NCBI GenBank assembly: GCA_951406725.2
Contig: OX597816.1
Location: 169,508,001-169,572,000 of the forward strand
From: Octopus vulgaris
Taxonomy: Eukaryota
Direction of reading: 5' to 3'
DNA: 64,000 bases
The position numbers and the translations under genes were made by a program. This document shows, in pieces, positions 1 through 64,000 of this stretch; the first letter of the stretch is position 1; every line of letters starts with the position of its first letter. Below the pieces are notes generated by a model that saw only the letters and a list, made by a program, of their open reading frames with translations, was not told the origin of the DNA and made no database searches.

Positions 1-29
<29 letters not shown>

Positions 30-32
<3 letters not shown>

Positions 33-665
33 ATCTATGCGTGCGTGCTTCTGTATCTCCGTTCCACTTCCTCCCATCACCGCTTGAGAACCGGTGCTGG
101 TGCGTTTACATTTCCAAAACCTAGCAGTTCGGCAACGAGTTCGATAGAATTACTACTAAGCTTAAGAAATTTAATCCTAAGGTCAAATTGTTCCACTAAA
201 ACCATTCAACACTGTGCTCCAGCATGGCAGTAGTCAAATGACTGAAACAAGCAAAAGATAAAAGAATATACATACATGTATGTGTATTATATATGTGTAT
301 GTATGTTATATGTGTGTGTGTGCGCGCCTGTGTATGCATGTGTGTCTTTGTGTCCTCTCACCACTTGACAACCAGAGTTGCCTTGTTTACATCCCCGTAA
401 CTTAGCGGTTCGATAGAATAAGTATCAGGCTTTAAAAATATGTACTGGGGTTGATTTATTCGACTAAAAGTTTTTAAGGCGGTGTCCTAGCATGGCCGTA
501 GTCCAATGACTGAAATAGATAAAAGATGTGTGTAAGAAGCTTACTTCCCAACCGGGCTTCGGGTTCAGTCCTACTGCGTGGCACCTTGGGCAACTGTTTT
601 TTACTATAGCGCCGGGCCGACCAAAGCCTTGTGATTTGGTACGCGGAAACTGAAAGAAGCTTGTC

Positions 666-737
<72 letters not shown>

Positions 738-985
738 CTATCTGGGTGTCTGTGTGTGAGTGTGTGTGTGTGTGTGCATGTGTGTTTGTCCCCTCGCCAA
801 TACTTGACAACCGATGCTGGTGTGTTTACGTCCCAGTAATCTAGCGATTTGGCAAAAGTGACAGAAAAAGTACTTGTCTTAAAAGGATAAGTCTTGAGGT
901 CGATTTGTTCGACTAAAACACTTTAAGGTGGTACTCCAGCATCGCCGCAGTCAGACGACTGAAACAAGTAAAAGAATAAAAGAAA
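30..985 (+). mobile_element. Three partial/diverged copies of tRNA-derived SINE family A
   Basis: Family motifs GGCACCTTGGGCAA, CGGAAACTGAAAGAAGC + internal (TA/TG)n, CAGCATGGCCGCAGTCAAATGACTGAAACAAGTAAAAG seen in >20 other copies. Confidence 0.85.
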
Positions 986-1156
986 GAATACGCACGCACA
1001 CACACACACACACATTCGAGGAAAAACATAAACGGTTCAATTGTCGCGCGTCTAACGCACTCGATCATTTATGAATATCGCAGGTGAACGACAAAAGATG
1101 ACATTTATCTTTCTTAATAGTATTGGACAAGGTCATTTGAAGACGGGGGTGTAATA

Positions 1157-1260
1157 CATTCATACATACATACATACATACATACATACATACATACATA
1201 CATACATACATACATACATACATACATACATACATACATACATACATACATACATGCATA
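1157..1260. repeat. (TACA)n microsatellite
   Basis: Direct tandem repeat. Confidence 0.95.
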
Positions 1261-1637
1261 GACTTTGTAAGTGCGTGCGCGTGAGTATACATGTTAACAA
1301 TCTCTGTTTGGGATGGGCTAAGGATAACTTACATTCTGTAAATCCTTAATATTGTCTGAGACCCCTGTAGTGAATATCAATTAGGCAGCCAACAGCTGAA
1401 CTCATTTGACTCCACCGGTTAGTTCCACCCTAAAGATTTGAAACAATACATTTGATCCGTCTTTCACTGTGCCTTAGGTCTGACTCTTCACATCACCGAC
1501 TACAAAAACACAAAATAACGCACTTAACTTCACGAAAGCCTGTACCCAGACTCGCCACCTACGCGTTGAAACAAATATAACCTAAACATAGATTCTTAAA
1601 CGTGTAGAAATAAGAATTCGATAGACATAATCTGGAG

Positions 1638-1840
1638 CAGGGGTTCTCAATCATTTTTCATCTATTGACCTCTTTGATTACTATTTTATTCTGGCTGACC
1701 CATATTGCCATTCGATGCTTGAATACAAATTTTAAAGAAACTTCTTTCAAAATTCCTATTTTGTTATTCACGCATTAACTCCTGTAGGTTGAACTATGTA
1801 AAATGTTAGAGAAAGAAACCCAGCAGTTTCTTACAAACAT
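1638..1840 (+). mobile_element. hAT (Charlie-like) non-autonomous element, left end
   Basis: Starts CAGGGGTTCTCAA, a typical hAT TIR start; right TIR not found. Confidence 0.5.
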
Positions 1841-1842
1841 AT

Positions 1843-2014
1843 AGGCGCAGGAGTGGCTGTGTGGTAAATAGTTTGCTTACGAACCACTTAGTTCCGGGTT
1901 CAGTCCCACTGCGTGGCACCTTGGGTAAGTGTCTTCTACTATAGCTTCGGGCCGACCAAAGCCTTGTGAGTGGATTTGGTAGACGGAAACTGAAAGAAGC
2001 CCGTTTTATATATG

Positions 2015-2045
<31 letters not shown>

Positions 2046-2185
2046 TTGTGTGTCTGTGTTTGTCACCCCAACATCGCTTGACAACCGTTGCTGGGGTGTT
2101 TACGTCCCCGTAACTTAGCGGTTCGGCAAAAGAGACCGATAGAATAAGTACTAAGCTTACAAAGAATAAGTCCTGGGGTCGATTT
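1843..2185 (+). mobile_element. SINE family A, 3'-truncated
   Basis: GGCGCAGGAGTGGCTGTGTGG A-box-like and GGTTCAGTCCC B-box-like head, CCTTGGGTAAGT core-like motif, internal microsatellite. Confidence 0.9.
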
Positions 2186-2303
2186 TATCTCAGAAAAATG
2201 TACTAGTCCCTTGCTCACAAAAGCTCAGGCCTTGTGCCTATAATAGAAAAGATGATGAAAATAATAATATTAATAATAATAATAATAATAATAACAGTTG
2301 TTG

Positions 2304-2835
<532 letters not shown>

Positions 2836-2894
2836 TATTTTTAATCCGTTTCATTTTGCAGCTTTAGCAAATACTACTGGTCTACGGCTCGTAC

Positions 2895-4820
2895 ACTGCG
2901 CCGGTCACTGCATCAACCAAACTCTCTTAGACCTAATGTAATCTCTGACTAGGTACGACGTGTGCTTCGGGTCGTTGTTAAGCTGGAAAGTTCTAGATCG
3001 GCCCAAATGCTTTCGGGCGTATGGAAGTATAGTCTTATCCAATATTTCTAGATAGGACTTACTATCCATAATGTCATTGATTCGGATAATAGGACCGACG
3101 CCTTTTCCAAACATGCACCACCCACATCATCATACTTCCACCACCGTACTTAATTGTACGTCGGATGATATTCTTCGTCTAGACGCCTTCTTACATACCT
3201 CTTGCTATCACTGTCGAACAAGTTGAACTTTGACTCGTCCAACCACAACACATTCGACCAATCTTTTGGACTCGAATTCATATGCTCTTTTGTGGACTGT
3301 ATCTGGGCACGTCGATTTTTTAAAGAAATGTGTGGCTTTTTTGCGTGAGACTCTTCCTACAAGTCCAAGTTCTTTGAGGCGAATTTTTTATGGTGGACAC
3401 TCCAATGGTAAGTCTCTTCGATTTTGCTCACAGAAGTTATTTCGTGTTAAAGTTGTCGTATTTGTTGCATTACACGCTTCCGTTTTCTTGTTTTTGCTTT
3501 TCGATCGTCACTTTGCACATTATCCTGCGTTCATTTTGTGATTATTTTCACCAATCTGTTCTATTTCATTTTGACAAAATTTCGTATTTTAGAAGTTATT
3601 TCGTTTCAAAGTTGTATTTGGGTAATTTTAACCAATCAACGACGTGTATTCAGTTAAAGAAAGCTACTGCTGTTTGCGATAGTAATCAAAAAGCAACAAC
3701 TTCCGGGTCGTCTCTACTAAATGTCACTATTCTGTTGTATTTCATTTTTGTTTAGAGCCTGTATTGCATACTAGACGTTTTGTTTGCTTTTCGATTGCTT
3801 CTTTGTACGTTTGCATTTTTACCACTCGCACAAAGAGGCGATCGAAAAGCAAAACAAACAAACAAACAAACAACAAATAAAAAAAACAAAACAAAGCGTG
3901 TAATATGCAACACAGGCAGTAAACAAAAATATGATAGAACAGAGTGGTGACATTTAGTACAGACGACCCGGAAGTTGTTGCTTTTCGATTATTATTGCAA
4001 ACAGCATTGGCTTTCTTGAACTGAATACACGTCGTTGATTGGTTAAAATTACCCAAATGCAACTTTAAAACGAACTTCTTAAATACGAAATTTTGTCAAA
4101 AATGCTGACAGTAAACCGTGTTCAGCGTGAGAAATTACACGAGTTTACGAAGTTTTAAACAGTTTAGTTAAAAGAAAAATAATAATTATAATAAATCTGT
4201 GAGCGAAACTAAAGAGATCTTGGTAAGTTCATATTTTTGCCTAATTTCTTTTAAAACGTCAATAGCGGTCATTTTTCGTTTTTTTTTTTTTTAAGGACAG
4301 TCTATGAATGTATTTATCTATTCTAACCGTTGTTTTTCTTGCTTGCCCATTAGTTTCTTTATAAAAACGGACAGCATTGTGGACGGCTGTTTTAGAGCAT
4401 CCAGCTTCGTTTGAAATAGGTTTATATGACCATTTCAGCCTACTAAGCTGAACGATCATCGCTCTGGTATCTGGTGTTAAGTTTTGTCTCTTACCAATCC
4501 CAACTATTAAGTAACTTAAAAATTGTAATAGCATACAAATTACCTTATTTTTATAATAGTCAATAAGGCAAAAAAATATATATGAAATTTTGCAAATTGT
4601 TCCTAAATTAAGTGTCCACGTAAATTACGCAAAATAAGGTTTATTTTTAATTTAAAATTAATGTGTTGACTTTACGCTGTAAAGTTGCATACTATTTTAA
4701 AGCACGTGAAATTATCTTTATTTTTATATACATTTTAATTCACAATTTACAACTTGAATATATAAAAAATGCCATTTTAACATTAGTGTACTAGCGTTCT
4801 TAAATTAAATGACGCCACTG
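2895..4820 (-). mobile_element. Tc1-family DNA transposon, transposase pseudogene, 3'-truncated and interrupted
   Basis: TA|CAGTGGCGTC terminus at 4820; N-term GKRQNLTPDTRAMIVQL..GCSKTAVHNAV (4259-4534); RLKELGLVGRVSRKK; GVGPIIRINDIMDSKSYLEIL..FQLNNDPKHTS (2905-3114); frameshifts and stops. Confidence 0.9.
3414..4220. mobile_element. Non-autonomous fold-back DNA element inserted in the Tc1 ORF
   Basis: TGGTAAGT duplicated at 3406-3413 and 4221-4228; imperfect TIRs (CTCTTCGATTTTGCTCACAGA / TCTGTGAGCGAAACTAAAGAG); internal palindrome ~3569-4104. Confidence 0.8.
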
Positions 4821-5227
4821 TACATACATACATACATACATACATACATACATACATACATACATACATACATACATACATACATACATACATACATACA
4901 TACATACATACATACATACATACATACATACATGTATGTATGTGTGTGTGTCTGGCTGTCTGTCTTTATGCATGTCTGTCTGTCTATCGATATGTGTGTG
5001 TGTAAATGCATGATAACCGGTGGTTTCTGCAAGTGTTTCGGGGAAGAAATGGCCAGTGAAATCAGTAGCAGTCCTAAAACTGCGGATCCCCTAAAGAATT
5101 GTCACCCCAGACTTTGGTTGTGTGACGATTCTTCAGTTGCAATATTCTAAGTTGATTAATCTTCTGGTAGCAACGCATAGAATAATTAGCTTTTAGGTGA
5201 AGGCAGAATGTAGTCAGAACATTGGCA

Positions 5228-5487
5228 AATTTCTTTTATCTTTTATTCATTTTAGTCATTGGGTCACGGCCATACTGGGGCATCGCCTTCTAGTGTTTAG
5301 TCGAACAAATCTCCCCCAGTACATATTTGTTTTAAGTATGGCACTCATTCTATCAGTATGTTTTTGTCGAATCGCTAAGTTATTAGACGTAAGCAAACCA
5401 ATTTCAAGCAGTGGTGGGGGAACAAACAAAACACAAATACGAAGACACATGATACATACACATATACATCTCCCTCTCTCTCTCTCC

Positions 5488-5543
<56 letters not shown>

Positions 5544-5700
5544 AAATAGTTATGTATATACATACGCACACACGACGGACTTCTCTCTGTTTTCGTCTAT
5601 CGAATACACTCACATGGCTTTGATGCTAGGCAGTGGAACTGAACCTAAGACCTCATGATTAGGGAGTAGGCTTCTTATCCACAGAGTCATGCCAGCGCCA
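5228..5700 (-). mobile_element. Diverged SINE family A
   Basis: Reverse-complement match to family tail and head motifs. Confidence 0.7.
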
Positions 5701-6811
5701 TTTCCTCAACACATCACTCCAACAGTATATAATTCGTCTTCCCTTTATTTGCCACCTTCTTTGACTGCCTTCGCCCACCTCCTCATTCCATCCTATAAAA
5801 TTCTCAGACCCCAGTCCTTCTATTCATTGTCACGGCTTATCAGTTATACTACCAGTCACTCGGACCAGTCCGAGGAGTCGAACTATGTGTGTCGGAACAA
5901 TTGAACAGGATTAACGTTACATTGTTGTCATTTTTAGCATATTCTTTTATTTTTTGATAACGACATTTTTCTAAGATATACAGAACCATATATACTTATA
6001 AGCTGTCAAAAGAATGGGAAAGATAATATTAAATATATATATATATATATATATATAAAACCCAAAAATATAACGAAAAAATAGACATTGTTTAAATGCT
6101 ACCACAGACTTCTAAATCTTGTAAATATAGTTTAGTTTTGGCATTGATATCATTGAAGAGCAGCCAATGATACTGAAAATGATATTTTCCCTTGAGTTTT
6201 TACAAAAAATATTTTCTATCACAAAGTGACAACTTTGGAGTCTCCTGCTCTTGAATAGCGAAGGTGAATTCTTTTAGATGCAATTTAAAGGAAATACTCC
6301 AGGCGCAAAAAAAACAAAACAAAGATAAAAGCCCTTACTCTCCATTTCAACGTTGCTGTCATCTCAATTGCTTACTGTTGCCATAAACACTATTTCTAGT
6401 TTCTGTTCAATTTAGTCGAAGCAGCTTCAGGTCGTGTAGGGTATATGAATTTTTAAAATGTATTTTGAAAGGTACTTCAACATTTATGATATTATTTTAG
6501 CTTTTGCATATATGCATGATTTTAACATTTGAGTACACACGTGGTTAATGCCCAGTGCCTGGGTGATATACAACAATACCGAAAAGATATCAGAACTAAC
6601 TATACGACTCTCTTCGTTTCCCTTTTGTTTAATATAAGCCCTATTAGTGTCGCAAAGAACGTCGAAGTTTACACTGGTATTTTATTCTCTGATGTCCATG
6701 TTGCAGATATATTTAATTGTCCAAAAAGATATTCCAGAGATTAGTACTAGTACCGTGAAAGACTTATCGGTAAATACTAGCACGCATACCTCTCAAAGCC
6801 TGACAAAACAT

Positions 6812-6958
6812 TATTTCCGCCGTGGTCGATTTTGCCTGTCATCCTTTCGGGGTCGATAAATAAAGTACCAGTTTCGCACTGGGGTCGATGTAATCGAATT
6901 AATCCTTTTACTCCCTTTGTCTGTCCTTGTTTGTCCCCTTGTGGGCAGTAAAGAAATA
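6812..6958 (+). mobile_element. SINE family B, 5'-truncated
   Basis: TCATCCTTTCGGGGTCGATAAATAAAGTACCAG..TTTGTCTGTCCTTGTTTGTCC. Confidence 0.8.
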
Positions 6959-7651
6959 TATTTTAACACTTCATTTATATTCATTACACCAAAATATGCA
7001 ATGGTCTCTTAAATTCAAAGATACTTGTAACAGTCGTCATGAGAGCCAACTAATGTAATCTAATGGTATTGATATCGACATTCATAGACCTGTTAACAAT
7101 TTTATGTTTGTTTGTCTAGGAAATCTTAAGAATACTAATAGCCAAAATCTATTTCTATGTTTCGAGATAGATGTGACCAGTTCTTTTTTTATTTGCTCCG
7201 CAAGAATTACTTGGGATACTGACGAGACATCCGAAGATCTCTACAACTTGTGATAATCGAGACAAAGATTTTGTGTAATGATTCAGGTAACTTGCATTTC
7301 AGTGGTAACATTGACAATGTTTTTGTTACTAGGAAAAACAAAAGAAGTAAAAGTAAAACTAATATTCAACTGATATTAATATTGTTCCCAACGGCTACTC
7401 GTGGCATATACACTTGTGATTCCGGTAAGACTGACTTAAGCCTAAGTAAGATCAGAGCCAAATGTCTTCATACACCCAAGTTTTTACGTCATTCGGCCGT
7501 GTTTTGTCGTCTCGTTTCATTGGGAGTTGCATAGTTCATAACAAACCTGCCTTCTCATTTATTTGCTAATCAGCCATTATTTCATTTTATGACTTGTCTT
7601 GGAGAGACATAAAAGTAATCTGTCTGAATGGTGTTTAGAAACATTGTCTGT

Positions 7652-8035
7652 TAGGAGTGGTTGTGTAGTAAGTAGCTTGCTTACCAACCACAAGGTTCCG
7701 GGTTCATTCCCACTGCGTGGCACCTTGGGCAAGTGTCTTCTACTATAACCTCGAGCCGACCAAAGCCTTGTGAGTGGATTTGGTAGACGGAAACTAAAAG
7801 AAGCCCGTCGTATATATGTATGTGTCTGTGTTTGTTCCCCCCCCCCCCAACAACAACGATTGACAACCGATGATGGTGCGTTTACGTTCCCGTAGCTTAG
7901 CGGCTTGGCAAAAGAGACCGATAGAATAAGTACTAGGCTTGCAAAGAATAAATCTTGGGGTCGATTTGCTCGACTAAAGGCGGTGCTCCAGCATGGCCGC
8001 AGTCAAATGACTGAAACAAGTAAAAGAGTAAAAGT
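7652..8035 (+). mobile_element. SINE family A
   Basis: Near-complete head, body and GTAAAAGA tail. Confidence 0.9.
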
Positions 8036-8381
8036 GATAGTTTTGTTTTTATTTTCCTCCCGTATACGTAACAATACATGTAACTGTTTTAATATTGGAA
8101 TTTATTGTTCTTCTAGAATAGAATAGCAAGAATTTTTTGTTGAACGTAAGCATCAAGCAGCACATTTAATCAGAGAAGAGATTGGCTAAACAGCGACTGA
8201 AACATGTTTAGTTTTTTTACGGACAAGGCCGTCTAGTTAATATGTTAAATTGATTGCAGTCTGTGAGATTCCAGGTTTTATTCTTTTGTGTAATGTCTAA
8301 AACAGCTTTGGTACAAGAAAATTGTGTATTTGAATGCAACCATTATTTTCTAAATAACTGGAAGAAAGCGTAATAATGTAA

Positions 8382-8774
8382 TCTTTATATATAAAAGAAA
8401 GGTTGTGTGTCTGTCTACTCCGATTTAGATTCCTAACTACTCCCACATTTTGCGGTGCAGTTTAACCAAAACCGGGTATCTTATAGTCGTGATTCATATC
8501 GAGCCCTTCTGGGTATTAGCGCGCGTCTACGGATGAGTCTACGATTTTTAAAATAATTTACCATCATTTTTTTCCATTTTAATGCATATTTTTTAAATAT
8601 AAGGGAAGTAACTCTCTAAAAATGTCTACGATGAGTCAACGATTTAAAAAAAATTTACCATAATTTTTTTTTCATTTTTAATGCATTTTTTGCTATTTTT
8701 TGGCTATAACTCTCTAAAAATGCTTTATAGTTATTTCCCTTACAAACCCGAGCAACGCCGGGCGATACTGCTAG
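8382..8774 (+). mobile_element. Non-autonomous Helitron
   Basis: A|TC 5' end, subterminal hairpin CCCGAGCAACGCCGGG, CTAG|T 3' end, no TSD; related copies at 37739, 38329, 61043. Confidence 0.85.
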
Positions 8775-9244
8775 TGCTATATATTTCTATTGAGACTTTC
8801 TGGGTAGTAGATTTATCTAGTGAAGAACTTCATCATACTTCAACCTTTTCTCTTCATACACTCTACGTCTCCATCTGGAACTTCAACTTCGTAAAAGCAT
8901 ACACGCACACACACAGAAATTTGTCACAAGTTCAAATATGTTTGAGACATATTTGAACCCATAAGAAGGCCATTTTCTCTATTTTCTAATGGAGAAACGT
9001 CCTCGCTATAGACAGATAGGTACAAACACACCGAGTCAGTCCACAATGCACTCTATCCAATCTGGTTGATTCATGCACTTCGACGTGGTTATCTTCTCTT
9101 CGGCTCCAGAAATCAGAAAGGCAGACGCCACGCACTGAGTTAGAGTTAGGACACTTATATTCCGTCAACATACTATGACTGGCTGCGTTAGCCGGCGGCT
9201 CACTGTAAATGAAATACAAAATGAAAGGCTAAGCAGTGATGTGT

Positions 9245-9274
<30 letters not shown>

Positions 9275-9276
<2 letters not shown>

Positions 9277-9480
9277 TTTTATTCTTTTACTTGTTTCTGT
9301 CATGTGACTGCGGCCATGCTGGAGCACCACCATTAGTCGAAGAAATCGACCCCAGGACTTATTCTTTGTAAGCCTAGTCTATCGGGCTCTTTTGTCGAAC
9401 CGCTAAATTTAGGGGACGCAATCATACCATTATCGGTTGTTGCGATGACAGAGGTACAAACACTGACATACGCACACATG
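9275..9480 (-). mobile_element. SINE family A, 3' half
   Basis: GACTGCGGCCATGCTGGAGCACC and CGAACCGCTAA motifs. Confidence 0.8.
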
Positions 9481-9499
9481 AACATAGACATACATATGC

Positions 9500-9573
<74 letters not shown>

Positions 9574-9752
9574 AATTCCAAGAAAGTTAGATGTTGTGAA
9601 TCCAACCAACTGAGGGATAATATCTATCCAATATACTCCTGGTAGAATACCCAATTATTAATACACAAGTGTTTTTTATTGCATTGCAATTGCATTACCT
9701 AGCGTACTAAATGGGTGAAGTTAAAGAGATATTTTACCATTAATTTATAGAG

Positions 9753-10028
9753 CATTATATTATGCCAACTTATATATTTAGTAAAATAACAATTATAAAA
9801 ATATACATGCATGTATAACATATGTTTTACATATAAAATATATTAATATATAAAGATACCAGTAATTATTAAAATATAGCTTACAGGAATATTCTTGTAT
9901 GTTATATTTTAATAATTACTGGTATATTTATATATTAATATATTTTATATGTAAAGCATATGTTATACATGAATGTATATTCTTGTAATTGTCATTTTGG
10001 TAAATATATAACTTGACATAATATAATG
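9753..10028. repeat. ~276-bp AT-rich palindrome
   Basis: Arms ..ATACCAGTAATTATTAAAATATA / TATATTTTAATAATTACTGGTAT.. centred near 9890. Confidence 0.85.
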
Positions 10029-10058
10029 TCTAAACGTTACTGAACCATTTTCTTATTG

Positions 10059-10186
<128 letters not shown>

Positions 10187-10297
10187 CCGAAATTGCTACG
10201 ATGATCCGGCTCTTGACTGAAGATTGAAGGCTTCGAATGTCCCGTCCGTGTATCGTCTACTAAATGTTTTACGTTCTTGTCCCAGTTTGTATTTTTC

Positions 10298-10355
<58 letters not shown>

Positions 10356-10359
<4 letters not shown>

Positions 10360-10474
10360 GCCTGGTCACTTAGCCAGCGGGGTGGTGTCATTTGAAGGCT
10401 AAAACAATGCAAAGCGCATTGTGACCAGCGATGTCTAGCAACATCTGATAGCCTGGTCAGTCACGGTGATCACA

Positions 10475-10480
<6 letters not shown>
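10356..10480 (+). mobile_element. SINE family C 3' tail fragment in (TA)n
   Basis: Matches tail of 42603-42903 (TTAGCCAGCGGGGTGG..CACGGTGAT). Confidence 0.85.
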
Positions 10481-10533
<53 letters not shown>

Positions 10534-10711
10534 ATATAATAAATATAATAAGAGTAAATAATATCTTTCATAGTTTAAAAAAAAAAACAACAATTATTTA
10601 CTGGTAGATTTCGGCATGTAAATATAACCATTAACGGTAGGAACTTCTATAAAAGTTCAATATATATTTTGTATATAAATAAAAGGGGCAGGCAACAGGT
10701 TGCTTAGCCGC

Positions 10712-10816
10712 ATACCGAAAAAATTTAGAAATAGCAGTCAGAGACTGTTTATTTCTATTTTCTATTTGTAGAAAATAGAAATAAACAGTCTCTCACTGCT
10801 ATTTCTATTTTTTTTC

Positions 10817-10821
<5 letters not shown>
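10712..10821. repeat. ~110-bp palindrome abutting (TA)n
   Basis: GAGACTGTTTATTTCTATTTTCTA-TTTG-TAGAAAATAGAAATAAACAGTCTC. Confidence 0.9.
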
Positions 10822-10851
<30 letters not shown>

Positions 10852-10852
<1 letters not shown>

Positions 10853-10960
10853 ACGAGCTTACGATCGTGAGGTTGTGAGTTCGAATCCCGGACTTGTGCC
10901 TGGGGGGGGGGTAACTTTCTACGTTCAAACCTATGGTCAGTTATGACCGAAGGGTGTCTC
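10852..10960 (+). mobile_element. tRNA-derived SINE family D, internally deleted
   Basis: B box GAGTTCGAATCCC fused to the tail also seen at 61820-61890 (GGACTTGT..AACTTTCTA..ATGACCGAAGG). Confidence 0.7.
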
Positions 10961-11084
10961 AGCATATATACAACTTTACATAAACCTACACATGTTTCAA
11001 CTGTACCGATTAGTAACCGTTGCAATTGCAACCTTACTATAATATCGGTGCAGTTTCTTTCGGGGTTTCATATTTGGTGTTAAT

Positions 11085-11448
11085 CCCAATACATTCTTTC
11101 TCACTCTCCGCTTTTTCCTCTCCTTAATCTTTTCTCACGAAATGCGTAGGCTCGAAATGTCGAAGTGTCCACCTAATGCACCTGCTTGGTGTTGTTTCAC
11201 CTGTCTTCGTCTTTTATTTCCTGTAAATTTGAACTGTATGTATGTATGTATCTATACTCGAAGATCTCTCGAGATATAGTAACATGTGGTAACCGAACAA
11301 ATGCATAGCAGCTCTTAAACGCGCTCTACGAAGTTTTTACCCCAAACACACACAAGTGTGTGTGTTCCCTTCTTTCCTGAGCGTCCAATAATACTTTATT
11401 TGTTCCACGTCCTTGCGTTGTTGTCTTTTTGTTTTCTTGTTTGGATTA

Positions 11449-11452
<4 letters not shown>
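11085..11452 (+). mobile_element. Two Penelope-like terminal fragments
   Basis: Degenerate hammerhead-like GCGTAGGCTCGAAA at ~11145; 11365-11452 matches 46760-46850 and ends in (TA)n. Confidence 0.6.
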
Positions 11453-11531
<79 letters not shown>

Positions 11532-11532
11532 G

Positions 11533-11584
<52 letters not shown>

Positions 11585-11657
11585 TGTATATGTATATATA
11601 TATATTTATATGCGTGTATATATATATATATATGCGTGTATATATATATATATATGC

Positions 11658-11720
<63 letters not shown>

Positions 11721-11753
11721 TATGCATGTATGTATATATATATGCATGTATGC

Positions 11754-11790
<37 letters not shown>

Positions 11791-11792
<2 letters not shown>

Positions 11793-11961
11793 AAAATACC
11801 CACCTTTTATCAATTCAAAATGAATAATTAAATTACACCATCTAGAAAATTACATATAATAGAAAAGTTTTACTTTTATTTAACTTTTCTATTATATGTA
11901 ATTTTCTAGATGGTGCAATTTATTTATTCATTTTGAATTGATAAAAGGTGGGTTTTTTTCT
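11791..11961. repeat. ~170-bp palindrome flanked by (TA)n
   Basis: CCCACCTTTTATCAATTCAAAATGAATAA.. / ..TTATTCATTTTGAATTGATAAAAGGTGGG. Confidence 0.9.
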
Positions 11962-12180
11962 AATATATATATATATATTATATTGTGTGGAATTTGATTT
12001 AGTATTTCTAAATTGAATTCTTTTTCCTTGTAAGTTTGGATTTTATTCCCTCAAATAATAATTATTGTATATACACACATATATATATGTATAAAATTAA
12101 TTAAGGGTAGAAAATGATATTAGTCAATTAAAACCAGTGGTCTAGCATATTAAAAAGAATACGAAGATTAAAATATTTAT

Positions 12181-12407
12181 ATATACCAATTAAGGACTGA
12201 ACACGAAAAGTGGACAGTCAACATGCTAGATATAGACGTCAAATCGCCATTCTCCACAAAAAGATTATGTTCTCAAATCAAACTCAGCACAGTGTTTTGT
12301 GCTGAGTTTGATTTGAGAACATAATCTTTTGTGGAGAATGGCGATTTGACGTCTATATCTAGCATGTTGACTGTCCACTTTTCGTGTTCAGCCCTTAATT
12401 GGTATAT
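12181..12407. repeat. Near-perfect ~225-bp palindrome flanked by TA repeats
   Basis: CCAATTAAGG..TCAAACTCAGCAC loop GTGCTGAGTTTGA..CCTTAATTGG. Confidence 0.95.
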
Positions 12408-12460
12408 ATATATATATATGTACATACGCACACACACACATACACATACACACACACGCG

Positions 12461-12499
<39 letters not shown>

Positions 12500-12635
12500 T
12501 ATTGTAAGTGGGATGCGCTATCACCGCTGCGGCCGGGATTCAATTAAAAAAAACAACTTTTTTTAAGGCTGTGCTCCAGCATAGCAGCAGTCAAATGACT
12601 GAAACAAGTAAAAGAATAAAAGAATATATATATCT

Positions 12636-12997
12636 ACATGGTTCCAGGTTCAGTCCCACTGCGTGGCACCTTGGGCAAGTGTCTTCTACTATAGCCTCAG
12701 GCCGACCAAAGCCTTGTGAGCGGATTTGGTAGACGGAAACTGAAAGAAGCCCGTCGTATATATGTATATGTATGTGTGTGTATATATGCTTGTGTTGTTG
12801 TGTTTGTCCCCCCAACATCGCTTGACAACCAATGCTGGTGTTTATGTCCCCGTAACTTAGCGGTTCGGCAAAAAGAGACCGATAGGATAAGTAATAGGTT
12901 TACAAAGAATAAGCCCTGGGGTCGATTTGCTAGACTAAAGGCGGTGCTCCAGCATGGCCGCAGTCAAATGACTGAAACAAGTAAAAGAGTAAAAGAA
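12636..12997 (+). mobile_element. SINE family A, 5'-truncated
   Basis: Family body and tail. Confidence 0.9.
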
Positions 12998-12998
12998 T

Positions 12999-13049
<51 letters not shown>

Positions 13050-13402
13050 TAAAGAGTTGGTCAATAATGGAGTAAATTCAATAGCGTAGTCTAGAATACT
13101 AAAAGTCTTTATTGTTTATTGTATGTGCTTACTGATTAGCACTGATTAAGTTGACCTATGTTCAAAAGCATTCTAACCACGATAATTTCGTTTTTACTTT
13201 TTAGGCTGCGTGTTCAGCACCCCTTCATTCAATTTATCTGCAAAAGTATGCGTCTGTGTGGATGTGTATGTGAGTGCGTGTAAAAGGAAATGAAATACTA
13301 AACAAGCAAAACACGTGATTAATAATTCGAACGATGTATAAACATTTCAACCAGAAAGTTGTGACCATCTGTACAAAAACAACAAGAAAAGGAAGGAGAA
13401 GA

Positions 13403-13635
<233 letters not shown>

Positions 13636-14026
13636 ACTTCACTGATCATTGAAACTCTTGTTAAAAGGAGTGGCTACTTACTGAGGTTTCCTGTCATCCT
13701 TTGCTACCTAAAATTGAGTTTCTAGACCCTGAAAGGCACATCCTGTAAAATGTCAAATGTTTCGATTTGTTCTTGTAACGAGTGGGTGTTTTTATTCTTT
13801 TTTTCCCTTTTTCTCATTGAAATATGTAAAATGACCAGACTTTAAGGCTGGGAAACTCATTATGTTTCTCCGTAAATAATGTCACCAGGGCCATATCCTG
13901 TCTAGATACCAAGCTTTCTTCTTGGATAAAAAGATGTTTTAGATATCTACATTCGGAAGGATAGAATTAGTAAAACTAGAAATAACCATAAATATTTCAA
14001 GAATGAATATTACTAAAAGCTGGTAT

Positions 14027-14222
14027 TAAGACAGCGAGCTGGCAGGATCGTTAGCGGCATGTCATGCGTCTTTACGTTCCGAGTTCAAATTCCGCCGGGG
14101 TCGACTTGGTCTTTCATCCTTCCAGGGTCGATAAAATGAGTACCAGTTGTGCATTGGAGTCAATGTAATTGACTTATCCTATTTCTTGAACTTACTGGCC
14201 TTATGCCAAAGTTTTAAACCAA
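14027..14222 (+). mobile_element. SINE family B
   Basis: CGAGCTGGCAG head, GAGTTCAAATTCCGCCG, GGGTCGATAAAATGAGTACCAG. Confidence 0.8.
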
Positions 14223-14228
14223 TATTAA

Positions 14229-14443
14229 CCCTTTCGTTACTGAATTTATTTAGAGATGCTCTGTGTTTCTTTGAATTACTTTAAATATAACAAAGAATTT
14301 AGTAAAATAACTTCATTCAGCTAGTGTTAAGAACATAAATTGTGAATTAGATTTGGTGGAAGATTTTAATTCAAAATTTATGAAAACAAGACATGTATAT
14401 TAAAGATCCACATCCAGTTTCAGCCGGGTTGGTAACGAAAGGG
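14229..14443. mobile_element. piggyBac-type MITE
   Basis: TTAA on both sides; perfect 12-bp TIR CCCTTTCGTTAC / GTAACGAAAGGG. Confidence 0.85.
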
Positions 14444-15092
14444 TTAAAAGCTGTTACTATGGTGGCCAGCTGACAGAATCATATATATGATGGACTACTT
14501 CCAGTTTTCGTCTTCCAAACCACTCACAAGGCTTTGGTCGGCCCGAGGCTATAGTAGAAGACACTTGCCCAGGACAGATTTATGTCTATGAAACAACATA
14601 TATAATAACAGATAAGCATATAGTCTTTTTCATTCGCAAAATGAGCACCCTTTAATTTTGCTGAGATTGGTGTATCGATGCAACTCTGGATTTTGATTAC
14701 GATCAACCAATTACTTCATCTCTTAAATTAAAGAATCTGATGTTATTTGGAATTAAACTTGGGAAATCTGGGTAATTTTAGCAAGTCAATAGACAGCGAG
14801 GTAATAACAACTTGTTACCATGACAACACACATTGTGTTGTGTTGCACCCGCACAACACAAGATTTACTTCACCCGCGTGTTTTGTTCTAATAAAAATTT
14901 ATATCTATGAATTAGAATTTTATTGTTGACACTTTTTGCCTATCGTCTTAATATTTTACATAGTATTCATATATAGCAGTTGTTTGCGATGTCTATACAG
15001 TTTCTTGGCCTTATGAAGGTGAATGGAATATGTGAACTTAGTACAGATAGTTTGACATTATTTTAATTGTGCATACAAAAGCATATAAGATA

Positions 15093-15498
15093 CTCTTTAC
15101 TCTCTTTTACTCTTTTACATGTTTCAGTCATTTGACTGCGGCCATGCTGGAGCACCGCCTTTAGTCGAGCAAATCGACCCCGGGACTTATTCTTTGCAAG
15201 CCTAGTACTTATTCTATCGGTCTCTTTTGCCGAACCGCTAAGTAACGGGGACGTAAACACACCAGCATCGGTTGTCAATCAATGCTAGGGGGACAAACAC
15301 ACACACACACACACACTCACACATATATATATACATATATACGACGGGCTTCTTTCAGTTTCCGTCTACCAAATCCACTCACAAGGCATTGGTCGGCCTA
15401 TAGCAGAAGACACTTGCCCAAGGTGCCACGCAGTGGGACTGAACCCGGAACCATGTGATTGGTTAGCAAGCTACTTACCACACAGCCACTCCTGCGCC
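15093..15498 (-). mobile_element. SINE family A, full length
   Basis: Complete reverse-complement copy. Confidence 0.92.
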
Positions 15499-16249
15499 TA
15501 TACGGGTATTTTTTTTCTTGGGACAAATTCTTGACCAGTGTTATTCTTATCCTAGTTCACAAATCCAAGCATGAAAACGTTACTCAACTTTGAAGTTTTG
15601 GAGATAGACGCTCCCTTTTCACACAAACACGCGCGCGCGCACACATACACAGACAGACATACACACAGACACACACACACGAACTTATATATCAATGATG
15701 TACGCAGATACATGACTGGTTATCATAATACTGAAATACGCATAAAGTACACACATGCAGACAAAATACAATAATATAACAAATTAAAAAAACAAAAAAA
15801 ACATACAATCAATGAAGAGACAAAAGATACAGTAAGATGATAGATGTTGATTTTATTAGGGATTTCTGTTTACTTAGAAACCTGCAATGAAATTAGGTAT
15901 TTCTGTTTATTTAGAAACTATAAATTTCACAGGGTACAGCATTAAAGGTGACACCGGTCCGCTAAACGCAGAAAATTTCTGTTTCGCAATTGGCTATAAA
16001 TACAGTTTTTTTTTTTCAATTTTTAAACCTCTGTAACTTTTTCCTCAAATTTTATTCTCCACAACATCATACCTTCATAGCAATTAGACTGGAAAACTTT
16101 ATTATTACAGCCGATTTTCAGATTTCTTTTACTGTATTTAAAAAAATGCATATTTTGCGAATGAAAAAAAAAAGGTCCACAGATAATAACTTTATTTATC
16201 AAAAAAATGCTATGAGAATTAAAAAAAAAAACCCTTCTTTTCTATAATG

Positions 16250-17310
16250 TTATTCAATAAAGCCCCCTTCGGCTTCAAAAACTGCTTCTATATGAGATCT
16301 AAATCACCTACATGCTCAAATCAAGTGCTCCATCTTGGACATTACTCTGACTATGGCAGCTTTCAAAGAATCTTTGGTGTTATGGGCGTGTTCATTGACC
16401 TCTCGCTTAACAACGCTCCACATGTAAAAGTCCAATAGATTGAAATCTGGGGAATTAGGAGGCCAAATGTTAGGGGTTATGTGATCATGAAAATTTTCAG
16501 CTAGCCATTCCTATGTTACTAGAGCCACGTGTGATAGTGCAGAGATTTACTGAAACACATATGACCTTCCATTCTATACACTGTCTATTCAGGGCTTAAT
16601 TATTTCCAGGACCTCAATGTAGTTGGAAGACTTAACTCTAAGGCCTTGTGGAAAGAAGTAAGAAGGCATCACTTGTCCTTCATTGCTGACAATCCCTAAA
16701 ACAATGACAGTTGCAGGAAATTTTGTATGCATAACACTTGAAACTTCAGAAGGGTCTGCACATAACCATCTGCCATTTCGTCTGTTAACTTTTTGATCTT
16801 GTTTTTCTCGTTCGAGAAAAATCAAATAAAACCTTCTGCTGGATTTTTCTGTTTGTTTAAGAGCCTTTTAGATCTGATGTTGTGAGTCATTATTATTTTT
16901 TTTTTTTTGCCTTTTCTGATAAATTTACCTTTCCTCATCATATAAGACTTATATCTCATATCTTCGTGGACAACATTTTTGACTGTTCCTTCTGACACAT
17001 AGAGATATTTTTGCAATTGATCTCATGAAGTTTCTGGGATTGTAATCAATGGTCTGTTGAACTTGCTGGATAGATTCAGATGTCCTGATGATGTCAAAGC
17101 ACTTAAAATACTTTTATGCTTTGATACTGGTGATACGTTTCCATCTTCAGTGTCTAGCTCCTTACAAATTTTGTAGACGAAAGATCTGGAAACTTTTAAA
17201 TCTCGTGATATTTTAAAATCATTATGCACAACCTTTATAACCACAATAACAGCATACCTTTTCATTTCTTGAGTAAGCTGAGGGTCTGCCATTATTATTT
17301 TCTGAAACAA
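16250..17310 (-). pseudogene. Tc1/mariner-superfamily (DD37D/maT-like) transposase pseudogene; element approx 15930-17385
   Basis: Fragments DLKVSRSFVYK, VSEGTVKNVVHEDMRYKSY, DQKVNRRNGRWL..TKFPATVIVLGIVSNEG..FFPQGLRV, IWPPNSPDFNLLDFYMW, EAEGGFIE*; many stops/frameshifts; TA-CAG end at 17385, TIRs poorly matched. Confidence 0.85.
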
Positions 17311-17410
17311 AGATTATACAAAGTTAGCAAAAAATGCAGCAATGACCCAAAAAATGGTTTGTCCTCAAATACCTCACGCACTCTGTATATATGTTCTTGT
17401 TACCACTTTT

Positions 17411-17835
17411 AACACAATGAGAAACGAAAGCATAAACACAAAACCAAGGAAATGGACATTTTTCTTAAACGTAGAACAAAAAAAGAGTACAAGACACAAC
17501 ACAAGGAACATTCCCCTTCTTCAGCTACCTCTGTTTCATCTACTCCACGTTTCGAAGGTAAAGGCGATTTGACACGACTTCGTTGAAACAGTCCTTCCCG
17601 CGAAAGCAAATTAAATAAAATTTGAGATTTTTTTGCGGAGGGGTAAAAATGGTAACAAAACGCGGAGTAGATGAAACAAAGGCGACTGAAGAAGGGGAAT
17701 TTTCCTTGTGTTGTATGTCCTGTACTCTATTTTTTCGTTGTTTAAGAAAAATGTCCATTTCCTTGGTTTTGTGTTTATGTTTTCGTTTCTCATTGTGTTC
17801 GACGTTTTTTTTTTTTGGTGTCCTGTACCCATATA
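17411..17835. mobile_element. Penelope-like terminal repeat in inverted arrangement
   Basis: Arms ~17411-17553 and ~17659-17799 are reverse complements; same family at 32520-32810; ends in (TA)n. Confidence 0.7.
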
Positions 17836-17841
17836 TGCATG

Positions 17842-18118
<277 letters not shown>

Positions 18119-18169
18119 GTGGATGTGTGTTTATGTAGTTTGTATATATCAGGAGCAAAGGTTTCCAGT

Positions 18170-18767
18170 CAGTTGTTTGATGCTTTCACTTTACAAACGT
18201 TGTTGACGGCCTCTTGCTCGCTTCCCTTTTACACTTCCTGTTGGGCAGAGACTCGTGTTGCCTTCTGTGAAAAAAATATGATGCCTTTGTGAACTTGATT
18301 CTCGAAAAAAATGTGTCTTTGATCTTTTAGCTTTTCTAGTAGCATTTCTTAATCTGATTCTCAGTTTATCCTGTCCAGTTTGTGAACTATCAGCATCTTA
18401 AGGGCTTCTATTTTCTTTTCCATTTATACTTAGTCCAAGTTTCTGTCCTATAAAGGACAGGCAGTATGATATAACTGTTTACTCGCCTCAGTTTTAAATG
18501 CTATGTTATGTCTTTTGACAAGATCTTTTTCAATCTTATAAATGTTATGTTAACTTTTTCTATTCTTTGATTAACTTTTTCACAACAGCTTTTCTGATTT
18601 ATTATTTGTTCTTGAAAGTTTTTACTTGTTCAAGCTTTTATCTGTCTACCTTCATATTTACTTCCTTTTCTTCTGTCTTATTGAAAACTATTGTCGTTGT
18701 CATTTTTACATTCATATTTAGGTCCTTCTTGGCATTGTTCTTTTATAAATTCAACAATTTCTTGTAA
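18170..18767 (-). pseudogene. RTE-clade LINE reverse-transcriptase C-terminal fragment
   Basis: Manual translation: LQEIVEFIKEQ..LNMNVKMTTTIVF..LEQVKTFK..ILPVLYRTETWT..KKIEAL; heavily decayed. Confidence 0.7.
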
Positions 18768-18824
18768 CAGGGGAATTACAAGAAATTGTTTATGTTGTAA
18801 AATAACAAAATTGTCTACACACAC

Positions 18825-19135
18825 ATGCAGTGTGAAGACGGAATGAAAGTGAATACAATAGCAAGTGACTTGAAGTTATCGCATTCCATGGTATCGACGA
18901 TATTAAAAGTCAAAGAAAGAATTCGTAAATCTGTAAAAGTTTCTGAACCTATGAAGTTTACAATTTTAACCAAACAACTACAGAGATCCATCTATGAAAT
19001 GGAGAAATTATTATTCATGTGGATGGAAGATTTAATAATAATAATAATAATAATAAAAAGACACCCATGAGCCTTCTCACAGTGCAAACAAAGGCTAGAT
19101 GTCTGTTTCAGACTTTCAAATCAAGCTCCGGAGAC
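18825..19135 (+). pseudogene. Tigger/pogo (CENP-B-like) transposase N-terminal fragment
   Basis: CEDGMKVNTIASDLKLSHSMVSTILKVKERI..IYEMEKLLFMWMED..PMSLLTVQTKARCLF. Confidence 0.8.
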
Positions 19136-19199
19136 GATAATTTTTCCCATTATGTACAATAATTATGGACAAAATTTTTGTGTTTTATATTTCATAACC

Positions 19200-20109
19200 T
19201 GTTTATATGTATTGGTTCTTGAGCCATTGCTGCGGAAGGTGGAGGCACTAGTGGGTGCGACGCATGATCTTTGGTGGGGAAGAAAAGCTACGGCGTATGC
19301 GGATGACAGCTCCATCATCGTGGCGGATGAGGGCTAGCTTCCAGTGGCGGAAGAGGCCATCAAAAGTTACGAGGCGGTGGCAGGAGCAAAGGTTAACAAG
19401 GACAAGACGGTCGGTGGGCAACTCGGCACCTGGAGGGGAAAGCCGATGGCGTCCAATAATGTCGTGGGGCGTTGGACGAAAGGTCCTGTTAAGCTGCTCC
19501 GAGTCCGGTTTGGTCTGGACCTCCAGACAGATAAAAATTGGAGTGAGGTGACCGGGTTTGGGTGGACGTTATCCTTGCTAGAGAGTGCGGAGGTGGTGCA
19601 GATGTTTATAGCATCAGTTATCATCTACCGTCTGACCTTGGTGCCTTGCCCCGATTTGTGGCTGAACAAGTTGGAGAGAGTCATTTTCCGCTTTTCGCGG
19701 AAGGGAGGAAACCTCTTGTGAAGCGCTCTGTCTTCTACCAGAAACCGCTACAGGGTGGATTAGGGATACCTTGGAAGAAAATGCGAAAATTCGCGTTAAG
19801 GTTGAGGCACTTCTTGCTTTACCTGGATAGAGAGCAGGTGTGGTCATTGCATGTCCGGTTCTATCTTCAGCAGTTAACGTCCTTAACGGACATTGGTACA
19901 TGGATCAAACAGAGACCTAGGCTGGGGGACTGGCAATTGGAGTGTCGTCAGGCACTTCAGCTATTCTCTCGGGCGGGCAATGCCGGCAGCAGGAGTTCCA
20001 CCTCGGATTTTTATAGCAGGTTGGTGGAGTATATGTTCGAAGACGCCTGTTTGTCTGTCCTCGTTCGTCCTCTCTTTGTAATGCCTGTATGGCAAATTTT
20101 AATGAAATA
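19200..20109 (+). pseudogene. Tx1/L1-type LINE ORF2 (RT) fragment with internal deletion and 3' tail
   Basis: LYVLVLEPLLRK..AYADDS..YEAVAGAKVNKDK..GGLGIP..ALRLRHF; ends ATGCCTGTATGGCAAATTTTAATGAAATA joined to SINE A. Confidence 0.88.
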
Positions 20110-20249
20110 AAGAAGCTTATTTCCCAACTACATGGTTCCGGGTTCAGTGCCACTCTGTGTCACCTGGGTCAAGTGTCTTCTACTATAGTTTCGGGTCGAC
20201 CAAAGCCTTGTGAGTGGATTTGGTAGACGGAAACTGAAAGAAGCCCATC

Positions 20250-20285
<36 letters not shown>

Positions 20286-20518
20286 CGGGAAGCTTTATGA
20301 AAATAAACAAAAGACGAAGGCAGGTTTACGGAAATAAACAAAAGACGAAGGCAGGTGGAATACAAACAAACAATTGTATTAGTATGGCGCTCAGGAATAT
20401 AAATAAAACAAGTCTTTTACGTTTCGAGCCTACGCTTTTCAACAGAAAGATACACAGAGAAGAAACACAAAAAGATGGAGAGAAAAAAATGCGTGCAGAG
20501 GCTAACGAATCAACATGG

Positions 20519-20582
<64 letters not shown>

Positions 20583-20765
20583 CTGTGTGTGTCTGTGTGT
20601 GTGTGTGTCTGTGTGTTTGTCCTCCGATCACCGAGTGACAACCGGTGTTGGTGTGTTTACGTCCTCAAAACTTAGCAGTTCGGCAAAAGAGACTGATAGA
20701 ATAAGAACTAGGTTTTTAAAAAATAATCCCTGGGATCGATTTATTCGACCAAAATCCTTCTAATC
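20110..20765 (+). mobile_element. SINE family A lacking first ~24 nt, interrupted in its internal (TA)n
   Basis: Starts AAGAAGCTT; resumes after 20520. Confidence 0.85.
20283..20520 (-). mobile_element. Short Penelope-like element with hammerhead-like motif (20413-20450)
   Basis: Same family as 45215-45421; (TA)n on both sides; minus strand TCTTT CTGTTGA AAAGCGTAGGCTC GAAAC GTA AAAGA. Confidence 0.7.
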
Positions 20766-22888
20766 TTGACTTAATAGTTGTTTCTAATAGAAGTAAAAGG
20801 CCCGGAGGATAATTAATCGATTTTAAACTTTATTTTATCGACTCCGTAAGGATGAAAGACAGACCTGACTTTGGCTGGATTTGAACGTAAAAAGTAAAGA
20901 GCCGTAATTAAATATAGCTGCACATGTCCGATATGCAAAGGATTCGATCATGATGTAATAATTATTAGTAATAGGTAACATAAGAGTGGGAGCGTATTGA
21001 TATAATCGGTGGTGGACCAGACTAAATGCTATTTCGGTATTTTATGAGGATTGACCCTCTCCTTCATTCTTCTTTGATCGAAAAATATGTACCACACATA
21101 TACAGGCTTCTAATCTCCTGTGTTCTTACCCTAAAATTCGTGACCTTATCTAATATAAGAATTCACCATGAAATGTAATTCTGCAGCTAATTGATTTTCG
21201 TCACATTTCTGTTGATAAATTGATCTACGAATTCCAAATTGAAAGCATAAGTAATGTCTTTGAAATGTTGAATGCGCTTTGTGCTATGCTTTTGTTAGAT
21301 ATTACCAAACAAACAATGGTTTAGTGACTGATGTATGGCCAATAAAGGAGACTGAAAATTTATTGGATGTCGTTAAGAAAAGACACAAGTTTGTTATGGG
21401 TTATGTTAGGTCGTTCTTTGCACAAAGGTGACACCAGTGAATTAATAAAATTGAGGCATAAAATTCACTGGAAAATTGCAATGATATTTCTTTTAATATC
21501 AAGTTTTGGCATTTCCTTTTTATTAATTAAAGTTATGAAACTTCTACTAATGCTTATATAAATGATAGGTTTCATTTGGACACATAATTGATATCTATAG
21601 GAGAGTGGAGACTGGCAATTGAATAAAGCCAAGAATTACGTTCAGATATTTTTATAGAATCCAAACAAATGCATGATAAAGTCAACTTGAGGAGATATAA
21701 ATTCAGAGCAGTAATATTCGAAACCGTGTACTAAAGTAACATATCTCCAAGACGTTTGTTTTGTTTATAAATCTTTGTAGAATCAAAATGTGGCGAATAC
21801 TTTGCAATGTACTGTTATGATCATTTTAAATTCCAGTTCAAATGTCACCAGGTTTGGCCTTGCCTTTCAATTATCTGTGGACGGTAAAACAAATAACTGT
21901 CAACTAGTAAGATCGATCTGTGCGACTCTACTGTTTTCCATGCTAATTTTCTATTATTGATCTTGTACCAATTTTACAAAATAAATACTAGCCAGTCTAT
22001 TTAATTAAATAGTCCTTCCCCGATTTGTCATTTTGTGTCAACGATATAATTCAATATTCATTTTTAGCAGAAAAATTTAGCAGAAAACCAAATAATAACG
22101 AGGTATGAGTATACCTTATTGGATTTGCCAACTGTACCTTACTGGTATTTATCCATTAACAAGAGCTGAAAGACAGTATTGACTCAGATGCATTTGGATT
22201 CATTGGTCAAGTTCAAGTTTGACTTTCATACTTTTGGGGTCGATAAAATAAAGTAACAGTCAATAACTGAATGCGGCATACAGTCGTCCATACGTCTCGT
22301 AGAAATTAAAATCTTCGTACTTATGCTTGAAATCAAGAATAAAAGTAACGTGGAGGTTTTCGAAACCGCGATGACAAGCTAAAACTCTGAATGTTTTAAG
22401 GTCAAATCCTGTATCAACGACATTAAGTTTTATTACTCTGATATCGATGAAATAAAGTTTTTTTAATATCGTGAGACATCTATTCAATTGATTATATATT
22501 CTATTATACCTATCATCAATATACTGCTATACTATTTATGATCAATATTATAAATATTCATATCGTATTAATGAATAAAGTAACAAATAGTGTTTACAGT
22601 ACCGCCACACATAAACGACTTATTTCTTTTGTATGTTCTACAAATATATTAGATTTCCAACATTAAAGCAGATGTCCATTGCTTTAAACGTAGCTATTAT
22701 ACTGAGAAAGATAAGAGATATAAATTAATTCTATATAAGTAAATATGTGTAAACCTTGAAATGCTCAAGAAAGAACATACGAATCTAGCAACCGAGGGAT
22801 CAAATTCACAGTCTAGTTGTATCGTCACCAACATCACTGCTATTCGAACCTTACGTTTTGCTTAGTTAAGATGTTAGGATGTTTATAT

Positions 22889-23251
22889 CACCGTGATCAC
22901 CGTGACCAACCAGGCTATCAGATGTTGCTACACAATTCAAATATGCTTCGGTGTTGTTAGTGTCGTGTAAAATGGTGATAACAAAAACAAGAAACAACAA
23001 ATGCGCTTCGCATTGTTTTAGCCTTCAAATGACGCCACCCCGCTGGCTAAGCGAGCAGGCCAACAGAAGAAGAAGTGAGAGAAAGTTGTGGCGAAAGAGT
23101 ACAGCTGAGATCGCCACCACCCCCTGCCGGAGCCTCGTGGAGCTTTAGGTGTTTTCGCTCAATAAACACTCACAACGCCCGGTCTTGGAATCGAAACCGC
23201 GATCCTACGACCGCGAGTCCGCTGCCCTAACCACTGGGTCATTGCGCCTCC
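22889..23251 (-). mobile_element. tRNA-derived SINE family C, full length with 13-bp TSD
   Basis: A/B boxes; AGGATGTTTATAT at 22876-22888 and 23252-23264. Confidence 0.9.
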
Positions 23252-24199
23252 AGGATGTTTATATATCTACGAATATTCAACTTAAATCACCTAAAGGGAT
23301 CTTTCCCGGACGAAAATCCGCAGCCCTCGGCGTTTAACAACACGTACGGTAAGTAATATTAAAAATGTTTATGTGTAAATATATTTGTCCATGTATTTAC
23401 ATTTTTATTTCATCCAAAGCAAAGCCTTGTAACACACACACGTGCACACACACACACATACACTCACACACACACACATACACGCACACACATACACACA
23501 CACACATCAATAAAAACAAAAGAACAGATTGCTCGCGGAGTCATCTCCACCACCTACTTTGTCATTTGTGTTATTTTTGTTGTTGTTGTTGCTGCTTGTG
23601 TGGTTAAAAATGTTGTTCCTGTTATTGTTATTCTCGTGCAAGCTTATACTGTATGAGAAGAAATTTCCTGCTACCACCTTGTTAAATCTGTTAGTAGGCA
23701 TTAATTCCAAACAGGCGACAAAATCAGCTGGAAGAAAATAAATATTTAAAAAAAACTTATACAGTTTATGGCACAATTTGGCAGTTCCTCTCTTCATCCA
23801 GTGAGATAGGGGTCCTTATTTAACGTTTAAAAAAAAAGTTACGATAGCAAACAAGTTGATTTCAACAAAATTTCACAAACCTTCGGGAGTTGATGCGACA
23901 CAAGCACAAACGATAATAATGATAATGATGATGATGATGATGATAATGATGATATCTTTGATTAGCCACGAGAGCTCAAAGAAAACAAAGATATTACGAA
24001 AAACAAAATTCAAATATGCTTCGGTGTTGTTAGTGTCGTGTAAAATGGTGATAACAAAAACAAGAAACAATAAAATTCCAACAAAGGAACCTCTCCATTT
24101 AGTGGGTTAACTGCTCAGAACCACCCTACAGAACTTTGAGGACTTTGACAAGGCAAAAAAAAAAAAGAGAAAGAAGTCTTATGTTTTCTTCCACATTTC

Positions 24200-25075
24200 G
24201 TTCCTCGGCCTACAGGCGCATGCGCGGAGCAGGCTCGTTCACATGTCTCATATTCAACTCTCACCCACCTTCAAAGAATTTGCTGAGGCAGCACCTCCTA
24301 TACACCATCACCTCCTTCTCCAATTAAAATTTGAAAATGTTGATGAAGGCTTGGTCGATCCAAACTTAGCCATTGCGCAATCTCTTTCGCTATTGCAAAC
24401 AGAAAGAGTGCATGCGCTTCTCGGCCAAAGGCAGAAACTGGAGCGGCTGACAGACGTACCCGTCTTACTCGTGACAACAGCGGTTGGACATAATTGGTAA
24501 ACTAATGTGTGCAAAACAATGTCGTTCCCTTTGCGTGCAATTTGGACTAATCCAGCTGACGGTACTTCTGGATTATAGAATTTGTCTCCTTTTGGCAATG
24601 CTCTCCAATTTAGGCAAGGAATTTCTGGAAGATATCCATAACTACGGTGCCAAAAGTTCTTTGGAATAGACTAGCTGGTTGTTTCTTATCGACTCCTTGA
24701 GTTTCACGACAGCGTTGTCACATTTCCCCACCAGTAGTCTTCTAAAGAATGCTTAAGTAGAATTCCACAGACCCATTGCCCGAGTCGTAGAGGGCTGTAA
24801 GCGCTTGGCAAGATTCGAAATGGCAGGCGTCCAGTCTTGGCTTTTGACTGTCTCAAGACTGCAGTTCTAGTAAAGAACTGCGTACCTGTAAAAAGGCTTC
24901 CACACCTACTGAGTGTTAACAAGTATTTGAAAATGCCGCAGCCTCAGAACATTTTTGCGCATTAACATCACAGCATACCGAGCCCTATGTACAGAGGGTG
25001 TGAATAGCAGATGAAGAAATAGTATTTGTCTGGTAAGGTTCGGATAAGGGGGTTCTCGGAGACCGAAGAAAAGCA
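24200..25075 (-). pseudogene. Decayed Tx1/L1-type LINE ORF2 C-terminal region
   Basis: Manual translation CYSHPLYIGLGM..MRKNVLRLRHF..KPRL..ESCQAL aligns with FYQKPLQGGLGI..MRKFALRLRHF..RPRL..ECRQAL at 19730-19960; continues SLFQRTFG, RALPKGDKFY, IVLHTLV. Confidence 0.75.
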
Positions 25076-25099
25076 CGATAAACATGTTATGATGTTTTT

Positions 25100-25937
25100 A
25101 ACTTAGGCACAAAGCCAGCCATTTGAACTGAGGCAACAGTTGATTTCATTATTCCAAGTACTACTTGACTGGTACTTTATTTATCGAACCTGGTGGGATG
25201 AAACGTAAAGTTAACCTCGGCAGCAAAGTTAACCTCAGGAGGTAAAGAACAACAAGTATTTTATAAATGATCTATCGATTCAGCAAATTCACCCCCTTAA
25301 TCATTTCTGATATAGGATCAGAAGGGGATCACTCGAGTACTTAATTTTATTGCTTGAGAGGAGATGATAGACAAAGCTGAGCATGGTGGGATTTGGACTG
25401 AAAATGTAAGGTCCATTACTAAATATTGTTACGTATTTTGTCCGAGTACAACATCACTATTCTGATATATAAATAAGGATAATAAATTATTGTTTCTACT
25501 TTAGGCCAACGGCCTGAAATTTTGCGAGGCGGGATTGGTCGATTAACTCAACCCCAGTGCTCTACTGGTCCTACTTTAATGATCACGAATTGATGAAAGG
25601 CAGACCGAGCCTTGGCGGAATTTGAATTCAGAACGTAAAGTCGAACTAAATTCCAGTAAGCATTTTGTCCGGCGTTGTAATGATTCTGCCAGCTCCCCGC
25701 CTTAATAATCCTTTCTACTATAGATACAAGGCCTGAAATTTGAAGGGAGGAGTTTCCTCGATTACATCAGTTCCAGTGTTCAGCTGGTACTTATTGTATC
25801 CCCCGCAAAGATGAATAGCAAAGTCGACCTCGGCGAAACTTGAGCTCAGAGCATGAGGACAGGCGAAATGTCGCCAAACATTTTGCCCAGTAAACTAACG
25901 ATTCTGTCTGCTCACTGTCTTCGCTCCCTTAATAATA

Positions 25938-25990
<53 letters not shown>

Positions 25991-26447
25991 AATAATAATG
26001 ATAATAATAATAATGTCAGTTGTTTGACCTTAACCAGTTGATCATGTCCCTTAGTAGCTGACGATATGTGCATCTCTGATCACGAGCAGAAGCAGTGGGG
26101 GATCATCATGGCCATGGGTTGAAAGAAATTCTTGGAGATTTAGATGATTCATCTTTGGAAATATGGATGGTTCGTTCTACATCCATAAACAATCCTTGTT
26201 CAGGGACCTTTTGAGCGGGATGGTCTACTCGACCAGAAGAAAATTCTAAGTGGGCCGCACGTGCAAGGTCATGCGCTGTTTATCTTGATATGAGATCACC
26301 ATGTCGCGCACACATGGTTGTGATACATGTGCCTGGTGTGCCCTTATCAGATGGGTTAGAGTCATGATGAGTATACTGGGCTTCGTATATTTTACCCCAG
26401 TGTCATTTTGATGGCATGCACTGCTCTATCACTCAATAATAATAGTA

Positions 26448-26518
<71 letters not shown>

Positions 26519-27063
26519 CCTTTCTACTCTAGGCACAAAGCTTGAAATTTTGGGTGAAGGTTCTAGACGATTTAATTGACCCCAGTGTTTCCCTGGTACT
26601 TAATTTATCGGTACCGAAATGATGAAAGCAAAGACCTCAGTGGAGTTAGAACTCAGAACGTAGTGGCAGGCAGAATACCGCTATGCATTTCGCCAGGCGT
26701 GCTAACGACTCTGCTTATATCTACTGTCTCTCTCAATTTCTCTCTTTCTCTCTTTCTCTTTCACTTCTTTCGTGTTCCTCTTCTCTCCCGCTTTTGATTT
26801 AGCAATATGTGTATGTATCTATGTATCTACTTCTCTTGTGATGTGATAAACATTTAAAAACACAAAAACGAACGCCGTCACCACTCACTGTCTCTTTCAC
26901 TCTACTTCTTTCTCTCTCACTCTCCATTTCTCTTTCTCACTCTCTCTCTTACTTCCTCTCTACCCTCCTCTCTCTCGCTTTGTCACTTCTTTGAAGTAAG
27001 TGTGACGCACACGACAGGTACGTACAAAAACAAAAAGTTAGCGTATTAATATTATTGATGATG

Positions 27064-27147
<84 letters not shown>

Positions 27148-27510
27148 GTGATGATGATGATGATGATAATGATGATGATGATGATGATAATAATAATAAC
27201 AATAATAACAACCCTTATTTTGGCACAAGGCCTGAAATTTTGGGGTCCTTAGTGTTCAACTGGTACTAATTTTACTGATCCCGAAAGGATGAAAGCAAAG
27301 TTTGTCTCGGAGGAATTTGAATTCAATACTGGATTAAGACAGAGGACCAGCTCAATTTTGGGTGGGGAGTCAGTAGTCAATACCATATACCCAAAACATT
27401 TGCCTGATACTTGATTTTATCGAACCTAAAAGGATGAACAGCAAAGTTGAACTCAGCGGGATTCAGCATGTAAAGAGCCGAAACAGATACTGCAAGACAT
27501 TCATTCCGAT
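25100..27510 (-). mobile_element. Cluster of >=5 co-oriented SINE family B copies interleaved with (AAT)n/(GAT)n
   Basis: Repeated GGCCTGAAATTT..CCCAGTG..CTGGTACTTA..GATGAAAG..CGGAATTTGAA motifs at ~25100, 25490, 25710, 26518, 27215, 27350. Confidence 0.8.
26015..26435 (+). mobile_element. Probable non-LTR element 3' UTR embedded in (AAT)n
   Basis: Non-repetitive 420-bp block with (AAT)n directly on both sides; no ORF recognised. Confidence 0.45.
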
Positions 27511-29064
27511 ATGCTGCCAGAATCCATTAGGGCTTACGTGGGCCGATTCTAAATTCAGGAAGTATTTATGTTAATGGTATGCACAGCAAAGCCCCTTCCT
27601 GATAAAAGATCAGTATTTCTGTGGTGATGCAAGTACATCATAGAGAACACATCTTCAAGTTTTAAATTAAATGTCTTATATCTAAGAAGAAATTAAAAAC
27701 AAATGAAAATAACTTGCAGTGGATAAGAAGTCATTATCTATGAACCGACGTTTCAGTATCTGATCCATTCTGACACTTTAATTCTACATGACTGATTTAC
27801 TGTTAAGATTACGAGCCGATGTGAGTGCCTCTGCGTAGTTTTTCGACCTGCTATAAAATAGTTGCTACATAGCCTTCAAATCACACCCAGTCATCTCAAA
27901 ATTTAAAGACAACGTGGTTCTTACTGTTATGTTTTTGTTAATGGCGGGAATTAAATGTATGATCACTTCTGGATTGTCTTTGATCATAAGTATACTCGTT
28001 CAGGGGATGCACAATAATAACCAAAACAACAACTGTCATGACTAGAAACATTAGTTAATATCACACAATATCTTACGCGATATTGCATGAAATATTCAAA
28101 GCGCTGTTAAAAGGCAAGGCTACATTGAAACAAATATGTTGCTGTATTTCTAATAATCACATTGTTTTAGCTGTTCCAGGATATTGCACAACATATGATA
28201 TCCATTCTTTTAAGCTAGTTTTAGGAATTTCAATCATAAACGCTTCTTTAGTTATCGCTGATTTCGTTCCATTGAACTCCTGTAATGTGTAATCTCGTCA
28301 GACGGAACTGATATCCAAGACAATACATGCAAGATGTGTTCGCAATTTGCATTCTCACCCACAGTATAATTACAACAAGCTGCTTTCAGCTTGTTCGAGA
28401 AAATAAATGACGATAAAAAGAAATATGTTATCGATTAGGTGGGAAGGCTAATAACAAGAATTTCTCACGCTTTCATCTGTCAATCGTTCATTCACTTTCT
28501 TATCTTTTGATAAAGTCGGCCAACGATCACAAGCAAACAGATCGACGGATAAAGATACAGAAACACCTGCATTTCACAATAGCTTCAGCAAGCCAAAACT
28601 GTTTTTCTTGGCCTCACCTACAGCGGAGAGATTACTTTGATTTTCGCGTCCTCTCTCTCTCATTCTCTCTGTCCTATTCTCTCTCTCTCTCTCCCATCAC
28701 TCTCTATTTCTCTCTGTCTTATTCTCTCTCTCTCTCCCCTCTCTCGCTATTGCTCTCTCTCTCTCTCTCTTTATTTTTCCTTCTTTATCTCAGCCCTTTT
28801 ACCAAAGTCTCCGATTTCCTTTCTACTCGATAATTTTTCTACAAGATAAAGTGTTTGTCACTCAGTCTCATTTCCGATTTACTGTTAATGAGGAAATTCA
28901 TAATTCCACTGTTACATGATAATAATCAAGAGACATATTTGGAAAGCATGAATCTGTTCGAATGTTTTTATTGAATTTAAATTTTCGATAATTCCTCTTT
29001 GGAACAAAATAGCTTTATGAATTTGCGAGAATTCCTTTTAGCATATACACATGAAATTTTCTTG

Positions 29065-29234
29065 TGTATGTATGTATGTATGTATGTATGTATGTATGTA
29101 TGTATGTATGTATGTATGTATGTATGTATGTATGTATGTATGTATGTATTTATGTATGTATGTAAGTATGTATGTATGTATGTATGTATGTATTTATGTA
29201 TGTATGTATGTATGTATGTATGTATGTATGTATG

Positions 29235-29265
<31 letters not shown>

Positions 29266-29340
29266 TAACAATTTAACAAATAAAACATATGCATACATAC
29301 ATATATGTACATACCTACATCTATATGTATATATACATGC

Positions 29341-29371
<31 letters not shown>

Positions 29372-29530
29372 TGTATGTATGTATGTATGTATGTATGTAT
29401 ATATGTATGTATGTATTTATGTATGTATGTATGCATGTATTTATGTATGTATGTATGTATGCGTGCGTGCGTGTGTACGTGTGTGTGTGTGTGTGTGTAC
29501 GTGTGTGTATGTGTACGCGCATGTGTGTGC
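29065..29530. repeat. (TATG)n/(TG)n microsatellite with small embedded Penelope-like end
   Basis: Tandem repeat; 29270-29340 resembles 32450-32520. Confidence 0.9.
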
Positions 29531-30171
29531 CTGCTTATAACATGATTCAGCTTTCAGCTTTAACCAAGCAGAATCTTACTCATAATGATGTTTATAAAAT
29601 AGGAAGTTTTTCCTATCAAGAAAAAAACACGTCGCAGTCAAGTAGCGGCTTAACCTCTTCTTTTGACTTGAGTCAATACACTGCTATATAGTATTAATTT
29701 TTCTATTATTCACCCAAAATCTATGCGGTAGCTCGAAAACAGCAATTATCACGTGATTAATATTGAATATTACTGATAAGTGTTGTTTGTTCTTTCCGTT
29801 GGTTTGTAGAGCGTAGTGTGCGGTGGGTGGTTTTAGATTTGCCGATTTCGCAGTCTGTTGACAATGTATAAAATTAGTACTCCTTTCGATTATTTCCATG
29901 TCTATTTATTTATTTACTAGTGTGAGAAAGGGAGTGAAAGGCGGATTAAGCAGGTGAGACTAATTCATTGCTAGCAGTCTTCAAACTACAGGTGTTTCAA
30001 TGTCTATAGCTTATACGATGTCATCTCTATCAGTGTTTTCATTCACTCTCCCTAACCGTTGAATCGGTTTTACTTCCTGTTTCACTATTCTCTTTCAACT
30101 TCATTATTTCGCTTTCTTCTCATTTGCGAATCTTCATCAACACTAATGAATCAACGTGGAGAATTCATTAT

Positions 30172-30571
30172 TACTCTTTTACTCTTTTACTTGTTTCAGT
30201 AATTTGACTGCGGCCATGCTGGAGCACCGCCTTTTTAATCGAGCAACTCGACCCCGGGACTTATTCTTTTGTAAGCCCAGTACTTATTCTATCGGTCTCT
30301 TTTGCCGAACCGCTAAGTAATGGGGACATAAACACACCAGCATCGGTTGTCAAGCAATGCTAGAGGGAGAAACACACTCACACAAACACACACACGCATA
30401 TATATATACATATATACGACGGGCTTCTTTCAGTTTCCGTCTACCAAATCCACTCACACGGCTTTGGTCGGCCCGAGGCTATAGTAGAAGACACTTGCCC
30501 ATGGTGCCACGCAGTGGGACTGAACCCGGAACCATGTGGCTGGTAAACAAGCTACTTACCACACAGCCACT
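30172..30571 (-). mobile_element. SINE family A
   Basis: Near-complete copy. Confidence 0.92.
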
Positions 30572-30618
30572 CGGTGAATTTTCCTATCATTCGGAACTAG
30601 TAAGAGATTTCTACATGT

Positions 30619-31005
30619 AGGCGCAGGTGTGACTTGTGTGGTAAAGAAACTTGCTTCTCGTTCATGTGGTCCTTGATTCAGTCCCACTGTGTAGTATCTT
30701 GGGCAAGTGTCTTCTATTATAGCCTCGGGCCAGCCAAAACCTTGTGAGAGAATTTGGGAGATGGAAACTGAAAGCAGCCTGCATATTTATAAATGTATAT
30801 ATGTATGTATTTGGGTGTTTGTGTCTGTGTTTGTCCCCCATACCATCAGTTGACAACCGATGTTGGTGTGTTTTCGTCCAAGCAACTTAGCGGTTCGGCA
30901 AAAGAAACCGATAGAATAAGTACTAGTCCTGTACGACTAAAACCCCTTAAGTTGGTGCTCTAGCATGGTCACAGCCAAATGACTGAAACAGGTAAAAGGA
31001 TAAAA

Positions 31006-31010
<5 letters not shown>
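30619..31010 (+). mobile_element. SINE family A, older subfamily
   Basis: Diverged complete copy. Confidence 0.85.
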
Positions 31011-31044
<34 letters not shown>

Positions 31045-31401
31045 ATGGGGGTTTAGTTCACTGGTTGTCTAAAACAAATAGTGGCTGGGTGAGTGCTGTA
31101 ACGGATTATCAGGGTTCTAAGCTCGTAACTGTGACAAGAGCTATGGATCTATTTTCGGCTTCCAATTTAGCAGATATATATTTGTGAAAGAGGACAACAA
31201 ACACCGAGGCATAACAAGCATCTCAAGTCATATGCTTTATTTTAGATTTTTCCTAAATTAGATGAAGCCATACAGCTGTTGCTAGGATAGGATATCCCAG
31301 TTGTTAGGCCAGTATGTCTTCGGCGCTTCACATTTTTACAGATAAGCCATTATTCGCCACCAATCATTATTCAGCACCCAAAAGGTTCATTAGTGAGATA
31401 T

Positions 31402-31805
31402 ACTCTTTTACTCTTTTACTTGTTTCAGTCATTTGACTGCGGCCATGCTGGAGCACCGCCTTTTTAATCGAGCAACTCAACCCCGGGACTTATTCTTTTG
31501 TAAGCCCAGTACTTATTCTATCGGTCTCTTTTGCCGAACCGCTAAATAACGGGGACATAAACACGCCAGCATCGGTTGTCAAGCAATGCTAGGGGGACAA
31601 ACACAGACACACACACACTCATATATATATATACATATATACGACGGGCTTCTTTCAGTTTCCGTCTACCAAATCCACTCACAAGGCTTTGGTCGACCCG
31701 AGGCTATAGTAGAAGACACTTGCCCAAGGTTCCACACAGTGGGATTGAACCCGGAACCATGTGGTTGGTAAACAAGCTACTTACCACACAGCCACTCCTG
31801 CGCCT
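31402..31805 (-). mobile_element. SINE family A, full length
   Basis: Complete copy. Confidence 0.92.
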
Positions 31806-31809
31806 ATGA

Positions 31810-32215
31810 CAACAAAGAGCAAATATTTTTTCTGTGCGCGCGATTAGACTCAGAAAGTTTGTGAGGAACCCATCAACCTAATTTGCTGACTTTACCGATG
31901 GCCCGCACGTGTCAATGAATGGCTGAATTACCAAATCCAAGCTTCTCTGCTAGTTCCTCAACAGTTACGATGGGATTTTGTTCCAATAGGGTTTGCAGGA
32001 CGTTCTGGTCGAACTCTACAGATCTTCCAGGACGAGGCTCGTCTTGTAGGCTGTAGTTTCTGGCTCTGAGTCTGGAAGCACCGTTGGCACTGGCTTATGC
32101 TTCTTGCTCGATCCCCATGTACTGCATTAATATTCCTCGCACTTTCCGTTGCGTTGTAGGCTTTAATGGACTCATAAAGCAAAATATGCCGAATATATTC
32201 CTTTGTCACTTCTAT
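31810..32215 (-). pseudogene. mariner transposase N-terminal fragment
   Basis: KEYIRHILLYE..NATESARNINAVHG..LQDEPRPGRS..VTVEELAEKLG..GKVSKLG*WVPHKL. Confidence 0.88.
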
Positions 32216-32254
32216 TATAGATTTGAAAAAGAATTATATATATATATATATGCA

Positions 32255-32287
<33 letters not shown>

Positions 32288-32300
32288 CTTTCTCTCACTC

Positions 32301-32371
<71 letters not shown>

Positions 32372-32416
32372 ATATATATACATACATACACATATGCATA
32401 TATTTATATCTATATA

Positions 32417-32449
<33 letters not shown>

Positions 32450-32453
<4 letters not shown>

Positions 32454-33280
32454 TAATAAATAAAACATATGCATATATACATACATATATGTACGTACCT
32501 ACCTCTACATGTATATATAAGGCATATATGGGTACAGGACACAAAAAAAAAACGTCGAACACAATGAGAAACGAAAACATAAACACAAAACCAAGGAACT
32601 GGACATTTTTCTTAAACAACGAAAAAATAGAGTACAGGACAAATAACACAAGGAAAATTCCCCTTCTTCAGTCGCCATGGTTTCATCTACTCTGCGTTTC
32701 GAAGGTGAAGGCAATACGCATCTTCGATAGAAACTTTCCTTCCAGCGTAAAGCAAATTAAATAAAATTTGAGATCTTTTTGCGGAGGGGTAAAAATGGTA
32801 ACAGAAACAGGACAGTAACGACAATACAAAATATAAACAGTAAAAGACAGGACAAGGAGAATAACAAGACAAGAAGGGCTTTTAAACCGCACGAGAAAAA
32901 GTATTACGAACGCTATTTTTGAGAACGGCGAAGGAGCGACAGAAAATGCCGTCCACACTTCAAGGACGGCAGGCCAGAAAGGCAGTAGCAGAGCTCTCGT
33001 CGCGGGTCAAAGACGGGAGTGAGGAGGAGGAGGAGCAAGAGAAAGGGAGAGAGAAAAGGGAATGGTTGTGAGGAAACCAGAAAGAATGAGAGAGAGAGAG
33101 TGGGAGAGACAGTAAGGTAGAAGAAAAGGAAACCAGAAAGAATGAAGGCTGAGAAAGGGAGGGGACAGAAAAGTCAAGAGTGCGCGTCATTATTAATATC
33201 AAGAACAATCTTACTTAGAAATGGATGCGTGCGTTCCGTCATATAATATATTAATAAATAAAACACATGCATACACACAC
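32450..33280 (-). mobile_element. Penelope-like non-coding element, (TA)n-flanked
   Basis: Shares 32520-32810 with 17411-17835; AATAAATAAAACA(C/T)ATGCATA end present at 32455 and again at ~33253 (tandem ends). Confidence 0.6.
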
Positions 33281-33288
33281 ACACACAC

Positions 33289-33326
<38 letters not shown>

Positions 33327-33375
33327 ATACGCATCTATATAGTTGTATCTGTATACATATATGTACATATATATA

Positions 33376-33413
<38 letters not shown>

Positions 33414-33764
33414 TACACATAGATCTGCACTCTTTAAAACTTGCACTATGAATAAGGACAAAGTAAAATTACTACCAGCTTTTATAGCAAGTTGATGCAA
33501 GTAGTTGATACCATCCCCCTCCGACTTTTAGTTCATGCAATTGAAAAATCCTCATTATTTATGGCCTGACCCAATATATATATTTGTGGGTGTGTTCGTG
33601 TGTGTATGCGCGCGCGCGTGTGTGTGTATGTATGGATATGGTGAGTAGAAGACGACGTATGAACGCTCAGCATTTGCCAAACGACCTGCACAAATGATCT
33701 GTTTATTATAGTGATGAAAAGTTCGTGTCGCATATTAGCTCACTCCCTCCAAAATAATCAACTT

Positions 33765-33925
33765 TGCCTGAAGAGGTGCACAGTATACCAAGCGTCAGGT
33801 GTCAAAGTGATCGCAGGGGCAACGTGAGATGAAGTGTCTTTCTCAAGAACGCAACGCACGACCCAGTTTAGGAATTCGAACCACAATCGTTAGATTGTGA
33901 GTGCAACACCACGACCACTGAACCA
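33765..33925 (-). mobile_element. Diverged tRNA-derived SINE head
   Basis: Minus strand TGGTTCAGTGG A box, GGTTCGAATTCC B box, TTCTTGAGAAAGACACTT. Confidence 0.6.
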
Positions 33926-33979
33926 TATATAAATATATGTGTGTGTGTATGTGTGTACGTGTCTTTCTCTTAGTACTAG

Positions 33980-34340
33980 GCGCCCACCACCGGCTGACAA
34001 CCAGTGTTGGTTTGTTTCCGTCCTCGTAACTTAGCGGTTCGGCATAAGGTGTGGACAGAATAGATACCAGGTTTAAAACAAAAATTAGTACAGGGGTCGA
34101 TTTGTTCGACTAAATCCTTCAAGGTGGTACCCCATCATGGCCGCAGTCCAAAGACTGAATCAAGTAAGAGTTAAAAGATAAGATGTACAGTGGCTGTGTG
34201 GTAAGTAGCTTGTTTACCAACCACATGGTTCCGGGTTCAGTCCCACTGCGTGGGACCTTGGGCAAGTGTCTTCTACTATAGCCTCGGGCCGACCAAAGCC
34301 TTGTGAGTGGATTTGGTAGATGGAAACTGAAAGAAGCCCG

Positions 34341-34388
<48 letters not shown>

Positions 34389-34602
34389 TTGTGTGTGTTT
34401 GTGTGTCTGTGTTTGTCCCTCTAGCATTGCTTGACAACCGATGCTGGTGTGTTTATGTTCCCGTTACTTAGCGGTTCGGCAAAAGAGACCGATAGAATAA
34501 GTACTGGGCTTACAAAAGAATAAGCCCCGGGGTCGAGTTGCTCGATTAAAGGCGGTGCTCCAGCATGGCCGCAGTCAAATCACTGAAACAAGTAAAAGAG
34601 TA
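33980..34602 (+). mobile_element. SINE family A: old tail plus young near-complete copy (34190-34602)
   Basis: Family motifs. Confidence 0.88.
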
Positions 34603-34992
34603 ATATGTACATCAGAAGCTACATCAATAATAATAGAACAAAACACAGTACCATATACAGCTGTCGAATTAGAACTTATGAAATTGTCGGGGTTATTAAG
34701 TTTAACTAGAATATATCGACTTATGCCTTCAAGCTGATTTTTTTTTTCTATTATGTATTGTAAAAGCTAACTTACATATGAACTTTAAAAACCATCATTT
34801 ATTGTTTTCAAAGCCTGTTTCTTCTAATTTCGGTTTTCTTTCCCATCTGCCTTAACGAAGGATATGGTATATGGTATTCAGCTGAGAGCCAACCACTGTT
34901 TCAGTAAAATGTATGCAGAATATACATATATATATGCATCTATATACCATCTATATACATATACATACATACATACATACATACATATACTC

Positions 34993-35025
<33 letters not shown>

Positions 35026-35074
35026 CGTTTAAATATTTATTGGCTAAACTGGCAAAATGACCATTCCGAAATAT

Positions 35075-35123
<49 letters not shown>

Positions 35124-35577
35124 TATATATGTATATATATGTGTGTATATAGATGCACACACACACACATATATACACCAACGTAGAAATAATAACTACA
35201 TAAACACACACATACACGCAAATACTCGCGCATGCATACACACATACATATACATGCAAACATACATACATGCATGCATACATACATACAAATATGAGTG
35301 CGTGTTTGTGTGCGCATGCTTGCATGTGTGAAAGAGAGAGAGGGGGAACGAGAGAGAGAAAGAGGGAAAGAGAGAAAGGGGAAAAGGGAGAGAGAATGTG
35401 TAAGAAGTTTTTTTTATATATAGGTAAAAGCAGCAGAACTTGACATGTTCAGCATATTGAAACAAGAAGGCAAAGAACAAAAAAAAAAAAAAACCAAGTT
35501 AACGTTGTATGAAGCAAATTTTATAAGAAAATTATGCCAGCAGAAGTTTGCCAATAACAAGTACAGGTAAACTTATC

Positions 35578-35752
35578 GGTGCAGGTGTGGCTGCGCGATA
35601 AGAAACTTGCTTCCGAGCCATCAGTCCAACTGCGTGGAACCTTGGGCAAGTATCTTCTACAATACGCTCCAGCCAACCAAAGCCTTGTGAGTGGGTTTGA
35701 CTGACGGAAACTGAAAAAACCCCCATCTATATATCTCTTATATAAAATCCGT

Positions 35753-35795
<43 letters not shown>

Positions 35796-36304
35796 TCTAG
35801 GATCTCGGGCATCCTCCATCCGATTGCGCTCAAATTTGATATGTAGATACCGATGGTATCAGGGCGTATATACTTCTTGAAAAATTACAAAAATCGATTC
35901 CTGGTGAGATTGCGATAAATAAAGCCGTTTTTGCCCTGCTTTTCTTCCGTCAACCTGTACATAACTGCACCTTCCATTTTTTGTTATTTTTGTACTGCTT
36001 AAAGTCACGTTTGTTTCCTGCCAAGCTTACTGTTTAAACCATGTTTGTGTTCTCCCAGTCAACAGCCTTATCATTACCGGTACTTTAAACTCTTCGGTTG
36101 CATATCTGTGTGAATAAAATCTTTCTTCTTTGGAATAGAAAAAAAATCTATCTTTATTTCTTCTTTTGCTGGTGTCTCAAATTTAGGTTAAATCAGTGTT
36201 TCTCAAAGGGGAGGCCTATTGGACGGTCGGACAAGTTGTTTTGAGAAAATGTGGTTTAAATGTTTGACAACTGAGCACCGTCCATTGGACGGAGCGTTTT
36301 GCTC

Positions 36305-36344
<40 letters not shown>

Positions 36345-36530
36345 TGTGTGTGTGTGTATGTCTCATTTTGTCACTCCCTAGGACCGCTTGACAACCGGTG
36401 CTCGTGTGTCTACGTCCCCATAGCTTAGCGGCTCAGCAAAAGAGTCCGATAAAATAAGTACCAGGTTTAATAAGAAAAAATAAGCACTGGGGTCGATTCA
36501 TTCGAATAAAATTTCTTCAAGATGGTGCCC
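35578..36530 (+). mobile_element. SINE family A split by nested insertions
   Basis: Head 35578-35724; tail resumes ~36340. Confidence 0.7.
35726..36060 (+). mobile_element. Helitron-like element 5' part with (CTGT)n
   Basis: ATCT..TATATAAAA start followed by (CTGT)n as in the other Helitrons; 3' CTAG/hairpin not found. Confidence 0.5.
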
Positions 36531-37055
36531 CGGGTCAAAATGGGTCATTGTGCTTTTTTTTTTTTAAAGCTGGAGATAGTAAGATGTGATTTGTGGGAGT
36601 TTTGGCTGTTGTTTCTTGCCGGTCAGATGTCTGCGTAAAGCCTTCCTGCTGAGACATCTTAATGCAAATTGTTGTCCTAGGCTCCAGTTACAACTTGGCT
36701 TCAGTGTACAACTATGAGCAAAGACATCTCGGCCGTGACCATCGTACATTTTGTGAACTCAGTGCTACATTGTTGAATGCGTCATTCCTTCTTTTAGATA
36801 GTAGAAGGTAATTTATGCTCAGATTTCATTGCTATTTCTTGCAAGTCGAGCGACTGTTTAGAGCCAACGAGGGAAGCTTTACTTGGTTACTCATTATGAA
36901 CTCGGAGATTAGCGTCGGTTTCTCTTTAATCGTTAAACAGATGAAGAATAACTTGTCTAGCAAAAAAGGCGCAAATGATGCGAAAAAAACTTACTGCAAG
37001 ATTGTCCTTAGCGCTAATAACTTCTTTTAAGAGCAAACGTGTGAGTGTGTGTGTA

Positions 37056-37103
<48 letters not shown>

Positions 37104-37104
37104 T

Positions 37105-37159
<55 letters not shown>

Positions 37160-37738
37160 AATTAGAAATAAATAAGAAAAATGTGAAAATAGTTTACGGT
37201 TGCATGTATGATTTGTAGAAGTCATTTCGGTGAAATATTCGGATAGTTAAGAAGTTTTTATTAGATATTCTTAATGTGATGGACGGATATAAAGTAAACA
37301 TGGCTTTGCACAGAAAACTTTTTTCCTTTTAAATTAATGTATTAGTTGAGCGAGTGAGTAGATAAAAGAAAGAACAGGAAATAGCAACCAGTGATGCATT
37401 CTGATACCAAATTAAGCCCAAGATTGATTGTAAGTAATGATAACGTGTTTATGTTTGAGCAATAGCAACTATTTGGAAGGAAATTAGGAGAATAAATCGA
37501 CCATGTATTCCATTATTGACAGTGGTGTCCAACTTCGTTCATCTAAAGACATTTTAAATACACAAAATCATCACCATGATGGACTTCTTTACAACTGAGT
37601 GCAAAATTCCCTAGGTAATAGAATGAATAAGCACTTTAATCCGGATAAAGTGCCAAAGATGATATGTTAGAAAGCATTTCCTCTTTCAATTTAAGAGTGG
37701 CTTACATTTCTCACAAGTCTTCGTGTCATTTCTTCAAA

Positions 37739-38132
37739 TCTTTATATATAAAAGTGAAGTTGTGTGTCTGTCTCCTACGATTTAGATTCCTAACTACTCC
37801 CACATTTTGCGGTGCAGTTTAACCAAAAGCGGGTATCTTATAGTCGTGGCTCATATCAAGCCCTTCTGGATATTAGCGCGCGTCTACGATGAGTCTACGA
37901 TTTAAAAAAATATTTACCATCATTTTTCCCATTTGTAATGCATTTTTTTGCAGTTATATAAGGGAAGTAACTCTCTAAAAATGTATTATTAAATCTCGGA
38001 ACGTAAAAAGCTACAGTAACACCCCACTTTGTGGTTAGCCATATTGAGATGGCTATTATACTTTACATCTCTAAAAATGATTATATAGTTATTTCCCTTA
38101 CAAGCCCGAGGAACGCCGGGCGATACTGCGAG
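37739..38132 (+). mobile_element. Non-autonomous Helitron
   Basis: A|TCTTTATATATAAAAG start, CCCGAGGAACGCCGGG hairpin, CGAG|T end (CTAG variant). Confidence 0.85.
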
Positions 38133-38328
38133 TGAGAAATAAATTTCAGTCACTTAAGATATTCACTACATAACCAGCCTATCTCTATTAACCAAATTCA
38201 TGTCATTTATTCATTTTAGTTAATTTCTAGTTATTTTATCATTATTATTTGTATTAAGAAAACATGTCTTAAAAAGATTATTTCAGAAACCTTTTTGTAA
38301 AAATATTCTCATTGTTATTTATTTTTTA

Positions 38329-38627
38329 CTAGCAGTATCGCCCGGCGTTGCTCGGGTTTGTAAGGGAAATAACTATATAAGCATTTTTAGAGAGTTACTT
38401 CCCTTATATAATAGCAAAAAAAACCATTAAAAATGGGAAAAAAATTATGGTAAATTTTTTTTAAATCGCAGACTCATCGTCGACGCGCGCTAATACCCAG
38501 AAGGGCTCGATATGAATCACGACTATAAGATACCCGCTTTTGGTTAAACTGCACTGCAAAATGTGGGAGTAGTTAGGAATCTAAATCGTAGAAGACAGAC
38601 ACACAACTTCACTTTTATATATAAAGA
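38329..38627 (-). mobile_element. Non-autonomous Helitron (shorter variant)
   Basis: Reverse complement of same family with TC...CTAG termini. Confidence 0.85.
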
Positions 38628-39664
38628 TTTACAACATTTCGAGCAGTGTTGTGGCAGAAATTATAGAAAGCGTCCTTAAATGCAGTATTTAATGAAGACC
38701 TTTATTTTCCCAACTTTTCTGCATCGAAAATATGACTGCCAACATTTTAGTAGCCAATTCATTCGTCTACGCTCCATCCATATTAACACATTTGTGAGCG
38801 CAAGCAGAAGTTAAAATAATGATTTTTTTAAAGAAAATTATAATTATTATAATGACCTTGAACCAAGATAAGCAATCAATAATTAAAATTATTCTGTGTG
38901 CTAGATATGATCAAGATAGAATTAATACTTTTAATCAGTCTTTTCAATCTGTTCAGTCTGCAACATCTGTGTAGTTATTACAATGAACTTGTCGTAGATT
39001 TTAGTGTGTGTGTGTGTATCTGTGTGTGTGTGTGTGTATTGTCGTTGTGTCAGCATGTTTGGCAGTGATTGTACATGTAGTAATGACGTGCGCTGTGAAG
39101 CCTCAAAGTTTCACGTGTAAACAAAATGCCGTGCGCGCATATCCAGCAGCGCTTTCATTTTTAATATTTTCCTTCTTGTTATGTGAATGTAATATGCGCA
39201 ACCTGTGATGATGCGATATCTACTATTGTTGTCTTTTTTTAGTTTGTTGCGGAGAATTTGCTTGGCATGGTGCCTGGTACATCAAATAGATTGTTTATAC
39301 TCTCATATCGATTTTTTTGCTGGCAAAATGTTGTTTATGTGAGTGCTTTTAGACTTTTGTGTATCATTTTAATTCATTTGTTTTCTTATTTATTTGTTAA
39401 GTGAATATGTAGAGAGATTGAAGGTTTTAGTATGTTTTACTTCTTTCTGTGAAACATGCTTATATTTTTTATTATCATATCTAGTTATATCAGATGTCTT
39501 TTAGTGTATCTAGCAAGAGACTAGGTTTGCTGGTGATACCTTTTTGTCAAAGATGAGGGACAATGCCCATGATTTCTGTCACGATCCTGAAATTTTCCGA
39601 GCATGAAGCTCTTCCATGACTGACACAAACCGGACAATGTTTCATTAAAAGGGCATTGTCGGGT

Positions 39665-39933
39665 TTTTGTTCCTTCTCGAGCCATGCCTTGCTCATAAGG
39701 GCCGATTTCCCGGTTTCTTGACGTATAGGTTCCCCACCTAGACGGGACGCCGGTCCGTCGCAGGTGAGCTGCAAGATGCAGGAGGAAAGAGTGAGAGAAA
39801 GTTGTGGCGAAAGAGTCAGTAGAAGTTCGCCCTTACCTTCTGCTGGAGCCGCGTGGAGCTTAGGTCTGAGATTCGAACTCGCGTTCCCTCAACCGCGAGG
39901 CCGCTGCTCTAACCACTAGGCCATGTGCCTCCA
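39665..39933 (-). mobile_element. SINE family C variant (alternative tail) with 11-bp TSD
   Basis: CATTGTCGGGT at 39654-39664 and 39934-39944; tRNA-like head. Confidence 0.82.
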
Positions 39934-39959
39934 CATTGTCGGGTATTTCAATAACTAGA

Positions 39960-40030
<71 letters not shown>

Positions 40031-40114
40031 TCATTTTAAATATTTATTTTTTAAGCATTTTACAAATACCTATTATGTAAACATGTACAAGCGTTTTCTA
40101 AATAATTATATTAT

Positions 40115-40163
<49 letters not shown>

Positions 40164-40189
40164 GTGTGTGTATGTGTGTATGGTACTTA

Positions 40190-40846
40190 CGAAGAATAAT
40201 GCTGACGTCTTATCTCTATCTTTATTCTTTTTATTTCTTTTTTATATTTTGATTTTTGATTTTATTTTACTCTCACTCTTATTCATTCTTTCCCGCACCT
40301 CTCCCGCTCCTGTCTTTGCTCCCTTGTTTCTCTCTTTCTCTTCCCTCTTCCATCCACTCACTCACAACCCACTTCTGTCTTCTTGATGTCTGTCTTTCTC
40401 ACTCTGTATACCCACGTAGAGCATTTGCATACTGGCTAACCACTTCAACATGAACGCATCATTGAAAATACTGCTTGGATATACCTGGGATTATACCTAA
40501 GGGCCTGTACCTACACGGAAGTACGGACCAACCTCCATACCCTCTGAAAAAAAGATGAACGGTGAACTTTATTCTCCTGTCTGTATTCTTCTATCAACTT
40601 TTAATCTTTATTCTTCTAGTTTATTCCTTATAAACTGTGAATTTTCCTGTCTAGAACTTTTATACATACTCACCTTGTCTCTGATGATGGTTTACCCTGT
40701 GTACGGACATGCTAGCCTATCACTTGGGATATCCCATAAACAGCTGTAAGACTTCAAACTCGCCTTACCCAAATTAAATTATCATAAATGTCTTGAAGAT
40801 ACTCGTGCTGCCTTGGTTTTTGTTGTCCTTTTCTCCTAATATACTA

Positions 40847-40850
<4 letters not shown>
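40190..40850 (+). mobile_element. Penelope-like 3' region with mutated hammerhead motif (40677-40752)
   Basis: GTCT CTGATGA TGG..CCA TAAAC AGCT GTA AGAC; ends in (TA)n. Confidence 0.65.
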
Positions 40851-40911
<61 letters not shown>

Positions 40912-41544
40912 TGTATATATTGAGAAAAAGAGAGAGAGAAAGAAGGAAAGAGAAAGAGAGAGATCTATACACATTGCCGGAGCTATACATGAGCTACATC
41001 AAGTTTCTTGCTCGGATAGAGCAGTAACTGGACAGACTTCTATAATGTAAGGTGCACGAACCTGCAACCTTTCACGCTCAAATTACATAGGTATCCCATT
41101 TAAAATCCTAGGACAAAAGGGGAAACGATGCAAAGAAAAGGGAAAAAAATACGAGAAGAAAAATGTTAATGGAAAAAGGGGGTTAAGAGCTGACTCTCTT
41201 CAACCCGTAAGATTAAAAAAATCATTAACTTTGAATGTTTGAGTGTAAAATAGCTTTGGTTATTTTACTTTCGATCTGCACTACTTAATCATGCGCTCGC
41301 GTGTATGTGTTGCTAGAGCACCGCCCTGAAGATGTTTTTTTATTCGAATAAATCAATCCTAGGGCATATTTTTTAAAGTCAAGTGCTCATTAAATCGGTT
41401 ACTTTGGCCGAACTGTTAAGTTACGGGGACATAAACACGCTAAACCCGTCACTAATCTGTGATAGGGAACAAACACAGTTACAAACACGCATATGTGTGT
41501 GTGTGTGTGTATACATATACACACACACATATATATATATACTA

Positions 41545-41910
41545 ATAAGAAAATGGAGGAACAGATTCCTTTCAATCATCGACTTACAGATAATACCAAT
41601 TCATATTATTTATTAACTACTTAAATAGGAACATCCAAATCCAACAGAATAAAACAGAATAAAACAATATACATCAATAAGTAAGATAATACCATAAAAA
41701 TAATACATATAAAATGGATCTTACAGCTGTTTCAGCCTGTAGATAAAGGTATCTCATTGTGCCTATATTAGTCAGATGTATTGAGGTAATATGCAGTTAA
41801 AAATGAGTTACTTATATATATATATCTCAAGGCCTCGTCAGGGATTACAAAGTACAATTATAAAAATATAAAAATGCAAATATAAGTATGAAACAGAATA
41901 CACATACACA
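41545..41910 (-). mobile_element. Penelope-like element with hammerhead motif (41718-41845)
   Basis: Minus strand ATCC CTGACGA GGCC..GGCT GAAAC AGCT GTA AGAT; TA-flanked. Confidence 0.7.
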
Positions 41911-41913
41911 AGA

Positions 41914-42006
<93 letters not shown>

Positions 42007-42522
42007 TATAAGTATATATATAATAATATACATACACATAAGGTTACAGATAATCAAATATATATACTGGAGTATACATATACATCCACATCATATATAT
42101 ATATATATACGCGCACACACATTAATTGCCAATAAGGGTACCATATTTCGTTTAATACTATGAAGCATTTTCAGTTATCTCTACAGATGTTGATATTCTA
42201 TTGAGTTTAGAGCCACCGCTGTAAGTTACGACGTTTCGTATACGAATACGTCTACATACACAACGCGATCGAAGATAGAAAAGTAGGCAATGGGTGTGTA
42301 TGCATATTTCAGGAGTTATGCTCCTTCTTCAGAATCACAAACAACCCATTAATCATTCATGAATGCATTGCTTAATTAGCCACTAAGTTTAATGGTGTAG
42401 TAATGCTGGATTAATCAATTTACATAGTAAACGCATTCCTGGCAAATAGTACCTTTAAGGTATCTGTAGAGATGACTTAAAAGTGATACAAACACATATA
42501 CATACGTGCATACGTACGTAGG

Positions 42523-42588
<66 letters not shown>

Positions 42589-42602
42589 GTGTGTGTGTGT
42601 GT

Positions 42603-42903
42603 AGGCGCAATGGCCCAGTGGTTAGGGCAGCGGACTCGCGGTCGTAGGATCGCGGTTTCGATTCCCAGACCGAGCGTTGTGAGAGTTTATTGAGCGAAAA
42701 CACCTAAAAGCTCCACGAGGCTCCGGCATGGGGTGGTGGCGATCCCTGCTGTACTCTTTCGCCTCAACTTTCTCTTACTCTTTTTTTCTGTTGGCCTGTT
42801 CGCTTAGCCAGCGGGGTGGCTTCATTTGAAGGCTAAAACAATGCGAAGCGCATTGTGACCAGCGATGTGTAGCAACATATGATAGCCTGGTCGGTGACGG
42901 TGA
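42603..42903 (+). mobile_element. SINE family C, full length
   Basis: TGGCCCAGTGG A box, GTTTCGATTCC B box, tRNA-Arg-like head. Confidence 0.9.
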
Positions 42904-42980
42904 TATATATATTCAACTTATGTAGCAGTCCCTTGATTCCATGAAGACTTTACCTCTTTCTCTCTTCAAATTTTGACCGA

Positions 42981-43395
42981 GGCGCAGGAGTGGCTGTGTG
43001 GTAAGTAGCTTGCTAACCAACCACATGGTTCCGGGTTCAGTCCCACTGCGTGACATCTTGGGCAAGTGTCTTCTGCTATAGCCCCGGGCCGACCAAAGCC
43101 TTGTGAGTGGATTTGGTAGACGGAAACTGAAAGAAGCCTGTCGTATATATGTATATATATGTATGTATGTGTGTGTGTGTGTGTGTGTGCCTGTGTTTGT
43201 CCCCCTAGCATTGCTTGACAACTGATGCTGGTGTGTTTACGTCCCCGTCACTTAGCGGTTCGGCAAAAAGAGCCCGATAGAATAAGTACTGGGCTTACAA
43301 AGAATAAGTCCCGGGGTCGAGTTGCTCGATTAAAGGCGGTGCTCCAGCATGGCCGCAGTCAAATGACTGAAACAAGTAAGAGAGTAAGAGAGAGT
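42981..43395 (+). mobile_element. SINE family A, full length
   Basis: Complete copy. Confidence 0.92.
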
Positions 43396-43399
43396 CTTT

Positions 43400-44010
43400 A
43401 GTGCGTATGGAGATGCGAATCAAGAACAATGTGAGAGAACACAGCTTCGATGGCAAGTTGGATACAGATGAGGGCATCGACTTTCGATGATTGAATTTCG
43501 GCAATAGTGATGGGTTGCCCTTCCTTTGGTTTTTGCTCTTCCCAGAGAAGTTACATGAAACCGAAGTTTGGACACACTAGTTTTCTTGCCGATACAGGAG
43601 GTACTGCACAGATTGTAGGGCGTGTAAGTTGATGATGAATCCGAAACACTGTACGTCTCACAACTCGTGAAAAAGATATCATGAGCGTCACGGAAATGCA
43701 CATTCATATAGTACAGTAGATAGCAGTTACGTCACCATAAGGGCTTCAAAGTTGTTTTTCACTCCGCAGGTATCTTAAATATCGTGTTGGTAATGATGAG
43801 GCTATTTGAATTTAGACTGATGCCGTGGACTCCAATTATTCAGGTGACGACGGTCGAATTCTTGCCTACTGCAGCATTAATGTCGCCCAAAAAGAACTAC
43901 AATTAACAAGATGTATTTCGAACCATTTGATCCAAAATAGCATAAAATTTGTAATTCGTTTCTTCTTAGAAATCCAGAGTGGACGCTCTTCGACTGGTGC
44001 CCTGACATAA
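43400..44010 (-). pseudogene. RTE-clade LINE AP-endonuclease domain fragment
   Basis: Manual translation STLD..EETNYKFYAILDQ..FLGDINAAVGK..IIGVHG..LIITNTIFKIP..KTT..YMNVHFRDAHDI. Confidence 0.78.
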
Positions 44011-44029
44011 CGCAACCGTATTATATATA

Positions 44030-44260
44030 TTTCTTTATTGCCCGCAAGGGGCTAAACATAGAGAGGACAAACAAGGACAGACAAAGGGATTAAGTCGATT
44101 ACATCGACCCCAGTGCGAAACTGGTACTTTTATTTATCGACCCCGAAAGGATGAAAGGCAAAGTCGACCTCGGTGGAATTTGAACTCAGAACGTAACGAC
44201 AGACGAAATACCGCTAAGCATTCCGCCCAGCGCGCTAACGTGTCTGCCAGCTCGCCGTCT
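44030..44260 (-). mobile_element. SINE family B, full length
   Basis: Reverse complement of family consensus. Confidence 0.9.
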
Positions 44261-44611
44261 TATATAGCGACAGGACATTCCCCAATTCGGTACACACACA
44301 AACACATACGCACATAAACATCCACACCCACACACCGCACGCACGTACACGTACACACCCATACGTACAAGCATACATATCACACACACACACATATTGT
44401 TCTAATTTAGGCCAGTTTTGAGGATAGGTGCTCAGTCGATTCCTGCAAGATTGATGTTTTATATGTACTTTATTTTTATCGACTTCGGTGAAAAGAAAGG
44501 CAAAGTCGATCGGGGCGAGATTTGCTCTTAGAATACAAAGAGAAAGAAAAAAAATACCACCCATTGCACAAGGCTCAGACACTTCTGCCATTACATACAT
44601 ACATACACACA

Positions 44612-44708
<97 letters not shown>

Positions 44709-45129
44709 TCTTTATCTTTTATTAAACTTTTAATACTTTTGATATATATTTAAAATCATATAAATTAATTAATTTTATGTATTGGCTTATGTTTTTCATT
44801 GTTTGATTTGCCTAATAGTGGTTTTATCTCTAATTTAATATAATATAATATAATATATTTATACTATAAAATTGGATTTAATCCTAAATCTGATTTTTCC
44901 CTGTAAGTTTGGATTTATTCCCTAATATTTTATTATTAATTTATATATATATAATTTCAGCAAAACAATTTAGATTCAAATGAATATGGTACTTAACTTA
45001 GATGCACCAGAATTTTTTTATGGTATTACCCATAAAATTGTGTGGGGTGATTAAAATCCAAAAATAAGCAGCAAGTCCATGATCCATTCTTGTTGCTTAT
45101 TTTTGGGTTTTGTATATGTATATATGTTG

Positions 45130-45420
45130 CAGCGAGGTCATTTAACCCTATTATCTCCCCTAATTTCGCTCTTGCGTCTCACGTTTGATCTTTGACTTCT
45201 GGCCGAAATCAGATCGCCATGTTGATTCGCTAGCCTCTGCACGCATTTTTTTCTCTCCTTCTTTCTGTGTTTCTTCTCTGTATATCTTTCTGTTGAAGAG
45301 CGTAGGCTCGAAACGTTAAAGACTTGTTTTATTTATATTTCCTGAGCGCCATACTAATACAATTGTTTGTTTGTATTCCACCTGCCTTCGTCTTTTGTTT
45401 ATTTTCATAAAGCTTCCCGT

Positions 45421-45421
<1 letters not shown>
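45130..45421 (+). mobile_element. Penelope-like element with hammerhead-like motif (45285-45322)
   Basis: TCTTT CTGTTGA AGAGCGTAGGCTC GAAAC GTT AAAGA; ends in (TA)n; sister of 20283-20520. Confidence 0.7.
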
Positions 45422-45488
<67 letters not shown>

Positions 45489-46360
45489 CACACACACAAC
45501 TAGAGTTTCGGACATACCGCTGGTCAAATCGCATTTCACATTTTGAATTATGCTATCTCGCTGGATAGGCGAGAAGGCCATATATAATACATACATACAT
45601 ACATACATACATACATACATACATACATACATACATACATACACATATATATATATATATATATATACATACATACATTCATGCACACACACACTCACAC
45701 ACACAGACGCAAGCACACACATTCAAACGCATATGCTGCTTTTGGTTGAAAGAGAAGACGCGAGTCTGTCTTACGACTGGAGATTCGATAAAAAAATTAT
45801 ATCCTCTAGAAAATGTATTAAGCACTCCTTTCTCATTCGTTCAACATCAAGCAATGTATGTATATATATATGTATTTATGTATGTATGTATGTATGTATG
45901 TATGTATGTATGTATGTATGTATGTATGTATGTATGTATGTATGTATGTATCTAATCATATACATATATGTGTGTGCATGTACATATATATATATATATA
46001 TATATTTCTGGAAACGATCATGTAATTTCAAGTAAGTAATTGCCGTTGACAATTTGATAGGTTTTTGTTTTCTTTCTCCAAGGAAGAACGGAATGATTTC
46101 GATGAAGAATATTTTGCGTACATCACTTCGCTTAATTGTCACATTTGATTTATTTCTCTTAGCTCCTTCAGTTCTTAATATATATACCCATATATACATT
46201 CACGCATATATACATACAAACATGCATACATACACATTCAAGCAGACATATGTATATGTGTGTGTATATGAGTGTTTGTGAATGTGTGTGTGAGTTCGTG
46301 TGTGTCTGTGTGCCAGTATGGTCACAGACTGACTGAAAGAAATAAAAGTACAAATGTACA

Positions 46361-46401
<41 letters not shown>

Positions 46402-46559
46402 TACTAACTCAAAAGTTTTGTATTTTGATTGAAGCGAAATGTACCCGTGCGATATGTCTATCTCGAGGTTTCTGTAGCTTAAAAGAAGCGACATTTTGCA
46501 ACTGGGATTCGAAACCAAATTCTTGTGTGAGACAACCGGAAAATTTCCTCTATTCGGCT

Positions 46560-46850
46560 TGATTCTCTGGATACGTGTACCGACAAATGCGTATACCAAC
46601 ACACATGTACCATATACGCGGATGTAAACATGTAAAGATAATGTGACCGCGTGTGTACCGTTGGCGATTTTTTTCCTTCCCTCTTCCCTTCTCTGGATCT
46701 TTCCTTTTCCTATGTTTCTGACGAAGAGCTCCGCTCGAAACATAAAACCTTCCTTCTTCCCTTCCTTCCTGAGCGTCCAATAATACTATATTTGTTCCAC
46801 GTCCTCGTGTTGTGTTTTCTCTTTGTGTTTTCATGTTTGGATTAAATATA
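46560..46850 (+). mobile_element. Penelope-like element with minimal hammerhead motif (46714-46748)
   Basis: GTTT CTGACGA AGAGC TCC GCTC GAAAC ATA AAAC. Confidence 0.7.
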
Positions 46851-46925
46851 CATATACATTCTCTCTGTCTCTCGCTCTGTCTCTCTCTGTCTCTCCCTCG
46901 CTCTGTCTCTCTCTGTCTCTCTCTA

Positions 46926-46973
<48 letters not shown>

Positions 46974-47052
46974 CTAAATACTACGACGCATGTTTTGAAT
47001 AACGTAGCCGCTTGAGAAAGAGACAGAGAGGCAAAGAGGAGAGAGAGATAGG

Positions 47053-47095
<43 letters not shown>

Positions 47096-48257
47096 GGAGA
47101 GAGGCGGGGTGTACGGAAGTGGAAGGATCATTAAATGGTATATAAAAAGAAGGGAGAAGGAACAATAAACAAAGTATGCGTGCACACGTATCCTGATGTC
47201 CAGTGTTGTGACTGAAAATAATGTTTCCGAACTATCACCACGCCCACATTTATAATTTCCATTAGGAACAAATATAAGCTAGCAAGGTCGTGTATATCCC
47301 TAAATTATCATATTCTGTATACATTAAAAAGGTTTTTTCTTGCATTGACAGCTATAGCAACAGTTGTTTGCCTTCAACCACCCAACACCCCACCATCACC
47401 ACCACCAGTTTTTCTCATTTATTTCTTTTAGTCCCGACAATTTGCGGATCATATTTAATAGATCAATCACCATGACCCTATGCCATATGTTTAGTTTGAC
47501 ACAAGACACACTTCACTGATCAGATTGTCGCCAGATTTTGGCAAACTTGTAATACTGACTTTAAAAAAAACAAAAAAACTGACTTCATAAACTGTCCATT
47601 CTATAAGTTTTTTTTTTTTTCTCGTTCATCGTTTCTCCGTAATTTTGATCCGCGTGTAAGGATCTTGCGATAATGATCTTTTTACAGAATTGGCTTACTC
47701 TCTAGGAAAGTAATGGACAACATAGATTGATATCCAATATCAGATACCACATCTCATATCTGCGCTTTCGGCGATAAACGTCATACGACGCTTTAGGTTA
47801 AGACTATTATTGAGATTTGTATGCGTATTTTGACTAGCTGGCTCCCGATAACTCGGATCACAACCTGATTGACGCATAAATAATAGCCTGAAATCTCGAG
47901 TGTTTATAACTATGATTAATAAGGTATTTTATATGCAATTTCATCAATATTCTTACAAAAACTTGATATTATGCTGATAGTGACGTTAAGGCTTTTTCTT
48001 CTTTTTTTTTTTGTTAAATAAATATTCATTTTCAGATGGGACAGCAAAAGACATCTATTTGGAGTTAACTACATTCGATAGATACGAAAGAAAGAATCAA
48101 CCAGTGGATGAGAAATTTGCCAACTCTCACTAGCAAATTTTTCTTTCATAGTCAGAGAGAATATGAAAAAAAATCTCTGGTTTTTCTCCCACGCGGCCTA
48201 AGTGGATTTAAAGAATGGGCAACAGGGGAGCTTTAATTCCTTAGAAAGGTAACATTC

Positions 48258-48309
<52 letters not shown>

Positions 48310-48449
48310 CTTAATCAGAGTGACCTTATTTTACATTCAAGACTATACATTTCTGTCCTAGCAGTGTGGCAAACTGGACTTGCCTCCTGTTATGAGGCTA
48401 CAATCTTTTCTATCGGCCCTCGAAGGATGAAAAGGCACAATATATTTAT

Positions 48450-48676
48450 GATTATTATTATTTTTCTTTTGTTATTGTTGTTGTTGTTATTATTATTATA
48501 TTACATTCTGAGTTCAAAGTCCGCCGAGATCGACTTGCTATTCATCGTTTCTAGGTGGATTAAATAAGTACCAGTTCCGCAGTGGGGTCGATATAATTGA
48601 CTTAATCCCTTCCCCCAAATTAGTGGCATTGCGCTTCCAGTAGAAAGGATTATTATTATTATTATTATCATCATCA

Positions 48677-48741
<65 letters not shown>

Positions 48742-49012
48742 GTTATTAAGGCGGCGAGTAGCCAGAATTGCTAGGATGCTGAACGAAATGTTTAGCGGTA
48801 TTTCGCCCGTCTCTACGTTCTTAGTTCAAATTCCGCCGAGATGGACTTTACCTTTCATCTTTTCGGGGTCGAGAAAATATGCACCAGTTAAACACTGGGG
48901 GGTCAATGTAATAATATGAGTACCAGTTGAACACTGGGGTCGATGTAGTCGACTCATGCCCTCCTCCAAAATTGCTGCCCTTGTGGAAAAATATAAAACC
49001 ATTATTATTATG

Positions 49013-49051
<39 letters not shown>

Positions 49052-49133
49052 GTTATTATTATCATTATTATTATTATTATCATTATTATTATTATTATTA
49101 TTATCATTATTATTATTATTATTATCATTATTA

Positions 49134-49194
<61 letters not shown>

Positions 49195-49307
49195 CATCAT
49201 TATTATTATTATTATTATTATTATCATCATTATTATTACTATTATTATTATTATCATTATTATTATTATTATTATCATTATTATTATTATTATTATCATT
49301 ATCATCA

Positions 49308-49347
<40 letters not shown>

Positions 49348-49389
49348 CATCATTATTATTATTATTATTTATTATTATTATTATTATTA

Positions 49390-49429
<40 letters not shown>

Positions 49430-49453
49430 CATCATTATTATTATTATCATTAC

Positions 49454-49501
<48 letters not shown>

Positions 49502-49521
49502 CATTATTATTATCATCATCA

Positions 49522-49586
<65 letters not shown>

Positions 49587-49690
49587 GGTGGTGAGCTTGG
49601 CAGAATCGTTACCGTATCAGATAAAATGCATACCGAAATTTCGTTCACTTTACGTTCTAATATCAAATCTCGCCGGGGTTGACTTTGTCT
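48450..49690 (+). mobile_element. Head-to-tail array of three SINE family B copies separated by long (ATT)n
   Basis: Copies at ~48500-48650, 48748-48998, 49585-49690; (ATT/ATC)n ~49001-49585. Confidence 0.88.
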
Positions 49691-49704
49691 GGTATAAAGA
49701 TGTT

Positions 49705-50123
49705 ATTCTTTCATTTGTTTCAGAAAATTTGACTGCGGTCATTCTGGAGCACCGCCTTTAGTCGAACAAATCGATCCCAGGACTTGTTTTTTTGTAAGCC
49801 TAGTTCTTATTCTATCGGTCTCTTTGCCGAAACGCTCTGGGGACGTAAACACACCAACGTCGGTTGTCAAGCGATGGTGGAGTCAAAATCAGACACAAAT
49901 ACACACACACACACACACATGCACACATGCACACACACAGACACACACGCATATATAACACAGGCTTCTTTCAGTTTCCGTCCACCATATCCATTCACAA
50001 TGCCTTGGTCGGCCCGAGACTATAGTAGAAGACACTATAGTAGAAGGTGCCACGCAGTGGGACTGAACTCGAAAAAATGTGTTTGAGATGCAAGCTTCTT
50101 ACCACACAGCCACTCTTGCGCCT
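49705..50123 (-). mobile_element. SINE family A, diverged
   Basis: Family motifs. Confidence 0.85.
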
Positions 50124-50340
50124 ATATATAAAATATGGAACGCATCAGGAATTTGCGTGTTATCCTTCCGCAGGTGATGTTGCACATTCTTTTTTTAAAA
50201 AATTTAAATCCCGTCTTCATCTTAAGTGTTTTAACCTAAGATGTACGGAGTTAAAACGTATTAGTTATTTCAAAGTCGGTATAATGTTTATTGATAAAGA
50301 TTCGGGTAGGTGGAGAGATTATGTAGAAGTTCCCACAAAA

Positions 50341-50766
50341 GGCGCAGGAGTGGCTGTGTGGTAAGTAGCTTGCTAACCAACCACATGGTTCCGGGTTCAG
50401 TCCCACTGCGTGGCACCTTGGGCAAGTGTCTTCTGCTATAGCCCCGGGCCGACCAATGCTTTGTGAGTGGATTTGGTAGACGGAAACTGAAAGAAGCCTG
50501 TCGTATATATGTATATATATATATATGTATGTATGTGTGTGTGTGTGTTTGTGTGTCTGTATTTGTCCCCCTAGCATTGCTTGACAACCGATGCTGGTGT
50601 GTTTATGTCCTCGTCACTTAGCGGTTCGGCAAAAGAGAACGATAGAATAAGTACTGGGCTTACAAAGATTAAGTCCCGGGGGCGATTTGTTCGACTAAAG
50701 GCGGTGCTCCAGCATGGCCGCAGTCAAATGACTGAAACAAGTAAAAGAGTAAAGAGAGTAAAGAGT
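50341..50766 (+). mobile_element. SINE family A, full length
   Basis: Complete copy. Confidence 0.92.
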
Positions 50767-51061
50767 TTGAATTATGCTTTAATGTATCATGAGATTTCAG
50801 GTTCTCGAACGTGTGCACTATACTTAGTTTATTTGATTGAAGAACAGCATACTTGCCATAATGATCACTAAAATGTTTTTACTCTAACCACTACCAGTTT
50901 TTTATTCGAGAAGAATGCTCTCCCGAAAAACGAATGGTATAAAGTTACATATTTCAAGAAGATAAACAATTACAAGAACCCTAGTACTTAGCTACTTTTC
51001 ACTTCATCGAATTCAGAAGAATGAAATGCAATGTCCATTTCTGTGGGATTCTAATCCGGAA

Positions 51062-51630
51062 CATCATCATCATGTTTAACGTCCGCTTTCTATGCTAGCA
51101 TGGGTTGGACAGAAGGCTGGCAAACCAGATGGCTGCACCAAGCTCCAGTCTTGATCTGGCAGTTTCTACAGCTGGATGCCCTTCCTAACGCCAACCACTC
51201 CGAGAGTGTAGTAGGTGCTCTTTACGTGTCACCGGCACGTGGGCCAGTCAGTCGGTACTGGCAATGACCTCGCTCGAATCTTTTTACACGTGCCACCGGC
51301 ACAGGTGCCAGTGAAGCGACGTTGGTAACGATCACGTTCGAATGGTGCCCTTTTACGTGCCACGGGTACGGAAGCCAGTTGGCTGCTCTGGCAACGATCA
51401 CGCTCGGATGGTGTTCTTGGCACCCTACTAGCACAGGCATGAGTGCCAGTAAGGCGACGCTGGTAACGATCATACTTGAATAGCCGCTCAGTCAACGATC
51501 ACACTCGTATGGTGCTCTTTGCACCTCGCTAGCACGGATGCCAGTCATCGAAATGATTTTGATTTTGATTTCACTTGCCTCAACAGGTCTTTGCAAGCAA
51601 AGTTTAGTGACCAAAAGGGAAACAAGTAAA
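51062..51630 (-). mobile_element. SINE-like family E with internal ~65-bp minisatellite and (GAT)n tail
   Basis: Minus strand GGTTGGCGTTAGGAAGGGCATCCAGC and GCGGACGTTAAACATGATGATG tail; 4-5 degenerate units at 51220-51550. Confidence 0.65.
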
Positions 51631-52189
51631 TGACAATAATATGTTTCCTGGAGGAACACGTCAATGATAATGGGAAAAGATGTGGTCTCGGTAGCGCAGC
51701 TTGCAGCGCGTCAGTCTCATTATTATATCCTTTTGACAACTGAGACTTCTGAGACTTCCGGCATTAGTCAGTTGTTGTTTTCATTGTCTAAACGCAAATA
51801 ATAAAAAAAAGTCCACTATATCAGAACAGTAACTAAACTAACTTAAGCACTAATTGGTGGCACCTATTCTTATCGTTTCTTAGAGAGAGAGTTGAATTCA
51901 ACATTGCAAACTAACGAACCACTTTTTTAATTTTTTTTGTTCAACCATCAAACTTGCCTAAATTTCTTTCGAAAGTAATTTTTCGAGGTGAATAGGAATG
52001 GCTAAGCGGTTACGCCACCAAATAGACAGTTGAGAAGCAAATAGTTCCTATCCGTGATCTGCAAATTTCTTGCGTCGTGGTACAAAAATTAACACTGAAA
52101 TTGCCCACACCACACAAACATATACATTCACACGGGCATACACACACATACACACACACACGAACACATACAAAAACAGGTAGTTATAT

Positions 52190-52386
52190 ACGGCGCTTTG
52201 GGTAAAAGAAAATACAAAAGGATAAGTTAATTATGATTTTATTCAACATATTCCCCTCTTAGGTTCATATACTTATTACAGCAGTCCTTCAGTTTTTCTA
52301 AGCTCTCTAAAAGAATTCGGAAGTTTGGACTTCTAGCCAGGCCTTTCGTGACAAAGCCAGGAACTTTTCAGCCTCATCCCCTGCAT
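52190..52386 (-). mobile_element. mariner-derived non-autonomous remnant
   Basis: GCTGAAAAGTTCCTGGC TIR-like end; CNKYMNLRGEYVE* resembles mariner C-terminus. Confidence 0.55.
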
Positions 52387-52439
52387 ATACGACGATAGGC
52401 TTCCTTGCAATTTCCTTATACCTAATGACACTTTCTTTT

Positions 52440-52790
52440 ATTTCTTTTATTTTATTCGTTTCAGTCATTTTGTCTGCAGCCATGCTGGAGCACCGCCTTT
52501 AGTCGAGCAAATCGACCCCAAGGACTTATTCTATCGGTCTCTTTTTCCGAACCGCTAAGGTAAACACACCAGCATCGATGTCAAGCGATGTTGGGACACA
52601 CACACACACACACAAGCACACATACACACATATGTATATACGACGGGCTTCTTTCAGTTTCCGTCTACAAAATCCACTCACAAGGTATTGGTCAGCCCGG
52701 GGCCATAATAGAAAACACTTGCCCAAGGACTGAACCCGGAACCATGTGGTTCGTTAGCAAGCTACTTTCCACACAGCCACTCCTGCCCCT
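52440..52790 (-). mobile_element. SINE family A with small deletions
   Basis: Family motifs. Confidence 0.85.
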
Positions 52791-52899
52791 ACACTGATAA
52801 GTTGCTGCTCAAATCACGGCTTTAATAGAAAGCATTTATTCAAAGTGTTATGCAGTGTTATAGGTGCAGGAGTGGCTGTGTGGTAAGTAGCTTGGTAAC

Positions 52900-55126
52900 G
52901 GTTGCTTCTGCGCATGTGCGAGTCAGTGTTGTGTTTGGCACTGAAGCGGTGAAGATGTGCTATTGAAGCCGTCTTGAATTGAAAACTTTGGAAGCCCCAT
53001 GTAAGGTAAGATTCTGTTTTCTGGGTCCAGTGGGAGTTTTTGTTGAGAATTGTTTTTTACAGGCAGGAAGTCCTACTGGATTCAGAATTCTGATTCTGCC
53101 GACATGTGGCAAATATATTTTTCTCGCTGAGAAAATTTTTGGGGGCGTATCCGTCTTCAATAAATTGAGTAAATATTTTTCTCACGTAATTGTGAGAATT
53201 GTATTGTGCTGTGAAGAACTTTTATGAATTGTGAAAACTACTACTTCGCAAGAAAATTATAAAAATAAGCCACTATTGGATTACCTTTCGGACCCATTTT
53301 TGTGGAGGTTGTGTTGCAGTTGCGGCGTTCCAGGTTCAACCCAGGCCGGGAGTACCGCAAGGCCAGAATATTTTTGCTGTGTTTTTTCTGTTTATTAACT
53401 TTCTTTTGAACTTCATTTAACCCCCCCTTTTGTTTTTTTCTTTATTGCGACTTTCCGTTGATTTCTTCCCTTCTGTTGTGCTTTCTCCTTTTTGTTTTTT
53501 CAAAAATCTATCAAATTTTATTTGGACTTTTGAACTTTTTTCTTCCTGCTTTTTGAGTTTAATTTGAATATATTTTAAAAAAAACATGGCAATGAAAAAT
53601 AACAAAATTTTGGAGTGGGAAATCATACCACCTAAAAAGTGGTTAAAAGACCGTGAAGATAGGACGGTGGTGTTGAGAACCTACACCAAGGCACTCGACA
53701 CCATCGCCCTATTCGAAAAGACGGCAATTGAGGAGGAGTTGGAAGAGTATTTGCCAACAATTAAATTCATTTCCAGGGGTGTCAAATATGCAACGGTGTG
53801 GTTGCTATTTGACACCCCTGAAGAGGCTTGCAAATTTGCTAGCAAACCCCTGGAGGGTAAGGAAATCTTATTCCTGCCCACGTACAAAAAAAAGAAATTG
53901 ATGAAAGCTTGGATTTGCGGATTGCCACCCGACATAGAACCCGAGTGGATAGAGGAGACTATCCGCCGGGGTCTGGGTGACAGCGAAACTAAGCTCCTCA
54001 ATGTAAAAGTTCTTCCTGCGGCTGCTTGGGTTGGGTCAAAAGCAATTTTGACCCTGTGGACCCAATCAGCCAATCTGGTTCTTCCAGATTTTTTGAAAAT
54101 GGCCGGGTGCAGGTACCCGGTGATGCTTGAGGGTCGCCCCCCTAAGTGTCATCGGTGCTTGGAGTCCGGCCACATAAAGAAGAACTGTCCTCGGGAACAA
54201 AATAGGATCCCGGAACAGTTAAGTAAAACCCCTCTAGAAGAGGGAACGATAACGGCCGAGAAAGCAGATGACTCCTCAAACAGAGGCCGAAAGAGGAAGG
54301 TGAGCAACAATGGGTGCTCACCAAAGGATAATAGGGATGAGGAGAGGAAGGCGAATCTTCCAGCCACGGAGGAGACGCACCCTCCCTCAGTTGAAAAGGG
54401 GAAAAAAAAAGAAAAAGCGAAAAAAAAACGGGACATTACCGGCTGTCAGTGTAGCACCGGAATGTCCCGGAACTACGTCGGTTGGGGTTGTGCCACCGAC
54501 AAGAGAAGGAATACCGTAGGCGGGAACTGTGCCGCCAACGAAAGAACTGAACGTATTGGTCCTCTTCTATAGAGGAGGAGAAATTGAAAAAGTGATGGAA
54601 GAGCACTACAAGGGAGCACCTTTAGCCTTCACACAGGACCCCGAATGGCCTCCGCAGGTAGCTGTGGAGGCCGTGGCGTTCGACGTGACGCTTGGGCTAA
54701 AGGAGCTCAATGAAGATTATAACTTGGTCCCGGGCGACGCGAACTCGGAACTTGATTACGTTCTGAGGGAGGCGTGGTTGATGGTGGAGGGCGCGGGCAC
54801 AAGCTATTTCGAGGACGATATGTATTATTAGTAATGGACTTAAGTCCAAAAATTGAAAAATTGTAAGAGGATTAATACCTCGTTTTGTATTAATAATGGA
54901 CTGCTAAGTCCAAAAATTGGAAAAATTGTAAGAGGTTTAATACCTCGTTTTGTGTTTATCTTTAAAAAGAACAATGTTTTAGAGAAGCGAAAGTCGGCGG
55001 GCGCTTTTTGTCTTCTCCCATCCTTATCATCTTTCTTTCATTATCATTCACCTCATTAATGTCCTCGTCCAGCCCGCAAAGCTAACTTAATCTGTGTACT
55101 GCCTTTATGGCAAATGTTTTGAAATA
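52900..55126 (+). mobile_element. ORF1-only (HAL1-like) non-autonomous Tx1/L1-type retroelement
   Basis: 15-bp TSD AAGTAGCTTGGTAAC (52885-52899, 55127-55141); ~690-bp 5' UTR, ORF1, ~300-bp 3' UTR ending GAAATAAA; no EN/RT. Confidence 0.85.
53586..54831 (+). pseudogene. LINE ORF1-like nucleic-acid-binding protein with CCHC zinc knuckle (328-aa open frame; ancestral ~415 aa)
   Basis: WICGLPPDIEPEWI..LPDFLKMAGCRYPVMLEGRPPKCHRCLESGHIKKNCP (CX2CX4HX4C); probable frameshift in A-runs ~54400-54428 and TAG at 54517 before the in-frame 54529-54831 segment. Confidence 0.85.
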
Positions 55127-55855
55127 AAGTAGCTTGGTAACCAACCACATGGTTCCGGGTTCAGTCCCACTGCGTGGCATCTTGGGCAAGTGTCTTCTGC
55201 TATAGCCCCGGGCCGACCAATGTCTTGTGAGTGGATTTGGTAGACGGAAACTGAAAGAAGCCTGTCGTATATATGTATATATATGTGTGTGTTTGTGTGT
55301 GTGTGTATGTCTGTGTTTGTCCCCCAAGCATTGCTTGACAACCGATGCTGGTGTGTTTACGTCCCCGTCACTTAGCGGTTCGGCAAAAGAGACCGATAGA
55401 ATAAGTACTGGGCTTACAAAGAATCAGTCCCGGGGTCGATTTGCTCGACTAAAGGCGGTGCTCCAGCATGGCCGCAGTCAAATGACTGAAACAAGTAAAA
55501 GAGTAAAGAGAGTGGGATAGAAACCAAACAAATGAGTTCGCAAAGCGAAATTCTAAACTACATAACCATGCCGGTTCACCCATAGTTTTGTATCGTCGTT
55601 GCAGTTGTGGCTGTTATTTACCGACGTTGAACTAACTTAGGGTAATATTCATTCATCAAACACATTAAATTACGTATGAGATGAAAAACAAATCCAGTCA
55701 GGAAGATCAGTTTTGATTAGAACTAGGAACGGCAGAAGCTTGTCTATCTTCTGATACTGCGTGCTCTCAGCTAATTTTTAAAAAAATGTCAACAATATAA
55801 CAATATTCTCCACAAAATATGTGAATATATAATTAAGTTGCGTGGAGATAATTAA

Positions 55856-56087
55856 AAGGCGGCGAGCTGGCAGAAACGTTAGCACGCCGGGCGAAATGCG
55901 TAGCCGTATTTTGTCTGTCGTTACGTTCCGAGTTCAAATTCCGCCGAGGTCGACTTTGCCTTTCATCCTTTAGGGGTCGATTAAATAAGTACCAGTTATG
56001 CACTGGGGTCGATATAGGCGACTTAATCCGTTTGTCTGTCCTTGTTTGTCCTCTCTGGGTTTAGCCCCTTGTGGGTAGTAAAGAAAT
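55856..56087 (+). mobile_element. SINE family B, full length with 16-bp flanking duplication
   Basis: AAGTTGCGTGGAGATA at 55835-55850 and 56095-56110. Confidence 0.9.
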
Positions 56088-56431
56088 TGTTTTAAAGTTG
56101 CGTGGAGATATCGCTAGAATGCCTATATAAAGTATACAAACATATAAACACACACACACACACATGTATGAGTGCAACACGTATACTAGCATATGCATAC
56201 ATACATACACTAGTTGCGCGCACACATACACACATATATGCCGTGACATGAAGCAAGCACCTAACTTCAAGGCAAATAGTCAGATTCTCAAACAATTTCA
56301 TTAGCATAATCATCTGAGGTACCCGTGTAATTAGATTCATTTACCATCGTATTTTGATTAATTTTTGTATGCATGTTGATTTGTATGTAAGACCGTTTAT
56401 CGCTCATGTGTGATATAATTAATGATAGGCG

Positions 56432-56754
56432 ACATACATACATACATACATACATACATACATACATACATACATACATACATACATACATACATACATA
56501 CACATACACACACATACATACATACACACATACATACATACACGTGCACACACATACATACATACACGTGCACACACATACATACATACATACATACACA
56601 CATACATACATACACATACACACACATACATACATACACACACATACATACATACACACACATAAACACATACACATACATACATACATACATACACATA
56701 CACACACACATACACACATACATACATGCATACATATATACACACACACATACA

Positions 56755-56786
<32 letters not shown>

Positions 56787-56827
56787 CATGTAAACGTACA
56801 TTCTAGAACACATTCATGCACATACTC

Positions 56828-56860
<33 letters not shown>

Positions 56861-56868
56861 TGTATGTA

Positions 56869-56903
<35 letters not shown>

Positions 56904-56910
56904 GTATGTA

Positions 56911-56941
<31 letters not shown>

Positions 56942-57292
56942 GTATGTATGTATGTATGTATGTATGTATGTATGTATGTGTGTATGTATGTATGTATGTG
57001 TGTATGTATGTATGTATGTATGTATGTATGTATGTATGCATGCATGCATGTATGTATGTATGTATGTATGTATGTATGTATGTATGTATGTGTGTATGTA
57101 TGTATGTATGTGTGTATGTATGTATGTATGTATGTATGTATGTATGTATGCATGCATGCATGTATGTATGTATGTATGTATGTATGTATGTATGTATGTA
57201 TGCATGCATGCATGCATGCATGCATGTATGTATGTATGCATGCATGCATGCATGCATGTATGTATGTATGTATGTATGTATGTATGTATGTA

Positions 57293-57324
<32 letters not shown>

Positions 57325-57667
57325 CATGCATGTATGTATGTATGTATGTATGTATGTATGTATGTATGTATGTATGTATGTATGTATGTATGTATGTATG
57401 TATGTATGTATGTATGTGTGTATGTATGTATGTATGTATGTATGTATGTGTGTGTAAGTATGTATGTATGTATGTATGTATGTATGTATGTATGTATGTA
57501 TGTATGTATGTATGTATGTGTGTATGTATGTGTGTATGTATGTATGTATGTATGTATGTATGTATGTGTGTGTAAGTATGTATGTATGTATGTATGTATG
57601 TATGTATGTATGTATGTATGTATGTGTGTATGTATGTATGTATGTATGTATGTATGTATGTATGTAT
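56432..57667. repeat. Long (CATA/CA)n followed by complementary (TATG/TG)n
   Basis: Direct tandem repeats, orientation switch near 56800-56830. Confidence 0.95.
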
Positions 57668-58199
57668 GATGTAAACATTTTCTTCACCACTGCCGACCCA
57701 CGTCCTCCCCCTGTTACAGTCGGAAATGGAATCAACAATGAAAGCAATCAATTCAGATTATAAGTCTGAAGATATTTGTGTGTGATAAAGAGTCAGGCTC
57801 TTTGATTGGCGTTAAACAGCTGTCAATAAACTAGACAACTGTATTTTCTTTTCCTTTATTTATCTATTTGTTTATTTTTATCCTGTCAAGCTTCTACATC
57901 AGTAACCTAAGGCCAGCTGTAGTCCAAGGCAAACTGACCATTGATGTTAAGATAAAAGAAAGCTTATGGTTTTTCGGTTTCATTGCAACTATTCTTTATA
58001 ATAAACATTGGGGCATATCTTTATGTCTGTTTGTGTTTTTTTTAATTTTTGTTGAAAATATATATATTTTAAAGAAAAAGGAGAAAGCTTGTAAAGAGGA
58101 TCGACTTATAAATTATAGTAGTTTGTCAACCAAAATATTTAATTTTCTATGTACCATATATATATATGTAACATGTGTGTTTCAATTTTTTCACTTCAA

Positions 58200-58360
58200 T
58201 TTTTATTGGCTCAAAAAGCAAAAGCAAGGCGATGTAGGGGGATAGGGAGTTATGTACACGGAGGATGGTCATACAAAAAGTTCAGGCCATTTCTGGTCAA
58301 GAGAGACTTTGAACCGAGCGGTCGTCGGCATCAAAAAAAAAAAAAAAAAGACACTCAGTG
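58200..58360 (-). mobile_element. Possible LINE 3' tail
   Basis: Minus strand ends CCTTGCTTTTGCTTTTTGAGCCAATAAAA; no ORF. Confidence 0.35.
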
Positions 58361-58370
58361 TGTATAATGT

Positions 58371-58545
58371 AAGGCGGTGGAACTGACAGAATCTTAATCA
58401 CGTTCTGAATTCAAATTCCGCCGCAGTCAACTTTGGCTTTCATCACTTCGGGGTCGATAAAATAAGTACCAGTTGATCACTTGGATCGAGGTAATCGACT
58501 TGCTCCCTTCCCCGAACTTGTTGGCCTTGTGTGAAAATTTAAAAC
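58371..58545 (+). mobile_element. SINE family B
   Basis: Family motifs. Confidence 0.8.
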
Positions 58546-58649
58546 TCGTATGCTTAATGTGTGTGTGTGTGTGATGTAGTATTATTTTGCTACAACAACT
58601 ACGACAAAAGTTCGCTAAATTTTGACGTTCAGGCTCTGCTAATATGGTA

Positions 58650-59045
58650 TACTCTTTTACTCTTTTACTTGTTTCAGTCATTTGACTGCGGCCATGCTGG
58701 AGCACCGCCTTTAATCGAGCAACTCAACCCCGGGACGTATTCTTTGTAAGCCCACTATTTATTCAATCGGTCTCTTTTGCCGAACAGCTAAGTAACGGGG
58801 ACATAAACACACCAGCATCGGTTGTCAAGCAATGCTAGGGGGACAAACACAGACATACAAACATATTTATATACATATATACGACAGGCTTCTTTCAGTT
58901 TCCGTCTACCAAATCCACTCACAAGGCTTTGGTCGGCTCGAGGCTACAGTAGAAGACACTTGCCCAAGGTGCCACGCAGTGGGACTGAACCCGGAACCAT
59001 GTGGTTGGTAAGCCAGCTACTTACCACACAGCTACTCCTGCGCCT
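58650..59045 (-). mobile_element. SINE family A, full length
   Basis: Complete copy. Confidence 0.92.
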
Positions 59046-59168
59046 ATATTGTAGTACGAACGTAAACACAGACATTAAACATGACTATTACGATGGAACT
59101 CTACAATGAAGTTATCACTTATTCAGAACAACACTATGATTTTGTTTTGTAAGTATTACCTCCATATT

Positions 59169-59481
59169 TTTTTTATTTATCCACCCTTTTCAAGCCTAGC
59201 CAGGCTGATGGGCCCGGTTTCCCGGTTTCTGTGGCGTATGTGTCATCCCACCAGCAGACGGGACGCCCGTCCATCGCAGCGTTACTCAAGAAACAAGAAG
59301 AAAGAGCGAGAGAAAGTTGGGCGAAAGAGTACAACAGGGGTCACCACCACCTCCTGCCGGACCTCGTGGAGCTTTAGGTGTTTTTCTCTCAATAAACACA
59401 CACAACGCCCGGTCTGGAAATCGGAACCGCGATCCTCCGACCGCGATTCTGCTGCCCTAACCACGGGACCATTGCGCTTCC
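59169..59481 (-). mobile_element. SINE family C variant (alternative tail) with 14-bp TSD
   Basis: ATTACCTCCATATT at 59155-59168 and 59482-59495. Confidence 0.88.
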
Positions 59482-59851
59482 ATTACCTCCATATTCGAAG
59501 TAATCAACTGTACAAATATCAGTTCTTTTAGTATTATTATTTTAAAACTATACTGTTCTTTTCACTGCAAGCGAAAATTACATTACCTAAAGCTTTCACC
59601 CCGCACAACAATCAAACGTACCAAACTAGTTTGGTTTTGCAGGTCGAATCTGAGCATAATGATTTCGCGGGCCGGACAGGTTACACTTATTCTTAGAATA
59701 CCTATTTGTAATGTAAGCCTAAATTAGTAAAAAAGGGGCCAATCTACATTATAACAACTTTTCAATAACCCCCCCCCCTAGAATATAAGGAATTGGAAAA
59801 TTGTGCGTGCAGAAATGTGTGGGTAAACCTAATCCTCGGGAAATACATGCG

Positions 59852-60240
59852 TGGCTGTGTGGTAAGTAGCTTGTTTACCAACCACATGGTTCCGGGTTCA
59901 GTTCCACTGCGTGGCACCTTGGGCAAATGTCTTCTGCTATAGCCTCGGGCCGACCAAAGCCTTGTGAGTGGATTTGGTAGACGGAAACTGAAAGAAGCCC
60001 GTCGCATGTATATATATATATGTGTGTGTGTGCATGTTTGTGTGTCTGTGTTTGTCCCCCTAGCATTGCTTGACAACCTATGCTGGTGTGTTCATGTCCC
60101 CGTTACTTAGCGGTTCGGCAAAAGAGACCGATAGAATAAGTACTGGGCTTACAAAAGAATAAGTCCCGGGGTCGAGTTGCTCGATTAAAGGCGGTGCTCC
60201 AGCATGGCCGCAGTCAAATAACTGAAACAAATAAAAGAGT
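59852..60240 (+). mobile_element. SINE family A
   Basis: Near-complete copy. Confidence 0.92.
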
Positions 60241-60589
60241 ATATCTATATATACACTGGTATGTATAACAATTATAGTAACGTGTATACGAACATGATAC
60301 AGCACCAACTGTAATACATCGTCGTACAGAAACATCTCAAAGCACAGAGTTTCACTCAAAGTGTCTGTAAAACGCTAGATATGTTGTTTCAGTCTAATTT
60401 GGTTTCCTCAGTGACGAATTCATCGGATTTCCTAAACTAACCTAAACAATTTTCGCTCTTATGTAGATACTGGTAAACAAAGCAGTTACTGATTTGTGCA
60501 AAAGCTAACCAGGCTAGAATTAAATCAATATATATATTATTGAAAGGTCCTAAATTATGCTATCGGTGTGTATAACAATTATAATAATC

Positions 60590-60798
60590 TTTTATCGTTT
60601 ACTTGTTTCAGTTATTTGACCGAGGCTATGTTGGGGATCGCGTTGACGGGTTATAGTCGAAGAAATAGACTGCGAAACATTTTTTAAAGTCTAATACTTA
60701 TCCTATACATGCCTTTATCCAAACCGCTAAGTTACGGAGACGTATACACACCAACACAGGTTGTCAAGTGGTGGTGAGGGGACAAACACACACACACA

Positions 60799-60861
<63 letters not shown>

Positions 60862-60990
60862 TTTCCGCCTACCGAATCCACTCACGCGGCTTTGGTTGGC
60901 CCGAAGCTATAGTCGAAGACACTGGCCCAAGGTGTCACGCAGCGGGAGTGAACCCGGAACCATGTAGTTGGGAAGCAAGCTCTTACCACT
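60590..60990 (-). mobile_element. SINE family A, diverged
   Basis: Family motifs. Confidence 0.8.
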
Positions 60991-61042
60991 GTTCAACATC
61001 TACAAACGTGGAACAGCATTAGCCGTGTATTTTATCACAAGA

Positions 61043-61428
61043 CTAGCAGTATCGCCCGGCGTTGCTCAGGTTTGTAAGGGAAATAACTATAAAGCATTTT
61101 TAGAGAGTTATAGCCAAAAAATAGCAAAAAAAATGGAAAAAAAATTATAGTAAATTTTTTTTTAGAGTTAAAAAAGGTCGAGTTGCGTCACCTAAACCAT
61201 CTGTGGTTTGTGTTTCTGATTCTCGACCCCATGTCGAATTTATCAATTTTTTTCAGAACTGGGGGAACTTTTCAAAATTTTCGCTGCGTTAGTTTTGAAT
61301 TATGACATTGGGCTATGTGTGTGTCAAGTTTCATCAGAATCGGTTGAAAGCCGTGGTCAGGGTGAGGGTACAAGCAAACAGACACACAGAAACACGCACA
61401 GACAAACTGCCGTTTATATATAGAGAGA
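61043..61428 (-). mobile_element. Non-autonomous Helitron with shared 3' end but different 5' body
   Basis: CTAG end and hairpin as at 8774; starts A|TCTCTCTATATATAAA. Confidence 0.82.
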
Positions 61429-61674
61429 TACCACCTCAAAGAAACTCAACTCTTTACATTGGATACTGCACAGATTACGGAAGCAAGATTCTGCTATCAA
61501 TAGTCATTCTGTGGGATGTGGTTATTTCAGCGACAGTAGTTATTATGTAGGGAAATCCTTTTCGTGTTCTGTGCCGTGATGACACTAAATGTTTTTGAGG
61601 GCGGCTCTACAAGCCACAGCCTTTGGAAGCAGAATCTTCCAAATGGTGTGTCGGTAGGATTTTAGTAAGAACAG

Positions 61675-61889
61675 GTTGAAATGTGGGTTGGAGACTGAGC
61701 GATGTCATTGGTGCCAAGCTGTATTAGCCTTTGCCTTTCCCTTACATAACATCGGTGGCGCGGAGAGGGGAGGTTGGTATGCATGGGCGACTGCTGGTCT
61801 TCCATAAACAACCTTGCTCGGACTTGTTCTTCGGAGGGGAACTTTCTAGGTGCAATCCCAGGTGATTCATGACCGAAGGAATTCTTTAC

Positions 61890-61893
<4 letters not shown>
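61675..61893 (+). mobile_element. SINE family D 3' part
   Basis: Tail shared with 10890-10960; runs into (TA)n. Confidence 0.65.
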
Positions 61894-61924
<31 letters not shown>

Positions 61925-62108
61925 TAAATAAATGGTACAACAAGGCACCGATATTTACTGGAAAATAGCAATCGTAATAAATACGACGCTATTGTATAGA
62001 TTCACTGCGTATATACTAGCAAAGACGCGTGTGTGCAACAAACATGAAAAAAATTGTCTTACCTCTAGGAAGAACATCTGAAAAATGGAAAACCTAGAAT
62101 AGGATAAT

Positions 62109-62175
62109 GCAGGACCGGTTTCAGACTCTTCAAATACGTTTGACAGCGTAGATTTGATTTGTCTTCATCAGCTAC
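62109..62175 (-). ncRNA. Type I hammerhead ribozyme motif with intact core
   Basis: GTAG CTGATGA AGAC..GTCT GAAA CCG GTC CTGC: stems I and II pair, palindromic stem III ACCGGT, GUC triplet. Confidence 0.8.
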
Positions 62176-62332
62176 ATATACCTAGACAATATTTCAAATG
62201 TTGCCACATCTATACCAGTACACTCGTCTGAACGCCAAAACGTTAACAGAACGATAACAGTGAAGAAGTTTCAATGTAAATAATAATGGTCAGCAAACTG
62301 AGGGTGACCGGTAAATTCCACCGCAGTAAATT

Positions 62333-62380
<48 letters not shown>

Positions 62381-62720
62381 ATCACTTAGGCATTGTGAGA
62401 CTAAATAACCTGGTGTAGAATTCAATATACATATGAATATTGAATACGATTAGCTGATGAACTTTATTAGTTTACAGCTATTTCTGCAATAAGATGCAGT
62501 GCACTCATAGTTGAGTACCCGAGTAACACCTTATTGTGTGTGGGTGTGTGACTGTGTGACTTCCGTGCAAAATCTTTTAAAAGCTCTAAAACATTTTCAA
62601 GGACTGGTAGGTGAATCGTTACATGGAATTAAATCTTTGCTACATCTAATCCGATTAGCATCCACCAGGATGCGGTATGAAAAGAAAGTGAGCGGTGTAT
62701 AACGAAATATGATCGACTGA

Positions 62721-63420
62721 TCAGCAAACTGAGGGTGACCGGGAAATTCCACCGCAGTAAATTCCACCACAGCAAATTCTAAAAACATAAAGTTGCAGAA
62801 TTTTAAAGTTACATAATTTTTTACTCAGTCAGAAAACAAGATTTGGAAGCTGTCATTTTGTGCGTGACAGCACGTGTTATCAACTGTAAACAAATGAAAT
62901 ATTGGCGGAATTCTGTTTTATGCACGACGGGAAATTTTTTGAATTTTTGAATTTTTTGTGAATTTTTCACTCTACACACGGGAATCCGTTTGATCATGCA
63001 AAAACTAAAACGAAAAAAAAGAAAAATTGATGTGTGTTATAAGGCCCTTTTAGCTGTTATTTTTAGCATATTTCACGGTCAACTCATGTCTCGTGTTTTA
63101 AGCATTTGGTAAGCGAAAAATGATAGCGTAACTTAATAGAACCACAAAGAGAGGTAAACAGCTTGGTAACAGCTTGGCTTGTTACTATGGAGACATGCAA
63201 CTATATGTCTGTGTCTTTCAATTACCTAAAATAACCCAACATTTGCAAACTTTAAAAGCTATTAACTCTTATTTATTGATTTAAGACGAAAATAAATTTC
63301 ATACCAATAATTACCATACAAAACTACACAAAGGACCCAATATGAAATCAATTGGAAGAAAAATTTTAAAAATTGAAAAGTGGCAGCCAAACAAGAAAAG
63401 CTCCACTATCGGGAAAAAAA
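62721..63420. mobile_element. Putative non-autonomous DNA transposon
   Basis: Starts with subterminal-type repeats (TAAATTCCACCGCAG); start duplicated at 62290-62335; other end not identified. Confidence 0.35.
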
Positions 63421-63600
63421 TACACATTACCATGGTGGAGATTCAGGATCTTTTATTTTGGCCTAGCCAGCCTCTTGTTACTCCAAGTTTCACTTGCAGG
63501 CACGCAAGATCTTCAGACTAATCGTGTCCTACAACTTGTCTTTCAGACCTTGTGTGCCTACAAGTGAAAACGCAAAGGAGCAAGAAGATATCTTGACACA

Positions 63601-63674
<74 letters not shown>

Positions 63675-64000
63675 CAATGGGTGAATGAATTATTCTATGT
63701 TCACCGTTAACATAGAAAATTCAATGAGCCGTTACCAGGGTAGCAAATTCACGTCAGAAACACGGTTGAAGCGACCTATCCAAAGGTAGAAACTTCGGGT
63801 TAATGTGCAGTAATTTATGTGTTATACATGAATAAATAAATAAATGGAGTTGAACGAAGATGTTAATAAAATTCTTTTACTTTATATATATATATATATA
63901 TATATATTCATACCTTCTTGTATGCGAGAATATAACACTTTGAGTATAATACAACATTTGAACATATATACAAAACATAAGAACCGTTGCGTCGGTGAAA

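What the first reader, a model, noticed from the sequence alone, without database searches (positions are those of the whole stretch)
19200..55141. Two retroelements share a 3' tail and join SINE A at the same nucleotide: candidate SINE-targeting Tx1 system
Seen: the Tx1-type RT fragment ends TGTAATGCCTGTATGGCAAATTTTAATGAAATA|AAGAAGCTT (20077-20118). The ORF1-only element ends TGTACTGCCTTTATGGCAAATGTTTTGAAATA|AAGTAGCTT (55095-55135). Both also have TGTCCTCGT just upstream. Both junctions fall at GGT^AAG in the tRNA-like head of SINE A, in two different SINE subfamilies 35 kb apart. Known: Tx1-clade endonucleases are often sequence-specific for multicopy targets (tRNA, snRNA, microsatellites, other transposons). 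Inference: an autonomous LINE and an ORF1-only satellite use a common 3' recognition signal and the most abundant SINE as a safe landing site, just downstream of its A box. This rests on only two junctions, and the 19200 copy lacks its 5' junction.
Basis: partly seen in the sequence, partly recalled or inferred. Interest (0 to 1): 0.88.

Follow-up and report, generated by a model that had tools for sequence, protein, structure and literature searches.

The report
LINE family aimed at SINE heads
In this animal genome (probably an octopus) a family of long jumping genes and a family of one-gene passengers sit by the hundred at one exact base inside a very common short repeat, and both carry near their end a short sequence complementary to that landing site which changes when the site changes, so their RNA likely helps the nicking enzyme pick the spot.

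Summary
Confirmed and extended. Of 500 exact copies of the shared 3' tail in the genome, 426 run straight into the same SINE base; chance is about 1 in 10,000 or less. The partners are 5.4-5.7 kb two-ORF LINEs (endonuclease, reverse transcriptase, zinc finger; one intact 1140-codon ORF2) grouping with U2-inserted Keno-like Tx1 elements, and 2.2 kb ORF1-only elements with ORF1 under purifying selection. Split SINE heads, 13-17 bp duplications and mixed tandem arrays exclude a chimeric unit. Three RNA features emerge: a 4-bp stem with compensatory changes; a 3'UTR motif antisense to the target whose allele tracks the target allele (226:2 versus 1:19); and a 5' target copy that carries the element's allele, not the site's, in 15 of 15 informative full-length copies. 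Sister families target U2 gene starts and (ATT)n. Transposon-targeting Tx1 is known; a SINE target was not found in ten paper searches, but Repbase was not searchable. The scan has noted this system repeatedly in this genome and similar ones in three other genomes; the antisense lead came from such a note and was retested here. New variant of a known kind.

The parts
19204..20048 (+). Decayed fragment of ORF2 of the SINE-targeting LINE (ORF2 residues about 670-950: end of the RT domain and thumb), with stops, a frameshift and small gaps; no 5' junction
   Evidence: 85% DNA identity to full-length copies L062 and L064; 74-78% amino-acid identity to the intact ORF2 P0001
20049..20109 (+). 3' tail of the LINE copy, joined to the ORF2 fragment by an internal deletion of about 740 bp that also removed the antisense-to-target motif
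   Evidence: alignment jumps from L062 7373 to 8114; no antisense match above shuffles
20082..20094 (+). 4-bp stem with 5-nt loop, the shared 3' signal
20110..20795 (+). Host SINE body (AAGAAG allele) from the insertion site on, interrupted by microsatellites and an insert; end approximate
   Evidence: BLAST matches 20106-20267 and 20584-20753 to the other host copy; sequence
52861..52884 (+). 5' head of the second host SINE, with the A-box-like motif at 52873-52883
   Evidence: head is tRNA-like against shuffles, z 2.2-4.5 for 8 tRNA types
52885..52899 (+). 5' copy of the 15-bp target duplication; shares a rare G at position 11 with the 3' copy
52900..55126 (+). Full-length ORF1-only element (2227 bp), no ORF2 remnant, no poly(A)
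   Evidence: 95-99% identical over about 1.9 kb to about 20 other copies; tblastn with ORF2 finds nothing in it
53586..54831 (+). ORF1 (RRM-like region plus CCHC knuckle), frameshifted here in an A-run into a 328-aa frame (53586-54572) and a 103-aa frame (54520-54831); uninterrupted relatives encode 414 aa
   Evidence: purifying selection
54826..54953 (+). Two copies of a 65-bp unit in the 3'UTR
55079..55088 (+). Motif antisense to target positions 1-9 (one extra base in this subfamily)
55100..55112 (+). 4-bp stem with 5-nt loop, the shared 3' signal
55127..55141 (+). 3' copy of the 15-bp target duplication
55142..55510 (+). Rest of the host SINE (AAGTAG/TAAC allele), B-box-like motif at 55158-55168
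   Evidence: 93-95% identical to intact SINE copies at 43003, 50363 and 15476

Best explanation
A family of two-ORF LINE retrotransposons and a family of ORF1-only passengers sit in hundreds of copies at one exact base in the head of a very abundant SINE, and they likely get there by target-primed reverse transcription after the LINE's endonuclease nicks that sequence, with the passengers likely borrowing the LINE's ORF2 protein. Shown: the junctions, the intact endonuclease-RT-zinc-finger ORF2, ordinary 13-17 bp duplications around truncated and off-target copies, mixed head-to-tail arrays, no poly(A), and three shared RNA features. Inferred steps: (1) the bottom strand is nicked between T and A in a TT/A step, as with human L1, by recognition of primary sequence, since off-target sites resemble the SINE site; (2) ORF2p binds the 3' stem-loop and starts cDNA at a fixed point; (3) the 3'UTR motif antisense to target positions 1-9 pairs with the target sequence, either with the top DNA strand or with read-through RNA, and has followed a one-base change of the SINE; (4) a second nick about 15 bp downstream leaves an overhang, and because full-length RNA starts inside the donor's own target copy, the cDNA end anneals to that overhang and overwrites it from about position 10; (5) the site is regenerated, so later elements stack up; each hit separates the SINE's A box from its B box.
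For: 426 of 500 tails followed by the target hexamer; 77 of 89 inspected loci are SINE sites (72 by alignment score, 5 by eye), 12 are not. Independently of the tail pattern, 24 of 29 RT-selected copies keep a tail and all 24 run into the target (22 by script, 2 by eye). Eleven LINE copies with both junctions span 4.5-6.5 kb; ORF2 has Exo_endo_phos, RVT_1 and zf-RVT and the catalytic endonuclease residues align with human L1. Arrays mixing both elements at one site: L064, L066, L067, L070, L076. Exact duplications of 13-17 bp at 5 of 12 off-target sites and around truncated copies L020, L118, L019. Off-target sites match the target hexamer at 54 of 72 positions. Stem: 48 of 48 cells paired, outer pair UA 9, CG 2, GC 1, reached by 1 of 500 shuffles. 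Antisense allele: LINEs with AGCTAC sit 226:2 in AAGTAG:AAGAAG sites, LINEs with AGCTTC 1:19; the same switch occurs in the ORF1-only 3'UTR at another distance. 5' copy carries the element allele in 15 of 15 informative full-length copies, and a one-base deletion absent from the site in 12 of 14 type B copies. ORF1 dN/dS 0.09-0.27 in 9 comparisons.
Against: No biochemistry and no RNA ends: nick position, start of transcription and trans-mobilisation are inferred. Copies are not independent events; the antisense switch may be as few as two changes, and element age and SINE age are confounded. Three ORF1-only copies with the AC allele sit in AAGAAG sites. The antisense match is above shuffles in only some subfamilies; in the window's own subfamily it is interrupted (6-nt exact match, 71 of 300 shuffles), and it is weak or absent in the two sister families. 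The window's ORF1-only copy is the exception to the 5' rule: it mirrors the site's rare base at position 11, the only one of 12 listed copies with a variant at positions 10-15 (other than 13) to do so. The inner stem pairs were built into the search pattern; only the outer pair is a free test. 7 of 12 off-target sites show no clear duplication within the fetched stretch.
Confidence: 0.85

Rival explanations
1. Site choice is made by the endonuclease alone; the antisense motif pairs only with read-through RNA (a hairpin that sets the RNA's 3' end or its recognition) and tracks the target allele because donors sit in that allele, not because it guides insertion. This is a variant of the best explanation, differing in step 3.
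For: Folding the last 60-95 nt plus 16 nt of flank pairs the motif with the read-through target in all 3 elements folded; no poly(A) at any junction seen; sister families with other targets differ in endonuclease sequence, 51-59% identical, and lack a clear antisense motif; known Tx1 specificity is attributed to the endonuclease (PMC4494074, passages).
Against: Does not by itself explain why young AC-allele LINEs almost never enter the 21,246 intact AAGAAG sites (2 of 228), unless the endonuclease changed at the same time.
Confidence: 0.5
2. Tail plus SINE body is one chimeric retroposon amplified as a unit by the SINE's own partner LINE.
For: The 5' target copy is element-specific, which shows that some target sequence travels with the RNA.
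Against: The SINE head lies upstream and is as diverged as the body (4.3% versus 4.7%); one element type sits in both SINE alleles (type A: 18 and 10); 51-bp and 52-bp truncated copies lie between head and body with duplications; arrays and off-target copies exist.
Confidence: 0.02
3. The real target is a tRNA or snRNA gene, and the SINE is hit as a look-alike.
For: The SINE head is tRNA-like; the sister family enters U2 genes at their first bases; Keno-like relatives duplicate a 16-bp U2 sequence that loosely resembles the SINE site.
Against: 0 of 30 fetched U2 loci carry an insertion at the Keno site; a tail-to-tRNA-Arg junction pattern gave 1 match against 1 in the control and that match is no tRNA; none of 12 off-target flanks looks like a tRNA half (by eye); the resemblance to the Keno site is reached by 64 of 1000 shuffles; the elements' own antisense motif and 5' target copy match SINE alleles.
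Confidence: 0.07
4. Insertion is loose and the pattern results from selection removing copies elsewhere, or from tethering to Pol III factors on the SINE.
For: About 12% of tails are outside SINEs; the site lies between A and B boxes.
Against: Single-base precision and fixed orientation; 97-99% identical young copies show the same pattern; off-target sites share the target's sequence; the site is reused after the B box has been pushed kilobases away (arrays).
Confidence: 0.05

Closest known systems
Transposon-targeting Tx1-clade LINEs: Xenopus Tx1 in Tx1D (piggyBac), crocodilian Tx1-Mar in Mariner-N4_AMi with SINEU passengers, Tx1-9_AMi in Harbinger, Tx1-8_Crp and Tx1-4_AMi in LTR elements (PMC4494074; passages and section 15 read)
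   Same: APE-type LINE that targets another abundant mobile element; non-autonomous passengers share the target; tandem insertions sandwich a 16-bp duplication.
   Different: The target here is a tRNA-like SINE head; the passenger is a protein-coding ORF1-only element, not a SINE; fidelity is about 88% to one base; a covarying antisense motif is not mentioned in the parts read.
Keno (Tx1 clade, U2 snRNA genes), Kibi and Koshi (microsatellites), Dewa (tRNA spacer), Mutsu (5S) (named in PMC4494074 and PMC3706591; passages; the 2004 source paper was not seen)
   Same: Nearest anchored relatives in the RT tree are elements inserted at the Keno site of U2 with 16-bp duplications; the lineage here has likewise split into repeat-gene, microsatellite and transposon targets.
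   Different: Only 28-30% amino-acid identity; different targets; no insertion at the Keno site in 30 U2 loci of this genome.
HAL1 (half-L1) (PMC5753468; passage)
   Same: Non-autonomous, encodes only ORF1p, maintained by selection.
   Different: HAL1 derives from L1-clade elements and is not described as site-specific in the passage read; here ORF1 is only 26-30% identical to the partner's and the element is site-specific with a stem-loop tail instead of poly(A).
R2 elements whose RNA keeps upstream 28S sequence (PMC3774820; abstract) and SART1Bm/R1Bm RNA-target annealing (PMC7265360; passages)
   Same: Target sequence carried on the RNA is proposed to anneal at the 5' junction and give uniform junctions; short target-like RNA stretches are proposed to pair with the target.
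   Different: R2 has a restriction-like endonuclease and an HDV-like ribozyme (none found here by Rfam); the SART1 stretches are target-sense and pair with the nicked bottom strand, whereas the motif here is antisense, so it would pair with the top strand or with read-through RNA.
Dada DNA transposons in tRNA A boxes (PMC8869645, PMC3706591; passages)
   Same: Insertion at or beside the Pol III A box of multicopy tRNA-type sequence.
   Different: DNA transposons, true tRNA genes; the word SINE does not occur in either main text.

Membership tests
L1 group non-LTR retrotransposon | Two ORFs; ORF2 with N-terminal AP-like endonuclease, RT and C-terminal zinc motif | tested here: met
   Pfam PF03372, PF00078, PF13966 on P0001; best solved-structure match human L1 ORF2p, E 7e-66; ORF1 upstream
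L1 group non-LTR retrotransposon | Variable 5' truncation and target-site duplications | tested here: met
Tx1 clade | RT phylogeny with named Tx1 references | tested here: inconclusive
   Groups with five U2-inserted Keno-like elements (FastTree support 0.96, 50 sequences; 0.22 in the 183-sequence tree); phmmer 388-449 bits to these against 226 to human L1. No named Xenopus Tx1L and no vertebrate L1-clade sequence was in the tree; the IQ-TREE run timed out
Tx1 clade | ORF1 with CCHC knuckle, not the vertebrate L1 ORF1 type | tested here: met
   zf-CCHC in P0002 above cut-off, in P0003 just below; no other Pfam family
Tx1 clade | Sequence-specific insertion into a multicopy target | tested here: met
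Tx1 clade | Endonuclease itself cleaves the target specifically | not testable with these tools
   needs a nicking assay
Keno | Insertion inside the U2 snRNA gene at the Keno site | tested here: not met
   0 of 30 fetched loci, of 90 matches
HAL1-like element | Encodes ORF1 only, no ORF2 remnant, multicopy with own junctions | tested here: met
HAL1-like element | ORF1 kept by purifying selection | tested here: met
   dN/dS 0.09-0.27 for the first 210 codons in 9 comparisons; 2 near-identical pairs uninformative, 1 failed
HAL1 (strict) | Derived from an L1-clade partner by loss of ORF2 | tested here: not met
   ORF1 28-30% identical to partner LINE ORF1s, 26-31% to the (ATT)n family, 24% to the U2-start family: an old separate lineage of the Tx1-like group
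HAL1-like element | Mobilised in trans by the partner's ORF2p | not testable with these tools
   inferred from shared site, stem, antisense motif and mixed arrays
tRNA-derived SINE (host) | tRNA-like head with A and B boxes, very high copy number | tested here: met
   z 2.2-4.5 against 8 tRNA types, parent tRNA unresolved; ARAGORN and Rfam find no tRNA gene; at least 111,885 intact sites
Named octopus SINE families (OK, OR1, OR2; CORE or Deu superfamily) | Match to the published consensus | not testable with these tools
   no SINE library on hand; OR2 as a CORE SINE is named in PMC4758252 (passage), OK and OR1 are recalled

The most novel reading that the evidence does not exclude
The 3'UTR motif is a built-in RNA guide: it pairs with the top strand of the target DNA and, together with a loosely specific AP-type endonuclease, selects the site, so that a one-base change in the RNA retargeted both the LINE and its ORF1-only passenger from one SINE subfamily to the next. 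With the donor's target copy carried at the RNA 5' end as well, this would be an AP-endonuclease LINE whose insertion site is partly programmable through its RNA.
Probability: 0.25. Interest if true: 0.9.

Novelty: new variant of a known kind. Interest (0 to 1): 0.64.

Why it matters
It reverses the usual relation: here a LINE uses a SINE as its landing site and, by splitting A box from B box, would disable each copy it hits. One young lineage in one genome has three different targets (SINE head, ATCG-starting RNA genes and repeats, ATT microsatellite) with ORF2 proteins 61-64% identical and uninterrupted copies of two of them, which makes the open question of how AP-type LINE endonucleases gain and switch sequence specificity directly testable by domain and RNA swaps. 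The covarying antisense motif gives a precise one-base test of whether RNA takes part in site choice; if so, it would add a new kind of site-specific insertion tool beside R2.

Tried and rejected
Chimeric-unit and tRNA-gene readings rejected (see rivals). Self-targeting by this SINE (lead from earlier notes): of 139 distinct SINE tails in held DNA, 3 were loosely followed by a target-like string, none convincing by eye, and 6 by a new head; not supported for this SINE, though other SINE families do sit at the target copy in L266 and L269. Target switch from the Keno site by sequence likeness: 64 of 1000 shuffles score as well, and the nearest sisters have other targets; left as a weak lead. 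Ribozyme at the element 5' end: Rfam gave only microsatellite-driven miRNA matches in 5 loci. A downstream-promoter-like motif at position 29 from the start of the target copy in 7 of about 21 5'-end lineages, but not in the three youngest types, lineages not independent; lead only. Expression: no RNA holder listed. Laying four runs' contigs on the locus could not show an empty orthologous site because SINE copies swamp the joints. Cluster look-up gave no useful names. Atlas search of ORF1 gave CCHC and ZCCHC3-like RNA-binding clusters, scores 0.89-0.93, a lead only. Two papers were not held (PMC85248, PMC2923044).


Full report
Observation. The ORF1-only element spans 52900-55126 between a SINE head (52861-52884) and the rest of that SINE, with the same 15 bases on both sides. 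The RT fragment spans 19204-20109, has lost about 740 bp at 20048 and has no 5' junction.

Genome-wide test. The tail pattern has 500 exact matches in G000 (control 0); 426 are followed directly by AAGWAG. I inspected 89 of the first 100 listed matches, including all 16 that lack the hexamer: 72 align to the SINE at the same base, 5 more are SINE sites by eye (deleted body or a second element next), 12 are outside SINEs. The 11 not inspected all have the hexamer. Intact target sites number at least 21,246 + 53,223 + 37,416, so a random insertion would hit one with probability 2e-5 to 2e-4. A selection independent of the tail, the 29 best relatives of the RT fragment, gave 24 with a tail, all running into the target; 5 have no tail in the fetched stretch.

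The autonomous partner. Of 20 long stretches fetched, 11 show both junctions, spanning 4.5-6.5 kb, 5.4-5.7 kb for most. L064 holds an uninterrupted 1140-codon ORF2 with endonuclease, RT and zinc-binding domains; catalytic endonuclease residues align with human L1. Five metagenome relatives sit in U2 genes with a 16-bp duplication, the Keno target as described in PMC4494074 (passages); P0001 scores 388-449 bits against them and 226 against human L1 and groups with them at support 0.96 in a 50-sequence tree but only 0.22 in a 183-sequence tree. No named Tx1 or vertebrate L1 was in the trees, so Tx1 membership is likely, not proven.

The passenger. ORF1-only elements of about 2.2 kb come in several subfamilies with exchanged 5' ends; uninterrupted copies encode 414 aa, the window copy is frameshifted. 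ORF1 is homologous to the LINE's (26%, E 1e-20) but no closer to it than to sister families, and is under purifying selection (dN/dS 0.09-0.27). No ORF2 remnant is present. LINE and passenger occur in mixed head-to-tail arrays, each unit separated by one target copy (L064, L066, L067, L070, L076).

True insertion, not a chimera. Heads upstream are as diverged as bodies downstream (4.3% of 45, 4.7% of 43). The 3' target allele goes with markers in the SINE body. Copies truncated to about 50 bp lie between head and body (L013, L020). Five of 12 off-target copies have exact 13-17 bp duplications, and the 12 sites match the target hexamer at 54 of 72 positions, which points to recognition of primary sequence.

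Three RNA features. (a) A 4-bp stem with a variable 5-nt loop just before the end: in 12 distinct versions all 48 cells pair and the outer pair, which the pattern left free, occurs as UA, CG and GC. (b) A motif antisense to target positions 1-9, about 72 nt before the junction in LINEs and 36-40 nt in passengers. Copies are related, so this may be two events, and age is a confounder; but the change is at the matching base in two unrelated 3'UTR backbones. The match beats shuffles in 4 of 18 SINE-family tails tested clearly (0-1 of 300) and 3 more marginally (9-15 of 300), and not in the window's subfamily or clearly in the sister families. (c) In 48 full-length passengers of three 5'-end types the 5' target copy is fixed by type: where the site's allele at position 13 differs, the 5' copy shows the element's allele in 15 of 15, and 12 of 14 type B copies carry a deletion at position 10. 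The window copy is the one exception for a neighbouring position. This fits an RNA that starts inside the donor's target copy, as proposed for R2 elements that keep upstream 28S sequence (PMC3774820, abstract).

Sister families. A family 63-64% identical in ORF2, sister in the tree with support 1.0, inserts at ATCG starts: of 30 loci, 4 at U2 genes, 21 at a short repeat (by eye), 5 other; one repeat copy gave a weak hammerhead match (27 bits, cut-off 52). A third family, 61% identical, is followed by (ATT)n in 30 of 30 loci and has many uninterrupted 1145-codon frames and tandem arrays.

Literature. Tx1 families that target DNA transposons, LTR elements, U2, U5, 5S and microsatellites are known (PMC4494074, passages and section 15; PMC4640811, PMC3706591, PMC8869645, PMC3747384, passages); HAL1 is known (PMC5753468, passage). 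Ten searches listed no paper describing a LINE aimed at a SINE, a site-specific ORF1-only element, or this octopus system; most hits were seen as listings only. The library lacks most subscription papers and Repbase Reports, and no supplements were read, so an existing Repbase note is possible. The scan itself has reported what looks like this system at least eight times in this genome and similar cases in three other genomes; these are unchecked notes, not independent support.

Verdict. Real, and a new variant of a known kind. Site-specific insertion by an L1-group, probably Tx1-clade LINE with an ORF1-only partner: 0.85. RNA guiding of site choice at the DNA level: 0.25. Interest 0.64.

Noticed in passing
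L305-L307 (G000:C3:20.81-20.83 Mb), L311-L312 (G000:C23:43.31 Mb), L315-L343: Sister LINE family inserting at the first bases of U2 snRNA genes (first 14 nt of U2 on both sides, tandem copies), a site different from Keno's, and more often at the ATCG start of a short repeat.
   Followed up: partly
L322:1055-1125 and 1412-1482 (-); flanks of L319-L343: A dispersed and tandem repeat of about 200-360 bp that starts with ATCG like U2 and gives a weak hammerhead ribozyme match (HH9, 27 bits, cut-off 52, E 2e-4); possibly a retrozyme-like element (name recalled), itself the target of a LINE.
   Followed up: partly
L345-L374; arrays at G000:C4:93.80-93.83 Mb, C47, C50: Very young sister LINE family followed by (ATT)n in 30 of 30 loci, many uninterrupted 1145-codon ORF2 frames, tandem period about 5.87 kb.
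   Followed up: partly
5' ends in L064, L072, L077, L079, L080, L094, L096: A downstream-promoter-like motif (consensus recalled) begins exactly 29 bases from the start of the 5' target copy in 7 of about 21 lineages with otherwise different sequence, which would put a transcription start near the insertion site; absent at that place in the youngest passenger types.
   Followed up: partly
L082-L117, L235-L264: ORF1-only elements are modular: three 5'-end types share one body from position 340, and type B also occurs on a second, 60-70% identical ORF1.
   Followed up: partly
L266 and L269: Other tRNA-like SINE families sit directly behind the 15-bp target copy, as if inserted at the same junction.
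   Followed up: no
window 24613-24962 (-): A further decayed L1-group ORF2 fragment, 33-44% identical to P0001, with no recognisable tail or SINE junction.
   Followed up: partly
window about 18740-19130 (+): Sequence just upstream of the RT fragment reads by eye like a decayed Tigger/pogo transposase piece (recalled, not tested).
   Followed up: no
window 30564, 31789, 34196, 59857: A fourth recurrent allele of the SINE target region (T at position 11), so that allele is not private to single copies.
   Followed up: no
L151, L155, L156, L158, L159; L161:70-140: Keno-like elements in metagenome contigs with U2 on one or both sides; L161 has a U1-like stretch at its 5' end by eye (no Rfam match at cut-off).
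   Followed up: partly
runs X16-X20 (coded organisms B, C, D): Runs labelled as three other organisms hold 53-68% of the sampled words of the ORF1-only element, and their contigs cover its length, so the family is probably shared with related species.
   Followed up: partly

Follow-up and report, generated by a model that had tools for sequence, protein, structure and literature searches.

The 2227-bp unit described here is one copy of a young multicopy LINE family that has ORF1 and no ORF2, that moved as it stands, and whose copies are inserted at a single position within the head of a very common SINE. This family, which we call family A, very probably depends for its copying on ORF2 protein supplied in trans by two-ORF LINEs, themselves probably of the Tx1 clade, as judged from sequence comparison. 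The copy was found in a 64,000-nucleotide stretch of Octopus vulgaris DNA (contig OX597816.1, positions 169,508,001 to 169,572,000 of the forward strand; hereafter the window). An initial annotation of the window had recognized an ORF1-only retroelement at this place, and missed its main feature, the site-specific insertion into the SINE head.

The features of the locus are collected in Table 1. The exact 15-bp copies that bound the unit and its long 5' UTR were found as annotated initially. The single zinc-knuckle ORF1 does contain one CCHC motif, but the frame is broken in this copy; the break falls at the same A-run in many copies, where assembly error and slippage give the same picture, and an unbroken ORF of 409–418 aa is present at 10 of 84 loci. 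The 3' UTR is short, as had been noted, but it does not end in AATAAA, since the last two A's of this motif belong to the target, and a poly(A) tail is absent. Consistent with the reported lack of endonuclease and reverse transcriptase coding, comparison of partner ORF2 with the 2227-bp unit gave no match better than E=0.34, revealing no trace of ORF2. The first 250 nt of the 5' UTR are 96–98% identical to the 5' ends of another ORF1-only family, family B. The same ORF1 was also observed with several 5' ends (window 52900–53160; loci L073, L089 and L092), pointing to exchange of 5' UTRs, and families A and B share a 5' end although their ORF1s are only 48–65% identical. Contigs of four runs over the locus include joints that skip the unit, and any empty SINE would explain them.

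Table 1. Features of the family-A insertion and related sequences, in window coordinates
Feature	Position	Strand	Remark
ORF1-only non-autonomous LINE, young family A, full length	52900..55126	+	2227 bp
5' UTR, 686 nt	52900..53585	+	one of several exchangeable types
ORF1, 414 aa in unbroken copies	53586..54831	+	frameshifted in this copy, A-run near 54398
Two predicted tandem RRM-like folds	53628..54140	+	model residues about 15–102 and 100–185, copy L092
Single CCHC zinc knuckle	54144..54191	+	Pfam zf-CCHC
3' UTR, 295 nt, with 65-bp tandem duplication and shared tail, without poly(A)	54832..55126	+	
65-bp tandem duplication in 3' UTR	54826–54953		
Predicted 4-bp stem with 5-nt loop, in tail common to two-ORF partners	55100..55112	+	weak covariation
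5' portion of host SINE head (target, outside the element)	52862..52884	+	95% to positions 5–42 of an empty SINE copy of the window (L001), duplication counted
15-bp target-site duplication, 5' copy	52885..52899	+	exact match to 3' copy
15-bp target-site duplication, 3' copy	55127..55141	+	exact match to 5' copy
Remainder of host SINE	55142..55513	+	94.7% to empty copy
Degraded ORF2 remnant of partner clan, 5'-truncated, internally deleted	19200..20109	+	ends in same tail; older site variant from 20110

The same ORF1-to-3' UTR junction was found at at least 80 unlinked loci with unrelated outer flanks, so the unit was retrotransposed as it stands, just as the initial annotation had proposed. 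The exact 24-nt 3' end of the unit occurs 217 times in the genome (control, 0), and the last 400 nt show a median pairwise identity of 0.985 (30 loci, 435 pairs). Among the best 40 of 3,348 genome candidates scored, six copies are full length (this one and five at 96–99%), and 34 match from position 340–343 on, with other 5' ends. ORF2 was detected behind a family-A ORF1 at one of the 70 loci scanned, and this one is a chimera (L073, oriented 4250–4700; G000:C4 near 127.356 Mb) within a tandem array, in which family-A sequence (5' UTR, ORF1 and the larger part of the 3' UTR) leads into the end of a partner ORF1 and its ORF2 with a 98% join; either a deletion or a template switch could have produced it. 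Thus the unit is neither a single copy nor one whose relatives all carry ORF2, an outcome for which the initial annotation had allowed.

The 15-mer at the ends of the unit belongs to the head of an abundant SINE about 400 bp long, which explains its 12 near-matches in the window where 0.16 were expected. One copy of this SINE is split by the unit, with the first 38 bases upstream of the unit and the rest after the second 15-mer. The allele of the 15-mer present on both sides of this copy was found in none of the nine other SINE copies listed and at one of 53 parsed 3' junctions, namely that of this copy, indicating that here the 15 bp were truly duplicated. The target-site duplication annotated initially is therefore real, but it duplicates part of a SINE head and not unique DNA. 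At 80 of 84 unique loci the tail is followed by the SINE from its position 28; at one it is followed by the duplication and then another element, and three lack the tail, the chimera being one of these. The target 9-mer stands directly after 201 of the 217 exact 3' ends, and of the remaining 16, all nine inspected (those among the first 100 listed ends) have the same site with one changed base. As the query contained no SINE sequence, the fixed site is not a selection effect. The initial annotation had suggested a search for copies with the same junction and different duplications; multiple copies with that junction exist, but they are inserted at one SINE site.

The SINE behind the unit has a median identity of 0.938 (30 loci), compared with 0.941 for the nine empty SINEs of the window; the SINE halves thus diverge like empty SINEs, which identifies the SINE as target and not as cargo. 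The duplication is mostly 9–18 bp long. At 53 parsed loci, with 27 loci left out for want of a parsed 5' junction and four for want of a parsed tail, the 5' and 3' duplications match over at least 13 bases in 27, over 9–12 in 20 and over fewer in 6. In several subfamilies the 5' letters track the subfamily and not the local site, suggesting that transcripts may start inside the target of the source copy. ARAGORN called no tRNA in the window, and Rfam assigned the host SINE to no meaningful family and did not call its head a tRNA. By its promoter-box likeness the SINE head looks tRNA-derived, and the insertion apparently falls between its two promoter boxes. The host SINE carries a 7-base motif named for CORE/Ceph domains in the accessible text of PMC5786205. 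An older host-SINE copy (window 52450–52790, minus strand) lies about 70 bases upstream of the interrupted SINE.

Pfam detected zf-CCHC alone in ORF1 (E=0.006, below the curated cut-off), and a PDB sequence search with the ORF1 profile returned zinc knuckles only. A structural model of the open copy L092 reached pLDDT 71–89 over the RRM-like block and stayed below 50 in the C-terminal half. Its best fold matches are the La RRM (Z 8.8, rmsd 2.4, 82 aligned) and Mip6 RRM3 (Z 7.9, rmsd 2.7, 75 aligned); mammalian L1 ORF1p is absent from the 50 fold matches listed, which is no evidence by itself. As a lead, Atlas look-alikes of ORF1 are CCHC and ZCCHC3-type RNA-binding proteins. With RRM matches at Z 7–9, ORF1 is predicted to be a type I ORF1p (RRM plus CCHC) and not of the Transposase_22 type. 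Type I ORF1p is tied to Tx1 in non-mammalian animals in the accessible text of PMC5203782. A word-based homolog search with ORF1 yielded two proteins. Of ten profile matches looked up, the six with names are from Octopus sinensis, O. bimaculoides, O. vulgaris and Argonauta hians, placing related ORF1s in three Octopus species and Argonauta, and the family-A ORF1 is 64% identical to an O. sinensis protein. ORF1s of this clan are also listed as host proteins in octopod proteomes (P0001, P0052, P0054, P0055, P0056, P0060 and P0067), one of them under an unrelated gene name.

Over codons 11–265 at 84 loci, pN/pS is 0.80 for private changes (in one copy) and 0.29 for shared changes (in three or more copies; Fisher p=3e-6), while in the C-terminal third the values of 0.85 and 0.49 do not differ significantly (p=0.07). 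Pairwise dN/dS of ORF1 among copies, a comparison already recommended by the initial annotation, is 0.24–0.37. This shows that ORF1 is under purifying selection in its N-terminal two thirds. The family-A ORF1 is only 28–30% identical to the ORF1s of the partners (about 23–32% over the RRM–CCHC region, a range that covers every fetched two-ORF locus with a comparable ORF1), which indicates an old lineage and not a fresh deletion. In an ORF1 tree, a lead given its 21 rows, midpoint root and long branches, A and B cluster in a branch separate from that of the partners (96/99 support), and the partners are joined by a third kind of ORF1-only element, type C. The position of type C suggests that ORF2 may have been lost more than once.

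Two-ORF elements of 5.1–5.7 kb occupy the identical SINE position. They were found by way of the ORF2 remnant in the window, among the best 40 of 2,270 relatives scored. Their ORF2 has Exo_endo_phos, RVT_1 and zf-RVT domains, and its closest solved structure is human L1 ORF2p (E=7e-66). Copies with an open ORF2 of 1140–1150 aa are present, and in one of six fetched copies both frames are open (488 aa and 1150 aa). Several partner families share the site, and the youngest is 96–99% identical within itself, like family A, so that the two are of similar age. Ten ORF2 homologs that were looked up are unnamed or misassigned and include no named Tx1 reference. Their APE endonuclease, reverse transcriptase, C-terminal zinc-binding domain, relation to L1 and repeat targets, together with a predicted type I ORF1p, indicate that the partners, and family A by descent, probably belong to the Tx1 clade. 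In an alignment of 16 ends, drawn from both ORF1-only and two-ORF elements, the last ~30 bases are shared, and BLASTN of the unit against an open two-ORF copy aligned the last 36 nt only (78%, E=0.035). The predicted stem in this tail has 94.6% of cells paired in 14 distinct tails, with one compensatory change, and its covariation is not significant (38 of 500 shuffles as high). Because they share both the site and the 3' tail with family A, the two-ORF L1/Tx1-type LINEs are its likely candidate helpers in trans.

Sister two-ORF families (L172–L183; RT 73–78% identical to that of the partner, ORF2 up to 1138 aa open) end on (TC)n at 8 of 12 loci; three of the others have another tail and other sites, and one is interrupted. 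This group was rejected as the parent of family A, as its ORF1 is 24–28% identical to that of A (at least 140 residues aligned) and its sites are others. The sites of the sister families amount to target switching within one genome. In the window, a second SINE type was also observed (55850–56094, plus strand; similar copies at 2426–2657 and 44029–44264), flanked by an exact 15-bp duplication (55835–55849 and 56095–56109). Over 26 bases it matches the 3' UTR of the two-ORF partners at 96%, and its tail is similar. This SINE is a candidate passenger of a relative of the LINE clan, with a site other than the SINE head.

A looser pattern of tail plus target retrieved 933 ends at the main variant of the site and 224 at a second variant, and 61,403 and 4,291 empty SINE heads were counted for the two, with patterns that are not quite equal. 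Of the first 30 ends at the main variant, 19 have ORF1 without ORF2, eight have ORF2 and three have no detected coding, ORF1 being scored as present within 1.5 kb of the end; the corresponding numbers for the first 30 ends at the second variant are 17, two and 11. The second variant has older host SINEs (0.82 versus 0.89; 17 and 24 hosts passing the motif filter). Among family-A copies with a parsed tail, the six that have diverged most are all inserted in this second, older variant, and none of 210 inspected young ends is. Both time-layering and a shift in specificity could explain the copies in the older variant. The ORF1-only families span about 30–99% ORF1 identity. Mixed tandem arrays were found as well: at least seven ORF1-only family-B ends lie 2.0 kb apart beside one two-ORF element (L190, L191; G000:C1 223.69–223.71 Mb), and there are further tandem pairs of B with A, B with a partner and a partner with A.

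The target choice of LINEs is set by their endonuclease. In the mechanism that we propose for family A, the partner endonuclease would nick the SINE head, the partner reverse transcriptase would bind the shared tail with its small predicted stem-loop, accepting any RNA with that tail, and the RNA would be copied in place by target-primed reverse transcription. ORF1p would coat its own RNA in cis, which would account for the conservation of ORF1. The duplication would re-create the target, allowing tandem stacks of later elements to build up. With more than 60,000 intact SINE heads, the landing space would be large and mostly harmless. Since the cut presumably falls between the promoter boxes, each insertion would disable one SINE copy, and the share of exact-match heads disabled in this way would be about 1 in 60.

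It might be argued that the true driver is a two-ORF parent with the same ORF1, either unsampled or extinct but recent, and that the sampled two-ORF families only share the site. Scoring covered only the best 120 of 15,196 ORF1 candidates and 134 of 44,959 RT candidates, and the published octopus annotation gives 80 L1-Tx1 consensus sequences in its accessible text (PMC13282606), far more than were sampled here. However, the ORF1s of comparable two-ORF loci all show the low RRM–CCHC identity to family A given above, A and B have their own well-separated ORF1 branch, and the one join of a family-A ORF1 to an ORF2 is a chimera, making such a parent unlikely. A single deletion of ORF2 after insertion, or a segmental duplication, fits the anatomy of a single locus only; with the same internal junction at so many unlinked loci with unrelated outer flanks, and with ORF1 under selection, its probability is negligible.

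Two further explanations concern the SINE. If the SINE were part of the element and the composite moved as one piece, the end at the same SINE position at 80 of 84 loci would be expected, and so would the target-like first bases of many copies, which follow the subfamily and not the local site. Yet the SINE halves vary among loci as much as empty SINEs do, older copies sit in a different SINE variant, unrelated two-ORF elements use the identical site, and nothing but the duplication stands between tandem units; we regard a composite as highly improbable. A tRNA gene could instead be the true target, with the SINE head hit by resemblance, an explanation that concerns the origin of the specificity and is compatible with trans-copying into the SINE head. 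The head does look tRNA-derived, by its promoter-box likeness. DNA transposons targeting tRNA genes and a LINE targeting tRNA-gene spacers are known (PMC3706591, accessible text). But every inspected flank leads into the SINE body or another element and never into a tRNA gene, in a sample too small for rare cases; the site variant changes with the SINE subfamily, and neither ARAGORN nor Rfam calls the head a tRNA. A tRNA-gene target is thus very unlikely, and trans-copying by the two-ORF partners into the SINE head remains the preferred reading.

L1 and HAL1 have a poly(A) tail and no fixed target, whereas family A has a fixed target, lacks poly(A) and is 28–30% identical in ORF1 to its partners. 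The comparisons that follow draw on the accessible text of the papers cited. HAL1 (half-L1) of mammals codes for ORF1p only, arose more than once (PMC5753468, PMC5786205) and is non-autonomous like family A. It derives from mammalian L1, however, and its ORF1p is of type II (Transposase_22; PMC5203782), while that of family A is predicted to be RRM-like plus CCHC. The label HAL1-like used initially holds only as an analogy: family A works in the manner of HAL1 and HeT-A, but its ORF1 type, its tail and its target set it apart from HAL1 proper. Besides the vertebrate L1 relatives named initially, ORF1-only LINEs occur in insects (HeT-A, Ag-Sponge; PMC5786205). With ORF1, without endonuclease or RT, and amplified as such, family A falls among the ORF1-present non-autonomous LINEs (HAL1, HeT-A, Ag-Sponge). 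HeT-A with TART in Drosophila (PMC2173066, PMC5786205) resembles the present case in pairing an ORF1(Gag)-only element with an RT-coding partner at one kind of site, in mixed head-to-tail arrays. HeT-A and TART differ in belonging to the Jockey clade, in residing at chromosome ends with a host function, and in their very similar Gags with shown recruitment of the partner Gag.

The crocodilian Tx1-Mar LINEs and SINEU-3 are inserted in Mariner-N4_AMi, which flanks 90% of the passenger copies, with a duplication of about 16 bp and tandem insertions around it, and the helper was inferred from the shared target (PMC4494074, accessible text, which likewise attributes the target choice of LINEs to the endonuclease). 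In both cases a Tx1-type LINE and its non-autonomous passenger use a common target that lies within a different abundant repeat; the SINEU-3 passenger, however, is a non-coding snRNA-derived SINE and its host a DNA transposon, whereas family A codes for ORF1 and its host is a SINE. Tx1L, Keno, Kibi, Koshi, Dewa and Mutsu (PMC4494074, PMC3706591) are also APE-type LINEs with a fixed repetitive target, and (TC)n, on which the sister families end, is the reported target of Kibi. The accessible descriptions of these six include no SINE target and no ORF1-only derivative. A repeat annotation of O. vulgaris (PMC13282606) reports 13 recently active L1-Tx1 families with 421 insertions and a mean of about 5.4 kb, a size like that of the partners here. 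Target sites, nesting and ORF1-only forms do not come up in its accessible text, and the families described here may sit unnamed in its Zenodo library. We found no description in the open literature, cephalopod repeat papers included, of ORF1-only L1/Tx1-type elements with a SINE head as their fixed target; Repbase and Dfam lay outside this search, so such elements may be catalogued there. The ingredients are each known, namely ORF1-only LINEs and Tx1 LINEs on repeats with a passenger, and it is their combination on a SINE head that we did not find described.

More speculatively, and with considerable doubt, the elements may form a long-lived three-layer system of octopods, in which Tx1-type LINEs of the SINE head tracked the turnover of SINE subfamilies, several ancient ORF1-only lineages outnumber their helpers and survive by virtue of an ORF1p that the helpers use, in the manner of HeT-A and TART, and the insertions disable SINE promoters. 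The diverged family-A copies in the older site variant, the wide span of ORF1 identity among the ORF1-only families and the related ORF1s in Octopus and Argonauta would be compatible with such a system. Time-layering alone could explain the tracking of SINE subfamilies. With the present results, a SINE head joins the targets known for site-specific LINEs, and the few ORF1-only LINEs on record gain a site-specific member of L1/Tx1 type. For annotation, the ORF1s of the clan recorded as host genes in octopod proteomes are a practical issue, and the non-random nesting of LINEs in SINEs seen here affects repeat dating. The tight specificity of an APE-type element with candidate helpers is a lead for targeted-insertion tools. 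The clan offers natural tests of why a non-autonomous LINE keeps ORF1, whether for packaging in cis or for service to a helper, and of how an APE endonuclease changes its target, with sister families that use two SINE variants or (TC)n.
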